Assembly: GCA_965222155.1 (NCBI GenBank)
Contig: CBDCTH010000004.1
Location: 160,001 to 224,000 of the forward strand
Direction: 5' to 3'
Length of the DNA stretch: 64,000 nt
From: Gammaproteobacteria bacterium
Lineage (GTDB): Bacteria; Pseudomonadota; Gammaproteobacteria; Eutrophobiales; Eutrophobiaceae
Below are positions 1 through 64,000 of this stretch, in pieces (within the stretch, counting starts at the first letter, position 1; each line of letters starts with the position of its first letter). The notes beneath the pieces are model-generated. The model searched no databases and was not told the origin of the DNA. It saw only the letters and a program-made list of their open reading frames with translations. A program made the position numbers and the translations under genes.

Positions 1-1
1 G

Positions 2-1802
<1,801 letters not shown>

Positions 1803-1806
<4 letters not shown>

Positions 1807-2255
1807 GCAACATTGATTTACCAAATGACGACCACGTTGTCCGTTACGCAAAACCGACAAGCGTCCGTGAAGACGGGAGTGTAGACGGCTCCGAATTTCG
1901 TTTACGCCCGTCTGATAAAGGTCTGTCTGTCAACTGGCTCGATTACTATCAGGGGATCGACAAATCACAACAACTTGATAAAGTCAGACAGTCGTCCCGA
2001 TTGACCATGAGGCCCAATGGACGTCTTGCTGAGCTGAACGTCGGTGTTACGAAGCGCTATGTTCAAGTGAGGCAAAATACTTTACGATTTGTTCACGTCC
2101 CTTTGGCCGCTGAGGGCGTGTATCAACCTGACCCCTCTCATGGAGAGATATCAGGATTACCGCCGGGAGACTCTCCAGAGGCCGCGTTGATTGGTGATAT
2201 GATCGCCGAGTGTATAGAAACCATTCATCCTGCAATTATAAGGCAGGAAACATAG
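1803..2255 (+). CDS. Hypothetical protein, putative ADP-ribosyltransferase-like (Tse2/RES-like) toxin
   Basis: VVRY...FRLR...GLSVNW...SH pattern (R-S-H); ATGA coupling to the upstream gene. Confidence 0.5.
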
Positions 2256-2270
2256 CGAGATTCAGTTCCC

Positions 2271-2768
2271 ATGTCGATACCCGCGCCGCTTGAGCTGTAT
2301 AAGGACTTGATACTTCCTGAATGGATCGATTACAACGGCCACATGAACGTGGCCTATTACGTCCTGGTGTTTGACCGCGCCACCGATGATTTTTTCGATT
2401 TCATGGGTTTGACCGCCGAATACAGGACTGCCGCCAATGTCTCCGCCTTCACTGCGGAAATGCACGTGAATTATATCCGTGAGGTGAAGGAGGGTGACGA
2501 AGTATTCGTAACCACCCAGTTGCTGGATTACGATACAAAACGCTTCCATTATTTTCACCGCATGTACCATGCCGAACAGGGCTATCTTGCCGCCACTAAT
2601 GAATTGCTGTGCCTGTTCGTGGACATGAACCTGAGACGGGTAACGCAGATGCCGTCCCCGACCATGGACATGCTGGCCGAAATCAAACAAAGTCACGCCG
2701 TACTGCCGCTGCCCGAACAGGTCGGCAGTGTGATGAAGGTAAAGCCGAAAGGCATCGTGAAGGATTAA
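2271..2768 (+). CDS. Hotdog-fold acyl-CoA thioesterase (4HBT/CdhB-like)
   Basis: EWIDYNGHMNVAYY motif. Confidence 0.88.
   Translation: MSIPAPLELYKDLILPEWIDYNGHMNVAYYVLVFDRATDDFFDFMGLTAEYRTAANVSAFTAEMHVNYIREVKEGDEVFVTTQLLDYDTKRFHYFHRMYHAEQGYLAATNELLCLFVDMNLRRVTQMPSPTMDMLAEIKQSHAVLPLPEQVGSVMKVKPKGIVKD
2703..2743 (+). repeat. 41-bp direct repeat, copy 1 (thioesterase 3' end)
   Basis: ctgccgctgcccgaacaggtcggcagtgtgatgaaggtaaa, identical to 4235-4275. Confidence 0.95.
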
Positions 2769-2799
2769 TCAGTAGCCAGACCCCGAACGCCATTCCCGC

Positions 2800-3260
2800 C
2801 AGACAGGCGCCGGCGCGAAGAGTCCTTCTGACATGTTGCCTGCGGTCAGTCCCCCACTTGGGTTCTTTCAGATCGTTCCGGTATTCCGGGCGACATATCT
2901 GGTAGAGTTGGTCAAAGCCTTGTATCGTAGCGTTCATGAACGGGACCGTATGGACGTACATTCGCCACTCGCGGGATGCGCCGATGTTGGCAAAATCCGA
3001 TGAGACCATCCGTGCTGCACTGTTGCCGAATTCGTAACCTCGAATAATTCTGTCCATGCACGCCAACATATTCCCGGGAAGGGTTATCCGACATATCCTG
3101 GCGCCCTGTCGCCGCGTCGTTTTCCCTGAATGCGCCGTAGCGCCAGACATACTGGGTCAGGGACTCTCGGTGATTGATATGCTCAAAGCGCATTCCGACA
3201 CTTGGCCGTCCATGTTGTTCACCAATCGTCTGTGGTGCGTGCCGGCGGTGAATAAACAGG
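2800..3260 (-). pseudogene. Possible fragment of a phage-type large polyvalent protein (LPD38-associated region)
   Basis: Translation ARMVSSDFANIGASREWRMYVHTVPFMNATIQGFDQLYQ resembles the DF..G......VPF.NA..QG.D.LY motif; boundaries approximate. Confidence 0.35.
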
Positions 3261-3318
3261 GTTCTCCAAAAACGTAACTTTTTACAGAAGTCGTCAGCGC
3301 GGCTTGAATTATCGTCCT

Positions 3319-3732
3319 TTAACACGCCATAGCTCGCACATGGCCAGATATAGCATAATTCAGGATCTGCCTGTCGCGTGTGACCAGGGTACAGTCGAAC
3401 TCACGGGCAGTTGCAATAAGAATTCTATCGGCCGGGTCGGCAGGTGGTTCACCGGGGAGTGTCGTCGAAGCAATGAGGACTGAAGGTGACAGGTCTGCCA
3501 GTCTTACCCGCGGTAAACCGCATAACTTCCTGAACCAGACCTCCGGCCTGAGGGTCAACAGAATTCTCTTCTTTTCCGAGAGTATCGCGATTTCCCATGC
3601 CGTAATGGGAGAAACGACAAGCCGCCCGTTGCGTTCCAGTGCTAGCGGTAATTCTGTCTCGGCAGGGTCTTGCAGCGGATCGCCATTCATCAGCCAGATA
3701 GCCGCACACGTATCAAGAAGGTAATCCGTCAT
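3319..3732 (-). CDS. vapC: VapC PIN-domain toxin
   Basis: YLLDTCAAIW, SPITAWEIA, DPADRILIATA and LVTRD motifs. Confidence 0.92.
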   Translation of the reverse strand: MTDYLLDTCAAIWLMNGDPLQDPAETELPLALERNGRLVVSPITAWEIAILSEKKRILLTLRPEVWFRKLCGLPRVRLADLSPSVLIASTTLPGEPPADPADRILIATAREFDCTLVTRDRQILNYAISGHVRAMAC

Positions 3733-3738
3733 TTCGGA

Positions 3739-4140
3739 CTATTGCTGTGCGTTCCATTTCTCCCCTGTCGGCAAGGTCAGGTCAACTCCCGGCGCAATCG
3801 TGACCGTTCCTTCGAGTGCACCGAATATACGCGAAAACGGACTCGCGCCCTCATCCTTTCCAATCCTGTTGTTACTCAGGGCCGGAAGTTCACTCGCTGG
3901 TGCTTTCCTGAACACGAGTTTGCACTTCGCCATATCCACGTCCGCCGTTTTATATCCCGCACGGAGCCATGAGTCTGCATTAACATGGTTCGAAGGATTA
4001 TTTGACCACCAGGGACGGTATTGATAAGCCGAACGTGGTAAGTTATCACCAATCACTTCCTCAACTTCCGCAAACGTCATGGGGATGTAATCCATCCCGG
4101 AGGAGGACAGATAACCGGTTAAAGGTGCATATTTTGACAT
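3739..4140 (-). CDS. Probable antitoxin: KYAPL..FAEVE..LP.SA..WWSN domain fused to a VapB-like C-terminal peptide
   Basis: 6 bp upstream of vapC; the C-terminus IFGALEGTVTIAPGVDLTLPTGEKW resembles VapB neutralising tails. Confidence 0.7.
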   Translation of the reverse strand: MSKYAPLTGYLSSSGMDYIPMTFAEVEEVIGDNLPRSAYQYRPWWSNNPSNHVNADSWLRAGYKTADVDMAKCKLVFRKAPASELPALSNNRIGKDEGASPFSRIFGALEGTVTIAPGVDLTLPTGEKWNAQQ

Positions 4141-4171
4141 GATTCAACCCAAGAATAGTTATTACATGCGT

Positions 4172-4201
4172 AGTATATACTATAACTATAGTTAGTGTCA
4201 A
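4172..4201 (-). promoter_or_regulatory. sigma70-like promoter with palindromic operator for the antitoxin-vapC operon
   Basis: Minus strand TTGACA-18 bp-TATACT; palindrome TAACTATAGTTA in the spacer. Confidence 0.6.
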
Positions 4202-4234
4202 GACGCCTATCTTGTCAGGAACTATCATTGTTGG

Positions 4235-4275
4235 CTGCCGCTGCCCGAACAGGTCGGCAGTGTGATGAAGGTAAA
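4235..4275 (+). repeat. 41-bp direct repeat, copy 2 (orphan thioesterase 3' end, LPLPEQVGSVMKVNR*)
   Basis: Identical to 2703-2743 and followed by its own stop codon. Confidence 0.95.
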
Positions 4276-4448
4276 TCGATAGAATTGTTATGCCACAGAG
4301 GACACAGAGATTAGGTCAAACGGCTCAGCGTACCCCGGTTACATATTTTATTAACAGACTTCTTTGAAACGATGCAGGGGTTTAAATCCCTTTCACTTAA
4401 AAAGTTCTCAGTGCCCTCTGTGGCTGAACTCTCCCGTGGTCTTGAATT

Positions 4449-7400
4449 TCAGGACAGATCGCCAGGGCTTGTGTTGACAAAGCCTGCGGGGTTACGGCGG
4501 CGGGCCAGCAGGTTGTCGATTTCCCAGCGGGAGCCGGGGTCCACGTCAGTGAGACAGGTGGTTACGCCGTTCAGTTGTTTGGCAACAGGCAGACCGTTTT
4601 TAAAGAGTATCCTGTTGGTGTGTACGGCCGGGATGCGTTCGCCGGGCAACAGGCAGCCAATCAGGTTCAGCGGATCGGTTGCGGATATAACGACAGGAGG
4701 CAGTTTCCGTGTTTCATTTTTTTGTTTCCTCAACAATGCAATCGCCTCCGCCCTGGCAAATTGTTCCCCTGAGCAACCTTCGACAAAGTAACCGCCGCGG
4801 ATCTCGCCGCGCGCCTCCATACGCCGGCAGATATACAGCAGCTCTCTCCAGGGGGGCAGGTCGGACTCGCGCTCCAGCACCTTGCGGAACAGAACCCCGT
4901 AGCGTTTCAGCAGGGTATCCACAATGGCAGCGAGGGTGTTTTCATCTGTCCCCGGCCAGGCGCCTGGCGCCGGATGATCCGGGTTCCCGGCAGGCGCAAG
5001 GATAGCCGACCAGCGCCCCGCGGCATCGATGTTGTTCATGATCGACGTTCTTGTACGACGGCGCTTTCCGTGGGCGTAGGCAGGGCGTTTACTCTCTGGT
5101 GTAATCAGCGCCCGCAATCCCGCGTAACTGTCGGAGGTAACAAGGCCGCATGCGGCCAGTTCCGCCAGGGCCGTTTCGACCTGCGTGCGCAACAGGCCGG
5201 TTTGTTGAACCAGGTCTATGAAAAATGACGCGCCCTGGCGGAGCAGCAGGTCCAGGGTTTTCCCGGCTACTGACGATAACCTGGGGCCCTCAGCCGCCCC
5301 CGAAGGTTGCAGTTTCTGCCACAGGTCCAGGTTTTCACGGGCTATTAACGTGATGGGCGTGTTTCTCAGCAATACCGTCTTATTGATCGATACCTCATCC
5401 CATTTTGGTTTGTGCCTGCTCGTAACCAGACGTGTCCAGACGATGCGGCCGCTGCCGCACAGCCGATCCAGCGCTGCGTTCGAGTAGTCGTTCACCCGGG
5501 TCGGCAGGATATCTTTTTCCCATGCTGCCGCTGGAATGGCGCAGCCCTCCAGTTTTTCCAGCGCGGCCAGCACTGCGTTGTCTCCCTCGGACCGGAGTTC
5601 GCCCATGCCGTGCCAGTAAAATAAGAAACGCATATAGTTTGCCACCGGGACTGGTTGGATTTCCTCCCGTAACGAACGGATAGTGTAGCGGTGCATCCGG
5701 GCGAGCAGACCCCGTTCGCACCATTCCGTCTCCTCAGCCTCTGTGCTGAAACGCCCCTGCATGGCATAACCTTCATTCTGTAATGCCAGCAGGGCCACAC
5801 TGATTTCATTTGGTTTTGTTTCAAACAGATCAGCCAATTGAGTTACCGTGACGGGCCCGCTGCATTCAAGCCGGGCGCGGACCAGTTCGATCAGTGCAGC
5901 CTCTTTTGTCCAGCCATCGCCAACATCACTGTTCAAGCCTGAATCCACTGAAAGATCATCCCCGTCTCCATTCCGGCGAATGCCGGAATCCAGTGAACAA
6001 GGCGCCACCCCTGGTGGCACGTTATTCGACTTCATTCCTGCTTGCGCAGGAATGAAGTCCGAGGCATAGGCGTTAAGTTCCGGCGCTGGATGGTGGTTTG
6101 GTAAGGTCTCGGATTTATCCGAGCTGGGGGAGGATATGGGCGGGTCTATTTGCGCTCCGGCGTATACCGCTTCGATCTGAGGCAAACGTTCGGCGCAAAT
6201 CCACAGGGCCTGTTTCCCGCTCTGCAGGACCGCAGCACGCTTCTCCTCCATGAGCCGTGACAGCCAGGCGCGGCCATTAGCCTGCGCAGGGTTGTCACCG
6301 TTGCCTTCCCACTCGGTCATGACGCCCGTGAGCATCAGCGCGTCGTGCAGTTCCTCTGCGTCATTCATGACGGGCCAGGCTTCCCTGCGGACCCGGGCTA
6401 TGGCAGCCGGGCTTAACCGGGCCAGTTCGGCAGCGTCCGCCGGGTCCCTGAAGCGTCTGGCTATCACCGCATTCGTGCGGCGTTCTTCCGCAGGCGCATC
6501 GTCCAGGAATGCGTAAGGTCGCGCGCTCAGGATTTCCTGCGCCAGGGGAGAAGGACCGCCCAGCTCGCGGCAATGGAAACGGATACGCCCGTCCTCATAC
6601 CGGCGCAGTATTTTTTCCAGCCCGGCAATGTCCATGAGATCATGCAGGCAATCGTTGACAGTCTGTTCAACCAGTGGATGCCGGGGTATCTCCCGTTCCC
6701 CTGTCAGGTTGTCCTGGCAGGCCAGCTGGTCGGGGAAAATCACAGCCATCAGATCTTCTGCGTCGCTACGCTGGAACTGTGCGGGCGCTTTCCGGCCTTT
6801 GTTATTGCGTCTGACAGCCAGGGCCGTGGTGGCGTTCCAGCGCCAGTGGGTGGGGAACATGGGTGTCGCCAGCAGTGCCTGGGTAACCGCGTCCCTGACG
6901 CCGGCAGAGTTCAGGAAACGGGTCACATCCTCCAGGGGAAAACTATGGGTCGCGCCCAGTGAAATGACAATGCTGTCATCCAGGGCTGCGGCCTGTAATT
7001 CAAAATTGAACTGCCGGCAAAACCGCTTGCGCAGGGCCAGGCCCCAGGCGCGGTTGACACGGGATCCGTAGGGGCTGTGCAGCACCAGGTGCTGGTCCCC
7101 AGCCTCATCGAAGAACCGTTCAAACACGATATCCTGCCGGGTCGGTATTCGTCCCAGGGCCGCGCGGGCGCCCGCCAGGTGCTCGGTCAATTGGCGCGCC
7201 GCCGAGTCGCCAAGCCGTAACTCGTCAAGCAGCCAGCGACATGCAGCGTCCGCGCCATGGGCTAACTTCTCATCCATAATTCTACGCAAGCGGGAGACCG
7301 AGCGGCTGAGTTCGTCCGACCTGCCCGGCGCCTCGCCGAACCAGAACGGGATATTGGGAGGTTGTCCCTGAGCGTCTGCCACGCGCACTTTGCTCTGTTC

Positions 7401-9017
7401 TACCTTGAGGATACGATACGACGTATTGCCCAGTTGGAAGATATCGCCGGGCAGGCTTTCAAAGGCGAAGTCCTCGTTCAATGTTCCGATAAAGTGATCT
7501 TCCGGTTCCAGCACCACGTCGTAATCAAATTGATCCGGTATCACGCCGCCATTGGTCACGGCAGTCAGCTTGGCGCCTTTCCTGGGCCTGATGCGTTTGT
7601 TTACCGCGTCATAATGGATATAGCGGCTCTGCCTGCCGCGCCGGGTTGAAAACCCCTGCGCCAGCATATCCAGCAGTTCACTGAACTTGTCACGCGTCAG
7701 ATCACGGTACGGATAGGCCAGTGTCACCCACCGGAACAACTCATCTTCCTGCCATTCCCGGCAGGCTGTTTCGGCAATGAGTTGTTGCGCCAGCACGTCC
7801 AGGTGCCCCCCGGGTATTCTGAGCCGGTCCAGTTCATCGCGCCGGACTGCGTCAAGCAGTGCCGCGCATTCCACCAGTTCGTCCCGGGTCAGGGGAAACA
7901 GGCGGCCCTTGGGAATATCTCCCAGGCGATGGCCGGAGCGTCCGACCCGTTGCAGGAAGACGGCTATGGACCGGGGGGAGCCCAACTGGCAAACGAGATC
8001 GACGTCCCCTATGTCAATACCCAGTTCCAGGGATGCGGTCGCAACCAGGGCCTTGAGTTCACCCCGTTTCAAGCGTTGTTCGGCATTCAGGCGATGCTCC
8101 TTTGCCAGGCTGCCGTGGTGGGCGGTTACGTATTGTTCACCGATGCGTTCAGCCAGGCTGCGGGCCGCCCGCTCAGCCAGGCGCCGGTTATTGACAAAGA
8201 TCAGCGTGGTGTTGTGTTGCTCAACCAGGTCGGCCAGTTGCCGGTACAGTTCCTGCCACACTTCCCCGGCCATCACGGCCTCCAGGGGTGAACCCGGGAG
8301 TTCGAGAGCAATATCGAGTTGCCTGACGTGACCACGGTCCAGGATGTTGCAATGTTCCGGCCGGTTGCCGACCAGGAATCGGGCGATCTCTGTTATGGGC
8401 CGTTGCGTTGCCGACAGGCCGATACGCACAGGCACCCGGTCTGCCAACGCATCGAGCCGCTCCAGCGATAACGCCAGGTGTGCACCCCGTTTGTTTGGAG
8501 CCAGTGCGTGAATTTCATCGATAATCACGTTGCGCACGGTCTGCAGCAGTTTCCTGCCGGAACTGCTGGTCAACAGGATATAGAGCGATTCGGGGGTGGT
8601 AACCAGGATATGGGGCGGCACCCGCCGCATGCGTTCGCGCTCTGTCTGTGAGGTGTCGCCGGTACGCACCAGGGCGCGGATATCCTGCGCCGGATATCCC
8701 TGGGTTTCCATCATGGCCTTGATCCCCTGGAGCGGTCCCTGGAGGTTCTTTTGAATATCGTTGGACAGGGCTTTCAGGGGAGAGACATACAATATATACG
8801 TCTCATCCGCCAACCCGCCGGCAAGCGCCTCATGCACCAGGTCGTCTATTGCCGCAAGAAACGCGGCCAGGGTCTTGCCGCTGCCGGTGGGCGCCGCTAT
8901 CAGGGTATGCCGGCCTTGTTTAATCGCCGGCCAGGCATCTTCCTGCACCGGTGTCGGGCTGGTGAATGCGCTATCAAACCAGGCAGCCGTAACAGGATGG
9001 AAAATAGCGGTTGACAT
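4449..9017 (-). CDS. lhr: Lhr-family DEAD/DEAH ATP-dependent helicase (long form with C-terminal extension)
   Basis: APTGSGKT, DEIH, GLSAT, SLELGIDIG and QRVGRSGH motifs; 1522 aa. Confidence 0.93.
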   Translation of the reverse strand: MSTAIFHPVTAAWFDSAFTSPTPVQEDAWPAIKQGRHTLIAAPTGSGKTLAAFLAAIDDLVHEALAGGLADETYILYVSPLKALSNDIQKNLQGPLQGIKAMMETQGYPAQDIRALVRTGDTSQTERERMRRVPPHILVTTPESLYILLTSSSGRKLLQTVRNVIIDEIHALAPNKRGAHLALSLERLDALADRVPVRIGLSATQRPITEIARFLVGNRPEHCNILDRGHVRQLDIALELPGSPLEAVMAGEVWQELYRQLADLVEQHNTTLIFVNNRRLAERAARSLAERIGEQYVTAHHGSLAKEHRLNAEQRLKRGELKALVATASLELGIDIGDVDLVCQLGSPRSIAVFLQRVGRSGHRLGDIPKGRLFPLTRDELVECAALLDAVRRDELDRLRIPGGHLDVLAQQLIAETACREWQEDELFRWVTLAYPYRDLTRDKFSELLDMLAQGFSTRRGRQSRYIHYDAVNKRIRPRKGAKLTAVTNGGVIPDQFDYDVVLEPEDHFIGTLNEDFAFESLPGDIFQLGNTSYRILKVEQSKVRVADAQGQPPNIPFWFGEAPGRSDELSRSVSRLRRIMDEKLAHGADAACRWLLDELRLGDSAARQLTEHLAGARAALGRIPTRQDIVFERFFDEAGDQHLVLHSPYGSRVNRAWGLALRKRFCRQFNFELQAAALDDSIVISLGATHSFPLEDVTRFLNSAGVRDAVTQALLATPMFPTHWRWNATTALAVRRNNKGRKAPAQFQRSDAEDLMAVIFPDQLACQDNLTGEREIPRHPLVEQTVNDCLHDLMDIAGLEKILRRYEDGRIRFHCRELGGPSPLAQEILSARPYAFLDDAPAEERRTNAVIARRFRDPADAAELARLSPAAIARVRREAWPVMNDAEELHDALMLTGVMTEWEGNGDNPAQANGRAWLSRLMEEKRAAVLQSGKQALWICAERLPQIEAVYAGAQIDPPISSPSSDKSETLPNHHPAPELNAYASDFIPAQAGMKSNNVPPGVAPCSLDSGIRRNGDGDDLSVDSGLNSDVGDGWTKEAALIELVRARLECSGPVTVTQLADLFETKPNEISVALLALQNEGYAMQGRFSTEAEETEWCERGLLARMHRYTIRSLREEIQPVPVANYMRFLFYWHGMGELRSEGDNAVLAALEKLEGCAIPAAAWEKDILPTRVNDYSNAALDRLCGSGRIVWTRLVTSRHKPKWDEVSINKTVLLRNTPITLIARENLDLWQKLQPSGAAEGPRLSSVAGKTLDLLLRQGASFFIDLVQQTGLLRTQVETALAELAACGLVTSDSYAGLRALITPESKRPAYAHGKRRRTRTSIMNNIDAAGRWSAILAPAGNPDHPAPGAWPGTDENTLAAIVDTLLKRYGVLFRKVLERESDLPPWRELLYICRRMEARGEIRGGYFVEGCSGEQFARAEAIALLRKQKNETRKLPPVVISATDPLNLIGCLLPGERIPAVHTNRILFKNGLPVAKQLNGVTTCLTDVDPGSRWEIDNLLARRRNPAGFVNTSPGDLS
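5969..6056. repeat. REP-like palindrome pair lying in-frame within lhr
   Basis: cattccggcgaatgccggaatccag (5969-5993) and ttcattcctgcttgcgcaggaatgaa (6031-6056); related copies are intergenic at 16059 and 19938. Confidence 0.8.
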
Positions 9018-9123
9018 AAAGGGACAGTTTATCTAAAAGTTGGGCAAATAGCAGGTAACTCGGCCCATCTGCAGGTGCTCCCGCTAAATCGAGGCCAATA
9101 CAGTGATTATTGCCAAAGGCAGG

Positions 9124-9149
9124 GGGGGACAGATTTAAATCTGTCCCCC
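9124..9149. repeat. REP-like perfect palindrome
   Basis: gggggacagatttaaatctgtccccc; related copy at 29926-29950. Confidence 0.75.
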
Positions 9150-9279
9150 AAGTTCCTGACCATAAAGGGGCATGTTTCCCTGGGAGGGAGGGCGTCTCGC
9201 CCTCCACGAGGGCAGGATGCCCTCGATCCCGGGAGTTAGCGGGAACTGCTGGCCCACCTGTTCCGTTAAAGAAAAAAAT

Positions 9280-9678
9280 ATGAGTAAAGACTTGTTGGTC
9301 CATAAGGGCGGATGTCATTGCGGCGCGGTCCGGTTTGAGGTGGATGTGCCGGCAGCGATATCGGCGCTCGATTGCAATTGTTCCATCTGCCGTATGAGCG
9401 GTTATCTGCACCTGCAGGTCCCCAAATCACAGTTTCGGCTGTTGCAGGGCGAGGAAGCCCTGTCGACGTACACTTTTAATACGGGCACGGCGAAACACCT
9501 GTTTTGCAGGACCTGCGGCGTCAAGTCATTCTACGTGCCCCGGTCTTTTCCCGAGGGATACAGCATCAACCTGAATTGCCTGGACAGGGTGCATATAACA
9601 AGCGTTACAGTACAGCCATTTGACGGCAATGACTGGGAGGTAGCCTATGACAGGAAAAAGCACGCGCCCATTGATTGA
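9280..9678 (+). CDS. GFA/CENP-V family zinc-binding protein
   Basis: GGCHCGAVRF, CNCSIC and FCRTCG motifs; start placed at ATG 9280. Confidence 0.92.
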   Translation: MSKDLLVHKGGCHCGAVRFEVDVPAAISALDCNCSICRMSGYLHLQVPKSQFRLLQGEEALSTYTFNTGTAKHLFCRTCGVKSFYVPRSFPEGYSINLNCLDRVHITSVTVQPFDGNDWEVAYDRKKHAPID

Positions 9679-9728
9679 TTTATAACAGGCCGCATCCTCC
9701 GGGAGCTGGCGCCGCTCCTGTTTATACT

Positions 9729-10343
9729 CTATGTTGTTGCCCTGCCACGATAGAGTTGTTTATTCAGCTTTTCCAGGTCGGTGGGAACATCCAGATCGAA
9801 TTCAGCTTCGGGGATGGGGATTGTCCTGACCCGGCCGGGATTATTTTGTAACACGGATTTTGCCCCCGCATCACCTTTAAGCGCCAGGAGTTGCGGATAA
9901 AATTCATCAGGAATAACGGCCGGTGTGCCCAGGGTATCGGCATAGCCGCTGGCAATGAACCTGGACGGGTCGTCAATCCACAAGTCTGTCAGCTGGCGCA
10001 GGTGATCTTCTGTGACCAAGACCTGGTCGCACATGGTGATCATGACACCATGGCAGCCCGGTTCAAGGCTGTCTATACCTGCCTTGAGCGAGGATGCCAG
10101 TCCTTCTTGCCAATGCACGTTGTAAATGAGGTTTACCGGCAAGTCGCTGATCGCCTGCGCCACCGATTCCGAGTTGGCTCCGACGACAACGCTGATCCTG
10201 TCATGGGGGAACAGTGACGAGAGTTTGTCGACGGCAAGCCGGACCAGGCTGGAGCCGTTTATTTTGATGAGTTGTTTACACTGGCCGTACCTGCTGGAAC
10301 CGCCCGCGGCAAGGACTATGGCTGATAATTCCCTGGTAAGCAT
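9729..10343 (-). CDS. MocA-like nucleotidyltransferase (molybdenum cofactor cytidylyltransferase family)
   Basis: IVLAAGGSSRYG..KQL, WQEGLASSL, CDQ, GDAGA and DLDVPTD motifs. Confidence 0.85.
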   Translation of the reverse strand: MLTRELSAIVLAAGGSSRYGQCKQLIKINGSSLVRLAVDKLSSLFPHDRISVVVGANSESVAQAISDLPVNLIYNVHWQEGLASSLKAGIDSLEPGCHGVMITMCDQVLVTEDHLRQLTDLWIDDPSRFIASGYADTLGTPAVIPDEFYPQLLALKGDAGAKSVLQNNPGRVRTIPIPEAEFDLDVPTDLEKLNKQLYRGRATT

Positions 10344-10479
10344 AAATGCATCATGATGAAGAAAAATGTTGCTGTCAAAAAGAGTTGCATCAATTTGCAA
10401 TGAAAGCAGGCAGCTTTGATTTTCGACAGGCGCTTTGATTCCTGCTTATCTGTTCCTGACAAATCATAACATTTAACGA

Positions 10480-10508
10480 TTGACGTTTAACGCTATTCGT
10501 TATATTAT
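10480..10508 (+). promoter_or_regulatory. higBA promoter with operator; probably leaderless
   Basis: TTGACG-17 bp-TATTAT; TAACG-N5-CGTTA in the spacer; ATG 6 nt after the -10 box. Confidence 0.7.
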
Positions 10509-10514
10509 TGCTGC

Positions 10515-10793
10515 ATGATTAAGCACTTTGCCTGCAAGCGCACGGAAGCCCTGTTTGGTGGGCATTGTCCGCGACAATTTCGAGCATTTCGGGCACAGGC
10601 AGAGCGAAAATTACAGATGCTGAATAGTGCTGTTCATATTGATGATTTGCGATTCCCGCCCGGCAATCGGCTAGAGAAACTCGGGGGCGACCGGGAAGGA
10701 CAGTGGAGTATACGGCTAAACCGGCAGTGGCGATTGTGCTTTGTCTTCAATGACGGTAAGGCAACCGATGTTGAGATTACAGATTACCACTAG
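10515..10793 (+). CDS. higB: HigB (RelE-family) toxin
   Basis: PPGNRLEKL.GDR.GQWSIR.N.QWR and ITDYH motifs. Confidence 0.93.
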   Translation: MIKHFACKRTEALFGGHCPRQFRAFRAQAERKLQMLNSAVHIDDLRFPPGNRLEKLGGDREGQWSIRLNRQWRLCFVFNDGKATDVEITDYH

Positions 10794-10803
10794 GAGAAAT
10801 TCC

Positions 10804-11145
10804 ATGACTGTTAATAAAATGAGGCCCATACATCCCGGTGAAATCCTACGGGAGGAGTTTTTGATACCTACAGGTATGACTGCTAACGCCCTGGCAAGGG
10901 CATTAAGGGTTAATGCCCCACGCATCAATGACATAGTGCGGGAACAGCGCGGCATTACGCCGGACACCGCCCTGAGATTGGCAGCATTTTTACAGACCTC
11001 GCCCGAATTCTGGTTGAACCTGCAAACAGCTTATGACTTGAAGGTAGCCGATGCGGCGAAAGGTAAAACCATACGCGCTGAAATCGTGCCGCGGCAAATG
11101 CAGACAGAAGAAAACCGGACATCAATGCGGGTGGAAAGCAGATGA
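10804..11145 (+). CDS. higA: HigA antitoxin
   Basis: HPGEILREEFL, ITPDTALRLA and PEFWLNLQ motifs. Confidence 0.93.
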   Translation: MTVNKMRPIHPGEILREEFLIPTGMTANALARALRVNAPRINDIVREQRGITPDTALRLAAFLQTSPEFWLNLQTAYDLKVADAAKGKTIRAEIVPRQMQTEENRTSMRVESR

Positions 11146-11427
11146 TCCCTCAAGAAACAGTGGGTAGTGCAAGTAACCAAACATGAATTATCAAGTCTCT
11201 ATGACGAACCGCCAAGACTTATCCGTATTATGTCGGTGAGCGATTATTTTTCAGCAAGTGCCATACAGCTATTCGTTTGGTTCGTCTTTGTAATATTTTG
11301 AAATTACAGAGAGTTCCGGAAAATAATTGAAAATCAATAATGGAAGACTAGCAGATGATAAAATGTTTTTCTCACCAGCATGGATATAGAGGAACGGATG
11401 TAGAAATCACGGTCCGCAATGATGTGA

Positions 11428-11477
11428 CCGTACCTGCTCGATCCTCCTGCCGCCAGGACTAGAGCGGATAATTCCAT
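11428..11477 (-). pseudogene. Orphan 5' stub of the MocA-like gene (MELSALVLAAGGSSRYG)
   Basis: Aligns to 10285-10332 with mostly third-position differences. Confidence 0.85.
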
Positions 11478-11521
11478 TACCTGTTTTGACCTGGTCACAA
11501 TCATCTGGTAGTGGTCTGTTG

Positions 11522-11956
11522 TCAAGAGGCCAACGGAAACCGGCAATCCAAACCGGGAAAACGTCGGAAATCCTGATCTGCCGTATGTACTTCGGCTTGA
11601 TGCGAAATTGCAAATTCAGCGATTTGAGCATCGGTGACCATATTGCCTCCCGAAGACCCCACCGCAGCAAGTAGTTCCAGTACGTGACGGGTGTGCCGGG
11701 CAGTTGGATAAAGCGTCTGCGTGATTTGGCGATCATGCCAGGACTCGACGATCTGTGTAGCCTGTATTAGTGATAAAGGATGTTCAAATGCACGGTGATT
11801 AGTGCTGATTCGAACAAAGGCAAATATAACGGGGTGACAAAGCCCGACGGGAACGGAGCCATTCAGACAACCTGACCACCATTGTTTAGCAGCGCTATGA
11901 AAAGGACTTGTTGAGTCGACCGCATACAGCAACAGGTTTGCATCCGGCACGATCAT
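11522..11956 (-). CDS. vapC: VapC PIN toxin (actinobacterial-like type)
   Basis: MIVPDANLLLYA, GNMVTDAQIA and TADQDFRRFPGL motifs. Confidence 0.92.
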   Translation of the reverse strand: MIVPDANLLLYAVDSTSPFHSAAKQWWSGCLNGSVPVGLCHPVIFAFVRISTNHRAFEHPLSLIQATQIVESWHDRQITQTLYPTARHTRHVLELLAAVGSSGGNMVTDAQIAEFAISHQAEVHTADQDFRRFPGLDCRFPLAS

Positions 11957-12237
11957 CCGGGTGGGGACTGATTACCCAAACGGCGTGAAAGAGCAAGGAA
12001 AGCATCCACTTCCAAATCGTCATTGAGGGAATTGATGTGGGCAGGATCGTAGCCGCTGCGAAGACCCATCGGAAATGACTGTTGGACAAAAGACGTTTTA
12101 TCGGTATCACAAAGCAAGTCTGCAAGCCCCCTGGTAACAGCCTGGTTCAACGTTTCCTTGAAACTCTGCCCGCGCTGGTGCATAGCTTCACGGAGCAGGC
12201 GTTCGGTTTCCGGTTCCAATGTTACTGTAGTACGCAT
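11953..12237 (-). CDS. vapB: VapB ribbon-helix-helix antitoxin
   Basis: MRTTVTLE...SFKETLN; overlaps the vapC start. Confidence 0.85.
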   Translation of the reverse strand: MRTTVTLEPETERLLREAMHQRGQSFKETLNQAVTRGLADLLCDTDKTSFVQQSFPMGLRSGYDPAHINSLNDDLEVDAFLALSRRLGNQSPPG

Positions 12238-12341
12238 AAGATACATAATGATGTAAATATTATTTGCTGTCAAGATGATGATCTTAAACGTGATGATCTT
12301 AAACGTATAATATAGAAATTCGGAATGGATTTGTGCCGCCA

Positions 12342-12549
12342 GCGGGAACAGCGCGGCATTACGCCGGACACCGCCCTGAGATTGGCAGCATTTTTACGGA
12401 CCTCGCCTGAATTCTGGTTGAACTTGCAAACAGCTTATGACTTGAAGGTAGCAGAAGCTGCGGAAGGTAAAATCATACGCGCAGAAATTGTGCCGCTCCA
12501 TACACAGACAGAAGAAAATCAGACATCTATTCGGGCGGAAAGCAGGTGA
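12342..12549 (+). pseudogene. higA: Orphan 3' 208 bp of higA
   Basis: Diverged colinear copy of 10938-11145; N-terminus missing. Confidence 0.9.
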
Positions 12550-13118
12550 CTCCTATGCGGCATATCCCACACAAGTACGGAAGCAAGCTGAATCTCATCG
12601 GTTTTCCGGGAACAGGATACAGGTATCCTCTTTTTTCGCCAAAATGTGACTTTTCTCACAATTCAGTTAATTCTTCGCTTTCCAATTCATCTCGCCCGAG
12701 TAAAATTATCATTGCCATAGGGAAACAAGGCGGCGGTCAATCCAGGCTGAACGGGACTGAACACCCTGACGCCAGATGATCGGTCGAATGGAATTCGATA
12801 ATTCTGTTGTTTGTTGAGTGCCTTCATGCCTGAGGGTGGCCCGGTTAGTAGTCTCCAGGGCCAGGGATCAGGGACAGCCCGAGGGCGCCAAGGGGGGCGG
12901 TGTTTCATCTGCTGCTGATATTGCTGCGCCGCCCCCCTTTGGCAGAGGCATGACCAGTCGCCGCTCCGGCAAACCTCTTCCTTATGATTCCCGACTTCGG
13001 CGGTGTCCATACCGTCTATTTGTTAATAACACCTCCAAATTCAATATAGGCACTACGATAACCTATCTGTAATACGATGACACTCAATTCCGCTGTCAGC
13101 TCCGAACCCGTCACTCTT

Positions 13119-14045
13119 TCATTTTTTGGTGTTGTATCGCGTTTGTTCTTCAAGCACCCTGTCTATTCCCCTCATCCAATTCAGATCTTTTCCAATGACC
13201 AGCTCGGTCATTGCAGCGTGATGAGTATTTTTCATTGAGATAGGTTTGACTTGAAACCCGTACTGTTTGGACAGTTCCTTAACCTCAGAGGTATTATCGT
13301 AGGTCATTATAAAATCTCCCTTAATTGATGTACATAACTCAAACAAGGTCCCATGATCCAGTTCATAATGCGTATATAAACGACTGCCCGCCTTTTTACC
13401 GCCGGCGGTGTATGGTGGATCCATGAAAAACACTGCCCCGGGAAAGTCCTTATACTGATTAATAACCTCGAAAGCGTCACCATGCTTAAATCGGAGCTTA
13501 CTGACTATTTGATTGATATCTCTCAGCCTCTTTGCAAGTGTGCTTGGATACCATCTCGAAAGAATACCTTTTCCACTTTCTCCGTTTTTGAGAAAGCCTG
13601 AGCCTGCTGCCAGGATACCGCCGTGGAAGGTTCTGTTTTTTATTATGGTTTGGAATGCCTTCTCTTTCTGACACCTCCTTTTTTTTCGGAGCTCGGCGAC
13701 GGCATTATCTTTTGTCATTTCAAAAGTAAGAATCCTTCTCGCAAGCCATTCTGCCTCGCCATCAACTATGGTTTGCCAGACTGCCGCAATCTCTTCGTCT
13801 AACTCAACCATAAGAGCATTTTCCACCAAATATTCAAACACAGCTGTCAGTGACACGATCCCGCCTCCAACAAATGGTTCAACCAATACTTCCGGTTTTG
13901 AGGATTGGCTGAGAAGCCATTCGCGCAGTCTTGGAATAAACCACGTTTTACCTCCCGGGTAGCGAAATGGACTACGCTGTGGAACAGAGGCTACATTCAC
14001 TACTTTCAAAGGTTCAAGTTCATCACTGAAAAGTAGTCTCTGCAT
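13119..14045 (-). CDS. D12-class DNA methyltransferase (Dam-like family)
   Basis: SPFRYPGGK, EPFVGGG and FMDPPY motifs. Confidence 0.9.
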   Translation of the reverse strand: MQRLLFSDELEPLKVVNVASVPQRSPFRYPGGKTWFIPRLREWLLSQSSKPEVLVEPFVGGGIVSLTAVFEYLVENALMVELDEEIAAVWQTIVDGEAEWLARRILTFEMTKDNAVAELRKKRRCQKEKAFQTIIKNRTFHGGILAAGSGFLKNGESGKGILSRWYPSTLAKRLRDINQIVSKLRFKHGDAFEVINQYKDFPGAVFFMDPPYTAGGKKAGSRLYTHYELDHGTLFELCTSIKGDFIMTYDNTSEVKELSKQYGFQVKPISMKNTHHAAMTELVIGKDLNWMRGIDRVLEEQTRYNTKK

Positions 14046-14046
14046 A

Positions 14047-14608
14047 TTACCCGCCTCCGAAGGGGCTCTCAATGGTATTGTTGACAGGAAGACTCTCCAG
14101 CTTTTCATCTACCTTTGATTGAAGTAGATTCATGAATTTCTCCACCTTTCCAATCTTCGGCTTTGTTATGGTGTTCAGAGCATTAATAAATTTAGTGTAG
14201 ACAACCTTGAATTTCCGGTGATCCGAAATCGTAGACTTTTCCTGCATCGTTGTAAGCCACGAGAACTACATCAATATTTCCAGCAGAGTTTCCGTAGTAA
14301 TCGACTAATCTTACCTCTGTGAGGGAGGTCCATGTCGAATCAGGACCAAAGAAAAAATCTGCTGCATCATCTGCAATAAGCCAATTCTCACGGAATCTTA
14401 TGGGACAGGTGATTACAGGATTCTTTCCATGTAATATACTGCACACGCCAAGTGGATCCTTGGCCTTGTCTTTCGTACAACTTGGAACTTTGTTGTTAAA
14501 GGGACAGAGTTTATTTTTTCGAAAGCGCGTCGCCTTCAAGCTGAAATCTGTTGGTAAATGTCCAAAAATTTCTGCGAGTGGTTGGCTCTATTCTTTCATT
14601 TCTGCCAT
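14047..14608 (-). pseudogene. NotI-family restriction endonuclease, inactivated
   Basis: CPF..CTK..GVCS..CPIRF, EVRL, NIDVVL and EIQ motifs; TAG at codon 7; frameshift with probable internal deletion after EIQG. Confidence 0.75.
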
Positions 14609-14830
14609 GGGTTGCTCAGCTTCTTGGTTCTTTAACTATACAGAGAATAAACTCCTTCTGAAAGGTCATTTGAATAGTAGTAGCAGCTCCCGCTAACTGG
14701 ATTGAAAGAGAGTTTTCATTCCGAAAAATCACATTCCGAAAAACCAATCGACACCCAACCCTTTGATTTAGTAAACTGTACAGACATTGGTCAGCGGGAG
14801 TAATCGGGAGGTTGCTCCCGTTTTGTATGT

Positions 14831-15985
14831 GTGTCACTTCCGTGGAGGTATTTATTGGGTCATTCGGCTTTACTCGCGCTGGCAGACGGTAGTCTGTTCT
14901 ATGGTGAATCCATCGGCGTCGATGGTGAAGCGGTCGGCGAGGTAGTTTTTAATACCTCGATTACCGGTTACCAGGAGATTCTCACGGATCCGTCCTACTG
15001 CCGGCAGATCATCACCTTTACCCAGCCGCAGATCGGCAACGTGGGTGTCAATTCAGAAGATGCGGAATCAACCCGGGTCTATGCCGCCGGCATGGTCATC
15101 AAGCAGGCGCCTCAGATACCGAGCAATTGGCGCACCGAGCAATCGCTTCCCGATTACCTGAAAGCCAGCGAGGTCATTGCAATCGCCGATATTGATACCC
15201 GCCGTCTCACCCGCTTGCTCAGGGACAAGGGCGCGCAGGACGGTTGCATTCTCGCCGGGCCGGAACCGGATGAAGCGCGCGCAGTTGAACTTGCCCGCGG
15301 GTTTCCCGGACTGCAAGGGATGGACCTGGCCAGGGAAGTGAGCACAAGGCAGGACTACCGCTGGCAGGACGGCGCCTGGTCACTCGCGGGCGGGTACGGA
15401 CAGCCGAGTATGGCGCCAAAGCGGAAAGTTACGGCCATCGATTTCGGCGTGAAAAGAAATATCCTGCGCATCCTGGCTGACCTCGGTTGTGAACTGGAGG
15501 TGGTACCGGCGACCACGCCTGCAGACCGGATACTGGCGCGTTCCCCTGACGGCGTGTTTTTATCCAACGGTCCCGGCGACCCGGAGCCTTGCACTTATGC
15601 CATAAGCGCTATCCGGGACATCGTAGCTGCAGGCGTCCCCACCTTCGGCATCTGCCTGGGACACCAGTTGCTGGGGCTTGCCTGCGGAGCCGAAACGGTG
15701 AAAATGAAGTTCGGCCACCACGGCGGCAATCATCCGGTGCAGGAACTGGCTACCGGGAAGGTCATGATCACCAGCCAGAACCACGGTTTCACCGTTGCTG
15801 AAGAATCCATCCCCGAGGTGTTGTCGGTCACCCACCGGTCACTGTTTGACGGCACGGTGCAGGGCATCCATCATAAGCAACAACCCGCATTCGGCTTTCA
15901 GGGGCACCCGGAAGCCAGTCCCGGGCCCCACGACGTCAAGCCGCTTTTCGACCACTTCATGAATTTAATGGAGATAAATAAATGA
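14831..15985 (+). CDS. carA: Carbamoyl-phosphate synthase small subunit (true start may be TTG near 14855)
   Basis: [21 protein letters not shown] and [12 protein letters not shown] motifs. Confidence 0.97.
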
Positions 15986-16058
15986 ATCCGGGAGTCGGTG
16001 CGAACGTCATATCGGACAGGGAGGTCAACAATACACCGCCATTGTCGCTGTTTAACGA

Positions 16059-16085
16059 CTGGATTCCGGCATTCGCCGGAATGAC
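16059..16085. repeat. REP-like palindrome between carA and carB
   Basis: ctggattccggcattcgccggaatgac, reverse complement of the lhr copy. Confidence 0.8.
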
Positions 16086-16204
16086 GGACCGGGTCGTCCT
16101 GGTTGGGAAATACCATCCCAACCCGTTTGAGATATTATTGGATAACTTTGTGTCCTCTGTAACTTTTATATTTATCTGCGCTAATCTGCGTCATCTGCGG
16201 ATAA

Positions 16205-19200
16205 ATGCCTAAACGAACCGACATAGACAGTGTGCTGATCATCGGCGCCGGGCCCATTGTCATCGGCCAGGCCTGTGAGTTTGATTATTCCGGCGCGCAG
16301 GCTTGCAAGGCTTTGCGCGAAGAGGGTTATCGAGTCATCCTGGTGAACTCGAACCCGGCAACCATCATGACCGATCCGGAGATGGCTGACGCCACCTATA
16401 TTGAGCCTGTTCGCTGGCAGACCATTGCAAAAATAATTGAAAAAGAACGTCCCCACGCGCTGTTGCCGACCATGGGTGGACAGACGGGCCTGAATTGTGC
16501 GCTTGATCTGGCCCGGACCGGTGTGCTGGATGAATTCAACGTAGAAATGATCGGCGCCGACAGAGAAGCTATCAACAAGGCGGAGGACCGGGAAAAATTC
16601 CGCGACGCCATGAACAGTATAGGGCTGGCAATGCCCGAATCGGCGCTTGCCCACGACCTGGAGACGGCAATCGAAATCCAGCGACAAATCGGCTATCCCA
16701 TTATTATTCGCCCTTCATTTACTCTGGGGGGGAGCGGTGGCGGCATCGCCTGGAATAAGGAGGAACTCATAGAAATCGTCGAAAGGGGTCTGGAAGTCTC
16801 CCCCACTCATGAGGTCCTGGTGGAACAATCCGTGGTCGGCTGGAAGGAATTTGAGATGGAAGTCGTACGCGATCGGAAAGATAACTGCATTATCGTCTGT
16901 TCCATTGAGAATGTTGATGCCATGGGCGTGCATACCGGCGACTCGATAACCGTCGCGCCGGCGCTTACCCTGACGGACAAGGAGTTCCAGTTGATGCGTG
17001 ACGCTTCGATCGCGGTATTGCGCGAGATCGGCGTGGATACGGGCGGTTCCAACGTGCAATTTGCCGTCAATCCCGATAATGGCCGGTTGCTCATCATCGA
17101 GATGAACCCCCGTGTATCACGTTCGTCCGCTCTAGCCTCCAAGGCAACGGGGTTTCCGATAGCCAGGGTTGCGGCAAAACTGGCAGTCGGCTACACCCTG
17201 GATGAACTGGATAATGAAATTACCGGTGGCGCCACACCGGCTTCATTCGAACCGACTATTGATTACATTGTTACCAAGATCCCCAGGTTCACATTCGAAA
17301 AGTTTCCCCAGGCCAATCCACGACTGACGACCCAGATGAAATCGGTGGGTGAGGTGATGGCAATCGGCAGGACGTTCCAGGAATCTCTGCAAAAGGCCTT
17401 GCGCGGGTTGGAAACCGGGGTGGACGGTTTTATCAATATCTACCCTGAAGTCAGCGCAAACAACCTGGAGGAGATAACCTACGAACTGCAAAACCCCGGT
17501 TCGGAACGCCTGCTGTACGTCGGCGAGGCGTTTCGGCACGACATGGATTTGGCTCGGGTTCAATCCCTTTCACGCATCGACCCCTGGTTCCTGGCGCAAA
17601 TTCAGGACCTGATTGACGAAGAAAAACGCCTGTCGGGGTCACCCCTGGAGGCCATCGACCGGGAGCGCCTTTACCGGTTGAAGCAAAAGGGTTTTTCAGA
17701 CAGCCGCCTGGCCGCATTGGTGAACGTCAGCGAAGCCCGGCTCAGACAGCGGCGTCATGAACTGAATATCCGGCCGGTCTTCAAGCGGGTCGATTCCTGT
17801 GCCGCGGAATTTTCCGCAACCACGGCGTATATGTATTCAACGTATGATGAAGAATGCGAAGCAAATCCGACTGCCAGGGAAAAAATCATGGTGCTTGGCG
17901 GCGGCCCCAACCGGATAGGGCAGGGGATCGAGTTCGATTACTGCTGCGTGCAGGCCGCCTTTGCCATGCGTGAAGCCGGGTTTGAATCCATCATGGTGAA
18001 TTGCAATCCGGAAACCGTCTCCACGGATTACGATACGTCCGACCGGCTCTATTTTGAACCACTGACGTTGGAGGACGTGTTGGAAATCATTCACCTGGAA
18101 CAGCCCCGGGGTGTGATCGTCCAATTCGGCGGCCAGACGCCGTTGAAGCTGGCCCGTGAACTGGAGGCTGAGGGCGCGCCGATTATCGGCACCACCCCGG
18201 ATTCCATTGACCTTGCGGAAGACCGCGAACGGTTCCAGCGCCTGTTGCAGGAATCAGGCCTGAAACAGCCGCCCAACCGGACTGCGAGAAACCTGCCGAA
18301 TGCGGTCAGCCAGGCGCGGGAGATCGGTTATCCCATCGTTGTGCGACCATCTTATGTACTGGGAGGCCGCGCCATGGAGATAGTCTATGATGAAACCTAC
18401 CTGAAGGAATACATGTCCCGGGCAGTGGCGGTATCCAACGACTCCCCCATATTGCTGGACCTGTTCCTGGACAAGGCCATTGAGGTGGACGTAGATGCGG
18501 TTTCCGATGGCGCGGGTGTGGTTATCGGCGGCATCATGGAACACATCGAACAAGCAGGCATTCACTCCGGTGATTCGGCCTGTTCGTTGCCGCCATTCAG
18601 TTTGAGCGAGACTATACAGCAACGCCTTGCCTGGCAGGTGGAGAGGATGGCGCGCAGCCTGAACGTGGTCGGCCTGATGAATATGCAGTTTGCCATACAG
18701 GGGGAAGATATTTTTGTGCTGGAAGTCAATCCCAGGGCATCCCGCACCGTGCCGTATGTGTCCAAGGCAACGGGGGTTCCGCTGGCCCGGATCGCGGCCC
18801 GGTGCATGGTGGGGATCAGTCTTTCCGAACAAGGGGTTAAAGCCATTCCCAGGCCGGATTTTTACTCGATTAAAGAAGCCGTGTTCCCGTTCGCCAAGTT
18901 TCCCGGTGTCGATCCCATACTGGGCCCGGAGATGAAATCCACCGGTGAAGTTATGGGTATCGGCGCCAGTTTCGGTGAGGCCTTCAACAAAGCGGTACTG
19001 GCTACCAACCAGGAAATTCCGCAGCGCGGCATGGTATTCATCAGCGTTCGTGACAAAGACAAGCCTGACGCCGTGCAGATTGCAGGTGACTTTGCGGCAG
19101 CAGGTTTCAGCCTGTGCGCCACCGAGGGTACCGAGAGGGCAATCAGCTCCGCCGGTGTGGAATGCATCAGGGTTAACAAGGTCGCTGAAGGCCATCCTCA

Positions 19201-19426
19201 TATCGTCGATATGCTCAAAAACGATGAGATCGACCTGATTGTCAATACCACGGAGGGACGGCAAGCCATAAAGGATTCCCATTCCATCAGGACCAACGCC
19301 ATACAGCATAAGGTATTTTACACAACCACAATCGCCGGAGCGAAAGCTATAATTGCAGCATTAAGGAATAATCAAATTGACAGCATCCACTGTCTCCAGG
19401 ATCTACACGAGGTAATGACACAATGA
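16205..19426 (+). CDS. carB: Carbamoyl-phosphate synthase large subunit
   Basis: [24 protein letters not shown]; duplicated ATP-grasp domains. Confidence 0.98.
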
Positions 19427-19899
19427 ATAGAATACCATTGACTGCAAAAGGCGCCCAGCGTTTACGCCGGCAACTGGATGAATTGAAATCAGTCGAACGT
19501 CCCAGGATAATCCGCGCCATCGCGGAAGCAAGATCCCACGGGGACCTGAGCGAGAATGCCGAATACCATGCTGCCCGGGAGCAGCAGGGTTTTATTGAAG
19601 GCCGCATTGCGATGTTGGACGAAGCTTTGGCCGTAGCGGAAATCATCGAGGTTGAGAAAATCGACGCGCAGGGAAAAGTTGTATTCGGCGCGACTGTCGA
19701 ATTATTGAACCTTGAAAGTGATCTGGAGTTCCGTTACCAGATCGTAGGGGAGAAGGAAGCGGATATAGATCAGGGGTCGCTGTCCGTTACTGCGCCGATA
19801 GCCCGGGCCTTAATCGGCAAGGAAGAAGGCGATGTGATAGAAGTCAATGCCCCGGGGGGTGTTGTGGAATACGAAATACTGTCGGTTTCGTATATTTGA
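19423..19899 (+). CDS. greA: Transcription elongation factor GreA
   Basis: [15 protein letters not shown] motif; synteny. Confidence 0.97.
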
Positions 19900-19937
19900 A
19901 CAGGTACTCCGAAATTGAAGCGCAGCGCCAACCAGCC

Positions 19938-19964
19938 GTCATTCCGGTGAATACCGGAATCCAG
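19938..19964. repeat. REP-like palindrome between greA and rlmE
   Basis: gtcattccggtgaataccggaatccag, with a compensatory stem change relative to the other copies. Confidence 0.8.
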
Positions 19965-20007
19965 TCAGACAACGCGCCGCCAACGGCGGCACATTGCAAT
20001 ATCAACC

Positions 20008-20622
20008 ATGTCAAAAAGCAGCAAGCGCTGGTTGCAGGAACATAACCGGGACCCGTTCGTCAACCTGGCAAGGAGCCGGCAACTCCGTTCCCGAGCGGTG
20101 TTCAAGCTGGAAGAGCTGGACCGGCGTTACAAACTGTTTCGCCCCGGACAAACGGTGGTTGACCTGGGTGCGGCGCCGGGCAGCTGGTCAGGTTATGTGA
20201 GTGAAAAAGTCAGGCCCGGCGGTAGAGTCATCGCCATCGATTTGCTGGAAATGCAACCGCTTGCAAATGTAACTTTCCTACAAGGAGATATTACCGACCC
20301 GGAGTACCTGCAAAACTGCGTTGCCGAATTGCGAAAATTCAAGGTTGACCTTGTAATTTCGGATATGGCCCCCAATTTATCAGGTATCGCTTCTGTTGAT
20401 CAGGCCAACAGCCTGAACCTGGCGCAGACGGCTTCCCGGTTGGCCAGTTCGGTATTGCAAAAGAGTGGACATTTTCTGGTCAAGCTTTTTCAGGGAAGCG
20501 ACAGTGCGTCCTTCAGAAAGCAATTGCTGGAGAAGTTCGAAAAAGCTATACTTTGCAAGCCGCGGGCCTCAAGAGCAAATTCCAGAGAGGTATATATTCT
20601 GGCAAAAGGCTATAATGGTTAG
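20008..20622 (+). CDS. rlmE: 23S rRNA Um2552 methyltransferase
   Basis: RSRAVFKL, DLGAAPGSW and SDMAPNLSG motifs. Confidence 0.95.
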   Translation: MSKSSKRWLQEHNRDPFVNLARSRQLRSRAVFKLEELDRRYKLFRPGQTVVDLGAAPGSWSGYVSEKVRPGGRVIAIDLLEMQPLANVTFLQGDITDPEYLQNCVAELRKFKVDLVISDMAPNLSGIASVDQANSLNLAQTASRLASSVLQKSGHFLVKLFQGSDSASFRKQLLEKFEKAILCKPRASRANSREVYILAKGYNG

Positions 20623-20756
20623 CATGGAGCAATAAAATACGGGACGTCCGTGATTCCGTCGAAGCATTCCCCTGCTTGCAACATGCGGGGACATGCCCCG
20701 CCGGAAAGACAGGCGGGTTACCGGTAGTAGAATAAACAATGTAGGCGTACGGCGTT

Positions 20757-22685
20757 ATGTTAAAGAGTATATTATTGTGGGTAGTAATCGCCATGGTTTT
20801 GATGATGGTATTTCAAAATTTCGGAGTGCGTACTACCAGCACCAACATCCCCTATTCCCAATTCATCCTGGATGTAAAAACCGGCAAGGTGGTTTCCGCC
20901 ACTATCGAGGGCAGCACCGTCTCCGGTAGCCTGGCTGACGGGACCAGGTTCAATACTTACAGCCCGGAAACCAGCAATGATGCCCTGATCGGGACCCTGC
21001 TGGAGAATAACGTGGAGGTGCAGGGCGCCGAGCCGAACAAGAATTCGTTCTGGGCTCATGCTTTTATCTCCTGGTTCCCCATCCTGCTGTTGCTGGGCAT
21101 CTGGATTTATTTTATGCGGCAGATGCAGGGCGGCGGTAGCGGCCGGGGCGCCCTGTCGTTCGGCAAAAGCCGGGCGCGGTTGTTAAGTGAAGATCAGGTG
21201 AAGATTACGTTTAATGACGTTGCAGGCGTTGAAGAGGCCAAGGAAGAAGTCGTCGAGTTGGTCGAATTCCTGAGCGACCCCGGCAAGTTCCAGAAACTGG
21301 GAGGCAAAATTCCCCGCGGTGTGCTGATGGTAGGTTTGCCGGGCACCGGCAAGACCTTACTGGCAAAAGCGATAGCCGGCGAAGCACAGGTTCCCTTCTT
21401 TACTATTTCCGGTTCCGATTTTGTGGAAATGTTTGTCGGAGTGGGCGCCTCTCGGGTGCGCGACATGTTTGAGCAGGCCAAAAAACACGCGCCGTGCATC
21501 ATCTTCATCGACGAGATTGATGCTGTCGGACGGCACCGTGGCGCAGGTCTCGGCGGCGGCCACGATGAACGCGAACAAACGCTCAATCAGCTCCTGGTTG
21601 AAATGGACGGGTTTGAAGGCAATGAAGGGGTCATCGTTATTGCCGCCACCAACCGGCCCGACGTGCTTGATCCCGCCTTGCTTCGTCCCGGACGGTTTGA
21701 CCGGCAGGTGGTCGTCCCATTGCCGGATATCCGCGGGCGGGAACAGATTCTCAAGGTGCATATGCGCAAGGTTGCAATAGCCGATGACGTGAAGCCCGCT
21801 ATTATTGCCCGCGGCACACCGGGTTTCTCCGGGGCGGATCTCGCCAACCTGATTAATGAGGCAGCGCTGTTTGCAGCCCGGGCAAACAAGCAAGAGGTCG
21901 ACATGGAAGAGTTTGAACGGGCCAAGGACAAGGTCATGATGGGTGCGGAACGGCGTTCCATGGTAATGAGCGATGATGAAAAGAAGCTTACGGCCTACCA
22001 TGAAGCCGGTCATGCCATTGTCGGACGGCTTGTGCCGGGCCACGATCCCGTCTACAAGGTCAGCATTATCCCGCGCGGACGGGCGCTGGGCGTGACCATG
22101 TTCCTGCCTGAACAGGACAGGTTGAGCTACTCCAAGCAGTTTTTGCAGAGTCAGATCTGTTCCCTGTTCGGCGGCCGTATCGCAGAGTGTCTGATCTTCG
22201 GAGAGGATGCCGTAACAACAGGGGCGAGCAATGATATTGAACGCGCGACCCTGCTTGCAAGAAATATGGTAACCAAGTGGGGCCTTTCGGAAAAAATGGG
22301 GCCACTCGCTTACCAGGAGGATGAAGGAGAGGTCTTTTTGGGGCACTCGGTGACCAAACATTCAACTGTATCCGCTGCGACGCAGAATGATATCGACGCA
22401 GAAGTGAAACGGATCATTGACAAGAACTACCAGCACGCCAAGGGACTGCTGGAAAAAAACCAGGATAAACTGCACATGATGGCTGATGCATTGATCAAAT
22501 ACGAAACCGTTGATTCGGCCCAGATCGACAGCATCATGGAGGGAATAGAACCCGGGCCGCCGGCTGACTGGGGCGATGACGACAGGACTCGCGGCAAGCG
22601 AGTCGGTCCTGATGAAACTCAGCAGAAGGATGAAGGGCAGCCTGTTGAAGACCCTGCCATTGACGGGCCGGCGCGACCTGCCTGA
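20757..22685 (+). CDS. ftsH: ATP-dependent zinc metalloprotease FtsH
   Basis: Two TM helices; [15 protein letters not shown] and HEAGH motifs. Confidence 0.98.
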
Positions 22686-22791
22686 AAAATAGTATTTGAA
22701 CACGGACAACAAGGAGGATGGCAATGTTGATTACATATCATAGCGCGGTCCTGCTCTCTTTCGCCAGTGTATCGCTTACCTTGGGAGTGTC

Positions 22792-24132
22792 CTGATTACT
22801 GCCAATTCACGAAAATATTTCAGTACGGATGGTATTCGCGGCAGGGTCGGCAAGGAGCCTGTCACCCCGGATTTCATTATGAAATTAGGTTGGGCCATCG
22901 GGAAAGTTCTGAATGGACAAAGTGCAGGCCCCATTCTTATCGGCAAAGATACCCGTGTGTCCGGCTACATGTTTGAATCTGCGTTGGAGGCAGGATTGTC
23001 CGCCGCAGGCGTTGATATCCGCTTACTTGGGCCTGTGCCTACTCCTGCCGTTGCCTACCTGACAAAAAATACCCGCGCCGAGGCGGGGATTGTCATCAGT
23101 GCTTCCCACAACCCCTACTTTGATAATGGCATCAAGATCTTTTCCAGAAACGGCAGGAAGTTATCGGATGCTGTCGAATTACGGATTGAAGAACAACTGG
23201 CTAACTCCATCGAGGTCGTGGACTCGGGCAAATTGGGCAAGGCGCGCCGGATTACGGATGCGCCACGCAGGTACATAGAGTTTTGCAAGAGCAGGGTCGA
23301 TTGTGATTTGAGCGGTATCAGCATGGTGCTCGACTGCGCTAACGGCGCAGCCTACAAGATTGCGCCGAAGGTATTTGAAGAATTGGGCGCCGAGGTCCAT
23401 GCAATCGGTGTGGAACCGGACGGCTTCAATATCAACGATGGTTGCGGCGCCACGATGCCGGAGACCCTGCAACAAACCGTGCTGGAAAAAAAAGCGGATG
23501 TCGGGATCTCGCTGGACGGAGATGGCGACCGGTTGATCATGGTCGACCATAAGGGCGAACTGGTGGATGGTGATGAGTTACTGTATATCATAGCGAAACA
23601 ACAGAGAGATACGCTCAACGGAGGTGTCGTCGGCACGCTGATGAGTAACCTGGGCCTGGAGCAGGCGCTAACGGAAATCGGACTTGAATTTTACCGGGCG
23701 AAGGTGGGGGATCGTTACGTAACGGAATTGCTGGATGAAAAAAAGCTGGTGCTGGGTGGAGAACAGTCAGGTCATATTGTAAACCGGAATTTCTCCGATA
23801 CGGGTGACGGCATCATTTCCGCATTACAGGTATTGAATACAATGACGAGCAGCGGGGATGGTTTGTACTCATTGAAAAGCAGTATGCAGAAATATCCGCA
23901 AACACTGATGAATATTGAATTACAAAAACCAGTGAAGCTTGCGGATTATCCGGCGATCGACGAGATAGTGAAAGAAGTTGAAAAACAATTGGATAAACCC
24001 GAGCGGATATTGTTACGGCCATCCGGCACTGAGCCGTTATTGCGATTAATGGTAGAAGGCAGCGATAGCGTAAAGGTCAGTTTGCTGGCGCATAAGCTGG
24101 CTGAGGAAATAGATAATATAATCAGTGAATAA
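22792..24132 (+). CDS. glmM: Phosphoglucosamine mutase (probable CTG start upstream of the ORF-track ATG 22879)
   Basis: RKYFSTDGIRG in frame upstream of 22879; SASHNP, DGDGDR and RPSGTEP motifs. Confidence 0.95.
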   Translation: MITANSRKYFSTDGIRGRVGKEPVTPDFIMKLGWAIGKVLNGQSAGPILIGKDTRVSGYMFESALEAGLSAAGVDIRLLGPVPTPAVAYLTKNTRAEAGIVISASHNPYFDNGIKIFSRNGRKLSDAVELRIEEQLANSIEVVDSGKLGKARRITDAPRRYIEFCKSRVDCDLSGISMVLDCANGAAYKIAPKVFEELGAEVHAIGVEPDGFNINDGCGATMPETLQQTVLEKKADVGISLDGDGDRLIMVDHKGELVDGDELLYIIAKQQRDTLNGGVVGTLMSNLGLEQALTEIGLEFYRAKVGDRYVTELLDEKKLVLGGEQSGHIVNRNFSDTGDGIISALQVLNTMTSSGDGLYSLKSSMQKYPQTLMNIELQKPVKLADYPAIDEIVKEVEKQLDKPERILLRPSGTEPLLRLMVEGSDSVKVSLLAHKLAEEIDNIISE

Positions 24133-24134
24133 AG

Positions 24135-24313
24135 CGTTAGGATTATGGGGTCACGTTAGGATTATGGTGAGGATTATGGGGTCAGGTCGCACATTGCACA
24201 CACAAAGAAATGCATAAGGATTATGGGGTCAGGTCGCACATTGCACACACAAAGAAATGCATATGAAACCGTAACAAACCGCTGTGTGTGCAATGTGCGA
24301 CCTGACCCCATAA
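24135..24313. repeat. REP-like cluster: tandem 47-bp direct repeat, an inverted copy and partial copies
   Basis: 24170-24216 equals 24217-24263; inverted arm at 24283-24313. Confidence 0.9.
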
Positions 24314-24359
24314 CACTTGGCCTGCTCTGCCTGGTTATCCGATAGCAATAATTATCAAT

Positions 24360-25961
24360 ATGACAGATGTAAATCAGCAGAAACGCATCCTGGTAGCGGA
24401 TAAGATCTCTCCCGAAGGCAGGACGTTCCTGACCGGACAGCAGAATATCGACGTTGACCATATCCACGATCTTGACGAATCCGAATTGTGCGACAAGATT
24501 AGCGACTATCATGCCGTCATTGTGCGCAGCGCCACAACGATTACAGCGAAGGTGATCGACGCGGCCGCCAGGCTGGAAGTGATAGGCAGAGCCGGTATCG
24601 GGGTCGATAATATTGACGTAGACCATGCTACGAGCAAGGGTATCGTTGTACTGAACACCCCTGACGCCAACGTAACGACCACCGCGGAATTAACCATTGC
24701 CCATATCTTTTCTTTAAGTCGAAACCTGCCACAGGCCAACAGGTCGGTGAAGTCGGGGGAATGGAAACGCGCCCGTTTCATGGGGGTGGAACTGACCAAT
24801 AAGGTATTGGGCATAATCGGCTACGGCAATATCGGCAGAATTGTGGCAGCCAAGGCGCTGGCCCTGGATATGCAGGTGCTTGCCTATGATCCGTTTGTTA
24901 CCGAGGAAATGTTTTTGGCCGACGGCGTCAGCGGTGTTGAGATTGATGAGCTGGTAGGCGAATCTGATTACATCAGTCTGCATTGCCCGCTGAATAACAT
25001 GACCCGCAACATTATGAATGCCGACCGGATTAAGGCCATGAAATCCGGTGCAAGGCTGCTTAATTGCGCCAGGGGCGGGTTGGTAGACGAAACGTCGCTG
25101 TATGAGGCTCTGAAAAGCGGACACCTGGCCGGCGCTGCGCTGGACGTATTTTCCCGGGAGCCGCCTGAGGGTTCTCCCCTCCTGACTCTGGATAACGTCC
25201 TGCTGACGCCGCACCTGGGAGCATCGACCCGGGAAGCGCAAGCGGCGACCGGCATGGAGATTGCCCAGCAGATTTGTATTTATTTAAGAACCGGCGAACC
25301 CATTAATGCGATTAACCTCCCGGCAGTGTCGGCTGATGAACTGGTGAAGCTGCAGCCTTACCTGGCACTGACCAGACGCCTGGGGAAATTACTCGGACAC
25401 ATGATACCGGAATCCATTCGCCAGTTGGAGGTATCGCTCTTAGGTGAAGCTGCTGAGAGAGATATGAGAAGTATAGCAACAGAAGGGTTGGTGGGGTTGT
25501 TGAGCGCCAATATGTCGGCTGAAGTCAATCGGGTGAATGCGAAACATATCGCTGCACAACATGGGTTGAGCCTGGTGGAGTCACGGGGTGGCGATCACCC
25601 GGATTACCGTTCGGCAGTCAGCCTGTCGGCCCATCACGGAGATCACGCGACCCGGGTGATCGGCACACTGTTCGACAAGAAACACCCGCGCCTGATACGC
25701 ATCAATGATTATGAGATCGAAGCTGTGCTGGAAGGTCAGTTGCTTGTCACCCGGCATAGTGATCAGCCGGGCGTGATTGCCGCCATCAGCAATCTGCTGG
25801 CCGCGGAACGGATCAATATTTCGCGTATGCAATTGGGTATCGTTTCCGGCAGCAACAAGGCGGTCGCCGTGATCGGAGTATCAACCGCACTGAAGGATGA
25901 GTTGATAAATGAACTCGCAGAGATCGAGGCCATCACGAAGGTGATGCAAGTCAGGTTTTAG
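24360..25961 (+). CDS. serA: D-3-phosphoglycerate dehydrogenase (long type with ASB and ACT domains)
   Basis: GRAGIGVDNID, GYGNIG, NCARGG and TPHLGAST motifs; C-terminal DQPGVI. Confidence 0.92.
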   Translation: MTDVNQQKRILVADKISPEGRTFLTGQQNIDVDHIHDLDESELCDKISDYHAVIVRSATTITAKVIDAAARLEVIGRAGIGVDNIDVDHATSKGIVVLNTPDANVTTTAELTIAHIFSLSRNLPQANRSVKSGEWKRARFMGVELTNKVLGIIGYGNIGRIVAAKALALDMQVLAYDPFVTEEMFLADGVSGVEIDELVGESDYISLHCPLNNMTRNIMNADRIKAMKSGARLLNCARGGLVDETSLYEALKSGHLAGAALDVFSREPPEGSPLLTLDNVLLTPHLGASTREAQAATGMEIAQQICIYLRTGEPINAINLPAVSADELVKLQPYLALTRRLGKLLGHMIPESIRQLEVSLLGEAAERDMRSIATEGLVGLLSANMSAEVNRVNAKHIAAQHGLSLVESRGGDHPDYRSAVSLSAHHGDHATRVIGTLFDKKHPRLIRINDYEIEAVLEGQLLVTRHSDQPGVIAAISNLLAAERINISRMQLGIVSGSNKAVAVIGVSTALKDELINELAEIEAITKVMQVRF

Positions 25962-25998
25962 TTTTTTTACCGTAGAAAACTAAAACGGGTATATCGAT

Positions 25999-27243
25999 TT
26001 GCGTATCAAAGCTTTCAGGGGGTATCGCCCCGGTAAGGATAAAGTTGATAAGGTCGCATCAAGGCCTTATGACGTGCTGTCGAGCGCGGAGGCTAGGGAG
26101 GAAGCAGCCGGCAACACGTATTCTTTCCTGAATATCGTCAAACCGGAGATCACTTTTCCCGCAGGAACGGATCCCTACAGCCCCGATATCTACCGCGCGG
26201 CTGCGGCGAATTTCCAGGTTTTAATAGACAATGGAACGTTTGTACGTGATAAGCGTGAATGTCTGTATATCTACGAGTTGTGTGCGGATCAGCGGCCGAG
26301 AACAGGCATTGTTGCCGCCGCTGCCGTAGAGGATTACCTGAATGGCAGTATCAGGAAGCATGAACTGACCCGGCAAGATAAGGAGGCCGATCGCGCAAAT
26401 CATATTCGCACGACCATGCTGAACATGGAGCCGGTCATGTTCGCCTACCGCTATGACCGGAAAATCGACAACCTTGTAAAAACGGTTAAAACGGCCCTGC
26501 CGGAGTACGATTTTGTCGACGTGGATGAGGTCCGGCACCGGTTCTGGATCGTTAATGAAACTGAGACCATAGCGGCAATTATCAGTGCGTTTGCCTCCAT
26601 CCCCGCGACTTACGTGGCAGACGGACATCACCGTACCGCAGCCGCCGCCATAGTCAGCCAGGAATTGAATAACCAGGGCCGGCACAATGGCGCCGGCCCC
26701 GGACATAAATATTTCCTCGCGGTACATTTCCCCGATAACCAACTGGAAATTCTCGATTACAACCGCCTCGTTGCCGACCTTAACGGCCTTGATGCGGATG
26801 CATTCCTGAACCAACTGGCGGCTTCTTTCATCATTGAAAAAGCAGGAAGCCGGCCTGTCAGACCGAAGCAGCCCGCTGAGACGGGTATGTACCTGGCAGG
26901 TGACTGGTATCGCTTGATCGTGCGGCCTGAAAAGTATAATGCCGCTGATGTCATGGCTACCCTGGGCGTCAGTATCCTGTCGGACCTGATCCTGCGACCT
27001 ATTCTGGACATCCATGACCAGAGGACCGACCCGCGCATAGCCTTCGTCGGCGGCGCACGCGGATCGGCAGAACTGCAGGGCAGAGTGGACAACGGCGAGA
27101 TGGCAGCCGCCTTCAGCCTCTGTCCGGTATCTGTTCAAGAGCTCATGACCGTCGCGGATGCAGGCGCGATCATGCCGCCCAAAGCCACCTGGTTCGAACC
27201 TAAATTACGCAGTGGGCTGGTTGTGTACAGCCTGAAAGACTAA
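25999..27243 (+). CDS. DUF1015 family protein
   Basis: PYDV, KHELTR, YVADGHHR and MPPKATWFEPKLRSGL motifs. Confidence 0.9.
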   Translation: MRIKAFRGYRPGKDKVDKVASRPYDVLSSAEAREEAAGNTYSFLNIVKPEITFPAGTDPYSPDIYRAAAANFQVLIDNGTFVRDKRECLYIYELCADQRPRTGIVAAAAVEDYLNGSIRKHELTRQDKEADRANHIRTTMLNMEPVMFAYRYDRKIDNLVKTVKTALPEYDFVDVDEVRHRFWIVNETETIAAIISAFASIPATYVADGHHRTAAAAIVSQELNNQGRHNGAGPGHKYFLAVHFPDNQLEILDYNRLVADLNGLDADAFLNQLAASFIIEKAGSRPVRPKQPAETGMYLAGDWYRLIVRPEKYNAADVMATLGVSILSDLILRPILDIHDQRTDPRIAFVGGARGSAELQGRVDNGEMAAAFSLCPVSVQELMTVADAGAIMPPKATWFEPKLRSGLVVYSLKD

Positions 27244-27311
27244 TCCGGATGCGGCCAGGGATAAACCGGATACTAACCCTGTTGGTCATTCTCGGTTAGA
27301 ATATCCCCCAC

Positions 27312-27401
<90 letters not shown>

Positions 27402-27479
27402 TAGGCGTTCAGAATATGGTGACAAAAATTGTCTGTTGGCATAGTCTTGTTTTTGTCAAACCGACGGTTAAGAACTGAT

Positions 27480-28046
27480 ATGAAAACATACCTTATCACT
27501 GTACTAATGCTTATTCTCTATACGGTCACGCCTGTATGTAGTGCTACCGATAATCCATGTGATGATGATTACGATAAAGAACGGCAAAATCAATTTAAAT
27601 GTCAAAGTGCCTATTATCGTTCTCCTGAGATGCGTAATTCATTGAAGCTCTCAACCACAGAACAGGCAATAGCAAAAGACAAATTCATTATGGATTGCAT
27701 AAAAGATTTAACGGAATACCAAGAGCAGTATTGCAAAGAAAACGCACAATCGTTTTTACAAGATAATGAATCCGATTCAGATGAAGTTTTTGCTGCACAA
27801 AATGATGACACCAGTACAGATGAAATCTCTGCACTCGAATTATTTGCAACACTCGCTATTGCTGTTGAAAACGAAGAAAAATGTGAAGAAGCCTACATCG
27901 GTTCAACCGACCAACAACAAGCATCAAAACTTACCACCACAGAACGAGCAATTGCAAAAGAAAAGTTTATTATGGATTGTGTCGAGTCATTGACAGAATT
28001 TCAACTTGAGTATGTTGAAGACCAATTAACGCAGCCTAACCAATAG
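27480..28046 (+). CDS. Secreted hypothetical protein with two internal Cys-containing repeats
   Basis: Signal peptide; KLSTTEQAIAKDKFIMDC and KLTTTERAIAKEKFIMDC. Confidence 0.7.
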   Translation: MKTYLITVLMLILYTVTPVCSATDNPCDDDYDKERQNQFKCQSAYYRSPEMRNSLKLSTTEQAIAKDKFIMDCIKDLTEYQEQYCKENAQSFLQDNESDSDEVFAAQNDDTSTDEISALELFATLAIAVENEEKCEEAYIGSTDQQQASKLTTTERAIAKEKFIMDCVESLTEFQLEYVEDQLTQPNQ

Positions 28047-28084
28047 AAAATAAGTCTGATATTTTGTGCCGCAATTCTAGGCAA

Positions 28085-28149
28085 TTCTGGGGACACAATA
28101 CTTAATTCTGAAGACAACGGCAGGATAATTAAGTATTGTGTCCCCAGAA
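28085..28149. repeat. REP-like 23-bp perfect inverted repeat
   Basis: ttctggggacacaatacttaatt ... aattaagtattgtgtccccagaa. Confidence 0.85.
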
Positions 28150-28194
28150 CTCCCTCCCCAGAACTCCCCACCGACTTGAAAGCATGCCGTGTCG

Positions 28195-28589
28195 ATGATG
28201 TATGCCAACGGCGGGGGCGTGCTGAAAGACTACGCCGAAGCCGCGCATTGGTTGCATCTGTCTGTCGAGCAGGGGCACGCCAAGGCGCAGTACAATCTCT
28301 GCATCATGTATAAAGAAGGAGAATGCGTGTTTAGGACAATGCCAAGGCCCTGCGCTGGTATCGCCTAGCTGCCGCGCAGGGGTACGCACTGGCACAACAC
28401 AATCTGGGCGCCATGTATTACCAAGGTGTGCCTGAACAAGATATCGTGCAAGCCTATGTCTGGTTCAGTCTGGCTGCGGCAGCACAAGCAGAGTCCGCTG
28501 AGATAAGAGACAGCATCGCCGATGAAATGACTGCTGCCCAGCTTGCCGAGGCGGAGTCTTTATTTCAGGAATTACAGGCCCTGGATTGA
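28195..28589 (+). pseudogene. Sel1-repeat protein remnant
   Basis: MYANG.GV..DYAEAAHW, AQYNL and QAYVWFSLAA; frame break near 28330; 5' part missing. Confidence 0.8.
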
Positions 28590-28699
28590 GTGTAAATGGC
28601 GCTGACAGGGAACTCTGTTCAGGGCACAGGAAAACCAGTTGTCAGGCTTCGGATTCTCTTCCCTGCTCCTTTCGAGCACGCTCATGTCAATGAGCGTCA

Positions 28700-29263
28700 T
28701 TAAATCAGTTCCTTAAACTCCCGCAATAAGTCGGCTGTGACTGGAAGTCTTGATGAAGACAGAATCTCCAGGTACTGATCCGCACTTTTTTCAGGATTCA
28801 GCAGTCGGGCGCGAATGCGTTTGGCGCAAGCAATGACGGCGCCTTGATTCAATCCAAATTGATGTTCAATAAATTCATCGGGATGAAGCGCTTCTATGCC
28901 ATAAGGAGACAGGTATTCCGGCAGGAAGTCCTTCAGGTTTGCGGTAACAATAATTTGGGCGCCACATTTGATAGCGGCCGCCAGTACATGGCGGTCCCTG
29001 GGATCCGGTAAGGAAATGCCATCTATCAACGATTCGTAATGCCTGACAAGCGCATCGGGGATAGCCGCGTCCATCAGCCTTCTTGTCTGTTGAATGCGTT
29101 TCTCAATTTCCGGACGGTCTTTTACCAGACTGGACATCCACTCCTGATGGATCCGATCCGTCCATTTGGCCCGCACCAGATCTGAAATGGCAATCTCCAT
29201 AAGCAAATCCCTGACCGGCGCGGGATAGAGAACGCACGCATCGTAGACAACAACAAAGCCCAT
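28700..29263 (-). CDS. PIN-domain protein (toxin of an excisionase-HTH/PIN TA pair)
   Basis: VYDACVLYP, LPDPRDRHVLAAAI and IVTANLKDF motifs. Confidence 0.88.
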   Translation of the reverse strand: MGFVVVYDACVLYPAPVRDLLMEIAISDLVRAKWTDRIHQEWMSSLVKDRPEIEKRIQQTRRLMDAAIPDALVRHYESLIDGISLPDPRDRHVLAAAIKCGAQIIVTANLKDFLPEYLSPYGIEALHPDEFIEHQFGLNQGAVIACAKRIRARLLNPEKSADQYLEILSSSRLPVTADLLREFKELI

Positions 29264-29715
29264 TAATATCCTAAATTACTTTCCTGGGCAATTTTTACCA
29301 GTTCATCCATAGCCTTTGAGCTTTGCTTCTTGATGTTGTCTTTGTATGCCATCAGGTCTTTGAACCGGATGCGCCTGTGGGTTCCCACCTTGGTAAATCG
29401 TAATTCACCTTTCTCCAGCAGCGTAACCAGATAGGGCCTGGACACATTCAGGATATCGGCTGCCTGTTGTGTCGTCATTTCTGCATGGACAGGGACGATG
29501 GTGACTGCATTCCCCTGAGCCATGTCAGCCAGCAAGTCTCTGAGAAGGATAAGTGCCTGGCGCGGTAGAATCAGGTCTTGTCCGTCCAGTTTGACATGGG
29601 CTCTATCCGTTTCCGGCAGTTTGTTCAGTAATCGACCAAGCTCCGCCGCACCGGCACGGGCTAATCGTACCGTTTCATGGTCAGGTAATTGCTCATGCGC
29701 TCGTTCAATCATCAT
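29263..29715 (-). CDS. Excisionase-like HTH_17 antitoxin
   Basis: TTQQAADILNVSRPYLV..VGTHRRI motif; coupled to the PIN gene. Confidence 0.88.
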   Translation of the reverse strand: MMIERAHEQLPDHETVRLARAGAAELGRLLNKLPETDRAHVKLDGQDLILPRQALILLRDLLADMAQGNAVTIVPVHAEMTTQQAADILNVSRPYLVTLLEKGELRFTKVGTHRRIRFKDLMAYKDNIKKQSSKAMDELVKIAQESNLGY

Positions 29716-30252
29716 GGTTGTTCTCCGGTGCGGCCCGTTCAGATTCGTATTATTGTCTGTTAATTTGTCAAATCAGTATCACTAATATAGTAAATAATCG
29801 AAATAAACGCAACAACCCCATTGACGGGCTAACCGGTTAGTTCAACCACTAAGAATTCTACGTCCATTCAACGCCATTTGCCTCAGGTCCCCAGAACTCC
29901 CCCGCAGGGCGCCCGTACTGCATAAGGGGACGGATTTGAAATCCGTCCCCGGAGAGATGGAAGGCGTACATCAAAAAATCCGGCGCGTTCATTGCGCCCA
30001 TCCCCCTGCTCAACTCCATACAGAGCTTGCCCCTGCGGTTGTAAGCAGGGGGGCAGGCTCTGGGCACAACCCTTCGGGCGGCCTGTGCCGTGCAAATCGT
30101 CTGTCCTGACGATTTGTCATCGCATCAACTGGTGAGAAATCCGGGCTAGTCGGCTTCCATACGGATACCTGCCGTTTCAGTTAAATGCGTGCTCAAGCAA
30201 CCGAGCATACTATGCATGTTTTGAAGCTGCACATGCCGCACTGTCACTTGGA

Positions 30253-30285
30253 TATGATGCGATTATTTAACATAATCGCATCATA
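30253..30285. promoter_or_regulatory. 14-bp perfect inverted repeat upstream of fic; probable operator
   Basis: tatgatgcgattat-ttaac-ataatcgcatcata. Confidence 0.6.
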
Positions 30286-30326
30286 ATGTACTATTATATG
30301 AAGCGAATAACGGGTATGATCGCGTC

Positions 30327-31529
30327 ATGAAGTGGATATGGGAGCACGACAACTGGCCGCATTTTGAGTATGACTCTACAAGATCATACGACCTCGGCAC
30401 CAATGATTTCAAGCTGACATCACAACGGTTGCATGGAAATATTGAGGCTATGCCAGCGAACGACCAAGTCGACACGCTGACAGACCTGATGCTTTCCGAA
30501 GTATTGAATACTAATATGATCGAAGGCGAGGCACTGAACCGCGCGTCCGTACGCTCATCTTTGCTGGTATTACTCGGTGGTGAAGCGGATGGTACAGGCG
30601 GTCATCAGGATGAAAAATCGTTATCGGCTGCAGAGTTCATGGTGGATGTACGCAGCTGCTGGAACAGTCCCCTGGATGCGCCCATGCTGGGGCGCTGGCA
30701 ATCCATGGTGATTGCAGAGAAACGCGTTAATACCATCACGCGGGGGGCTTTCCGTCACGATGTTGCCCCAATGCAAATCATCAGTGGCCCTATTGGGCGT
30801 CATCGGGTTCACTATGAAGCGCTGCCGTCAGCACGGGTTGATGATGAGATGGCGCGTTTTCTTGACTGGTATAACACAACCCGCCCTACTGAAAGTGGCA
30901 ATAACGACGCGCTGCCTGGTCTGATCAGGGCGGGAGTAGCCCATGTATGGTTTGAAATGATTCATCCGTTTGACGACGGTAACGGGCGAGTAGGACGAGC
31001 CATTGTCGATCACGCAATCTCACAGACAGTGGGTTATCCCACGCTCGCCTGTTTTTCAACAGCGGCCTTGCAATCCCGGAAAACCTATTATCGGGAACTT
31101 GAATGGGTCGGTCGCGGCAATATAAATCTGGATTCCTGGCTGCGCTTTTTTACAAGGACCGTCAGGCAGGCGCTCATGATTGCGCAACAACAAGTGGCTT
31201 TTGTGCTGGGCAAGACCCGGTTTTACGATGCCTATCTCGAACGATTGAACGAGCGGCAAAAGAAGATGGTCGCCCGCGTGTTTGCTGGGGGCATTAAAGG
31301 CTTTGAAGGTGGCATAACAACCCGGAAATATCAAGTCGTCACAAAATGCTCCCGCGCAACCGCGTTCCGAGATCTCAATGAGATGCTGAGGCAGGGCATG
31401 CTGGTTGCGCGACCGGGTGCGGGCCGCAATGTCAGCTATGATCTGGTTTCAGTTGAAGCATGCATGCCTTTGGTCATGCAAGCGGACGTGCCGACTTTGC
31501 CAACTGCCCCTGAAGGGATGTCACCATGA
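30327..31529 (+). CDS. Fic family protein (DUF4172 N-terminus, C-terminal HTH)
   Basis: MKWIWEHDNWPHF; canonical HPFDDGNGRVGR. Confidence 0.92.
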   Translation: MKWIWEHDNWPHFEYDSTRSYDLGTNDFKLTSQRLHGNIEAMPANDQVDTLTDLMLSEVLNTNMIEGEALNRASVRSSLLVLLGGEADGTGGHQDEKSLSAAEFMVDVRSCWNSPLDAPMLGRWQSMVIAEKRVNTITRGAFRHDVAPMQIISGPIGRHRVHYEALPSARVDDEMARFLDWYNTTRPTESGNNDALPGLIRAGVAHVWFEMIHPFDDGNGRVGRAIVDHAISQTVGYPTLACFSTAALQSRKTYYRELEWVGRGNINLDSWLRFFTRTVRQALMIAQQQVAFVLGKTRFYDAYLERLNERQKKMVARVFAGGIKGFEGGITTRKYQVVTKCSRATAFRDLNEMLRQGMLVARPGAGRNVSYDLVSVEACMPLVMQADVPTLPTAPEGMSP

Positions 31530-32327
31530 TTCCAGATATCCATACAATCAATAGAGCACGCTTATACATCGATCATAACGGCTTTTTTACATCATTAGAT
31601 TCCAGAACTGCCGACTGTTGGAGAAAAAACCAACCTAACAGATAACACTCAACTCGCAACCGCTTGATGTAAACGGGGTTGATTTGTCTTTAACGTTATT
31701 AATATCAATGAGTTATAAAATAGAAAATGACCGTTAAGAGAAGCATTGTTTTAATAGGAATAGGAAAGATATGCTATAAACGCCTATAAGCCGATGATGG
31801 CGGCTTCTAAAGTACTTCGATGCATACCTGATCGGTTTTACAGTCACTTTGGACAACCTTACGTTAGCGCCAAGCGAGTAAGCGGCCGTTGAAACGGCCA
31901 GGCTAGTGCTATGGTTTTTGGTATAAAGTCCCTTGTAAAGAAGGCTCTTGTGTAACCTGAGGGGCACGTGCGGATGCTGCTCAGAAACAGTGAGAAAATA
32001 GTCGAAAATGTCACAGACAGCGACGGTAAGCCTGATGTAAGAACCACTTTCGAAAATACACACAATAGGAAATAGAGAATTTTGACCTCTTGTCTGGTTG
32101 CCGCAATACTGTGTAGGACATCTCAGGATGTTAAGGTGCCTTTTTTAACTCTCAGACTGACGTTTTTTGAGTGCGAATCTAAAAAATACCGACAATGAGT
32201 CTAAGTTATCTTTCAACGCATACGCCCATGCTGGGGCACGACTGAAAGTTAAGTTATAGACAAATCTGGGTATCATAGATACACTCAAAGAATGAAATTA
32301 CAAGGAAATGCAAATGAGTAAAGCTGT

Positions 32328-32580
32328 TATAAACAGGAACCCTAATATTCTGGGCGGCACTCCCGTCTTCACAGGTACCAGGGTTCCGGTCCGTATTCTG
32401 ATGGAGTATCTGGAGACCGGAGACAGCTTAGATGATTTTCTGGATCAGTACCCTTCTGTCAGCCGTGAACAGGCAGTTCAATTAATTGAACTGGCCACAG
32501 AGAAACTGACGACAGACACAGGGTATGAAGCTTCTCCTAGACAAGTCCGTGCCTCGGCGCCTGGCAACCAGTTTCCCTGA
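32328..32580 (+). CDS. DUF433 antitoxin
   Basis: ILGGTPVFTGTRVPV..DDFLDQYPSV. Confidence 0.85.
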
Positions 32581-32585
32581 CACAC
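32525..32585 (+). pseudogene. Truncated DUF5615 PIN-like toxin
   Basis: MKLLLDKSVPRRL, after which similarity is lost near the convergent gene end. Confidence 0.6.
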
Positions 32586-32636
32586 AGACGCGAGATGCAG
32601 GTGGCAGGCATTTATGGGGTTGCCGTACCGATCCGG

Positions 32637-33962
32637 TCAAAGATCACCGAGCCGCTCGATCAGCAAATCAACGGCAGCGCCGGAAGACCAGGCTTCACAG
32701 TGTCCGGAATTGGGCAGTACATGCCATTGCTTGTTTCCATCAGGTTTCAACCTGGCGAAGGTGTTTGTAAATTCTCCCAGTGAAAAGTACTCATCGCCAC
32801 CAGGCCCCTGAGACTCTCCAAACTTCCGGTTGATATTTGCGACCAGATCGATCTTGTGGTCCAACTCCCAATCGGCTTCTGCTCGGAAAGCCATGCTGCT
32901 GTCATCGAAGGGCGGGTAGGGTTCCAACTCTTCCCCCGGAGAATAATCGCAGGCGTCTGTTTTGTGGACATGGTTTGCAAATATTTCATAGTTTACGCTG
33001 AAGTGCGCATAGGACCCGGGTTTCCGGCACCTGCTTCCTGAAGCAAGTGCAGCACACTCGTTGTCCGTCGAACAAATGCTTGTTCCATCGAAGTCACAAT
33101 GCCCCTGTGTATAATGGCGCCGACTGCAGTGGGCATTGATATCCCAGTTATTCGGACCACCCACGAACAGTTGGTAATCGATAATGGGATCAAGTCCATG
33201 CCAGAGTCTTGGTAGAAAGGTCGCATTGCTGCCCATGCTGCAGCCGGCCGTCGCGAACGGCCTGTCATCCGCCAGGTTCTCATGCACCCAGGCAATGACC
33301 CCGGCGACCCGTTTAGTCAACTCGTAGACATTGGTGGCCTCATCACTGGTGCGTGAGTACCAGCCCCAATTTATCGGTGCACGGAACGGCGCTGCGAACT
33401 CCGCAGCGGTAAACCCTTTTTCCCAGCGTACCATTACGGTACGAACGGGTAACCGTTTCTCCAGTTCCAGAGCCGGTTCTGCAAAACGGTAGTCCGTGCC
33501 GCCGGCGCCTGTGTGCATTAATAATGTTTTATCGCCATCCGGCGTGAACACCAAGTGGCCGGCCATATCATCGACCACGTAGGCAAGCGCCAGCTTGGGG
33601 TCAGCCGGATTGCGCCCTTGAATCATCACCGGCATAGCGTCATCTTCATGCGCAGGAGACAGGCATTGCCACCAATCACTGCAGGCCTGCCTGCAACCGT
33701 ATCGAACATGGTAATCGCCGTTCTCATCGGGCGCTGATTTCGCCAGGTTGAATGCGGAGGAGGGTATTGCGGGATCCGGTATCTCACATATCTTTACCTG
33801 CGCGGCTAACGCCTCAACGACATCAGCAGACCCTGTTACTGCAGATGTTTCGCCGGGCAGGTTTTCTGCAGGCATATCGTCGGCCAGGCAAATCTGTGAA
33901 ATTAAGGTCCATACCAGGAAAATCCAGTAGCGTTTGTTTCTCATGTTGTTAATTCCAAGCAT
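32637..33962 (-). CDS. Secreted Cys-rich protein, putative alpha/beta hydrolase
   Basis: Signal peptide; GCSMG nucleophile elbow; C-terminal GHC. Confidence 0.6.
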   Translation of the reverse strand: MLGINNMRNKRYWIFLVWTLISQICLADDMPAENLPGETSAVTGSADVVEALAAQVKICEIPDPAIPSSAFNLAKSAPDENGDYHVRYGCRQACSDWWQCLSPAHEDDAMPVMIQGRNPADPKLALAYVVDDMAGHLVFTPDGDKTLLMHTGAGGTDYRFAEPALELEKRLPVRTVMVRWEKGFTAAEFAAPFRAPINWGWYSRTSDEATNVYELTKRVAGVIAWVHENLADDRPFATAGCSMGSNATFLPRLWHGLDPIIDYQLFVGGPNNWDINAHCSRRHYTQGHCDFDGTSICSTDNECAALASGSRCRKPGSYAHFSVNYEIFANHVHKTDACDYSPGEELEPYPPFDDSSMAFRAEADWELDHKIDLVANINRKFGESQGPGGDEYFSLGEFTNTFARLKPDGNKQWHVLPNSGHCEAWSSGAAVDLLIERLGDL

Positions 33963-33972
33963 TTTTACGAAC

Positions 33973-34755
33973 CTATCTGGTTTCCCGGGCAGGGCCGTAG
34001 GTTTTCAGATATTTGCGCGACAGTTCTTCCGCTTCGGTGACCCCGGCTTCAGTCATACCTTGTCTTAACTTTTCCATTGCCTCGGTTGCTGCATTGAACC
34101 CCAGCGCGGCGGCAACGCTGAACCAAGCATAGGCCTGCATCTCGTCCCTGGGTAGCCCGTGGCCTCCAGCATACATATGACCAAGATTATGCTGCGCCCC
34201 GGCGTGGCCACGCTCAGCAGCCAGGCGGTACCAGAGGACGGCCCTGGCATCGTCTCTGGGCACGCCTTCGCCGCGGGCGTACATGTATCCCAGGTAATAC
34301 TGTGCGACGGCATGCCCCTGTTCGGCGGCTGAACGGAACCAGCGTGCGGCCTCGGCATGATCCTCAGGCATCTCCTTTCCCTGAGCGTACATATTGCCAA
34401 GATGGTATTGTGCGGCGGCATGCCCCTGCACGGCAGCTTCGCGCAACCAGTGGACGGCGTTGTCAGTATCTTTGTCTACCCCGTCGCCCCGTGCATATTT
34501 GTGTCCCAGGTAGTATTGCGCAGACGCATGTCCCTGTTGCGCAGCCGAGAGGAACCAGCGTGCGGCCTCGGCGTCATCTTCGGGGACGCCTTGGCCGTGG
34601 TCGTACCTGTTGCCGAGAAGAAACTGGGCCCCGGCGTCGCCCCGTTCGCCGGCCTTTATTAATTCTTCCAGTTCGCCTGCGAGGAGCACCGGGCAGGCAA
34701 ACAGAATCAAGCCCGCCAGCAGAGATCTGAACATGAGAAATTTATAGTCAGGCAT
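33973..34755 (-). CDS. Secreted Sel1-repeat protein
   Basis: About five AQ.LG..Y..G.G....D...A..W...AA.QG repeats. Confidence 0.92.
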   Translation of the reverse strand: MPDYKFLMFRSLLAGLILFACPVLLAGELEELIKAGERGDAGAQFLLGNRYDHGQGVPEDDAEAARWFLSAAQQGHASAQYYLGHKYARGDGVDKDTDNAVHWLREAAVQGHAAAQYHLGNMYAQGKEMPEDHAEAARWFRSAAEQGHAVAQYYLGYMYARGEGVPRDDARAVLWYRLAAERGHAGAQHNLGHMYAGGHGLPRDEMQAYAWFSVAAALGFNAATEAMEKLRQGMTEAGVTEAEELSRKYLKTYGPARETR

Positions 34756-34806
34756 ACCTTTCCCGCTTCTGCAACCGATTGTTCAGGTGTTTGCCCGACA
34801 TATTAA

Positions 34807-34929
34807 TCAGTGGCCGGTTGCCCGCTCCATAGCGCGCAGTACTTTTTCCCGGCTGAATTCCCGCCAGCGGGCGACGACATGTTGATCGGGCCGTATCAGG
34901 TAATAAGTGCCCGGCAGGGCGTTGTAGTG
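34807..34929 (-). pseudogene. Orphan 3' 123 bp of the FAD monooxygenase gene
   Basis: Encodes HYNALPGTYYLIRPDQHVVARWREFSREKVLRAMERATGH*; diverged copy of 36480-36602. Confidence 0.9.
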
Positions 34930-35005
34930 TCCAGCGTAATTTTGACTGGGTAAACGCGAAAAGGCCATCTCCTTTGAAGTGTCTAACGGATCGGAGTCAA
35001 TTGAT

Positions 35006-35413
35006 TTATTTGGTCAGTCTGTCAGCTACAATTTGTGCGGTTCGAATTAACGCATCGAGTAATCCGATATCGATGTCAAGCTCGCCCTCGTATTCAGCAA
35101 GATTGCGTTTTCTGTGAGCCTGTTCAAGGATGCGCCATTGCTCGTTTGCGAGCTCCAAAGTGTGCTTGAGACACTGGAACACAATGTATCGACTATCAGA
35201 TCGATATCCGGCTTTACGAAGAGCAGCGAGCGATAGCGCATGCGCCGCGTTGTATGCCAGGTCGAACCGCGACTCGATGTTGAGTGATCCGTCTTTTGCG
35301 TCGTTGAGTCGAGCCAGACCGGAACGAATCAGTCCGCCCACTTCCCGCTCAGAAGACGGCTCGATTTTAAGGCTACCCACCTTGACCAGATTGTTTAACT
35401 GCTCACGCGGCAC
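35006..35413 (-). CDS. HEPN-like toxin
   Basis: RFDLAYNAAH..GYRS..RKRNLAEY; coupled to the MNT gene. Confidence 0.75.
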   Translation of the reverse strand: MPREQLNNLVKVGSLKIEPSSEREVGGLIRSGLARLNDAKDGSLNIESRFDLAYNAAHALSLAALRKAGYRSDSRYIVFQCLKHTLELANEQWRILEQAHRKRNLAEYEGELDIDIGLLDALIRTAQIVADRLTK

Positions 35414-36044
35414 CCAGGTCCCCCCAGAGCACGGTAGTCGGCCCTTCCAGCACACGTTTCAGAAAGGAGTTGCCGTTGCTGCGCCGCTTGCTGAACTCCA
35501 TTACTGTGTAGAGTGTGGGGTTGATTTGCCTGCCCACCTTTATTTCGGCGGTAGAAAGATGCGAATAAAGATCTTCCAGGGTCAGATGATCTGATACAAC
35601 GAGCAGATCTATGTCACTCCCGGCTGTATCCGACTGCTTTGCCACCGAACCGTAAATCAGGGCGATGAATATTTGCGCTGCCAGTGGTTCGAGCGTTGCC
35701 CGCACCTGCTCCTGAACACCAACGGTCTTACTGATGATCGAACACAACTCATTGTATATCGGTGCATATGAATTAGCCCGGCAGTGCTTTTGATTCCCAT
35801 GCCGCTCTGTCACGACCAGTCCACTGCGCTCAAGACGCGTCAGTTCACGCTGAACGGCGCCTCGCCCAACATTGGCGAGTTCAATTAATTCAGTGACGAA
35901 GAAACTCCTTCCGGGTTGGCCAAACAACAACCCGAGTAAACGTTTTTGTGTTGTAGTAAACAACGCATCCGACGGCGAAGCAGTGCTCGGCTTACCGGCT
36001 TCTGCAGATGTCAAGCGTTGGCGGATTGAGAGGTCTGTACCCAT
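35403..36044 (-). CDS. HTH plus minimal nucleotidyltransferase (MNT) antitoxin
   Basis: N-terminal wHTH; YGSVAK...SDIDLLVV. Confidence 0.85.
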   Translation of the reverse strand: MGTDLSIRQRLTSAEAGKPSTASPSDALFTTTQKRLLGLLFGQPGRSFFVTELIELANVGRGAVQRELTRLERSGLVVTERHGNQKHCRANSYAPIYNELCSIISKTVGVQEQVRATLEPLAAQIFIALIYGSVAKQSDTAGSDIDLLVVSDHLTLEDLYSHLSTAEIKVGRQINPTLYTVMEFSKRRSNGNSFLKRVLEGPTTVLWGDLGAA

Positions 36045-36479
36045 AAAGAGTACTTTAATCCCCTTTTTGGGTATAGTCAAGTATTGATGTCAGACAGGAT
36101 AGGGTCGTCGGCAGGATAGGGTCGGACCTGCCTGACTATTTGTTTCAGCTCAGTTTATGTTCCATCTATGCCCATTATTTCTCCTTAGAACCCCCTTTTT
36201 GCTATCAAAATCGAGGTTGTAACATCCACATGCCTGTTTGACGGCATTACTCTCCTGATTTACTGTGGCCTGCTTGTGCAACGTCTGATACTTCCTCCTT
36301 AAAATCCTGTTTTGGCGTACGAAAACCGCAGTTTAAGCCCAGGATAGCACGTCTTTTGTGACAGTTTCCCTTTATTATCAGTAGGTTCTGTCAGGCTGGA
36401 CTGGTCTGACCCTATACTGGGCTCCCATTCCGGCAACGGTGTGGACTCTACTGTCCGGGCGTTGTGCCTGGCGCATTTT

Positions 36480-38159
36480 TCAATGGCCGGTTGCCCGCTC
36501 CATTGCGCGTAATACCTTTTCCGGGTTGAATTCCCGCCAGCGGGCGGCCACGTGTTGATCGGGTCGTACCAGGTAATAAGTACCCGGCAGGGCGTCGTAG
36601 TGCCGGTGCAGCAGACCGTTGCTGTCGGCGATATAGCCGTTACCGCTGTTTGTCCGGCTGACGATAATGGTTTCAACCGGTACCCGGTCTGAACCGACGC
36701 TGTTTACTTCTGCCGGTGCGTCGCCGTTGTCACTGAAATAAATACCAACGAAACGGTCGCCCAGTTGATTCAGGAACCAGGCGTCAGCGCCGTTAATAGA
36801 AACAGGGGCGTCGAGACAGGGCGCGCCGGGGCGTTGTCTGTTGCTGAACTCATCCTCATCCGGTGTGTTCAAGGGAGAACCGTCCAGCACGCTGGGGGTG
36901 GACAAACGGCCCGGGTTCACGAACTTGCGGGCGAACTCAAAATCCTTGGCAAGTTCCAGGGCGGCGTTGCGGAAGGCGAGACTGACTTCGCTTTTCGGGG
37001 TCATGAAGTCCGTGCTTCGGGATGAATTCATCACGTTTTCCTGCGCAGCGAGTATGCGTTCGTCATCGTAACTGTTGATCAGACCGGGCGGGGCGGCGCC
37101 CGTTAACACCAGGTGGAGTTTCCAGACAAGATTATCGGCGTCCTGCAACCCGCCGTTGGCCCCCCGCGCCCCGAAAGGCGAGACGAGATGGGCCGAGTCG
37201 CCGGCGAAAATGACGCGGTCATGGACGAATTTTTCCATACGGCAGCATTTGAACGTGTACAGGCTCACCCATTCGTATTCGAATTCCAGGTCCGTACCGA
37301 GGAAGGCCTTTATCCTGGCGTCGATATTCTCTTCCTTCATCACCTCGTCACGGTCGATATCCCAGCCCATCTGAAAATCGATGCGCCATACGTCATCGGC
37401 CTGCTTGTGGATCAGCGATGTCTGTCCGGGATTGAACGGCGGGTCGAACCAGAAGCGCCGGATGGCCGGGAAGTCCGCCTTCATGCGCACGTCTGCGATA
37501 AGAAAGTTGTCTTCAAACACGCGGCCTATGAAGTCCAGCCCCAAGGCGTCTCGAATCGGGCTGCGATGCCCGTCCGCGGCAACCAGGTAATCACAACTGA
37601 GCCGATATTCCCCGGCGGGAGTCCTGACCGTCACGGTGACCTTGTCGGTGCCGTTGGCAACACCGATCACCTCGTTTTGCCAGCGAATTTCAGTCTCCGG
37701 GTATTGCGGAAACAAGTCGACCAGGTATTCTTCGGCATAGAACTGTTGCAGGTTAATAAACGCCGGAAACTTCTGCTCTTTGTCCGGCAGCAAATCAAAC
37801 TTGTAGATCGGCTCGGTTTCCTGACCGAAATAGACCCAGCCCTGGTTCCATACCACGCCTTTTTCCATCATGCGTTTACTGGTGCCGATACGATCGAGGA
37901 TTTCCAGTGTGCGTTTCGCCCAGCAGATTGCCCTGGAGCCATCGCTGACGGTGTTGTATTTTTCCAGCACGACTGATTGGATACCGTGACGGGCAAGGTC
38001 TATGGCGCTGGCCAGGCCGATTGGCCCGCCGCCGGCGATGATAACCGGGAAATGGGGAATTTCACCAGAGTCGATCTCAGCGGGCCTGATAAATTCATAA
38101 ACGCACCGCGCCTGGCGACTGGTCTGTTTGGCGCTGCCTATATCGCCGTATTTTGCCAT
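36480..38159 (-). CDS. FAD-dependent aromatic monooxygenase (MhpA/PheA-like family)
   Basis: GGGPIG, ADG, GDSAH..PFGARGAN and RPDQHV motifs. Confidence 0.9.
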   Translation of the reverse strand: MAKYGDIGSAKQTSRQARCVYEFIRPAEIDSGEIPHFPVIIAGGGPIGLASAIDLARHGIQSVVLEKYNTVSDGSRAICWAKRTLEILDRIGTSKRMMEKGVVWNQGWVYFGQETEPIYKFDLLPDKEQKFPAFINLQQFYAEEYLVDLFPQYPETEIRWQNEVIGVANGTDKVTVTVRTPAGEYRLSCDYLVAADGHRSPIRDALGLDFIGRVFEDNFLIADVRMKADFPAIRRFWFDPPFNPGQTSLIHKQADDVWRIDFQMGWDIDRDEVMKEENIDARIKAFLGTDLEFEYEWVSLYTFKCCRMEKFVHDRVIFAGDSAHLVSPFGARGANGGLQDADNLVWKLHLVLTGAAPPGLINSYDDERILAAQENVMNSSRSTDFMTPKSEVSLAFRNAALELAKDFEFARKFVNPGRLSTPSVLDGSPLNTPDEDEFSNRQRPGAPCLDAPVSINGADAWFLNQLGDRFVGIYFSDNGDAPAEVNSVGSDRVPVETIIVSRTNSGNGYIADSNGLLHRHYDALPGTYYLVRPDQHVAARWREFNPEKVLRAMERATGH

Positions 38160-38364
38160 AATTCATTATATCGTATTTAGCCCATCTCAAAGTCCGGACT
38201 TATCTTTACATCACACCCCCGACATCGATTTCCGCTACAGCCATGTTTTGCTTCCGCTACATCCAAGTCCGGCCGCCTGGATAGCCTCATACTGCAACAA
38301 CAAAGACAGGTAGTCATTTTATCCATACAGGGATGCCGATACATGATATTCGGAGGGTAGATTT

Positions 38365-40662
38365 ATGAAGCGCCTATTTAGTTCAATGGCTTTCAGTGTT
38401 GTAGTCACCGGACTGTTTTTCCCCATGGTGAGTCACGCGCAAATTGAAGAAATCGTCGTGACCGCGCAAAAGCGGGAAGAAAACCTGCAGGATACGCCCA
38501 TCGCCATCACCGCGTTTACAGAAGAAAGCCTGGAAGGACGTATGATCAATGACATATCAAAACTGGCCGACTTCACCCCTAACGTCATCTTCGATACCAC
38601 TACGCCAATCAGCGGTTTATCCAACGGCGCCGCGGTGTTTATCAGGGGAGTGGGGCAACTGGATTTTGGTTTAACGACAGACCCCGGCGTCGGCACTTAC
38701 ATTGACGGCGTTTATTCTTCCCGTGCAGTGGGTGGTGTGCTGGACGTAGTAGACATCGAGCGCATAGAAATCCTGCGCGGCTCGCAAGGCACCTTGTTTG
38801 GCCGCAATACCATAGGCGGAGCAATTAACATTACCACCAAACGTCCGGCTGAGGCCTTTGGCGGCATGGTCGAAGCCACGTTCGGTGAATTTGAACGAAT
38901 GGATTTTAAAGGTTCGGTCGATATTCCCATTGCAGAGAAGTTCCTTACCAAATTTGCGTTTTCCAGCAAGAACCGGAACGGGTTTGTTGATCGCATAACA
39001 GTGGGTGACAGGCTGGGAGATGAGGATCGGCAGTCGGCGCGGGGTTCATTCCTGTTGCAGGCGACGGATGATATCGAGTTGTATGCAACAGTGGATTACA
39101 CCAGTATTGACGAACAGAGCGCCGGTTCGGTCATGGTCGGTATTACCGAGTTCCCCGGCGCTCCTCCTCTGCTGGCGCCCAGCAGTATCTGGGCCTACAA
39201 CCAGGTTTTTGTGCCGGCGAATCCGGGCGCGGTGCCTTACACCGCGCAAGAATTTTTACTTGACGGTAATGACCGTACCCTGGCCACCGGGCCGACCGGC
39301 ACCGACCTGGAAAGTGTTGGCGCCACGCTGACCTTCACCTGGTCTCTCCCCTGGTTTGAGTTCAAGTCGATCAGCTCTTATCGGGATACCGAGGGTGAGT
39401 TTTACCGGGACCCGGATAATTCCTCCATCCAGATAACCGAGACTAGCAACCCCAATTACAATCATGAGCAATTCAGCCAGGAGTTGCAAATTACCGGCGC
39501 GTTGCTCAATGAACGTCTGCAGTATGTATTGGGCGCGTATTACTTTGAGGAAGACGGGACGGATGACGTGTTCGTACCCATTTACGGGGCGCTTCCCACC
39601 CCGGCAGGACTTATAGCACTGCCCTTGTTTATCAACAATTTTGTCCTGGTGGATAACAGCAGCAAGGCGGTGTTCGGCCAGGGCACCTTTGACCTCACCG
39701 AGCAGATTGCCGTTACCTTTGGGTTGCGTTATACGGAAGATGAAAAGGGGTTTGGTTATCGCCAGTACATATCCCCGGATCCCGCCGGGAATATTGCCGT
39801 GCTGGCATTGCTGGGAGCGCCGGTTACCGTGCCGGGGCCGGCCGCCGATATCGTTTTTTGGGATGAGGTATCCGACGAGTTCACCGAACTGAATTTCCGG
39901 GCCGGAATCGAGTACCAGTTCAATGATGACACCCTGTTTTACTTTACCTATGCTGACGGCTACAAGAGCGGCGGGTTCAATTTCCGCTACGTGGTGCCCC
40001 GCGCAGACCCGCTGGCGTTTGCCCCGGAAACCCTGGAGTCTTATGAGGTAGGGGTGAAATGGCAGGGTCTGGACGATCGCCTGCGTATCAACGCTGCGGG
40101 CTTTGTCAGTGAATACGGCGACGTACAGATCCAGTTGTTTGAGACCGGCGGCGGGCCGTTGACCCAGAATGCCGGGGTTGCCGATATAATCGGCGTGGAA
40201 GTGGAGGTGACCGCAGTGCCCCATGAACGCCTGCTGCTCAATGCCGGTTTCGGTTACATCGATGCGGAATATGATGAACTCAACTTGCCGACCACCAACG
40301 TGGCCCAGGCCATCAATCTTGATACAAAATTACCCAACACGCCGGAAACGACGGTCAATATCTCGGCGGAGTATACCCACCCGCTGGCGTGGGGTTCCCT
40401 GATTGTCCGGGGTGATTACCACTACACCGACGACCTGTACAATGATGCGCAGAATTCTCTTTTTCTCTACCAGGACGGGTATCATACGTTTAACACTTCG
40501 TTGACTTTTTCCACCGGCAACTGGGATTTCAGCGTATTCGGGACCAACCTGACGGATAAACGGTTTATCACCAGCGGTGATTCCAACTTCGGTTTAGGGT
40601 TTCACGAAGCCAACTATAACCGGCCCCGGGAGTTCGGTGGGCTGATTAGATATCGGTTTTAA
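38365..40662 (+). CDS. TonB-dependent receptor
   Basis: Signal peptide; IEEIVVTAQKRE and IERIEILRG; C-terminal YRF. Confidence 0.95.
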   Translation: MKRLFSSMAFSVVVTGLFFPMVSHAQIEEIVVTAQKREENLQDTPIAITAFTEESLEGRMINDISKLADFTPNVIFDTTTPISGLSNGAAVFIRGVGQLDFGLTTDPGVGTYIDGVYSSRAVGGVLDVVDIERIEILRGSQGTLFGRNTIGGAINITTKRPAEAFGGMVEATFGEFERMDFKGSVDIPIAEKFLTKFAFSSKNRNGFVDRITVGDRLGDEDRQSARGSFLLQATDDIELYATVDYTSIDEQSAGSVMVGITEFPGAPPLLAPSSIWAYNQVFVPANPGAVPYTAQEFLLDGNDRTLATGPTGTDLESVGATLTFTWSLPWFEFKSISSYRDTEGEFYRDPDNSSIQITETSNPNYNHEQFSQELQITGALLNERLQYVLGAYYFEEDGTDDVFVPIYGALPTPAGLIALPLFINNFVLVDNSSKAVFGQGTFDLTEQIAVTFGLRYTEDEKGFGYRQYISPDPAGNIAVLALLGAPVTVPGPAADIVFWDEVSDEFTELNFRAGIEYQFNDDTLFYFTYADGYKSGGFNFRYVVPRADPLAFAPETLESYEVGVKWQGLDDRLRINAAGFVSEYGDVQIQLFETGGGPLTQNAGVADIIGVEVEVTAVPHERLLLNAGFGYIDAEYDELNLPTTNVAQAINLDTKLPNTPETTVNISAEYTHPLAWGSLIVRGDYHYTDDLYNDAQNSLFLYQDGYHTFNTSLTFSTGNWDFSVFGTNLTDKRFITSGDSNFGLGFHEANYNRPREFGGLIRYRF

Positions 40663-40682
40663 ACTAATTGGGGAGTTGTGCG

Positions 40683-41705
40683 ATGTTGAATCAATACAAG
40701 GTAGCAGTGGTCCAGGCGGCGCCGGTGTTTCTCGACCTGGATGCCACGGTTGAGAAAGGGATTGCCTTAATAAAAGAAGCAGCGGGGAACGGCGCCAGGC
40801 TGATCGGGTTTCCGGAAACCTGGATACCGGGTTATCCCTGGTGGATCTGGTTGTATTGTCCGATCGACGGCCTGCGCTTTGTGCAGCAGTACCACGAAAA
40901 CAGTTTGAGCAAGGACAGCCCGCAGTTGCAACAACTCTGTGACGCTGCCCGGGAACATGACATCGTTGTGGTGATGGGCGCCAGTGAACGGGATGGCGGT
41001 TCGCGCTACATCTCGCAATTTTTTATCGATGCAGACGGTGCCTTGCTGGACATCAGACGCAAACTGAAACCGACCCACGTGGAACGCACGGTGTTCGGTG
41101 ACGGCCACGGCAATAACCTGTGCGTCTATGATACGGAACTCGGGCGTATCGGCGGCTTATGCTGCTGGGAGCATCTGCAGCCCCTGAGCAAATACGCGCT
41201 GTATGCCCAGAATGAGCAAATTCACGTGGGCGCCTGGCCCAGCTTCAGCCTGTACCGGAACAAGGCCTACAGTCTCGGTCCGGAACTGAATATGGCGGTA
41301 TCGTCGGTCTATGCGGCCGAGGGGCAGTGTTATTTTCTTGCTCCCTGCGGGGTCATCTCGGAAGACATGGTTGAATTGATGGCCGATACACCTGTGAAAC
41401 AGGAATTACTGCCGGCCGGTGGCGGCCATGCCATGATCTTCGGGCCGGACGGCGCCGCGTTATGCGATTACCTGGAGGAAGACGCGCAGGGGCTGTTATA
41501 CGCAGATGTGGATTTCGGTGCAATCACGATAGCGAAATCATTTGCCGACCCGGCCGGCCACTACTCTCGTCCCGACATTACCCGGTTATTATTGAATACC
41601 GCCCCCGTCACTCCGGTACAGGTCATGAATTCGACAGAAGATAGCATTGAAGACGATGAAAGCGATACGGCCCATGATGCTCAGCCGTTAACCATAGTCA
41701 AGTAG
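40683..41705 (+). CDS. Nitrilase
   Basis: FPETWIPGYP, RRKLKPTHVER and CCWEH (E-K-C triad); DPAGHYSRPD. Confidence 0.93.
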   Translation: MLNQYKVAVVQAAPVFLDLDATVEKGIALIKEAAGNGARLIGFPETWIPGYPWWIWLYCPIDGLRFVQQYHENSLSKDSPQLQQLCDAAREHDIVVVMGASERDGGSRYISQFFIDADGALLDIRRKLKPTHVERTVFGDGHGNNLCVYDTELGRIGGLCCWEHLQPLSKYALYAQNEQIHVGAWPSFSLYRNKAYSLGPELNMAVSSVYAAEGQCYFLAPCGVISEDMVELMADTPVKQELLPAGGGHAMIFGPDGAALCDYLEEDAQGLLYADVDFGAITIAKSFADPAGHYSRPDITRLLLNTAPVTPVQVMNSTEDSIEDDESDTAHDAQPLTIVK

Positions 41706-41837
41706 CTACGCATAGTGCGGATCGTTGAACTCGATCAAGCTGGTTGTGTCAAAACAGAGTAATGAGGTGATAATTGAGAGTTAACCCATCAGTTAGTTGA
41801 TGGAGTAAACTGATACTATATATCCCGGTACTTTATA

Positions 41838-42377
41838 ATGCCTGACTTCCTGCTTCCGAAAGGGAATATCATTTCGACAGAGGATGTTGACGAGAAAGAA
41901 CAGCTTGAATACTGGATAGATATGATCTGCGATGAGTTCGTGCAACTGGATTGCATCACCGGGCAGCGCAAGGACTTCAAGGGAAAACTCCGTGGCACTG
42001 AGTTCGACAAGATACGGGTCTCGGAAGTCAGTGCCGACCCGCAGGATGTCATCCGTTCCAGGAAACAGATCGAGATCAATATCCGCCACCCGCAACTCAG
42101 TCCGGCTTTGATAGCCAGACACCACCATATCAGTGAACGGTACCAGCGCATGTTATTTGCCTCGACCGGCACCACGGTTTCCCGGTATATCCTGGAACAA
42201 CGTCTGGCGTTATGCCGTGAGGCCCTGGAGAACAAGTCACTCCGTGATTACAGTATCACGCAGATCGCCTTCAGCTACGGCTTCAATGATGCCGCGCATT
42301 TCAGCCGCAAGTTCAAGGAGCGGTACGGCGCGCCCCCGAAAGAATATCGAGACGATATAGTCAGGCTATCCCCTTAG
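41838..42377 (+). pseudogene. AraC-family (FeaR/NitR-like) regulator with a probable in-frame internal deletion
   Basis: Partial sensor domain joined directly to the C-terminal HTH (GFNDAAHFSRKFK); only 179 aa. Confidence 0.7.
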
Positions 42378-42492
42378 ATGTGTTCACTGCCAACTTCTTT
42401 TTCAGATTGTCCCCCTTATACTCAACGAGAACACCCGTTTAGCTAAATATGCTAGTATACGTATAATTGTATAACTGAAAAGGATAGCCAAA

Positions 42493-42849
42493 ATGAAACG
42501 TGTCATATGGATAGGTTCATCACGTAAAGACCTGAAAGGTTTTCCGATTCCTGTACGGCGTGATATAGGTCAAGCTCTTTATACAGCGTAGCAGGGAGAG
42601 ACAGACCCGACAGCCAAATCGTTTAAGGGGTTCAGCGGTGCAAGTGTGATGGAGATTGTCGAGCGTTATAATACGAATACATATCGGGCTGTTTATACAA
42701 CAAAATTTGCAAGGACACTTTATATACTGCACGCTTTTCAAAAGAAATCAAAACAGGGTATTAAAACGACGAAACAGGATATCACTCTGATTAAGCAACG
42801 ATTGGCGCTGGCTCAGAAACATGCCATAGTAAAAGTAGGATTAAATTGA
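42493..42849 (+). pseudogene. RelE/HigB (Gp49-like) toxin with a premature stop
   Basis: VIWIGSSRKDL..YRAVY..LHAFQKKS; in-frame TAG at 42589-42591. Confidence 0.85.
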
Positions 42850-42850
42850 T

Positions 42851-43189
42851 ATGAACAAGAAAGACAATGGTTCCGTAGAGGAAAGTAGTGGTAATATCTT
42901 TGCCGATACTGGCTTGCAACAACCTGATCAGGAACTGCTTAAGGCCAAGTTGACGCTCCAAATCTATCGTCTCATCAAAAGTCGCGATCTGACACAGATG
43001 CAAGCCGGTGAAATTCTGGGCGTCAAACAGCCTCATGTGTCGGCGCTGATGCGCAACCGTTCAGGGAATTTTTCTGTTGGACGGTTGATGGATTTTCTTA
43101 CTATCCTAGGTCAGGACGTTGAAATTAATGTCAAGCCGGCAGCGAAACGCAAGAAGCATGGTGAAGTATTAGTCCATGTTCAGGGGTGA
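42851..43189 (+). CDS. XRE/HTH_37 antitoxin
   Basis: SSGNIFAD, LTQ..AGEILGVKQPHVS and FSVGRLM motifs. Confidence 0.88.
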   Translation: MNKKDNGSVEESSGNIFADTGLQQPDQELLKAKLTLQIYRLIKSRDLTQMQAGEILGVKQPHVSALMRNRSGNFSVGRLMDFLTILGQDVEINVKPAAKRKKHGEVLVHVQG

Positions 43190-43236
43190 GGACGGTTCGT
43201 GGATTTTCTTACTATCCTGAATCAGGACGTTGTGAG

Positions 43237-44682
<1,446 letters not shown>

Positions 44683-44703
44683 ATCCTCACTACTCTTGCC
44701 GTG

Positions 44704-46431
44704 CTATACCCTGTTTTTGTCGTATTCGGGACGCAAGCCCGTGCCGTAACGGCGCAGGGCGCCGGCGTCACTGACCGCGTTGGGTCGTTGAAATATCCAG
44801 TTTTGCCAGGCGGTGAGTCGGCCGAAAATCTTGGTCTCCATGGTTTCCGGCCCGGCAAAGCGTAGATTGGCTTCCATCCCCACCAGGGCATCGGGAGAAA
44901 AACTGGCCCGTTCTTCCAGCAGCATTCTGATCTCGTCCTCCCAGTCGATGTCATCGGGTGTAAAGGTCACCAGCCCCAGCTCCGAGGCCCGCGCCGAGTC
45001 AATATTTTGACCGATAAATTTCCTGGTAGTTTCAACACTGTCCGGCTCGCCGAGGAAACGGGTTTGCAGGCGCGTCAAGCCGTTTGCCATCGGCAGGGGG
45101 CCGAAGTTGCTTTCTGTCAGGATGATGGCGGCAGGCGACGTGTCATCGTCCTCAAACTGTCCATCCAGCATATAACTGCGATCCACGGCAAACAGAAACT
45201 CGGCCAGGAAGCCGGCAAAACAACTGCCGGGCTCTATCAAAGCAAAACTGGTGCGGGAAGTCATATCAAGCCGTTTCAGTGTGCGCTTCCAGTAGAGGAT
45301 GATTTCCCGTATCAACCAGTCGTCCTTGTGGCGCTGCAAAAACTCGTCATAGACTTTGACGGACTCGACTGCGCCCGCGCTTGTGATAATGATGGTGCCG
45401 ATGGTCGGTTCGTTTAAGCGCAGGTGCAACAAGGCATCGTCCAGTTGCCGGACCAGGGTCAGGGGCCAGAATTGGTCTCCCCTTTCAACCACATCTGCCG
45501 TAGCGTCGGGCGCTTCGGTCCCAGGCCCTTTGATCAGCAGGGTAACATTGCGGTTTTTCCTGTCTATGGTCAGGTTCAACCAGTCGTATTCGATGCTGTC
45601 CGCCTTGATTGTCCTTGATAACGGTGTCAATTGCACTCCCCTGGCCGTGTCGGGACGATCAGACGTCAGGCTCATTTCCCGGGCCCGTTCAGTCACTCTC
45701 TGTGCAAATCCAGAACTGGGCGCGGTTTCATCCACCAGGCGCCAATCGACTGCGCGTTGGCCTTTAACGCCTTCCTCTACGGTACAGAATACATCTGCCA
45801 GGTCCCGGCGCACCTTGCGTTTATCGACGATCCGCGTGAGTCCACCGGTGCCGGGCAGTACCGCAAGCAGCGGGATTTCCGGCAGCGACACGGCGGCATT
45901 GCCGTCATCGATCAGGATCAGGTAATCCATGGCCAGCGCCAGTTCATAACCGCCGCCGGCAGCGGTCCCGTTCAATGCGCACAGGTAGCGCTGGCCGGAG
46001 AATTCCCCGGCGTCCTCAATGGCGTTGCGGGTCTCATTGGTAAATTTGCAGAAATTCACCTTATGGCCATGGGACGCCCCCGCCAGCATGCGGATATTGG
46101 CGCCGGCGCAGAACATGGTGGGCTTATTGGAACTGACCACCACGGTTTTCACTTCCGGGTGTTCAAAACGCAGCCGCTGAATGGCATCGTAAAGCTCGAT
46201 ATCCACGCCGATATCGTAAGAATTCAGTTTCAGTTCATAACCGGGGAACACTGCGCCGTCTTCGTCCACGTCCATGTCCAGGTTGGCGACAGCACCGGAG
46301 GTCGTCAGCTTCCAGTGGCGGTAGCTATCAGGATGAGTCTGGAAATCCAGCCGCAGCGCGTCCGTTGAAAGCGCTAACGCCGGTCTGTTATCGTCGACTT
46401 GTTCCGGGTTGAGCACGGTTATTGCCGCCAC
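44704..46431 (-). CDS. boxC: 2,3-epoxybenzoyl-CoA dihydrolase
   Basis: KLNSYDIGVDIEL, KVNFCKFTNETRN and AWQNWIFQRPNA motifs. Confidence 0.95.
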   Translation of the reverse strand: MAAITVLNPEQVDDNRPALALSTDALRLDFQTHPDSYRHWKLTTSGAVANLDMDVDEDGAVFPGYELKLNSYDIGVDIELYDAIQRLRFEHPEVKTVVVSSNKPTMFCAGANIRMLAGASHGHKVNFCKFTNETRNAIEDAGEFSGQRYLCALNGTAAGGGYELALAMDYLILIDDGNAAVSLPEIPLLAVLPGTGGLTRIVDKRKVRRDLADVFCTVEEGVKGQRAVDWRLVDETAPSSGFAQRVTERAREMSLTSDRPDTARGVQLTPLSRTIKADSIEYDWLNLTIDRKNRNVTLLIKGPGTEAPDATADVVERGDQFWPLTLVRQLDDALLHLRLNEPTIGTIIITSAGAVESVKVYDEFLQRHKDDWLIREIILYWKRTLKRLDMTSRTSFALIEPGSCFAGFLAEFLFAVDRSYMLDGQFEDDDTSPAAIILTESNFGPLPMANGLTRLQTRFLGEPDSVETTRKFIGQNIDSARASELGLVTFTPDDIDWEDEIRMLLEERASFSPDALVGMEANLRFAGPETMETKIFGRLTAWQNWIFQRPNAVSDAGALRRYGTGLRPEYDKNRV

Positions 46432-48131
46432 CAGTTGTCAGCAAATTCATTGACTTCCCGCGCGTGGAAGCGCGCCACGCGGTTACTGGGCGCCAGGGCC
46501 TCCTTGTAGAAGAATTCGGGTAATTCGTCATCTTCCTCCGTGAAGCCAGCAGCCCGGTTGAATTCTCTCTCCAGCCTTAATGTTTCCCGGCCCAGTTCAT
46601 TGAAAAAGGATGTATGGAGATCAGTGCCGACTGCGGCGTTTATCGCTGCTGTGATCGTATCCAGTTCGGCGCTGGTAACGGTACGGCCAAAAATACAGAA
46701 TCCCAATGAATCTGTGGCTGCGCACAGCACCTGGGCAGCATGGCTGGCCGCGGCAATCTCATCAATGGTTTTGTCAGCGGTTTCCATCTTGGGGACGTTC
46801 CCCGCCGTATGGTCCGCGCCCTGGGCCGTGACCATCATGGTAATTCCTGTCGCCTCGACCACCCGCGGGTCATACGCACTGATGGCCTGCCGTTTGATGA
46901 CCGGCACCCGCTCAACCCGGTAATGCTCACCGACAAAGGCCGTGCCCCGGGCCCACAGACGTCCTTGCTCCGTGCCGTTGCGGATCTGTTCCAGTACACC
47001 GGCGATAAACCCGGCGTCACCGAATTGGCCCACTCCGGCCTCCATCAGCACACCTACCATGGCGCCGGTCTCAATGGTATCTATACCCAGGTCGTTGGCT
47101 ATGGCGTTCAAGCTTGCCAGGTCGTCGGGCTCCTTGATGCCGCAGTTGGTCCCCAGCAGGCCCAGTGTTTCATACTCAATGGGCGATGCAATCTCATTGC
47201 CGTCGGCGTCGGCGTAGACGTTACTGCAGCGGATCAGACAACCGGGCATACAGGCATGGGACGGATCTCCGCCCCGGGCGATATTCTGCTCGCGGATGAA
47301 GTCGCCGCCCATCTTCATGGTTTCCTGGTTGGTATCCACCAGGCGTCCTGCGGAAAAATTACGCACCGGCAGACCACCTACATGATTCATGTAATCCGCC
47401 ATCATGGCCGTGCCGAAACGTTTGTAGCTGTCTATCATCTGGTCTTCATCGAGTTTTTCGGCATAGTAGCGCACCGCGCCGATGACTTTTTTCCGTTCAT
47501 GCAATTGCGGCATCCGGTTCAGGTCGGCGACGATGGCCTTCACTTTTTTACTGCCCATGACAGCCCCGATGCCGCCTCGAGCCGCCAGCCTGGCGGGGCG
47601 CCGATCGGTATCGCTGATGGCGATACCGGCGAGCAGCCCCTGGTATTCACCGACCGGACCGCACAGGGCGAGACTGACCTTCTTCCCGTATTTTTCATGC
47701 AGCAGTGCGGCCGTCTCGAAATTGCCTTTACCCATGAAACCCGCGGCTGAGTCGAAGCTGCAGCTACCGTCTTTTCTGAGATGAATAATCAACCAGTCAT
47801 CTGCTGCGCCGTGCAGGGTGAATCCAGACAGGTGCAGTTGGCCCAGCGCCACACCGAACGTGCCGCCGGCATTGGCTTCCTTGATACCGCCCGTCAACGG
47901 GCTCTTGCAACCGACACTGGTGCGGTTGGCATTGGAGAAGTTGGTGCCGGCAAAGGGACCGGCGGAAAAAATCAACGGGTTGTCCGGTGACAGTGGGTCG
48001 ACACCTGCAATGTTCTCTTGCACCAGGGTTTTGGCGATGAGGTAGCGACCGACGCGTACCAGTTCTTCTCCATCCTGCTCGATGGATTCCACTGTCTTGT
48101 TTTTCAAATCAATATGAAGATAGTTACGCAT
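46419..48131 (-). CDS. Aldehyde:ferredoxin oxidoreductase family (W/Mo-pterin)
   Basis: KSPLTGGIKE.NAGG, RGGIGAVMGSK, CMPGCLIRC, EYET and GADH motifs. Confidence 0.9.
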   Translation of the reverse strand: MRNYLHIDLKNKTVESIEQDGEELVRVGRYLIAKTLVQENIAGVDPLSPDNPLIFSAGPFAGTNFSNANRTSVGCKSPLTGGIKEANAGGTFGVALGQLHLSGFTLHGAADDWLIIHLRKDGSCSFDSAAGFMGKGNFETAALLHEKYGKKVSLALCGPVGEYQGLLAGIAISDTDRRPARLAARGGIGAVMGSKKVKAIVADLNRMPQLHERKKVIGAVRYYAEKLDEDQMIDSYKRFGTAMMADYMNHVGGLPVRNFSAGRLVDTNQETMKMGGDFIREQNIARGGDPSHACMPGCLIRCSNVYADADGNEIASPIEYETLGLLGTNCGIKEPDDLASLNAIANDLGIDTIETGAMVGVLMEAGVGQFGDAGFIAGVLEQIRNGTEQGRLWARGTAFVGEHYRVERVPVIKRQAISAYDPRVVEATGITMMVTAQGADHTAGNVPKMETADKTIDEIAAASHAAQVLCAATDSLGFCIFGRTVTSAELDTITAAINAAVGTDLHTSFFNELGRETLRLEREFNRAAGFTEEDDELPEFFYKEALAPSNRVARFHAREVNEFADNWWRQ

Positions 48132-48170
48132 ATTTAGTCAGCCCTGAAAAAATAATCATTCATTATAGTT

Positions 48171-49685
48171 CTAAATGTTCCGCCAGTCGCAGGACTGTTC
48201 AAAACCGTGGGCAGCCCGATAGATGTTCGGCTCGTCAAAGTGTTTGCCTACCAGCATCATGCCGACAGGCAAGCCGTTGCGCAGGCCACAAGGCAGCGAC
48301 AAGGCAGGGTGGCCGGTGATATCGAACTGGCAGGTATTCAGAACAGTATTAAATGCGAGGAATACAATGTTTTCGATAGCAGGGTCAGAGGCGGATCCCG
48401 GATTCTTTTGCGGCTGCATCAACGTCGTCGGCATCAGTAACAGGTCATATTTCTGCAGGACATCGTTATAGGCCTTGGTCAGTTTCGGTAACTGGTTTTT
48501 TGCTTTTGCGTAGTAGCTGCCCTGGTATTTCTCCAGGTATTTGCCGAGCATCAGGACCAGGTGCAGGTTGACGGGGAACTGGTCGAATTTGTCCTGCCAA
48601 CCGGTCAGGACATTCTGCAGTGCCGGTGAGTTAATAGCGCTGGTGTTCATGGCAAGACCGTTATGACGCATGGTATGCCAAAGCCCGTCAGTGATAATGC
48701 TGCCCCATAAAGGGACGCCATCCAGGTGCATGGGGATGGAGACTTCATCCACTTTGGTGCCCATATCGGCGAATTTACCCGCTGCATCAAGCACGCAACG
48801 GTCAACATCCGCATCCGACAGGGGGTGGCCAAAGCCTTCCTTGACCACAGCGATTTTCATTCCATCAAGATCCTCTCCGAGCGCCCAGGAATATTTGAAC
48901 ATGCGTAATTGGCGTTGCCGGCTGTCCATTCCGTCGTAACCTGCCAGGACTTCAAGCAGCACAGCGTTGTCGGTTACGTTTGCCGTCATCGGGCCCACAT
49001 GGTCCAGCATGGCCTCCATGCCCATGATGCCCGTGTAAGGGACCAGACCATGGGTCGGTTTCAAACCGTAGACGCCGCAGAAACTTGACGGTATACGCAC
49101 TGAACCGGCCTGGTCGCAGCCCAGGGCCATATCCACGTCGCCGTTGGCCACCAGGGCGGCGCTGCCTGATGAAGAACCGCCGGCAGAATAGTCGTGATTA
49201 TGTGGGTTGCTGACAACACCGGAACTGGCTGTGGCGCTGCCGCCGGAGACACAGAGAAATTCACAGACTGCCTTGCCGGTAATTTCTGCGCCGGCATCCA
49301 GCAGCCGGGTAACGACCGTAGCATCGAAATCCGGGATAAACCCTTCCAGTATCGAAGCACCGTTCATCATGGGAATGTCGGCGACAAAGATATTATCCTT
49401 GAGGGCAACCGTCCTGCCTTTGAGCGGCCCCGTATCCCGGCCTTTCAGGTCGGTTCTGACGTACCATGCGCCCAGTGGGTTTTCCTCCGCAGTCGGCGGC
49501 CGATGATTCCTTTGCGGGTAACTGATTTCCGGCAGGTGATCTTCCAGTTGATCCATGCGTTGATAAGCACCGCCAAACATTGCCAGTTGTTCGAGCATGG
49601 TTTCCGCCAGGGTGTCATCTACCGATAATCCCATGGATTCGGCAATGGTTTTCAATTCATCCCTGTCAGGCAGTTTGAATGTCAT
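48171..49685 (-). CDS. Amidase-signature family amidase
   Basis: ALKDN, GGSSSGS and DQAGSVRIPSSFCG motifs. Confidence 0.92.
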   Translation of the reverse strand: MTFKLPDRDELKTIAESMGLSVDDTLAETMLEQLAMFGGAYQRMDQLEDHLPEISYPQRNHRPPTAEENPLGAWYVRTDLKGRDTGPLKGRTVALKDNIFVADIPMMNGASILEGFIPDFDATVVTRLLDAGAEITGKAVCEFLCVSGGSATASSGVVSNPHNHDYSAGGSSSGSAALVANGDVDMALGCDQAGSVRIPSSFCGVYGLKPTHGLVPYTGIMGMEAMLDHVGPMTANVTDNAVLLEVLAGYDGMDSRQRQLRMFKYSWALGEDLDGMKIAVVKEGFGHPLSDADVDRCVLDAAGKFADMGTKVDEVSIPMHLDGVPLWGSIITDGLWHTMRHNGLAMNTSAINSPALQNVLTGWQDKFDQFPVNLHLVLMLGKYLEKYQGSYYAKAKNQLPKLTKAYNDVLQKYDLLLMPTTLMQPQKNPGSASDPAIENIVFLAFNTVLNTCQFDITGHPALSLPCGLRNGLPVGMMLVGKHFDEPNIYRAAHGFEQSCDWRNI

Positions 49686-49747
49686 CGGTCCAGTGCTCCG
49701 TTACCACGGTGAGGGGTTGGAATAAGTAAACCTTAACCACTTCAGTA

Positions 49748-50224
49748 TTACTTATCAAGAGCTTTTGCCGCGCTGTCCATGCCCGAGAATTTCAGTAACA
49801 AACGCAGAAATTCCCGCCGTTCTTTTGTACCGAGGCGAGCCGTCATATCCTGCTCATGGGTAATGATCTTCTCCAGTATCGTTTCCAGGAAAGTCTTACC
49901 GGATGACGACAAGGTCAACGCATAGCTGCGTTTGTCTGAATGGGAAGGATGCCGTTCCACCCAGGATTTGGCCTCCATATCGGTAATAATTTGACCCAGG
50001 GTAGCCCGTTCCACACCAATTGCCCGGGCCAAGGCGGCCTGACTGATAGCGGGATTGTTCCGTATCAGGATGAGAATACCGGCCTGGCCCGGCGTGATTC
50101 CCATTTTTCCGACGGTTTTCCGGAAATGATTAAAAACCAGGAGTTGCGCCTGCCGCACCTGGAAGCCGATTAACCCGTTAAGAGTGGAGAAATCAACGCT
50201 GTATTCAGTTGTGTTTTTACGCAT
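49748..50224 (-). CDS. MarR-family regulator
   Basis: ISQAALARAIGVERAT..DKRS..LT. Confidence 0.9.
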   Translation of the reverse strand: MRKNTTEYSVDFSTLNGLIGFQVRQAQLLVFNHFRKTVGKMGITPGQAGILILIRNNPAISQAALARAIGVERATLGQIITDMEAKSWVERHPSHSDKRSYALTLSSSGKTFLETILEKIITHEQDMTARLGTKERREFLRLLLKFSGMDSAAKALDK

Positions 50225-50243
50225 AGCTTTTATTATACTAGAA

Positions 50244-50260
50244 TGTAAGGTATCCTTACA
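50244..50260. promoter_or_regulatory. Probable MarR operator in the divergent promoter region
   Basis: TGTAAGG-TAT-CCTTACA in the 82-bp gap between marR and hcrC. Confidence 0.6.
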
Positions 50261-50306
50261 ATATTAATTGTCAATCACACAGTGTGAATCTGTTTGAGGA
50301 TGAATC

Positions 50307-50843
50307 ATGAACCGCGTCACAACGCTTAAACGGGATACACAGGATAACGCCCACATCAGTTGTCAGGTCAACGGCGAGTGGCTACAGGTCTCGGTAGCGC
50401 CTTATAAAACGTTGCTGGAGATGCTGCGGGAAGACCTGCAACTGACCGGCACCAAGCACGGTTGCGAACTGGGTGAATGCGGCGCCTGCGCAGTGCTGGT
50501 TGACGGCGAACCCATCCTTTCCTGCCTGTCACTGGCGCTGGATGCGGAAGGTTGCGCCATCGACACTATAGAAGGCATGACCGAGGACGCGCAATTGCAT
50601 CCGTTACAATCGGCTTTTGCTGACCTCGGCGGGGCGCAATGCGGTTATTGCACCCCAGCCATCCTGCTCACTTCCAAAGCCCTGCTGGACCGGCATCCCA
50701 ATCCCGATCGGGAACAGATCCGGGAAGCCCTGTCCGGCAACCTGTGCCGTTGCACCGGCTACCAACAGATCTTCGAAGCTGTGGAAGAGGCGATCCTGCG
50801 CGTCAACCAGTCACGGAGACAAATTACGGATAACGTCGGCTGA
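50307..50843 (+). CDS. hcrC: 4-hydroxybenzoyl-CoA reductase gamma-like [2Fe-2S] subunit
   Basis: GTKHGCELGECGAC, QCGYCTP and CRCTGY motifs; C-A-B gene order. Confidence 0.75.
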   Translation: MNRVTTLKRDTQDNAHISCQVNGEWLQVSVAPYKTLLEMLREDLQLTGTKHGCELGECGACAVLVDGEPILSCLSLALDAEGCAIDTIEGMTEDAQLHPLQSAFADLGGAQCGYCTPAILLTSKALLDRHPNPDREQIREALSGNLCRCTGYQQIFEAVEEAILRVNQSRRQITDNVG

Positions 50844-53326
50844 TGGGTGAAAAAGACACATTCTCGATTATTGGCAAGCCGCGCAGGCGGGTAGACGGCG
50901 TCGACAAGGTGACCGGGCGCACCCGGTTTGCCGACGACATTATCCTGCCGCGTATGCTGCACTGTAAGCTGCTGCGCTCCCACGCCCCCCATGCCCTGAT
51001 CAGGTCAGTTGACGTCAGCAGGGCAGAACGGTATCCCGGGGTGAAGCTGGTATTGACCGGCAAGGATTTCCCCAATGAGTACGGCATCCTGCCGGTAAGC
51101 CAGGATGAACAACCGTTATGCAGGGAAAAGGTTCGTTTTGTGGGTGATCCCGTCGCCGCGGTCGTTGCCCGGGATGAGTTTGCCGCAGAACAGGCACTGC
51201 ACCTGATCAGGGTCGAATATGAGCCGCTGGGAACAATCTCTGACTCAGTCAGCGCCCTGAATAATCCCGCGGCCCGGCTGCATGACTACAGCGAAGAGGG
51301 GAACATCCATAAACGCCTCAGCTACGAATTTGGCAATGTCGAGGAAAGCCTGGCAAACAGCGCCCACGTGTTTGAAGATATCTTCTTCTTCGAAGGCAAT
51401 ACTCACCTGCCCCTGGAACAACATGCCGCAGTCGGCATGGCGGAAGCCGAGGGCCGGGTTACCCTGTGGTCGAGTACGCAATGTCCCCACTACGTACAGC
51501 GCGCGGTCGCCAAGGCCCTGGACCTGCCCATGGCGCATATCCGCGTCATCGCCACGCCCAACGGCGGTGGTTTCGGCGGCAAGACCGATCCGTTCAACCA
51601 TGAAATAGTCGTGGTGAAAGCCGCCATGATGTTGGGCCGCCCGGTCAAGATTTGCCTGAACCGCGAAGAAGTCTTTTATTGTCATCGCGGTCGCCATCCG
51701 GTACTGATGAAATTCAGGACCGGTGTCGACGAGAACGGCGCGTTAACCGGCATGCACTTACAAACCCTGCTGGACGGTGGCGCCTACGGTTCCTATGGCG
51801 TTGCCAGCACCTTCTATACAGCCGTGTTGCAACCCGTCACCTACCACCTGCCGCGCTATGCCTTTGACGCTTGCCGCATGTTCACCAACAAACCCCCCTG
51901 CGGTCCGAAACGGGGTCATGGAACGGTCCAGCCGCGTTTCGGCCAGGAAGTGCAGTTGGACAAGATAGCGGAAAAATTGAAAATCGATCCCGCCGAGTTT
52001 CGTCTCAATATCGTTGAGAAACCCGGCGCGCTGACAGCTAACTACCTGAAGATCGGCAGTATCGGTCTGGCGGAATGTATCCGCAGGGTGGTCGAGCGTT
52101 CCGGCTGGCAGGATAAATACGGGAAGTTGCCGGAAGGGAAGGGTGTGGGGCTGGCGTGCTCCAGTTACCTGACTGGCGCCGGCAACTCCATCTATTGGAA
52201 CGCCATGCCCCACTCCGGCGTGCAACTGAAACTGGACCGCAGCGGCAGGGTCACCGTGTTTTGCGGGGCCACGGAGGTCGGCCAGGGTTCCGACGACATG
52301 CTGGTCGCCACAATCGCGGAGATCCTGGGCATAGATCCTCTGGATATCCGTTGTGTCACCGGCGACACGGATTTAACCCCGGTGGACCTGGGCTCCTATT
52401 CCTCCCGCGTGACCCTGATGATGGGCAACGCCGCCATCCAGGCAGCGGAACGGGCTCGGGAGTTGATCGCACAGGCAGTGGCGCGGAAATTTGCTGCGGA
52501 TGTTGCATCCATCGTGTTTACCGAGGGTCGGGTCTGCAACAGCGGCCAGCCCGAACAAGTATTGTCATTTCAGCAGGCGGTGGTATGCGCGGAGGAGATT
52601 TACGGTTCCCTGGGAACCACGGGTTCCTATACACCGCCGCCGCCGCCGGGAAAATATAAAGGTGGGGGTGTCGGGCCGTCACCGGCTTATTCCTATACCG
52701 CAGCGGTGGTGGAAGTGGAAGTGGATGCGGCCAGCGGCTGGCTCAGCGTCTCCAAAGTCTGGATCGCCCATGACCTCGGACGCACCATGAACCCCGTGCT
52801 CGCCCGCGGCCAGGTGGAAGGCAGCGTCTACATGGGATTGGGCGAAGCCTTGATGGAGGAGTCTGCCTTTCGCAGGTTGCCTGCGCGCTTATCCGCGGCG
52901 CTGGTCCATCGCCAGCCGTCCATGCTGGAATACAAAAGTCCCACGTCCATGGATATGCCGGAAGTGATCACGGACTTGATTGAGCATCCTGACGACAATG
53001 GCCCGTTCGGCGCCAAGGAAGCGGGGCAGGGACCCCTGCTGCCGGTTATACCGGCGCTGGCCAATGCGGTATATGACGCCGTAGGGGTGCGTATTGATGA
53101 AGTGCCCATCACCGCCGAAAAGATACAGCGAGCCCTGGACGACAAAGCCCGGGGGGGCGCCGGCCGGGTAGGGCCGGACCGGTTCCCGGACATTGAGTGG
53201 CCGGAACCGTACCGGGTCCCACCGCCCTGGGAGGGAGGAGACGGCAACGCCGTCAATAAACCGCAGCGCAAGCGCGCCGCCAAGATGCACAGGATGGATG
53301 AATTCAAACAGGTTACCGCATCATGA
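50843..53326 (+). CDS. hcrA: 4-hydroxybenzoyl-CoA reductase alpha-like molybdopterin subunit
   Basis: Xanthine-oxidase family; GGGFGGK, RGHG, GSYSSRVTLM.GNA and GAKEAG motifs. Confidence 0.75.
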   Translation: MGEKDTFSIIGKPRRRVDGVDKVTGRTRFADDIILPRMLHCKLLRSHAPHALIRSVDVSRAERYPGVKLVLTGKDFPNEYGILPVSQDEQPLCREKVRFVGDPVAAVVARDEFAAEQALHLIRVEYEPLGTISDSVSALNNPAARLHDYSEEGNIHKRLSYEFGNVEESLANSAHVFEDIFFFEGNTHLPLEQHAAVGMAEAEGRVTLWSSTQCPHYVQRAVAKALDLPMAHIRVIATPNGGGFGGKTDPFNHEIVVVKAAMMLGRPVKICLNREEVFYCHRGRHPVLMKFRTGVDENGALTGMHLQTLLDGGAYGSYGVASTFYTAVLQPVTYHLPRYAFDACRMFTNKPPCGPKRGHGTVQPRFGQEVQLDKIAEKLKIDPAEFRLNIVEKPGALTANYLKIGSIGLAECIRRVVERSGWQDKYGKLPEGKGVGLACSSYLTGAGNSIYWNAMPHSGVQLKLDRSGRVTVFCGATEVGQGSDDMLVATIAEILGIDPLDIRCVTGDTDLTPVDLGSYSSRVTLMMGNAAIQAAERARELIAQAVARKFAADVASIVFTEGRVCNSGQPEQVLSFQQAVVCAEEIYGSLGTTGSYTPPPPPGKYKGGGVGPSPAYSYTAAVVEVEVDAASGWLSVSKVWIAHDLGRTMNPVLARGQVEGSVYMGLGEALMEESAFRRLPARLSAALVHRQPSMLEYKSPTSMDMPEVITDLIEHPDDNGPFGAKEAGQGPLLPVIPALANAVYDAVGVRIDEVPITAEKIQRALDDKARGGAGRVGPDRFPDIEWPEPYRVPPPWEGGDGNAVNKPQRKRAAKMHRMDEFKQVTAS

Positions 53327-54345
53327 TGCGCCTGCCCCGATTCCATTACTACCGGCCCCGGGATATCCATGAAGCGGCCCAGGTCCTGGCCGGTGAGGAT
53401 AACGCCATGATCATAGCCGGCGGCACTGATTTGTTGCCCAATATGAAGCGTCGCCAGCAAACGCCGGGCACCCTGGTGACTTTGCGGCATCTGGACACGC
53501 TGAAGCGTGTTATAAACGGGGCCGGCCTCAGCATCGGCGCCGGCGTGACCCTGACTGCCCTGGTGCGGGACCGGGGAGTCAAATCGGCTTACCGGGGATT
53601 ATGGCAGGCCGCCGCCCAGGTGGCGACACCGCACCTGCGCAATATGGGCACATTGGGCGGCAACATCTGTCTGGATACCCGTTGCAATTACTATGACCAG
53701 AACCATGAATGGCGCAAGGCGATTGACTTCTGCATGAAGAAAGATGGTGACATCTGCTGGGTCTCGACCGGCAGTAAAACCTGTCTGGCAACCTCGTCGA
53801 CGGACACCGCTCCGGCGCTTATTTCATTGCGCGCAGAAGTGGAACTCGTATCGGCGAATGGAACGCGCACGGTTCCCTTGCAAGACTTGTACCGGGACGA
53901 CGGTATTCACTATTTAACGCGCAGGGAAGACGAGATACTGACGAATATCGTATTGCCGCATGCAAGCGGCACAAGAAGCGTCTATTGGAAATTGCGGCGC
54001 CGCGGATCTTTTGATTTCCCGGTTCTGTCGGTGGCCGCTACGCTTGAATTTGATGCTCACGACATCATCACCGATGCACAAATCGTATTGGGCGCGGTAG
54101 CGTCGCAGCCCGTTGTCTGTGCGCTGGTCAATGATTTTCTACGGGGCAGGAGATTGTCGGACGAGGTGATTGAAGAGGCTGCGGCAGCCTGTATCAAGGC
54201 GGCTAAACCGGTAAAAAACACGGACTTTGCCACCCACTGGCGCAAACGCGCCATCGGCTATATTGCGGGCTGCGCGCTACGGGAACTGCGTGGTGATGAT
54301 ATGCGGGCGGCCAGGCAAAAGATCGCTCACCAATCCCTTTCATGA
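53323..54345 (+). CDS. hcrB: 4-hydroxybenzoyl-CoA reductase beta-like FAD subunit
   Basis: AGGTDLLPNMK; insert DTRCNYYDQ..WR...FCMK....C......C typical of the [4Fe-4S]-bearing HcrB. Confidence 0.8.
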   Translation: MMRLPRFHYYRPRDIHEAAQVLAGEDNAMIIAGGTDLLPNMKRRQQTPGTLVTLRHLDTLKRVINGAGLSIGAGVTLTALVRDRGVKSAYRGLWQAAAQVATPHLRNMGTLGGNICLDTRCNYYDQNHEWRKAIDFCMKKDGDICWVSTGSKTCLATSSTDTAPALISLRAEVELVSANGTRTVPLQDLYRDDGIHYLTRREDEILTNIVLPHASGTRSVYWKLRRRGSFDFPVLSVAATLEFDAHDIITDAQIVLGAVASQPVVCALVNDFLRGRRLSDEVIEEAAAACIKAAKPVKNTDFATHWRKRAIGYIAGCALRELRGDDMRAARQKIAHQSLS

Positions 54346-54503
54346 ACTGTATTGACGCCTTGAGTCCTCCCACCTGAGCCGCCAATGAAGAGTTGCGATT
54401 AACTAAGGTGCAGTATACCTTTGCAGGCTTGTTTCAACTTAACAGGGATTGAGACAACGGCGCATCGCCACAAAAAATTAACTATACGCCAGGAGTCATT
54501 AGC

Positions 54504-55811
54504 TTGCCCGTTCAGCGCTTCAGTTCTTTTTTGACGTCGTTGATGGCAACCGCCGGTCTCGCCATCGGTATCGGCAATGTGTGGCGTTTCCCCTATATGA
54601 TGGGAAGCCATGGCGGCAGCGCTTTCCTGGTCTTGTTTATCGCCTGTGTGGTGTTCCTGTCTTTACCGGCACTGATGGCGGAGTGGGCGCTGGCCAGACA
54701 AACGCGGCAGGGCACCATCGGCTCTTTTATGGCAACGTTCGGTCCCGTATATGGGCGCTTGGCCGGTTATGGATTGTTGGCTTGTATTACAATCGCAGGG
54801 GGATATTACCTCGTTGTTATCGGTAATGTTTTCTACAGCGGTTATTATTCGATATTGCACGGATTTTCCGCGCAAACGACACCTGCCTTCAAGGCGGGGC
54901 TGGGCGACCACTACCTGCAATTGTTCCTGGCGCTGCTTATCCTGTCAGCTTCCGCCGTCATCATCCATCGTGGCGTCAGAAGAGGTATCGAATACGTCAG
55001 CAACCTGTTTGTCCCGTTCTTCTTCCTGGTCAGCTTTTATCTCGTATACAAGGTATTAAACCTGCCGGGGGCCACTGCACATTTGTCCGTATTCCTGCAG
55101 GTGGATTTCAGCAAGATAGGATTCACCGAGGTCTTTGCCGCCATGGGCCAGGCCTATTTCTCAATCGGACTGGGCGGGACTCTTACCTTGATTTACGGCA
55201 GTTACCTCAAGGATGACATCAAACTGCCGAAGCTGGCCGTGATGACCTGCATCAGTGATACCGGCGCGGCCTTATTGGCCGCATTTTATCTTATTCCGGC
55301 CTTACTCGTATTCGGTATGGACTTGACGGCCGGACCGACACTGTTGTTTGAAACCCTGCCCGGCTTGTTCAGTATCCTTCCCGGTGGCCGATTATTCGGT
55401 AGTTTGATGCTGCTCTCGCTCTTTTTAGTGACCTTGCTTTCCTACGTTGCCGTGATCGAAGCGGTAGTCGGCGGCCTGCTGGGTGATGCTGATATTATCC
55501 GTTTCAGCAAAACGCGCTTGCTGCTTGTTTTAGTTGTGATTCAAGCCCTGTTGGCAGTCTTCTTTACGTTTCGTCCTGAACTGATCGGGATTGCAGATTT
55601 ACTCTTCGGTTCTGCCGGAATGATGATTGGCGGCTGTCTTGCCTTACTTGCGCTTGCCTGGGGGATCGGTAGAGCGGATACAATCAGGCAGGTTTTTGGC
55701 ACAAAGTACAAACTGCTGTGGTCCGTTTACTTTTTCTGGATCAAATGGGCGGCCCCGGCGATCCTGATCATTGTCCTGAGCGGAACTTTATATGAAGCAA
55801 TTACGGGTTAG
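54504..55811 (+). CDS. Sodium-dependent transporter (NSS/SNF family)
   Basis: AIGIGNVWRFPY, GQAYFS and GPTLLF motifs. Confidence 0.92.
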   Translation: MPVQRFSSFLTSLMATAGLAIGIGNVWRFPYMMGSHGGSAFLVLFIACVVFLSLPALMAEWALARQTRQGTIGSFMATFGPVYGRLAGYGLLACITIAGGYYLVVIGNVFYSGYYSILHGFSAQTTPAFKAGLGDHYLQLFLALLILSASAVIIHRGVRRGIEYVSNLFVPFFFLVSFYLVYKVLNLPGATAHLSVFLQVDFSKIGFTEVFAAMGQAYFSIGLGGTLTLIYGSYLKDDIKLPKLAVMTCISDTGAALLAAFYLIPALLVFGMDLTAGPTLLFETLPGLFSILPGGRLFGSLMLLSLFLVTLLSYVAVIEAVVGGLLGDADIIRFSKTRLLLVLVVIQALLAVFFTFRPELIGIADLLFGSAGMMIGGCLALLALAWGIGRADTIRQVFGTKYKLLWSVYFFWIKWAAPAILIIVLSGTLYEAITG

Positions 55812-55899
55812 AATTTTTCCTGTTCCCCTGTTTACGAGAGACAGAGGCAGGCTTCGCAGTTATGATAAAATCTATGACTCGACCAAGAGGGGATAAAAA

Positions 55900-56394
55900 A
55901 TGAATGTAAACATGAAATCCGTTTGTATTTTTCTTGCCGGCCTGGTTTTCAATGTAATAGTCTCAGCAGCGGCATTCGCTGAAGATGACGGGCATCCTGC
56001 CATTACAGGAGGCGTTCCGTTTTTTTACTACAATGATCTTCCGGCGGCGGCGGACTGGTACAAGAACAAACTTGGTCTTAAGCCACTGACCGAAGAGGAC
56101 TGGGTGGTCATCTTTGAACTCAACGCTTCTTCCTATATCGGCCTGGTCAATGCTACCGGCGGAGAATTGAAACCGATCGCGGAAAAGGGCTCATTGCTCT
56201 CCATCGACACGCCGGACCTGGAAGCCTGGTGGGACAGGCTGAAAGACGTGGAAGGCATCAATATCAAAAACGGCATCATAACCGGCGCCGACGGGATGAT
56301 AGAGCAATTCAGCCTGCAAGATCCGGAAGGTTACATCGTAGAGTTCTTCCGCTGGAAAGAACACCGCCCGGAAGCGCAACGCTATAGCAAATAA
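55900..56394 (+). CDS. Secreted VOC/glyoxalase family protein
   Basis: Signal peptide; DL.AA.DWY...LG and DPEGYIVEF motifs. Confidence 0.82.
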   Translation: MNVNMKSVCIFLAGLVFNVIVSAAAFAEDDGHPAITGGVPFFYYNDLPAAADWYKNKLGLKPLTEEDWVVIFELNASSYIGLVNATGGELKPIAEKGSLLSIDTPDLEAWWDRLKDVEGINIKNGIITGADGMIEQFSLQDPEGYIVEFFRWKEHRPEAQRYSK

Positions 56395-56402
56395 TTTGTA
56401 CG

Positions 56403-56508
56403 GGGTCACGCGCGCTTCTTCTTCCATCGAATGGCCGTGACCAGCCGCTCTCATGCGGAGTTGTGTTTTCACGTCGCTATCAAGATTGCGGATTGTAATA
56501 CTCGCCAT
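56403..56508 (-). pseudogene. Truncated FitA-like RHH antitoxin
   Basis: MASITIRNLD..K..LR.RAA.HG.SMEEEAR, cut at the convergent gene end; no toxin gene. Confidence 0.8.
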
Positions 56509-56703
56509 AGCCTCACCATCCGTTATCTGAATTGCTCGGTATGCTAAACAATGATTGCAATGCAATCAAGACCGACTGCACCAAAAGATAATTCAGGCTG
56601 ATACAGCCGCTCTGCTATGCTAATTCTCATCAACATATCTTTATCGACTTCTCTATGACTTACTCGGTCGTCGGCAGGAGGCAGGCGTTCTTATGTATTT
56701 TAA

Positions 56704-56772
56704 TTCAGTATATTTGTAAAATATACTTTACAAAATTATTATTTTAATCTAATATGTTCAGTATATTTTACA
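56704..56772. promoter_or_regulatory. Probable HipB operator sites
   Basis: tgtaaaatatactttaca and tgttcagtatattttaca upstream of hipB. Confidence 0.5.
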
Positions 56773-56785
56773 TAAATGAATTATT

Positions 56786-57046
56786 ATGACACTACAAAAC
56801 CTCGGAAAAAAAATTGCTGTCTTGCGTAGAGAAAAAGGCCTCAGTCAAGATGAAGTATGCCGGGTTGCGGGTATCTCACGTACCACGTTAAGCCAGCTTG
56901 AAAACAGTGAATTATCTGAGTTGGGTTTTAATAAGGTGTACCGCATCCTGTCCTACCTCGATAAGGATCTATCTGTGGTAAACAAAGCGCCCCTGCCGAC
57001 GCTGGATGATCTCCTGCGTCAGCGACAGGAAGACTTCGATAAATGA
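56786..57046 (+). CDS. hipB: HipB-like XRE antitoxin
   Basis: LSQ......GISRTTLSQLEN; PLPTLDDL tail. Confidence 0.85.
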   Translation: MTLQNLGKKIAVLRREKGLSQDEVCRVAGISRTTLSQLENSELSELGFNKVYRILSYLDKDLSVVNKAPLPTLDDLLRQRQEDFDK

Positions 57047-57079
57047 CCTTCAGACAAACCTCAATGAAAGGATACGCTT

Positions 57080-58504
57080 GTGGTCGCAAAAGTAAAAAGA
57101 TTATTAATCAAGGTTAATCAGGTAGCGGTAGGCTATCTGTCCAAAGACGAAACCGGGTACGGTGAAAAGAAATATGTTTTCACCTATCTCCCCGACATCC
57201 GTCCGGACCAGGCTGTCTCATTAACTATGCCTGTTCGCAATGAAAGCTATGTTTTGGGGTTTCTGCATCCTGTGTTTGAAATGAGCCAGCCAGAGGGTTT
57301 GCTTAAAGACCATTTGGTGAACCGATTCAGTAAAATACTTTCTATGGATGACATGGGGCTCTTATTCCTGACCGGTCGTTCCCGGGTCGGGAACGACACG
57401 GCGGAAATAGATCCCAATAACACTGATAAGGAACTCGCTGATCTTGCTCAGATGACATTTCGGCATGAACGACAAGATGGCATAGAAGCAAAGGACGTCG
57501 TCCATGCGAGTGAACAAGACTGGGAACCGTTGTTTGAGCGTATCCTTAAGGATTTTGCTATCAACTCAGGGATTGGCGGTATGCAGCCGAAAGTTCTGGC
57601 CCGGATTGCGGAAAGTTTACCTGAGAATGAAGTTCGGTTTACAGCCAGTATACCCACACATATTGTTAAGGCATCAGACAAGGATCACCCTTATCTGGCA
57701 CTAAATGAATCCTTGTGCCTGACGGTAGCTAACCAAGCCGGACTCGATGTCCCCCATCATCAAATCAGTGATAACGGTCAGGTTATTATCATCGACAGGT
57801 TTGATTTAAAAAAAGATGGCAGCCATTATGCTGTTGAAGATGGTTGCGTACTCCAGGCTCAACCGGCCAGCGAGAAATACGATAGCAGTATGGAGAAACT
57901 TGTCAAAGCGATCCTGACGTACTTGCCGGACAAAAATAAACCAGCCGCGGCAAAGGCGATTTTCACGTTAACCGTGACCAACACACTGGTTCGCAATGGC
58001 GATGCCCATTTAAAAAACTTCGCTATCGTATATGACGAAGCAGCCGACGCCGTTTTCGCTAAAAGCTATGACGTCACTACAACCCGAGCTTACGCATCTC
58101 TGAGAGAAGATGTCCCGGCACTCATGATGCATAACACCAAGCGTTGGCCAACAATAAAAGAACTCGTTCGCTTTGGAAAAGGGTCTTGCTATCTTAAAGA
58201 GCGGGAATGCAATAAAGTCATTAAGAATGTCATTAAGGTACTATGTGATGTCGGCAAATCTATTCCTGGCGTCATTAAGACATGTCCGGGATCAGAACAT
58301 GTCTGTACCGCCATGGTTTCACAGTGGAATGATGGTATTAAGTCACTTTACTTTAAAAAGGATGGTGAAAAAAAAGCTTTTCAAACTGGTCTTGACGAGG
58401 TTGAAGAAGCCCTGCTGTCAGATTACGGTGACCCGTATCTAAATCAGGAAAAACCGGCCCGAGCTGTTCGACCGGAAAACTCATTACGCACACCTGGAAT
58501 TTAA
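57080..58504 (+). CDS. hipA: HipA-family kinase toxin
   Basis: VSLTMP, GGMQPK, DRFD, NGDAHLKNF and YDV motifs. Confidence 0.9.
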   Translation: MVAKVKRLLIKVNQVAVGYLSKDETGYGEKKYVFTYLPDIRPDQAVSLTMPVRNESYVLGFLHPVFEMSQPEGLLKDHLVNRFSKILSMDDMGLLFLTGRSRVGNDTAEIDPNNTDKELADLAQMTFRHERQDGIEAKDVVHASEQDWEPLFERILKDFAINSGIGGMQPKVLARIAESLPENEVRFTASIPTHIVKASDKDHPYLALNESLCLTVANQAGLDVPHHQISDNGQVIIIDRFDLKKDGSHYAVEDGCVLQAQPASEKYDSSMEKLVKAILTYLPDKNKPAAAKAIFTLTVTNTLVRNGDAHLKNFAIVYDEAADAVFAKSYDVTTTRAYASLREDVPALMMHNTKRWPTIKELVRFGKGSCYLKERECNKVIKNVIKVLCDVGKSIPGVIKTCPGSEHVCTAMVSQWNDGIKSLYFKKDGEKKAFQTGLDEVEEALLSDYGDPYLNQEKPARAVRPENSLRTPGI

Positions 58505-58566
58505 CAGTGTTTTCCAATCTGAAGGGTGATAGGTTAGATGATCTGCGATCAGTATCTGGAGAGGTT

Positions 58567-60342
58567 CTAGCCCGCATATCTCACAAACCATTGTAAAAGG
58601 GTCTCAACTTCGCGTATAATGTAAGAGTTATCAATATCTTACATTAAACTTGAGAGGAGACCCCATGGCTACACAGTGTACTTCAACCCAACTTGAATTT
58701 CAATCCTTTGGTCGGCGCCATGTCACCGGGCGATTTGACGGTGGCCGGCGCACCTCGGACGCCGGCGGGCTGCTGCTGCGTGAGCTGGAGCAGCGTTTGA
58801 ATGTGCTGCCCCGGCTGGCGGGGTGTTTTACGGATTATCGTCAGGCGGGGAAGGTGGAGCACCCGGTACAGGCGTTGTTGGCGCAACGCATCTATGGGCT
58901 GGCCTTGGGGTATGAAGACCTCAATGACCAGGATGCCTTGCGCAGTGACAGTCTGCTGGCGTTACTGGTGGGCAAGGCGGACCTGACGGGGGATAGCCGT
59001 CGCCGGGCCCGTGACCGGGGGCATCCGTTGGCGGGGTCGAGCACGTTGAACCGGCTGGAGTTGGGGGTGCCTGAGCAGGCGGCGCAGCACCGTTACCGGA
59101 AGATAGTGGCAGACCCTGCGGGGTTGGACCGCGTGATGGTGGAGACTTTTCCGGCCTCGTACCGGCGTGCGCCGTCGGTGTTGTGGCTGGACCTCGATGC
59201 GACGGACGACCCGCTGCACGGTGAGCAGGCGGGGCGTTTCGTTCACGGCTACTACAAGTCCTATTGTTATCTGCCGTTGTACATCTTCTGTGAGGAGCAC
59301 CTGTTGTGCGCCCGGTTGCGCCCGGCCAATGAGGATGCGGCGGCAGGCCGTGTGGACGAGTTGGCCCGGATTATCGGACAGATAAGGCAGCGTTGGCCCG
59401 AGGTGCAGGTCAGGGTACGCGGGGATTCGGGGTTTTGCCGGGAGGAACTGATGGCCTGGTGCGAAGCCAATGATGTGGATTACCTGCTCGGGTTGGCGCG
59501 CAATGGCCGGTTGGAGAAGCAGATTGCCAAGGCCTTGCGCAAGTCGCACCGGCGTTACCTGCAGACGGGCCGGGCCGCGCGGCGCTTCCGGGAATTACGG
59601 TATCGTACCTTGCAGAGTTGGTCGCGCACGCGCCGGGTGCTAGCAAAAGCAGCGCATCTGGCCAACGGCGCCAACCCGCGTTTTGTGGTCACCAACCTGG
59701 ATAACAAAACCGCCGGCGCCCAGGTGTTGTACGAGCAGTTATACTGCATGCGCGGGGAGCTGGAAAATCGCATCAAGGCGCAGCAACCGGGCCTGTTTGC
59801 CGACCGTACCAGCACGGCCACCCTGCGCGCCAACCAGTTGCGCCTGTAGCTGTCTGCCTTTGCCTGCCTGCTGCTGCACGGCCTGCGCCGCCTGGGACTG
59901 GCCGGCACCCGTTGGGCCAAGGCGCAATGCGGCACGCTCCGCACCCGTATCCTCAAACTGGCCGCCGTGGTGCGCATCAGCGCCCGCCGGGTCTGGCTGG
60001 CCTTCGCCTCCGGCTATCCGCACCAGGCCAGGTTCGCCACCGTGCGCCAACAACTGCGAGACGGCCCCGTGCCCGACCCACCCGGTTAACCCGCGGGACC
60101 TCACTCATCCCCTGACCCGCGCGGCGGCCCCGCCGTGAACGGTCTCCCTTGGCCGGCTGACCGCATCACACCCGCCTGGGCAGGGCAAACGCCGGTCTGT
60201 CACCGGAGGGTCGTGATAAACAGGCCGTACGCGTCACCGATTTGCTTGTTTGCCTGCTCTATCGACCCTATGCAGTGAGTGAATCAACGACAGACAGCCT
60301 GTTTGTCGCTGTTTGGTAAAGTTTGTGAGATATGCGGGCTAG
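58567..60342 (+). mobile_element. IS1380-family insertion sequence
   Basis: Perfect 22-bp inverted ends ctagcccgcatatctcacaaac / gtttgtgagatatgcgggctag, including CTAG (probable target duplication). Confidence 0.92.
58665..60089 (+). pseudogene. IS1380 DDE transposase with a premature TAG at 59847-59849
   Basis: FDGG..TSDAG, LDLDATDDPLHG, RGDSGF and ENRIK motifs; similarity continues past the stop. Confidence 0.88.
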
Positions 60343-61685
60343 TCCTTCCCGTTACGCTCATACTTGCCTCCCTGATCTGCTTCATTGCGAACGCTGCCGA
60401 TTTTTACAAGCCGCCCGAATTTTCTATTCCCGGCGGGACAACCATCATCCATGCAGGTACTTTGCTGGCTGTGCCCGGTGAGACAGCGATGGTTGAACAG
60501 AGCATTATCGTCAGGGCCGGCAAAATTGTTGAAATTCGTCCCGGCTACGCCTCGATGGACAGTATCGAGGCCGACGATATCACTGGTATCGTTGACTTAT
60601 CCGATAAATTTGTAATGCCGGGTTTTATTGACCTGCATGTTCACCTGACCTCACAAGCCGGTTCCGGTAACAAATTGCAAAGGGTGACTTATAGTGATGC
60701 GGACTACGCTCTGAATGCGGCTATGCATGCCCGTAGAACCCTGCTGGCGGGGTTTACCACCGTGCGCAACGTGGGTTCTCGCGGTAATGCAATGTTCGCC
60801 CTGCGCGATGCCATTAAAGCAGGAAAGGTGCCGGGGCCAAAAATATTGGTTGCCGGTCGGTCTATTGCGGCAACAGGCGGCCATGGCGACAACCATGGTT
60901 TTCGGCAAGAGGTGTTGGATGCCTTACCCAGCAGTGGAATCTGTGATGGTCCCGACTCCTGCCGGGCAGCGGTAAGACGCCAGGTAAAGCGTGGCGCTGA
61001 CGTAATCAAGGTTACCGCAACGGGTGGTGTGTTAAGCGAAACAGCAGCAGGAACAGGACAACAACTGACCGATGAAGAGTTGAAGGCTATAGTAGAAGCG
61101 GCCCATAGCCTGGGCCGCAAGGTAACCGCCCATGCCCACGCCAAAGAAGGTATTGAAGCCGCCCTGCGAGCAGGATTTGATTCCATTGAACATGCCATGT
61201 GGGCGGACGAGGACACCATGAATCTGTTTAACGAAACGGGCGCATGGATGATTCCGACGGTCTATCCCATTACCGCGGTTGGCGATACGCCGGAAAAAAT
61301 GAAGCAGGGGCCATTTCGGGATATGCCCCCTCCGATAATGGAAAAGTTACTGGCATTGGGCAGGCAACCCAAAGATATGACGGCCCTGGCCTACAAAATG
61401 GGTGTAAACATTGCCTTAGGTACTGATTCCGCGGTGTCCCCGCACGGAGAAAATGCAAATGAGTTTGTTGAATATGTCAATATCGGCATGTCGGAGATGG
61501 AAGCGCTGGTCGCCGGTACAATCAATGCTGCAAAGGCAACGGGCATTGATGCAACTGTCGGTTCCCTGGAACCGGGCAAGGCCGCGGATATCGTGGCCAT
61601 GCCAGGCAATCCCCTCAACGATATCAGCGCCGTTTTAGACGTGGTATTCGTGATGCGGGATGGTGTTGTCTTCAAGCAGGAATAA
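60279..61685 (+). CDS. Metal-dependent amidohydrolase (Xaa-Pro dipeptidase-like); the ORF start lies within the IS
   Basis: PGFIDLHVH, AHAH, SIEH and GTDS motifs. Confidence 0.9.
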   Translation: MNQRQTACLSLFGKVCEICGLVLPVTLILASLICFIANAADFYKPPEFSIPGGTTIIHAGTLLAVPGETAMVEQSIIVRAGKIVEIRPGYASMDSIEADDITGIVDLSDKFVMPGFIDLHVHLTSQAGSGNKLQRVTYSDADYALNAAMHARRTLLAGFTTVRNVGSRGNAMFALRDAIKAGKVPGPKILVAGRSIAATGGHGDNHGFRQEVLDALPSSGICDGPDSCRAAVRRQVKRGADVIKVTATGGVLSETAAGTGQQLTDEELKAIVEAAHSLGRKVTAHAHAKEGIEAALRAGFDSIEHAMWADEDTMNLFNETGAWMIPTVYPITAVGDTPEKMKQGPFRDMPPPIMEKLLALGRQPKDMTALAYKMGVNIALGTDSAVSPHGENANEFVEYVNIGMSEMEALVAGTINAAKATGIDATVGSLEPGKAADIVAMPGNPLNDISAVLDVVFVMRDGVVFKQE

Positions 61686-61716
61686 TGTCTTTTACTACTA
61701 TCATCACTTAATCGAT

Positions 61717-63081
61717 ATGTTCAAACTGAAAAACAACATGTACAGATTTGCAACTGTATTCCTCATGATCTTTTCCGGCATAGCAAGTGCTGTCGGCGCA
61801 AGCCTGATTATCGAAGACGTTGTCTTAATCGATGGGACCGGTCGACAACCGGTAGAACAGATCAGTGTGCTGGTTCAGGAGGATCGCATTGTCGAAATAA
61901 AAAGAGGACAATTCAGCAGCTCCCAACGTAAGGGCGCGCGAGTCATCGACGCTAAGCACAAATACCTGATCCCCGGCCTGATGGATGTTCATGTCCATTT
62001 GGCAGGTAGTATAAAAGTCACTGAGGAGGGCCTGCGTGAGGTAGATATGGATATGCAAAAAGGTATCAGGGCGTTGCACGGCTATCTATATAGCGGTGTG
62101 ACCTCAATCTATGACGCAGGAAATATACCCGATTACATTTTTGATCTGAGGGAACAGGAACGCTCCGGCGCTATTACCAGTCCGCGTATTTTTGCTACAG
62201 GTGGTATTGTGACCTATCCGGGGAGTCATGGGAGTGGTCCCGGAGCGACTACCGTAGATGACTGGCCTGAGGCGATTCCTCAATTAGACGAACATATCCA
62301 ACGCCGGCCCGATATATTAAAGCTGACCCTTGAAGAAAGGGGCTGGGGACTACGGCCAATGATCCCGAAGTTGCCTTTGCCCTTAATGGAGCGAATTATC
62401 GAGTACTACAATGATCATGGTATCCGCACCACCGCACATACTCCCAGTGAAATTCGCGCAAGACAAGCCATCTTTGTCGGAATAGACACCCTGGCGCATC
62501 CGGTTATTGTCGGTCCCATTACTGATAGCTTTGCAAAACTCATGGGTGTAAAGAAAATTCCCATGGCGACCACGTTAACGATCGGCGAAAACTACAGCCG
62601 ATTGGCCGAGCATCCTGAATACCTGGATCAAGCGCTTTATCAGGCGGTATTCACAAAAGAGGAAATCGAGGTTTTAAAAAATAAAACCCGGCAGGAATAT
62701 CAGGACAGGGACTGGACCTGGTGGATGAAGCTGATGACCCCGGTTGCCCAGGATAATCTCCGTCAAATTAACGCGGCAGGCGGCATACTGGCATTAGGGA
62801 CAGATCAAACCAATGGTCCGGCAGTACATCGTGAAATGGAACTCCTGGCTGCCGCTGGCATACCCGCACTGGAAATCATCCGAATTGCAACATTAAACGG
62901 CGCAAGATTTTTAGGAAAAGAGGAACAGCTGGGGTCGATTGAGGAAGGAAAACTCGCTGATATGGTGATATTGAATGCCGATCCGACAGAAGATATCGAT
63001 AACGCCAAAAACATCCATATGGTCATTAAAAATGGCAGCCTGATAGACAGAAAGAAACTGGACCTGCCTGTTAATTATTAA
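61717..63081 (+). CDS. Secreted amidohydrolase family protein
   Basis: PGLMDVHVH, GTD and GSIEEGKLAD motifs; start uncertain (61717 or 61738). Confidence 0.88.
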   Translation: MFKLKNNMYRFATVFLMIFSGIASAVGASLIIEDVVLIDGTGRQPVEQISVLVQEDRIVEIKRGQFSSSQRKGARVIDAKHKYLIPGLMDVHVHLAGSIKVTEEGLREVDMDMQKGIRALHGYLYSGVTSIYDAGNIPDYIFDLREQERSGAITSPRIFATGGIVTYPGSHGSGPGATTVDDWPEAIPQLDEHIQRRPDILKLTLEERGWGLRPMIPKLPLPLMERIIEYYNDHGIRTTAHTPSEIRARQAIFVGIDTLAHPVIVGPITDSFAKLMGVKKIPMATTLTIGENYSRLAEHPEYLDQALYQAVFTKEEIEVLKNKTRQEYQDRDWTWWMKLMTPVAQDNLRQINAAGGILALGTDQTNGPAVHREMELLAAAGIPALEIIRIATLNGARFLGKEEQLGSIEEGKLADMVILNADPTEDIDNAKNIHMVIKNGSLIDRKKLDLPVNY

Positions 63082-63318
63082 TGCGTTGCCTGGTCGAGCG
63101 CAGAACCCAGATTTTTATTTATGACCCCCGACCCAACACACGAATTGCTCATACATGACATCGACAAAATAGTCATATTCACGGCCGCCACACTCCAGGG
63201 CACCAAGCAAACAAGAATATTCATAAACAACAACCCCCCATCACTGGCACTGCGAATATGGATTGAGGCGGTATTATCTGTTCCGTTTTGAACCCGTGAC
63301 GCATTGTCAGGTAACCGG

Positions 63319-63345
63319 CGGTTCATCCCCACGTGGTGGGGAACT
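63319..63345 (-). repeat. Solitary type I-E CRISPR-repeat-like sequence
   Basis: cggttcatccccacgtggtggggaact; no second repeat or cas gene in the window. Confidence 0.5.
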
Positions 63346-63646
63346 TAAGGCAGCGCGGCAGACGGGTAAAACCACTTCCCTTCTTAATCAGGTCTATTTG
63401 CCTGAATACCGGCGATTTCTTTCGCGTTTTAATCCACGTATCCAAAGATACGAAACCGACCGCCGCGCCATTTTTTGTTTCGTGCCAAGATGCTAGTCCA
63501 GTATAACCAATACCTGGCAACTGAAACAAACACGCGTAGATTGATCTGAACCGAGTAAAAATCATCTACCAGAAAAATCATAGTAAACCGTTAATATATT
63601 AGTCAATACTGTTTTTTTGCTGTGTGGAATGCGCTACACTATCAGA

Positions 63647-63814
63647 ATGAAGTTGAACCTAACCACAACGTGGGAAGACGTGCGCCGCCTGGGAATCATC
63701 CTCACCGCGGGCGGCTTGCTTTCCGGCGTACTTGAAAACGGTGAAACACTCACTGCCGGGGGATAGACCCTGGCCGGATTGGTTTTACTTTTGTTGGGCA
63801 ACCTGGAGCATTGA
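63647..63814 (+). pseudogene. Small two-TM peptide with an internal TAG (63764)
   Basis: Two hydrophobic segments; TGATG coupling to the next ORF. Confidence 0.4.
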
Positions 63815-63915
63815 TGAACACTGCACTATTGACCGCAGGCGGCATAATTTTTGCCGGCGCGCTATTGCTGGCTTACCTGGCAACACGTCAAGCGCGCCGC
63901 GATAAACAGCCCTAG
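63814..63915 (+). CDS. 33-aa single-TM peptide
   Basis: MNTALLTAGGIIFAGALLLAYLATRQARRDKQP. Confidence 0.4.
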   Translation: MNTALLTAGGIIFAGALLLAYLATRQARRDKQP

Positions 63916-64000
63916 ACTCCCGCATCCGGGCTAATTCAGGCATTGCCATTGCCGGATGCCCAAAAATCCGGCAGACAGGCAGATTCTCACGATTCCGGGC

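What the first reader, a model, noticed from the sequence alone, without database searches (positions are those of the whole stretch)
2703..36602. Recurrent integrase-free TA cassettes bracketed by duplicated gene ends
Seen: in four places a 1.1-1.7 kb block carrying a TA module lies between two copies of a gene terminus. These are the thioesterase 3' end (2703/4235, VapBC), the MocA-like 5' end (10285/11428, HigBA), the higA 3' end (10938/12342, VapBC) and the monooxygenase 3' end (36480/34807, MNT-HEPN). In each case one intact gene remains plus an orphan stub. Three of the four pairs are diverged, and in the MocA-like and monooxygenase pairs many changes are synonymous. The repeats share no common sequence, and no integrase is present. 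Inference: the cassettes arrive carrying a relative's allele of the gene end and displace the resident end. This could be homology-anchored illegitimate recombination or an unrecognised trans-acting capture system that parks TA genes at gene termini.
Basis: partly seen in the sequence, partly recalled or inferred. Interest (0 to 1): 0.8.

Follow-up and report, generated by a model that had tools for sequence, protein, structure and literature searches.

The report
Gene-end stubs flanking toxin-antitoxin cassettes
Short leftover copies of ordinary gene ends sit beside small toxin-antitoxin gene blocks; they look like scars left when DNA from related bacteria was patched in at the same variable spots, which is a known kind of recombination scar and not a new mobile system.

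Summary
All four repeat pairs are real. They are the only direct repeats of 35 nt or more, lying 300-6000 nt apart, in the window. Each brackets a two-gene addiction or defence module.

Relatives show empty sites. The Lhr|thioesterase gap is 231 nt or less in 5 of 12 syntenic loci. The carA|mocA gap is about 240 nt or less in 4 of 10. Both spots are toxin-antitoxin hot spots in other relatives.

The mocA and higA pairs are not independent. Region 10344-14737 is a stack of three alternative alleles of one hot spot, and each begins with a mocA 5' stub. I found a third stub at about 13072-13118. Each allele occurs next to an intact mocA in a relative: L015, L006 and L012.

Differences between the copies are biased towards synonymous changes. 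Flanking core genes fall from about 97% to 78-90% identity with the nearest relative. No recombinase gene or shared core sequence was found.

Best reading: repeated import of relatives' alleles, anchored by homology on one side. It resembles "insertion with long target duplication" of restriction-modification genes and the sequential displacement seen in Rhs and T6SS loci. A dedicated capture system is not needed. The monooxygenase site could not be compared with relatives.

The parts
2271..2768 (+). Thioesterase gene, intact. Its last 8 codons (2744-2768, tail KPKGIVKD*) lie beyond the repeat.
   Evidence: Pfam 4HBT_2 E=7e-35. Tails compared with those of 12 relatives.
2703..2743 (+). Thioesterase 3'-end repeat, copy 1, inside the intact gene.
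   Evidence: 41/41 identical to 4235-4275.
2769..3318 (.). Unassigned 550-nt stretch between the thioesterase stop and the PIN stop.
   Evidence: No Pfam, NCBIfam or PADLOC hit for its ORFs. No nucleotide or protein-level match in 79 loci.
3319..4204 (-). DUF7662-PIN cassette (PIN 3319-3732, DUF7662 3739-4140, promoter region up to about 4204).
   Evidence: Pfam. Homology to L015 (85%) and L007 (80%) starts exactly at the PIN stop codon and ends about 60 nt upstream of the DUF7662 start.
4235..4282 (+). Orphan thioesterase 3' stub: the 41-nt repeat plus its own short tail (VMKVNR*).
   Evidence: The tail resembles VMKVKR* of L007, L010 and L011 (VMKVKRN* in L012).
4287..4429 (.). Inverted-repeat element between the stub and the Lhr stop.
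   Evidence: Inverted repeat I5. The arm recurs elsewhere in L001 and L009.
9729..10343 (-). mocA-like cytidylyltransferase gene, intact. Repeat copy A is at 10282-10332.
   Evidence: Pfam NTP_transf_3; TIGR03310 match below its cut-off; repeat.
10344..10391 (.). Native mocA/carA promoter box (D10).
   Evidence: Conserved upstream of mocA in L003, L005, L009, L015 and L001.
10472..11148 (+). Layer 1 cargo: higB (10515-10793) and higA (10804-11145). Repeat copy B is at 10938-11148.
   Evidence: Pfam HigB-like toxin; TIGR02607 HigA. 85% identical to the L015 higBA, which lies next to an intact mocA.
11149..11424 (.). Spacer Q, of unknown origin. It ends at the illegitimate joint 11424|11425.
   Evidence: No match in 79 loci.
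11425..11477 (-). mocA 5' stub A': ATG plus 17 codons (MELSALVLAAGGSSRYG), cut on the side facing mocA.
   Evidence: 9 of 10 differences from copy A are synonymous.
11485..12279 (-). Layer 2 cargo: vapC (11522-11956), its partner (11953-12237) and a displaced copy of the promoter box (D10', 12241-12278).
   Evidence: TIGR00028. Window 11425-12279 is 79% identical to L006 2367-1512, where mocA is intact.
12342..12553 (+). higA 3' stub B' (ORF 12325-12549), cut on the side facing mocA.
   Evidence: 190/212 identical to B; 84% identical to the L015 higA.
13072..13118 (-). Third mocA 5' stub A'': GTG plus about 14 codons (VTGSELTAELSVIVL), 4 nt after the methyltransferase stop.
   Evidence: Window 13083-13347 is 89% identical to L012 7914-7650, where the same junction leads into an intact mocA. 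As a peptide alone the match is weak (E=0.16).
13119..14539 (-). Layer 3 cargo: D12-class adenine methyltransferase (13119-14108) and a truncated NotI-like endonuclease (14192-14539, 115 aa).
   Evidence: Pfam; PADLOC MTase_II. L012 keeps only methyltransferase residues 255-329, next to mocA.
14738..15985 (+). carA upstream region and carA. This is the far edge of the hot spot.
   Evidence: Homology to relatives resumes at 14738.
34780..34929 (-). Orphan monooxygenase 3' stub: 40 codons, stop codon and 27 nt downstream.
   Evidence: 127/151 identical. The stub peptide differs from the intact end at 5 of 40 residues and from P0009, P0016 and P0017 at 3.
35006..36080 (-). Two-gene module: a 149-aa partner (35006-35455) and a wHTH-nucleotidyltransferase (35403-36080).
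   Evidence: Pfam Polbeta/NTP_transf_2/MarR_2. PADLOC PDC-M05A E=4e-74 and PDC-M05B E=2e-59.
36098..36420 (.). MITE-like element with terminal inverted repeats, inside the bracketed block.
   Evidence: 81% identical to L001 14907-14610, which lies in the L001 Lhr|thioesterase gap.
36452..38159 (-). FAD monooxygenase gene, intact (36480-38159), with repeat copy 36452-36602.
   Evidence: NF006002 E=3e-230. 96.6% identical to P0003, evenly along its length.
43079..43232 (+). A further gene-end duplicate: the antitoxin (HTH_37) 3' end 43079-43121 is repeated at 43190-43232, just past its stop codon, with a different tail.
   Evidence: Repeat family D9, 88% over 43 nt; sequence; translation.

Best explanation
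The stubs are recombination scars at variable intergenic hot spots. They are not the ends of a self-mobile element.

Proposed mechanism. In this lineage the short gaps Lhr|thioesterase and mocA|carA, and probably monooxygenase|Sel1, hold different addiction or defence cassettes in different relatives. DNA from a relative that carries another allele of the hot spot enters the cell. It pairs by homologous recombination in the flanking core gene. At its far end it is joined illegitimately inside the resident copy of that gene's terminus, or inside a resident cassette gene. The incoming piece supplies a complete gene end plus its cargo. The resident gene end survives as a stub, cut on the side that faces the gene and pushed outward together with the older cargo.

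Three rounds of this at mocA built the stack:
- layer 1: mocA | higBA | spacer Q;
- layer 2: stub A' | vapBC | higA stub;
- layer 3: stub A'' | methyltransferase plus endonuclease remnant | carA.

Shown by the data: the duplicates; the empty sites; the matching alleles next to an intact mocA in relatives; the polarity of the stubs; the synonymous bias; the mosaic divergence of the flanks; the absence of a recombinase gene or a shared core.

Inferred: the one-sided homologous plus illegitimate mechanism; the order of events (outermost layer oldest); the route by which DNA entered.

A further inference concerns the cargo. Toxin-antitoxin and restriction-modification modules may be over-represented between stubs because clean replacement of a resident addiction module kills the recombinant. 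Additive events would then be the ones that survive.
For: - Empty sites. The Lhr|thioesterase gap is 50-231 nt in 5 of 12 syntenic loci. The carA|mocA gap is about 170-240 nt in 4 of 10. The window has 1681 and 4488 nt at these two places.
- Same spots hold other cassettes. Six of the 12 relatives carry toxin-antitoxin-type genes in the Lhr|thioesterase gap: Fic/Doc, PIN-RHH, BrnT, Phd, DUF433/DUF5615 and DUF7662-PIN.
- Every layer of the mocA stack exists as a natural allele next to an intact mocA: higBA in L015 (85%), vapBC behind the displaced promoter box in L006 (79% over 862 nt), and the methyltransferase 3' end in L012 (89%).
- Stub polarity. All three stubs of that stack with a separate partner (A', B', A'') are cut on the mocA-proximal side.
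- Synonymous excess in the three diverged pairs: P=8e-5, 0.002 and 0.015.
- Mosaic flanks. Identity to L001 is 96-100% in the 5' half of Lhr and in carB. It falls to 78-90% in the thioesterase gene, the 3' part of Lhr, GFA, mocA and carA.
- No recombinase and no shared core. No recombinase domain in 113 ORFs and no common core among the repeats.
- The scar occurs elsewhere, with varied cargo: L004 (thioesterase 3' end, 95/103), L025 (GH5 3' end, 146/159), L051 (acetyl-CoA synthetase 3' end, 438 nt at 84%) and L015 (148/168).
- A cargo-free case in the window. The duplicated 3' end of the HTH_37 antitoxin gene has nothing between its copies, which points to a general recombination scar.
- Precedent in print. 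The same logic was proposed for T6SS effector-immunity arrays and for Rhs loci (PMC5361080, passages read).
Against: - The thioesterase pair is 41/41 identical. That is unexpected for an allele from a donor 10-20% diverged (0.9^41 is about 1%). This site fits a true target duplication, a very close donor, or later gene conversion better.
- No relative holds the arrangement that the site-1 donor should have had, namely the new tail plus the 550-nt stretch (0 of 79 loci).
- At the monooxygenase site the intact gene is uniformly 96.6% identical to P0003, its end included. No mosaic is visible, and which copy was the donor's is unresolved.
- None of the 10 relatives searched holds an extra mocA 5' stub. 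The stacking is so far unique to this genome.
- Microhomology at the illegitimate joints could not be tested, because the donor sequences beyond the joints are unknown.
- Homology-facilitated illegitimate recombination is rare in experiments (stated in PMC5361080). Whether this organism takes up DNA is unknown from 64 kb.
Confidence: 0.6

Rival explanations
1. Portable attachment site. Each cassette with one copy of the gene end excises as a circle by RecA recombination between its flanking direct repeats. After transfer it re-integrates Campbell-style at the orthologous gene end of a relative. The borrowed gene end would serve as the cassette's attachment site, and no recombinase of its own would be needed.
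For: The product is structurally identical to what is seen: direct repeats of a gene end around a 1.1-1.7 kb cargo. The longest identical runs (41 and 56 nt) are long enough for RecA pairing. A similar life cycle was hypothesised for restriction-modification genes flanked by long direct repeats (PMC2853133, passages read).
Against: The mocA pair has identical runs of only 11 nt or less, which is too short for efficient RecA crossover. The stub-plus-cargo blocks match natural alleles with an intact gene in relatives, which linear imports explain without a circle. No cassette was seen with the same stub at another locus. Circular junctions cannot be looked for without reads.
Confidence: 0.15
2. 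True long target duplication. A foreign fragment was inserted at a staggered or replication-associated break. The target was duplicated at that moment, and the copies then diverged in place.
For: The thioesterase pair is 41/41 identical, and the reading frame of the intact gene simply runs into the insert. This matches the class described for restriction-modification genes: repeats of 30 bp or more, no mobility genes, repeats overlapping gene 3' ends (PMC2853133).
Against: For the other three pairs, divergence of 10-20% far exceeds the roughly 3% baseline to L001, which lacks the mocA-side insert. Decay in place would not give 9 of 10 synonymous differences. The stub blocks also have allelic counterparts in relatives.
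Confidence: 0.1
3. Decayed integrative elements, or cassettes moved by a site-specific recombinase encoded elsewhere (CIME-like). The repeats would be attL/attR with a gene-end mimic, the integrase would have been lost, and the addiction module would be the last survivor.
For: Integration into gene 3' ends with a replacement end is classical for integrases (general knowledge). In L010 a 174-nt repeat pair (137/176) brackets TacA-GNAT plus a fragment with a weak Arm-DNA-binding match (E=7e-5, below the Pfam cut-off).
Against: No integrase domain or remnant in the window cargo, even at E<=5. There is no shared core and no identical core in the mocA and monooxygenase pairs. One target is a gene 5' end. 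The cassette boundaries coincide with the promoter and the stop codon, leaving no room for a lost integrase. The stack layers equal natural alleles in relatives.
Confidence: 0.07
4. Assembly artefact: alleles from different strains in a mixed sample were chained into one contig.
For: The stack joins three alleles that exist separately in relatives. The relatives are metagenome-assembled genomes, so the window may be one too.
Against: The joints lie at points with no shared sequence between the joined pieces. Identical runs at mocA are 11 nt or less, so an assembler has no overlap to follow. The same kind of duplicate is present in L004, a record titled as an assembled chromosome. The window's contig is long: 622,150 nt are listed for its protein.
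Confidence: 0.03

Closest known systems
Insertion with long target duplication of restriction-modification gene complexes (Nobusato et al. 2000, seen only as a citation; Furuta, Abe & Kobayashi 2010, PMC2853133, passages read)
   Same: An addiction-type gene block under 20 kb sits between direct repeats longer than 30 bp. It has no mobility gene. The repeats overlap the 3' ends of neighbouring genes, and an empty site exists in a related genome. The window's thioesterase site (41/41) fits this class item for item, and the stack even contains a restriction-modification remnant.
   Different: The cargo here is toxin-antitoxin. Three of the four pairs are 80-90% identical with a synonymous bias, so they are two alleles and not a duplicated target. 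One target is a gene 5' end. The events are stacked serially.
Sequential (C-terminal) displacement in Rhs, CDI and T6SS effector-immunity loci, with homology-facilitated illegitimate recombination proposed as the mechanism (Kirchberger et al. 2017, PMC5361080, passages read; Jackson 2009 and Poole 2011 seen as citations and search listings)
   Same: An incoming module arrives with a homologous anchor, takes over the functional gene end, and pushes the former end and its partner gene outward as orphans. Repetition builds arrays. No integrase is involved.
   Different: In those loci the anchor gene is part of the toxin system itself. Here the anchors are unrelated housekeeping genes (thioesterase, mocA-like, monooxygenase) and the displaced pieces are 15-70 codon stubs. 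At mocA it is the N-terminus that is displaced.
Homology-facilitated illegitimate recombination in transformable bacteria (de Vries & Wackernagel 2002, Prudhomme et al. 2002, Meier & Wackernagel 2003; seen as citations in PMC2884548 and PMC5361080)
   Same: One homologous anchor plus one illegitimate joint allows foreign DNA to be added next to a conserved gene.
   Different: Here it is inferred from genome scars only. Uptake, anchor length and joint microhomology were not observable.
Additive flexible genomic islands and integration hot spots (Lopez-Perez & Rodriguez-Valera 2016, PMC4898812, passages read)
   Same: Fixed genomic positions hold different cassette combinations in related strains, toxin-antitoxin and restriction-modification genes among them. 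A partial repeat of the target gene lies downstream of an added cassette.
   Different: In that paper most hot spots (6 of 8) are tRNA or tmRNA genes. Here the targets are protein-gene termini and no integrase is present.
Integron gene cassettes (general knowledge; off-site cassette insertion seen only in the search listing and abstract of bioRxiv 10.1101/2022.09.11.507474)
   Same: Compact cassettes reduced to an operon, often toxin-antitoxin, added serially at one place.
   Different: No integrase was found, no inverted-repeat structure was seen at the cassette ends, and the flanking repeats are gene ends.

Membership tests
Insertion with long target duplication (criteria of Furuta et al. 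2010) | Direct repeats longer than 30 bp flank the insert | tested here: met
   Repeats of 41, 51, 212 and 151 nt.
Insertion with long target duplication (criteria of Furuta et al. 2010) | Insert under 20 kb, without mobility genes | tested here: met
   Spacing of 1143-1673 nt. No integrase or transposase domain in the cargo.
Insertion with long target duplication (criteria of Furuta et al. 2010) | A related genome has an empty site with a single copy of the repeated sequence | tested here: met
   Thioesterase: L002, L003, L011, L012, L068. mocA: L001, L003, L005, L009.
Insertion with long target duplication (criteria of Furuta et al. 2010) | The two repeats are near-identical copies of one target (a duplication made at insertion) | tested here: inconclusive
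   Met at the thioesterase site (41/41). Not met at mocA (41/51), higA (190/212) or the monooxygenase (127/151), where the differences show a synonymous bias.
Insertion with long target duplication (criteria of Furuta et al. 2010) | Cargo includes restriction and modification genes | tested here: not met
   The bracketed cargo is toxin-antitoxin type. A methyltransferase plus a truncated endonuclease form only the outermost layer of the stack.
Sequential displacement arrays (Rhs, CDI, T6SS effector-immunity) | One functional gene is followed by one or more orphan fragments of the same gene end, each with its own partner cargo | tested here: met
   mocA, then stub A' with vapBC, then stub A'' with the methyltransferase.
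Sequential displacement arrays (Rhs, CDI, T6SS effector-immunity) | The displaced gene is itself the polymorphic toxin or effector | tested here: not met
   The anchors are a thioesterase, a mocA-like transferase and an FAD monooxygenase.
Homology-facilitated illegitimate recombination | Donor-type sequence extends from the insert into the flanking gene as far as a homologous crossover | tested here: inconclusive
   Identity of the flanks to L001 falls from about 97% to 78-90% around both hot spots. This is compatible, but the lineage that received the import cannot be assigned. No mosaic is visible in the monooxygenase.
Homology-facilitated illegitimate recombination | Short microhomology at the illegitimate joint | not testable with these tools
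   The donor sequence beyond each joint is unknown. Joint contexts are listed.
Integrase-borne integrative element or CIME | A tyrosine or serine recombinase gene or remnant in or beside the element | tested here: not met
   0 of 113 ORFs in the window carry such a domain. Cargo ORFs were re-scanned at E<=5.
Integrase-borne integrative element or CIME | An identical core sequence within both repeats, shared by elements of one family | tested here: not met
   Longest words shared between the pairs are 5-9 nt, within the shuffle range. Identical runs within a pair are 11 nt or less at mocA.
Integron cassette | An attC-type imperfect inverted repeat at the cassette end and an integron integrase | tested here: not met
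   No inverted repeat of 18 nt or more at the cassette ends except unrelated MITE/REP-like elements. No integrase in the window. The rest of the genome was not seen.

The most novel reading that the evidence does not exclude
Toxin-antitoxin cassettes in this lineage use a borrowed piece of a host housekeeping gene as a portable attachment site. Recombination between the flanking gene-end repeats releases a circle that carries the cargo and one gene-end copy. After transfer, the host's own RecA re-inserts the circle at the orthologous gene end of a relative. The addiction module makes loss or clean replacement lethal, so cassettes pile up as stub-marked stacks. This would be a mobile element with no recombinase of its own.
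Probability: 0.12. Interest if true: 0.75.

Novelty: new variant of a known kind. Interest (0 to 1): 0.45.

Why it matters
How chromosomal toxin-antitoxin modules move without any mobility gene is a long-standing loose end. These stubs are a readable record of single acquisition events. They say where the joint fell, that the incoming DNA was a relative's allele of the same hot spot, and in what order the layers arrived.

If the pattern holds genome-wide, gene-terminus stubs could be used to count one-sided (additive) recombination events in uncultured bacteria. They could also test whether addiction modules bias hot-spot turnover towards stacking instead of replacement.

The finding also warns annotators that short orphan ORFs beside such cassettes may be gene-end fossils.

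My searches found no paper that links this scar to toxin-antitoxin cassettes. Searches gave nothing on it, and one search found 1 paper holding both 'homology-facilitated illegitimate recombination' and 'toxin-antitoxin', a modelling study. The library lacks most subscription journals, including the original 2000 paper on long target duplication.

Tried and rejected
- tRNA-linked integration. The only tRNA in the window (tRNA-Ser, 27312-27401) is not at any of the four sites. There are no tRNA genes in the 9 loci scanned.
- Rfam. Only that tRNA reached the gathering score in the window.
- A common boundary motif or core among the repeats: none.
- Identity of the 550-nt stretch 2769-3318, spacer Q, region 12554-13071 and the other unassigned pieces. 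There were no Pfam, NCBIfam or PADLOC hits and no six-frame match to 79 loci. I ran no further search on them.
- A breakpoint inside mocA. Identity in 40-nt bins against 10 relatives shows only the conserved motif near the 5' end and no clear step.
- Extra mocA stubs in relatives: none in 10 loci.
- Which monooxygenase copy is resident. The C-terminal 40 residues were compared with 43 database homologues (P0002-P0044). The intact end is nearest P0002 and P0003 (2 differences); the stub is nearest P0009, P0016 and P0017 (3 differences). The intact gene shows no mosaic, so the direction stays open.
- HEPN assignment of the 149-aa protein. There was no Pfam or NCBIfam hit, and no PDB sequence match better than E=0.66.
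- Structure prediction, complex prediction and atlas searches were not used, because they do not bear on the question.
The monooxygenase site and the region after tRNA-Ser therefore stayed unchecked in relatives.

Full report
**1.
The repeat finder and gapped local alignment give four direct-repeat pairs:
- 2703-2743 = 4235-4275 (41/41);
- 10282-10332 vs 11425-11475 (41/51);
- 10938-11148 vs 12342-12553 (190/212, first 56 nt identical);
- 34780-34929 vs 36452-36602 (127/151, running 27 nt beyond the stop codon).

A self-blastn of the window (same strand, 35 nt or more, 300-6000 nt apart, E<=1e-4) returns exactly these four pairs and nothing else.

Each pair brackets a two-gene module:
- PIN with a DUF7662 partner;
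- HigB/HigA;
- a VapC-family PIN with an unassigned 94-aa partner;
- a wHTH-nucleotidyltransferase with a 149-aa partner. The partner has no Pfam or NCBIfam hit, so 'HEPN' is unconfirmed. The pair matches the PADLOC candidate system PDC-M05A/B at E=4e-74 and 2e-59.

One copy of each duplicated gene is full length by its domain matches. Pfam scans of 57 main ORFs and of 56 further ORFs lying outside them found no integrase or other site-specific recombinase. The only mobility gene is the DDE transposase of an insertion sequence at 58567-60342. The repeats share no core: the longest common words are 5-9 nt, as in shuffles.

**2. The copies diverged as working genes.**
Counting by codon:
- mocA: 9 of 10 differences synonymous (P=8e-5 against the neutral share of synonymous sites);
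- monooxygenase: 9 of 14 (P=0.002);
- higA: 10.5 of 21 (P=0.015).

A stub decaying in place would not give this pattern. Most of the divergence therefore arose while both copies were parts of functional genes, that is, in different genomes.

**3. Relatives: empty sites and hot spots.**
One scan of genome contigs with the Lhr helicase (4449-9017) returned 79 loci. All are records titled as metagenome-assembled genomes, mostly Gammaproteobacteria.

tblastn with seven window proteins found the thioesterase gene beside Lhr in 12 of 79 loci. It found both mocA and carA in 10 of 79.
- The Lhr|thioesterase gap is 50-231 nt in 5 of the 12 (L002, L003, L011, L012, L068), about 560 nt in L001, and 0.9-5.8 kb in six others. 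In the window it is 1681 nt.
- The carA|mocA gap is about 170-240 nt in 4 of the 10 (L001, L003, L005, L009). In the window it is 4488 nt.

Homology of the window to L003 and L005 stops at 10381-10383 and resumes at 14738-14739. The whole of about 10384-14737 is therefore an insert relative to them.

The six long Lhr|thioesterase gaps all hold toxin-antitoxin-type genes:
- L007: Fic/Doc and DUF7662-PIN;
- L015: DUF7662-PIN, Fic-MazE and DUF433;
- L005 and L009: PIN-RHH, with BrnT as well in L009;
- L010: Fic/Doc, Phd and a cut DUF7662;
- L004: Phd, DUF5615-DUF433 and NYN.

The window's DUF7662-PIN cassette aligns to those of L015 (85%) and L007 (80%) from exactly the PIN stop codon to about 60 nt upstream of the DUF7662 start. 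The unit that recurs is thus the bare operon with its promoter.

**4. The mocA and higA pairs belong to one stacked structure.**
The pairs are interleaved (A, B, A', B').
- L015 has mocA, the native promoter box and higBA in the same order as window 10250-11141 (85%).
- L006 has an intact mocA directly preceded by the vapC and vapB homologues and then by the promoter box. This matches window 11425-12279 (79% over 862 nt; VapC 83% and partner 82% at protein level).

The window's stub A' with vapBC is therefore an L006-type allele whose mocA was cut after codon 17.

Four nucleotides after the methyltransferase stop codon come GTG and about 14 codons (VTGSELTAELSVIVL, about 13072-13118). L012 has the same methyltransferase 3' end running into an intact mocA (89% over 265 nt). 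As a bare peptide match the stub is weak (E=0.16). Its support is the contiguous nucleotide homology.

The insert reads as three layers:
- layer 1: mocA | promoter box | higBA | spacer Q;
- layer 2: A' | vapBC | promoter box copy | 62 nt | higA stub B' | 518 nt;
- layer 3: A'' | methyltransferase | truncated NotI-like endonuclease, followed by carA.

All three stubs are cut on the side that faces mocA.

**5. The flanks are mosaic.**
Against the nearest relative L001, identity in 250-nt bins is 96-100% in the 5' half of Lhr and in carB. It is 84-92% in the 3' part of Lhr, 89-92% in the thioesterase gene, 78-89% in GFA and mocA, and 87-90% in carA. In mocA the window is about as far from L001 as from L003, L008 or L015. 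Diverged DNA has been exchanged across both hot spots and into their flanking genes, in one lineage or the other.

**6. Mechanism proposed.**
The simplest account has four steps.
- DNA from a relative carrying another allele of the hot spot pairs homologously in the flanking core gene.
- Its far end is joined illegitimately a few codons inside the resident gene terminus, or inside a resident cassette gene, as for higA stub B'.
- The incoming piece provides the working gene end and new cargo.
- The old end is left as a stub, with the old cargo behind it.

Repetition gives the stack, with the newest layer next to the gene. This accounts for seven features: position at gene termini, variable repeat length, divergence with synonymous bias, stub polarity, empty sites, alleles seen in relatives, and the absence of a recombinase or a core.

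Survival of only those events that keep the flanking gene intact explains why the joints cluster at the last or first codons. Thioesterase tails differ among relatives from the same two codons onward.

The homologous-plus-illegitimate mechanism, the order of events and the route of DNA entry are inferred, not shown.

I add one hypothesis. All three layers at mocA are addiction-type modules (HigBA, VapBC, restriction-modification). Clean replacement of such a module should kill the recombinant, so additive events would be the survivors. This would explain the cargo bias. It does not apply to the thioesterase and monooxygenase sites, where no older cassette lies behind the stub.

**7. What does not fit, or stays open.**
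- The thioesterase pair is 41/41 identical, which is unlikely for a donor 10-20% diverged. This site fits a true 'long target duplication', a very close donor, or later conversion.
- The site-1 donor arrangement (new tail plus 550 unassigned nucleotides) is in none of the 79 loci. The tails do not tell which copy is resident.
- For the monooxygenase I could compare proteins only. The intact gene is 96.6% identical to P0003, evenly along its length. Its last 40 residues differ from P0002 and P0003 at 2 positions. The stub differs from the intact end at 5 positions and from P0009, P0016 and P0017 at 3.
- No relative among the 10 searched has extra mocA stubs.

**8. The scar is not specific to toxin-antitoxin genes or to this genome.**
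In the self-blast of all 79 loci (1.35 Mb), 17 loci had at least one direct pair under the same filter. I examined six of them.
- L004: the thioesterase 3' end (95/103) is repeated 2.3 kb away across Phd-like and NYN genes.
- L025: a GH5 3' end (146/159) is repeated across a Schlafen/AlbA_2 gene.
- L051: an acetyl-CoA synthetase 3' end (438 nt at 84%, synonymous excess P=1.5e-7) is repeated across 5.3 kb holding an FAD oxidoreductase and an Ig-domain protein.
- L015: the 3' end of an unassigned ORF (148/168) is repeated across 4.1 kb that includes Fic-MazE.
- L010: a 174-nt non-coding repeat lies around TacA-GNAT plus a sub-threshold integrase-arm fragment.
- L067: unclear.

The other 11 loci were not studied. 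Among them are the internal repeat of carB, paralogous genes of about 0.7-1.1 kb, and tandem arrays.

Within the window, the 3' end of the HTH_37 antitoxin gene (43079-43121) is repeated just past its stop codon, with a different tail and no cargo between. The toxin gene next to it has an in-frame TAG.

**9. Comparison with what is known.**
- Closest in form is 'insertion with long target duplication' of restriction-modification genes: repeats over 30 bp, no mobility genes, repeats overlapping gene 3' ends, empty sites in sister genomes, mostly in competent species (PMC2853133, passages read). The founding paper appears there and in a toxin-antitoxin review only as a citation.
- Closest in logic is sequential displacement in Rhs, CDI and T6SS effector-immunity loci, for which homology-facilitated illegitimate recombination was proposed (PMC5361080, passages read).
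- Hot spots with cassette turnover and a partial repeat of the target are described as additive flexible islands, mostly at tRNA genes (PMC4898812, passages read).
- Illegitimate recombination assisted by homology was proposed for dimorphic loci in general (PMC2884548, passages read).

New here: the cargo is toxin-antitoxin; the repeats are demonstrably two alleles and not a duplicated target; and a housekeeping gene's 5' end has been displaced twice in series. I found no paper that links this scar to toxin-antitoxin cassettes, but the library is incomplete.

**10. Verdict.**
It is best explained by repeated, homology-anchored additive recombination at hot spots shared with relatives. It is a new variant of a known kind. 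A dedicated capture system is not needed and has no support. A recombinase-free 'portable attachment site' cycle remains possible at low probability.

Noticed in passing
window 13072-13118 (-): A third mocA 5' stub (GTG plus about 14 codons) lies 4 nt after the methyltransferase stop codon. L012 has the same junction leading into an intact mocA.
   Followed up: yes
window 42493-43232 (+): A Gp49/HigB-like toxin gene has an in-frame TAG at 42589-42591, next to an intact HTH_37 antitoxin gene. The antitoxin's 3' end (43079-43121) is repeated at 43190-43232, just after its stop codon, with a different and shorter tail.
   Followed up: partly
window 36098-36420; L001 14610-14907: A MITE-like element of about 310 nt with terminal inverted repeats lies inside the monooxygenase-site cargo. 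An 81% identical copy sits in the Lhr|thioesterase gap of L001, and one end of it is in L009.
   Followed up: partly
window 4287-4429, 24131-24318, 28079-28155: Three palindromic or repeated non-coding elements. The arm of the first recurs at other places in L001 and L009. The second combines an exact 47-nt tandem repeat with an inverted copy, between glmM and serA.
   Followed up: no
window 13119-14539 (-): A D12-class adenine methyltransferase lies next to a NotI-like endonuclease reduced to 115 aa (profile positions 6-135 of 238). This is a decayed restriction-modification pair that leaves an orphan methyltransferase.
   Followed up: partly
window 27312-36480: tRNA-Ser is followed by about 9 kb of accessory-looking genes: an unassigned 205-aa ORF, a frameshifted Sel1 fragment at 28198-28562, PIN_3 with an excisionase-type HTH, Fic, DUF433, a 441-aa unknown and Sel1. 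No integrase is present. The region was not compared with relatives.
   Followed up: no
window 11953-12279 vs 10341-10391; L006 1512-1620: The vapB-like gene starts where the mocA start codon and 5' leader would be, behind a copy of the native mocA promoter box. In the L006-type allele the cassette therefore sits between the promoter and a re-started mocA, and is probably co-transcribed with it.
   Followed up: partly
window 493-2239 vs L001 15464-16145: More small differences from L001. The 431-aa ORF 511-1806 is represented in L001 only by its last 115 residues. Window 1817-2239 (the 150-aa ORF 1803-2255) is absent from L001.
   Followed up: no
window 58567-60342: An insertion sequence with perfect 22-nt terminal inverted repeats and a DDE_Tnp_1_4 transposase. 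Its right end abuts the start of an amidohydrolase gene.
   Followed up: no
L004 16869-19307: Besides the thioesterase 3' end, a MazF-like 3' fragment of about 104 nt is also duplicated (88%), in nested order. The gap holds several gene stubs.
   Followed up: partly
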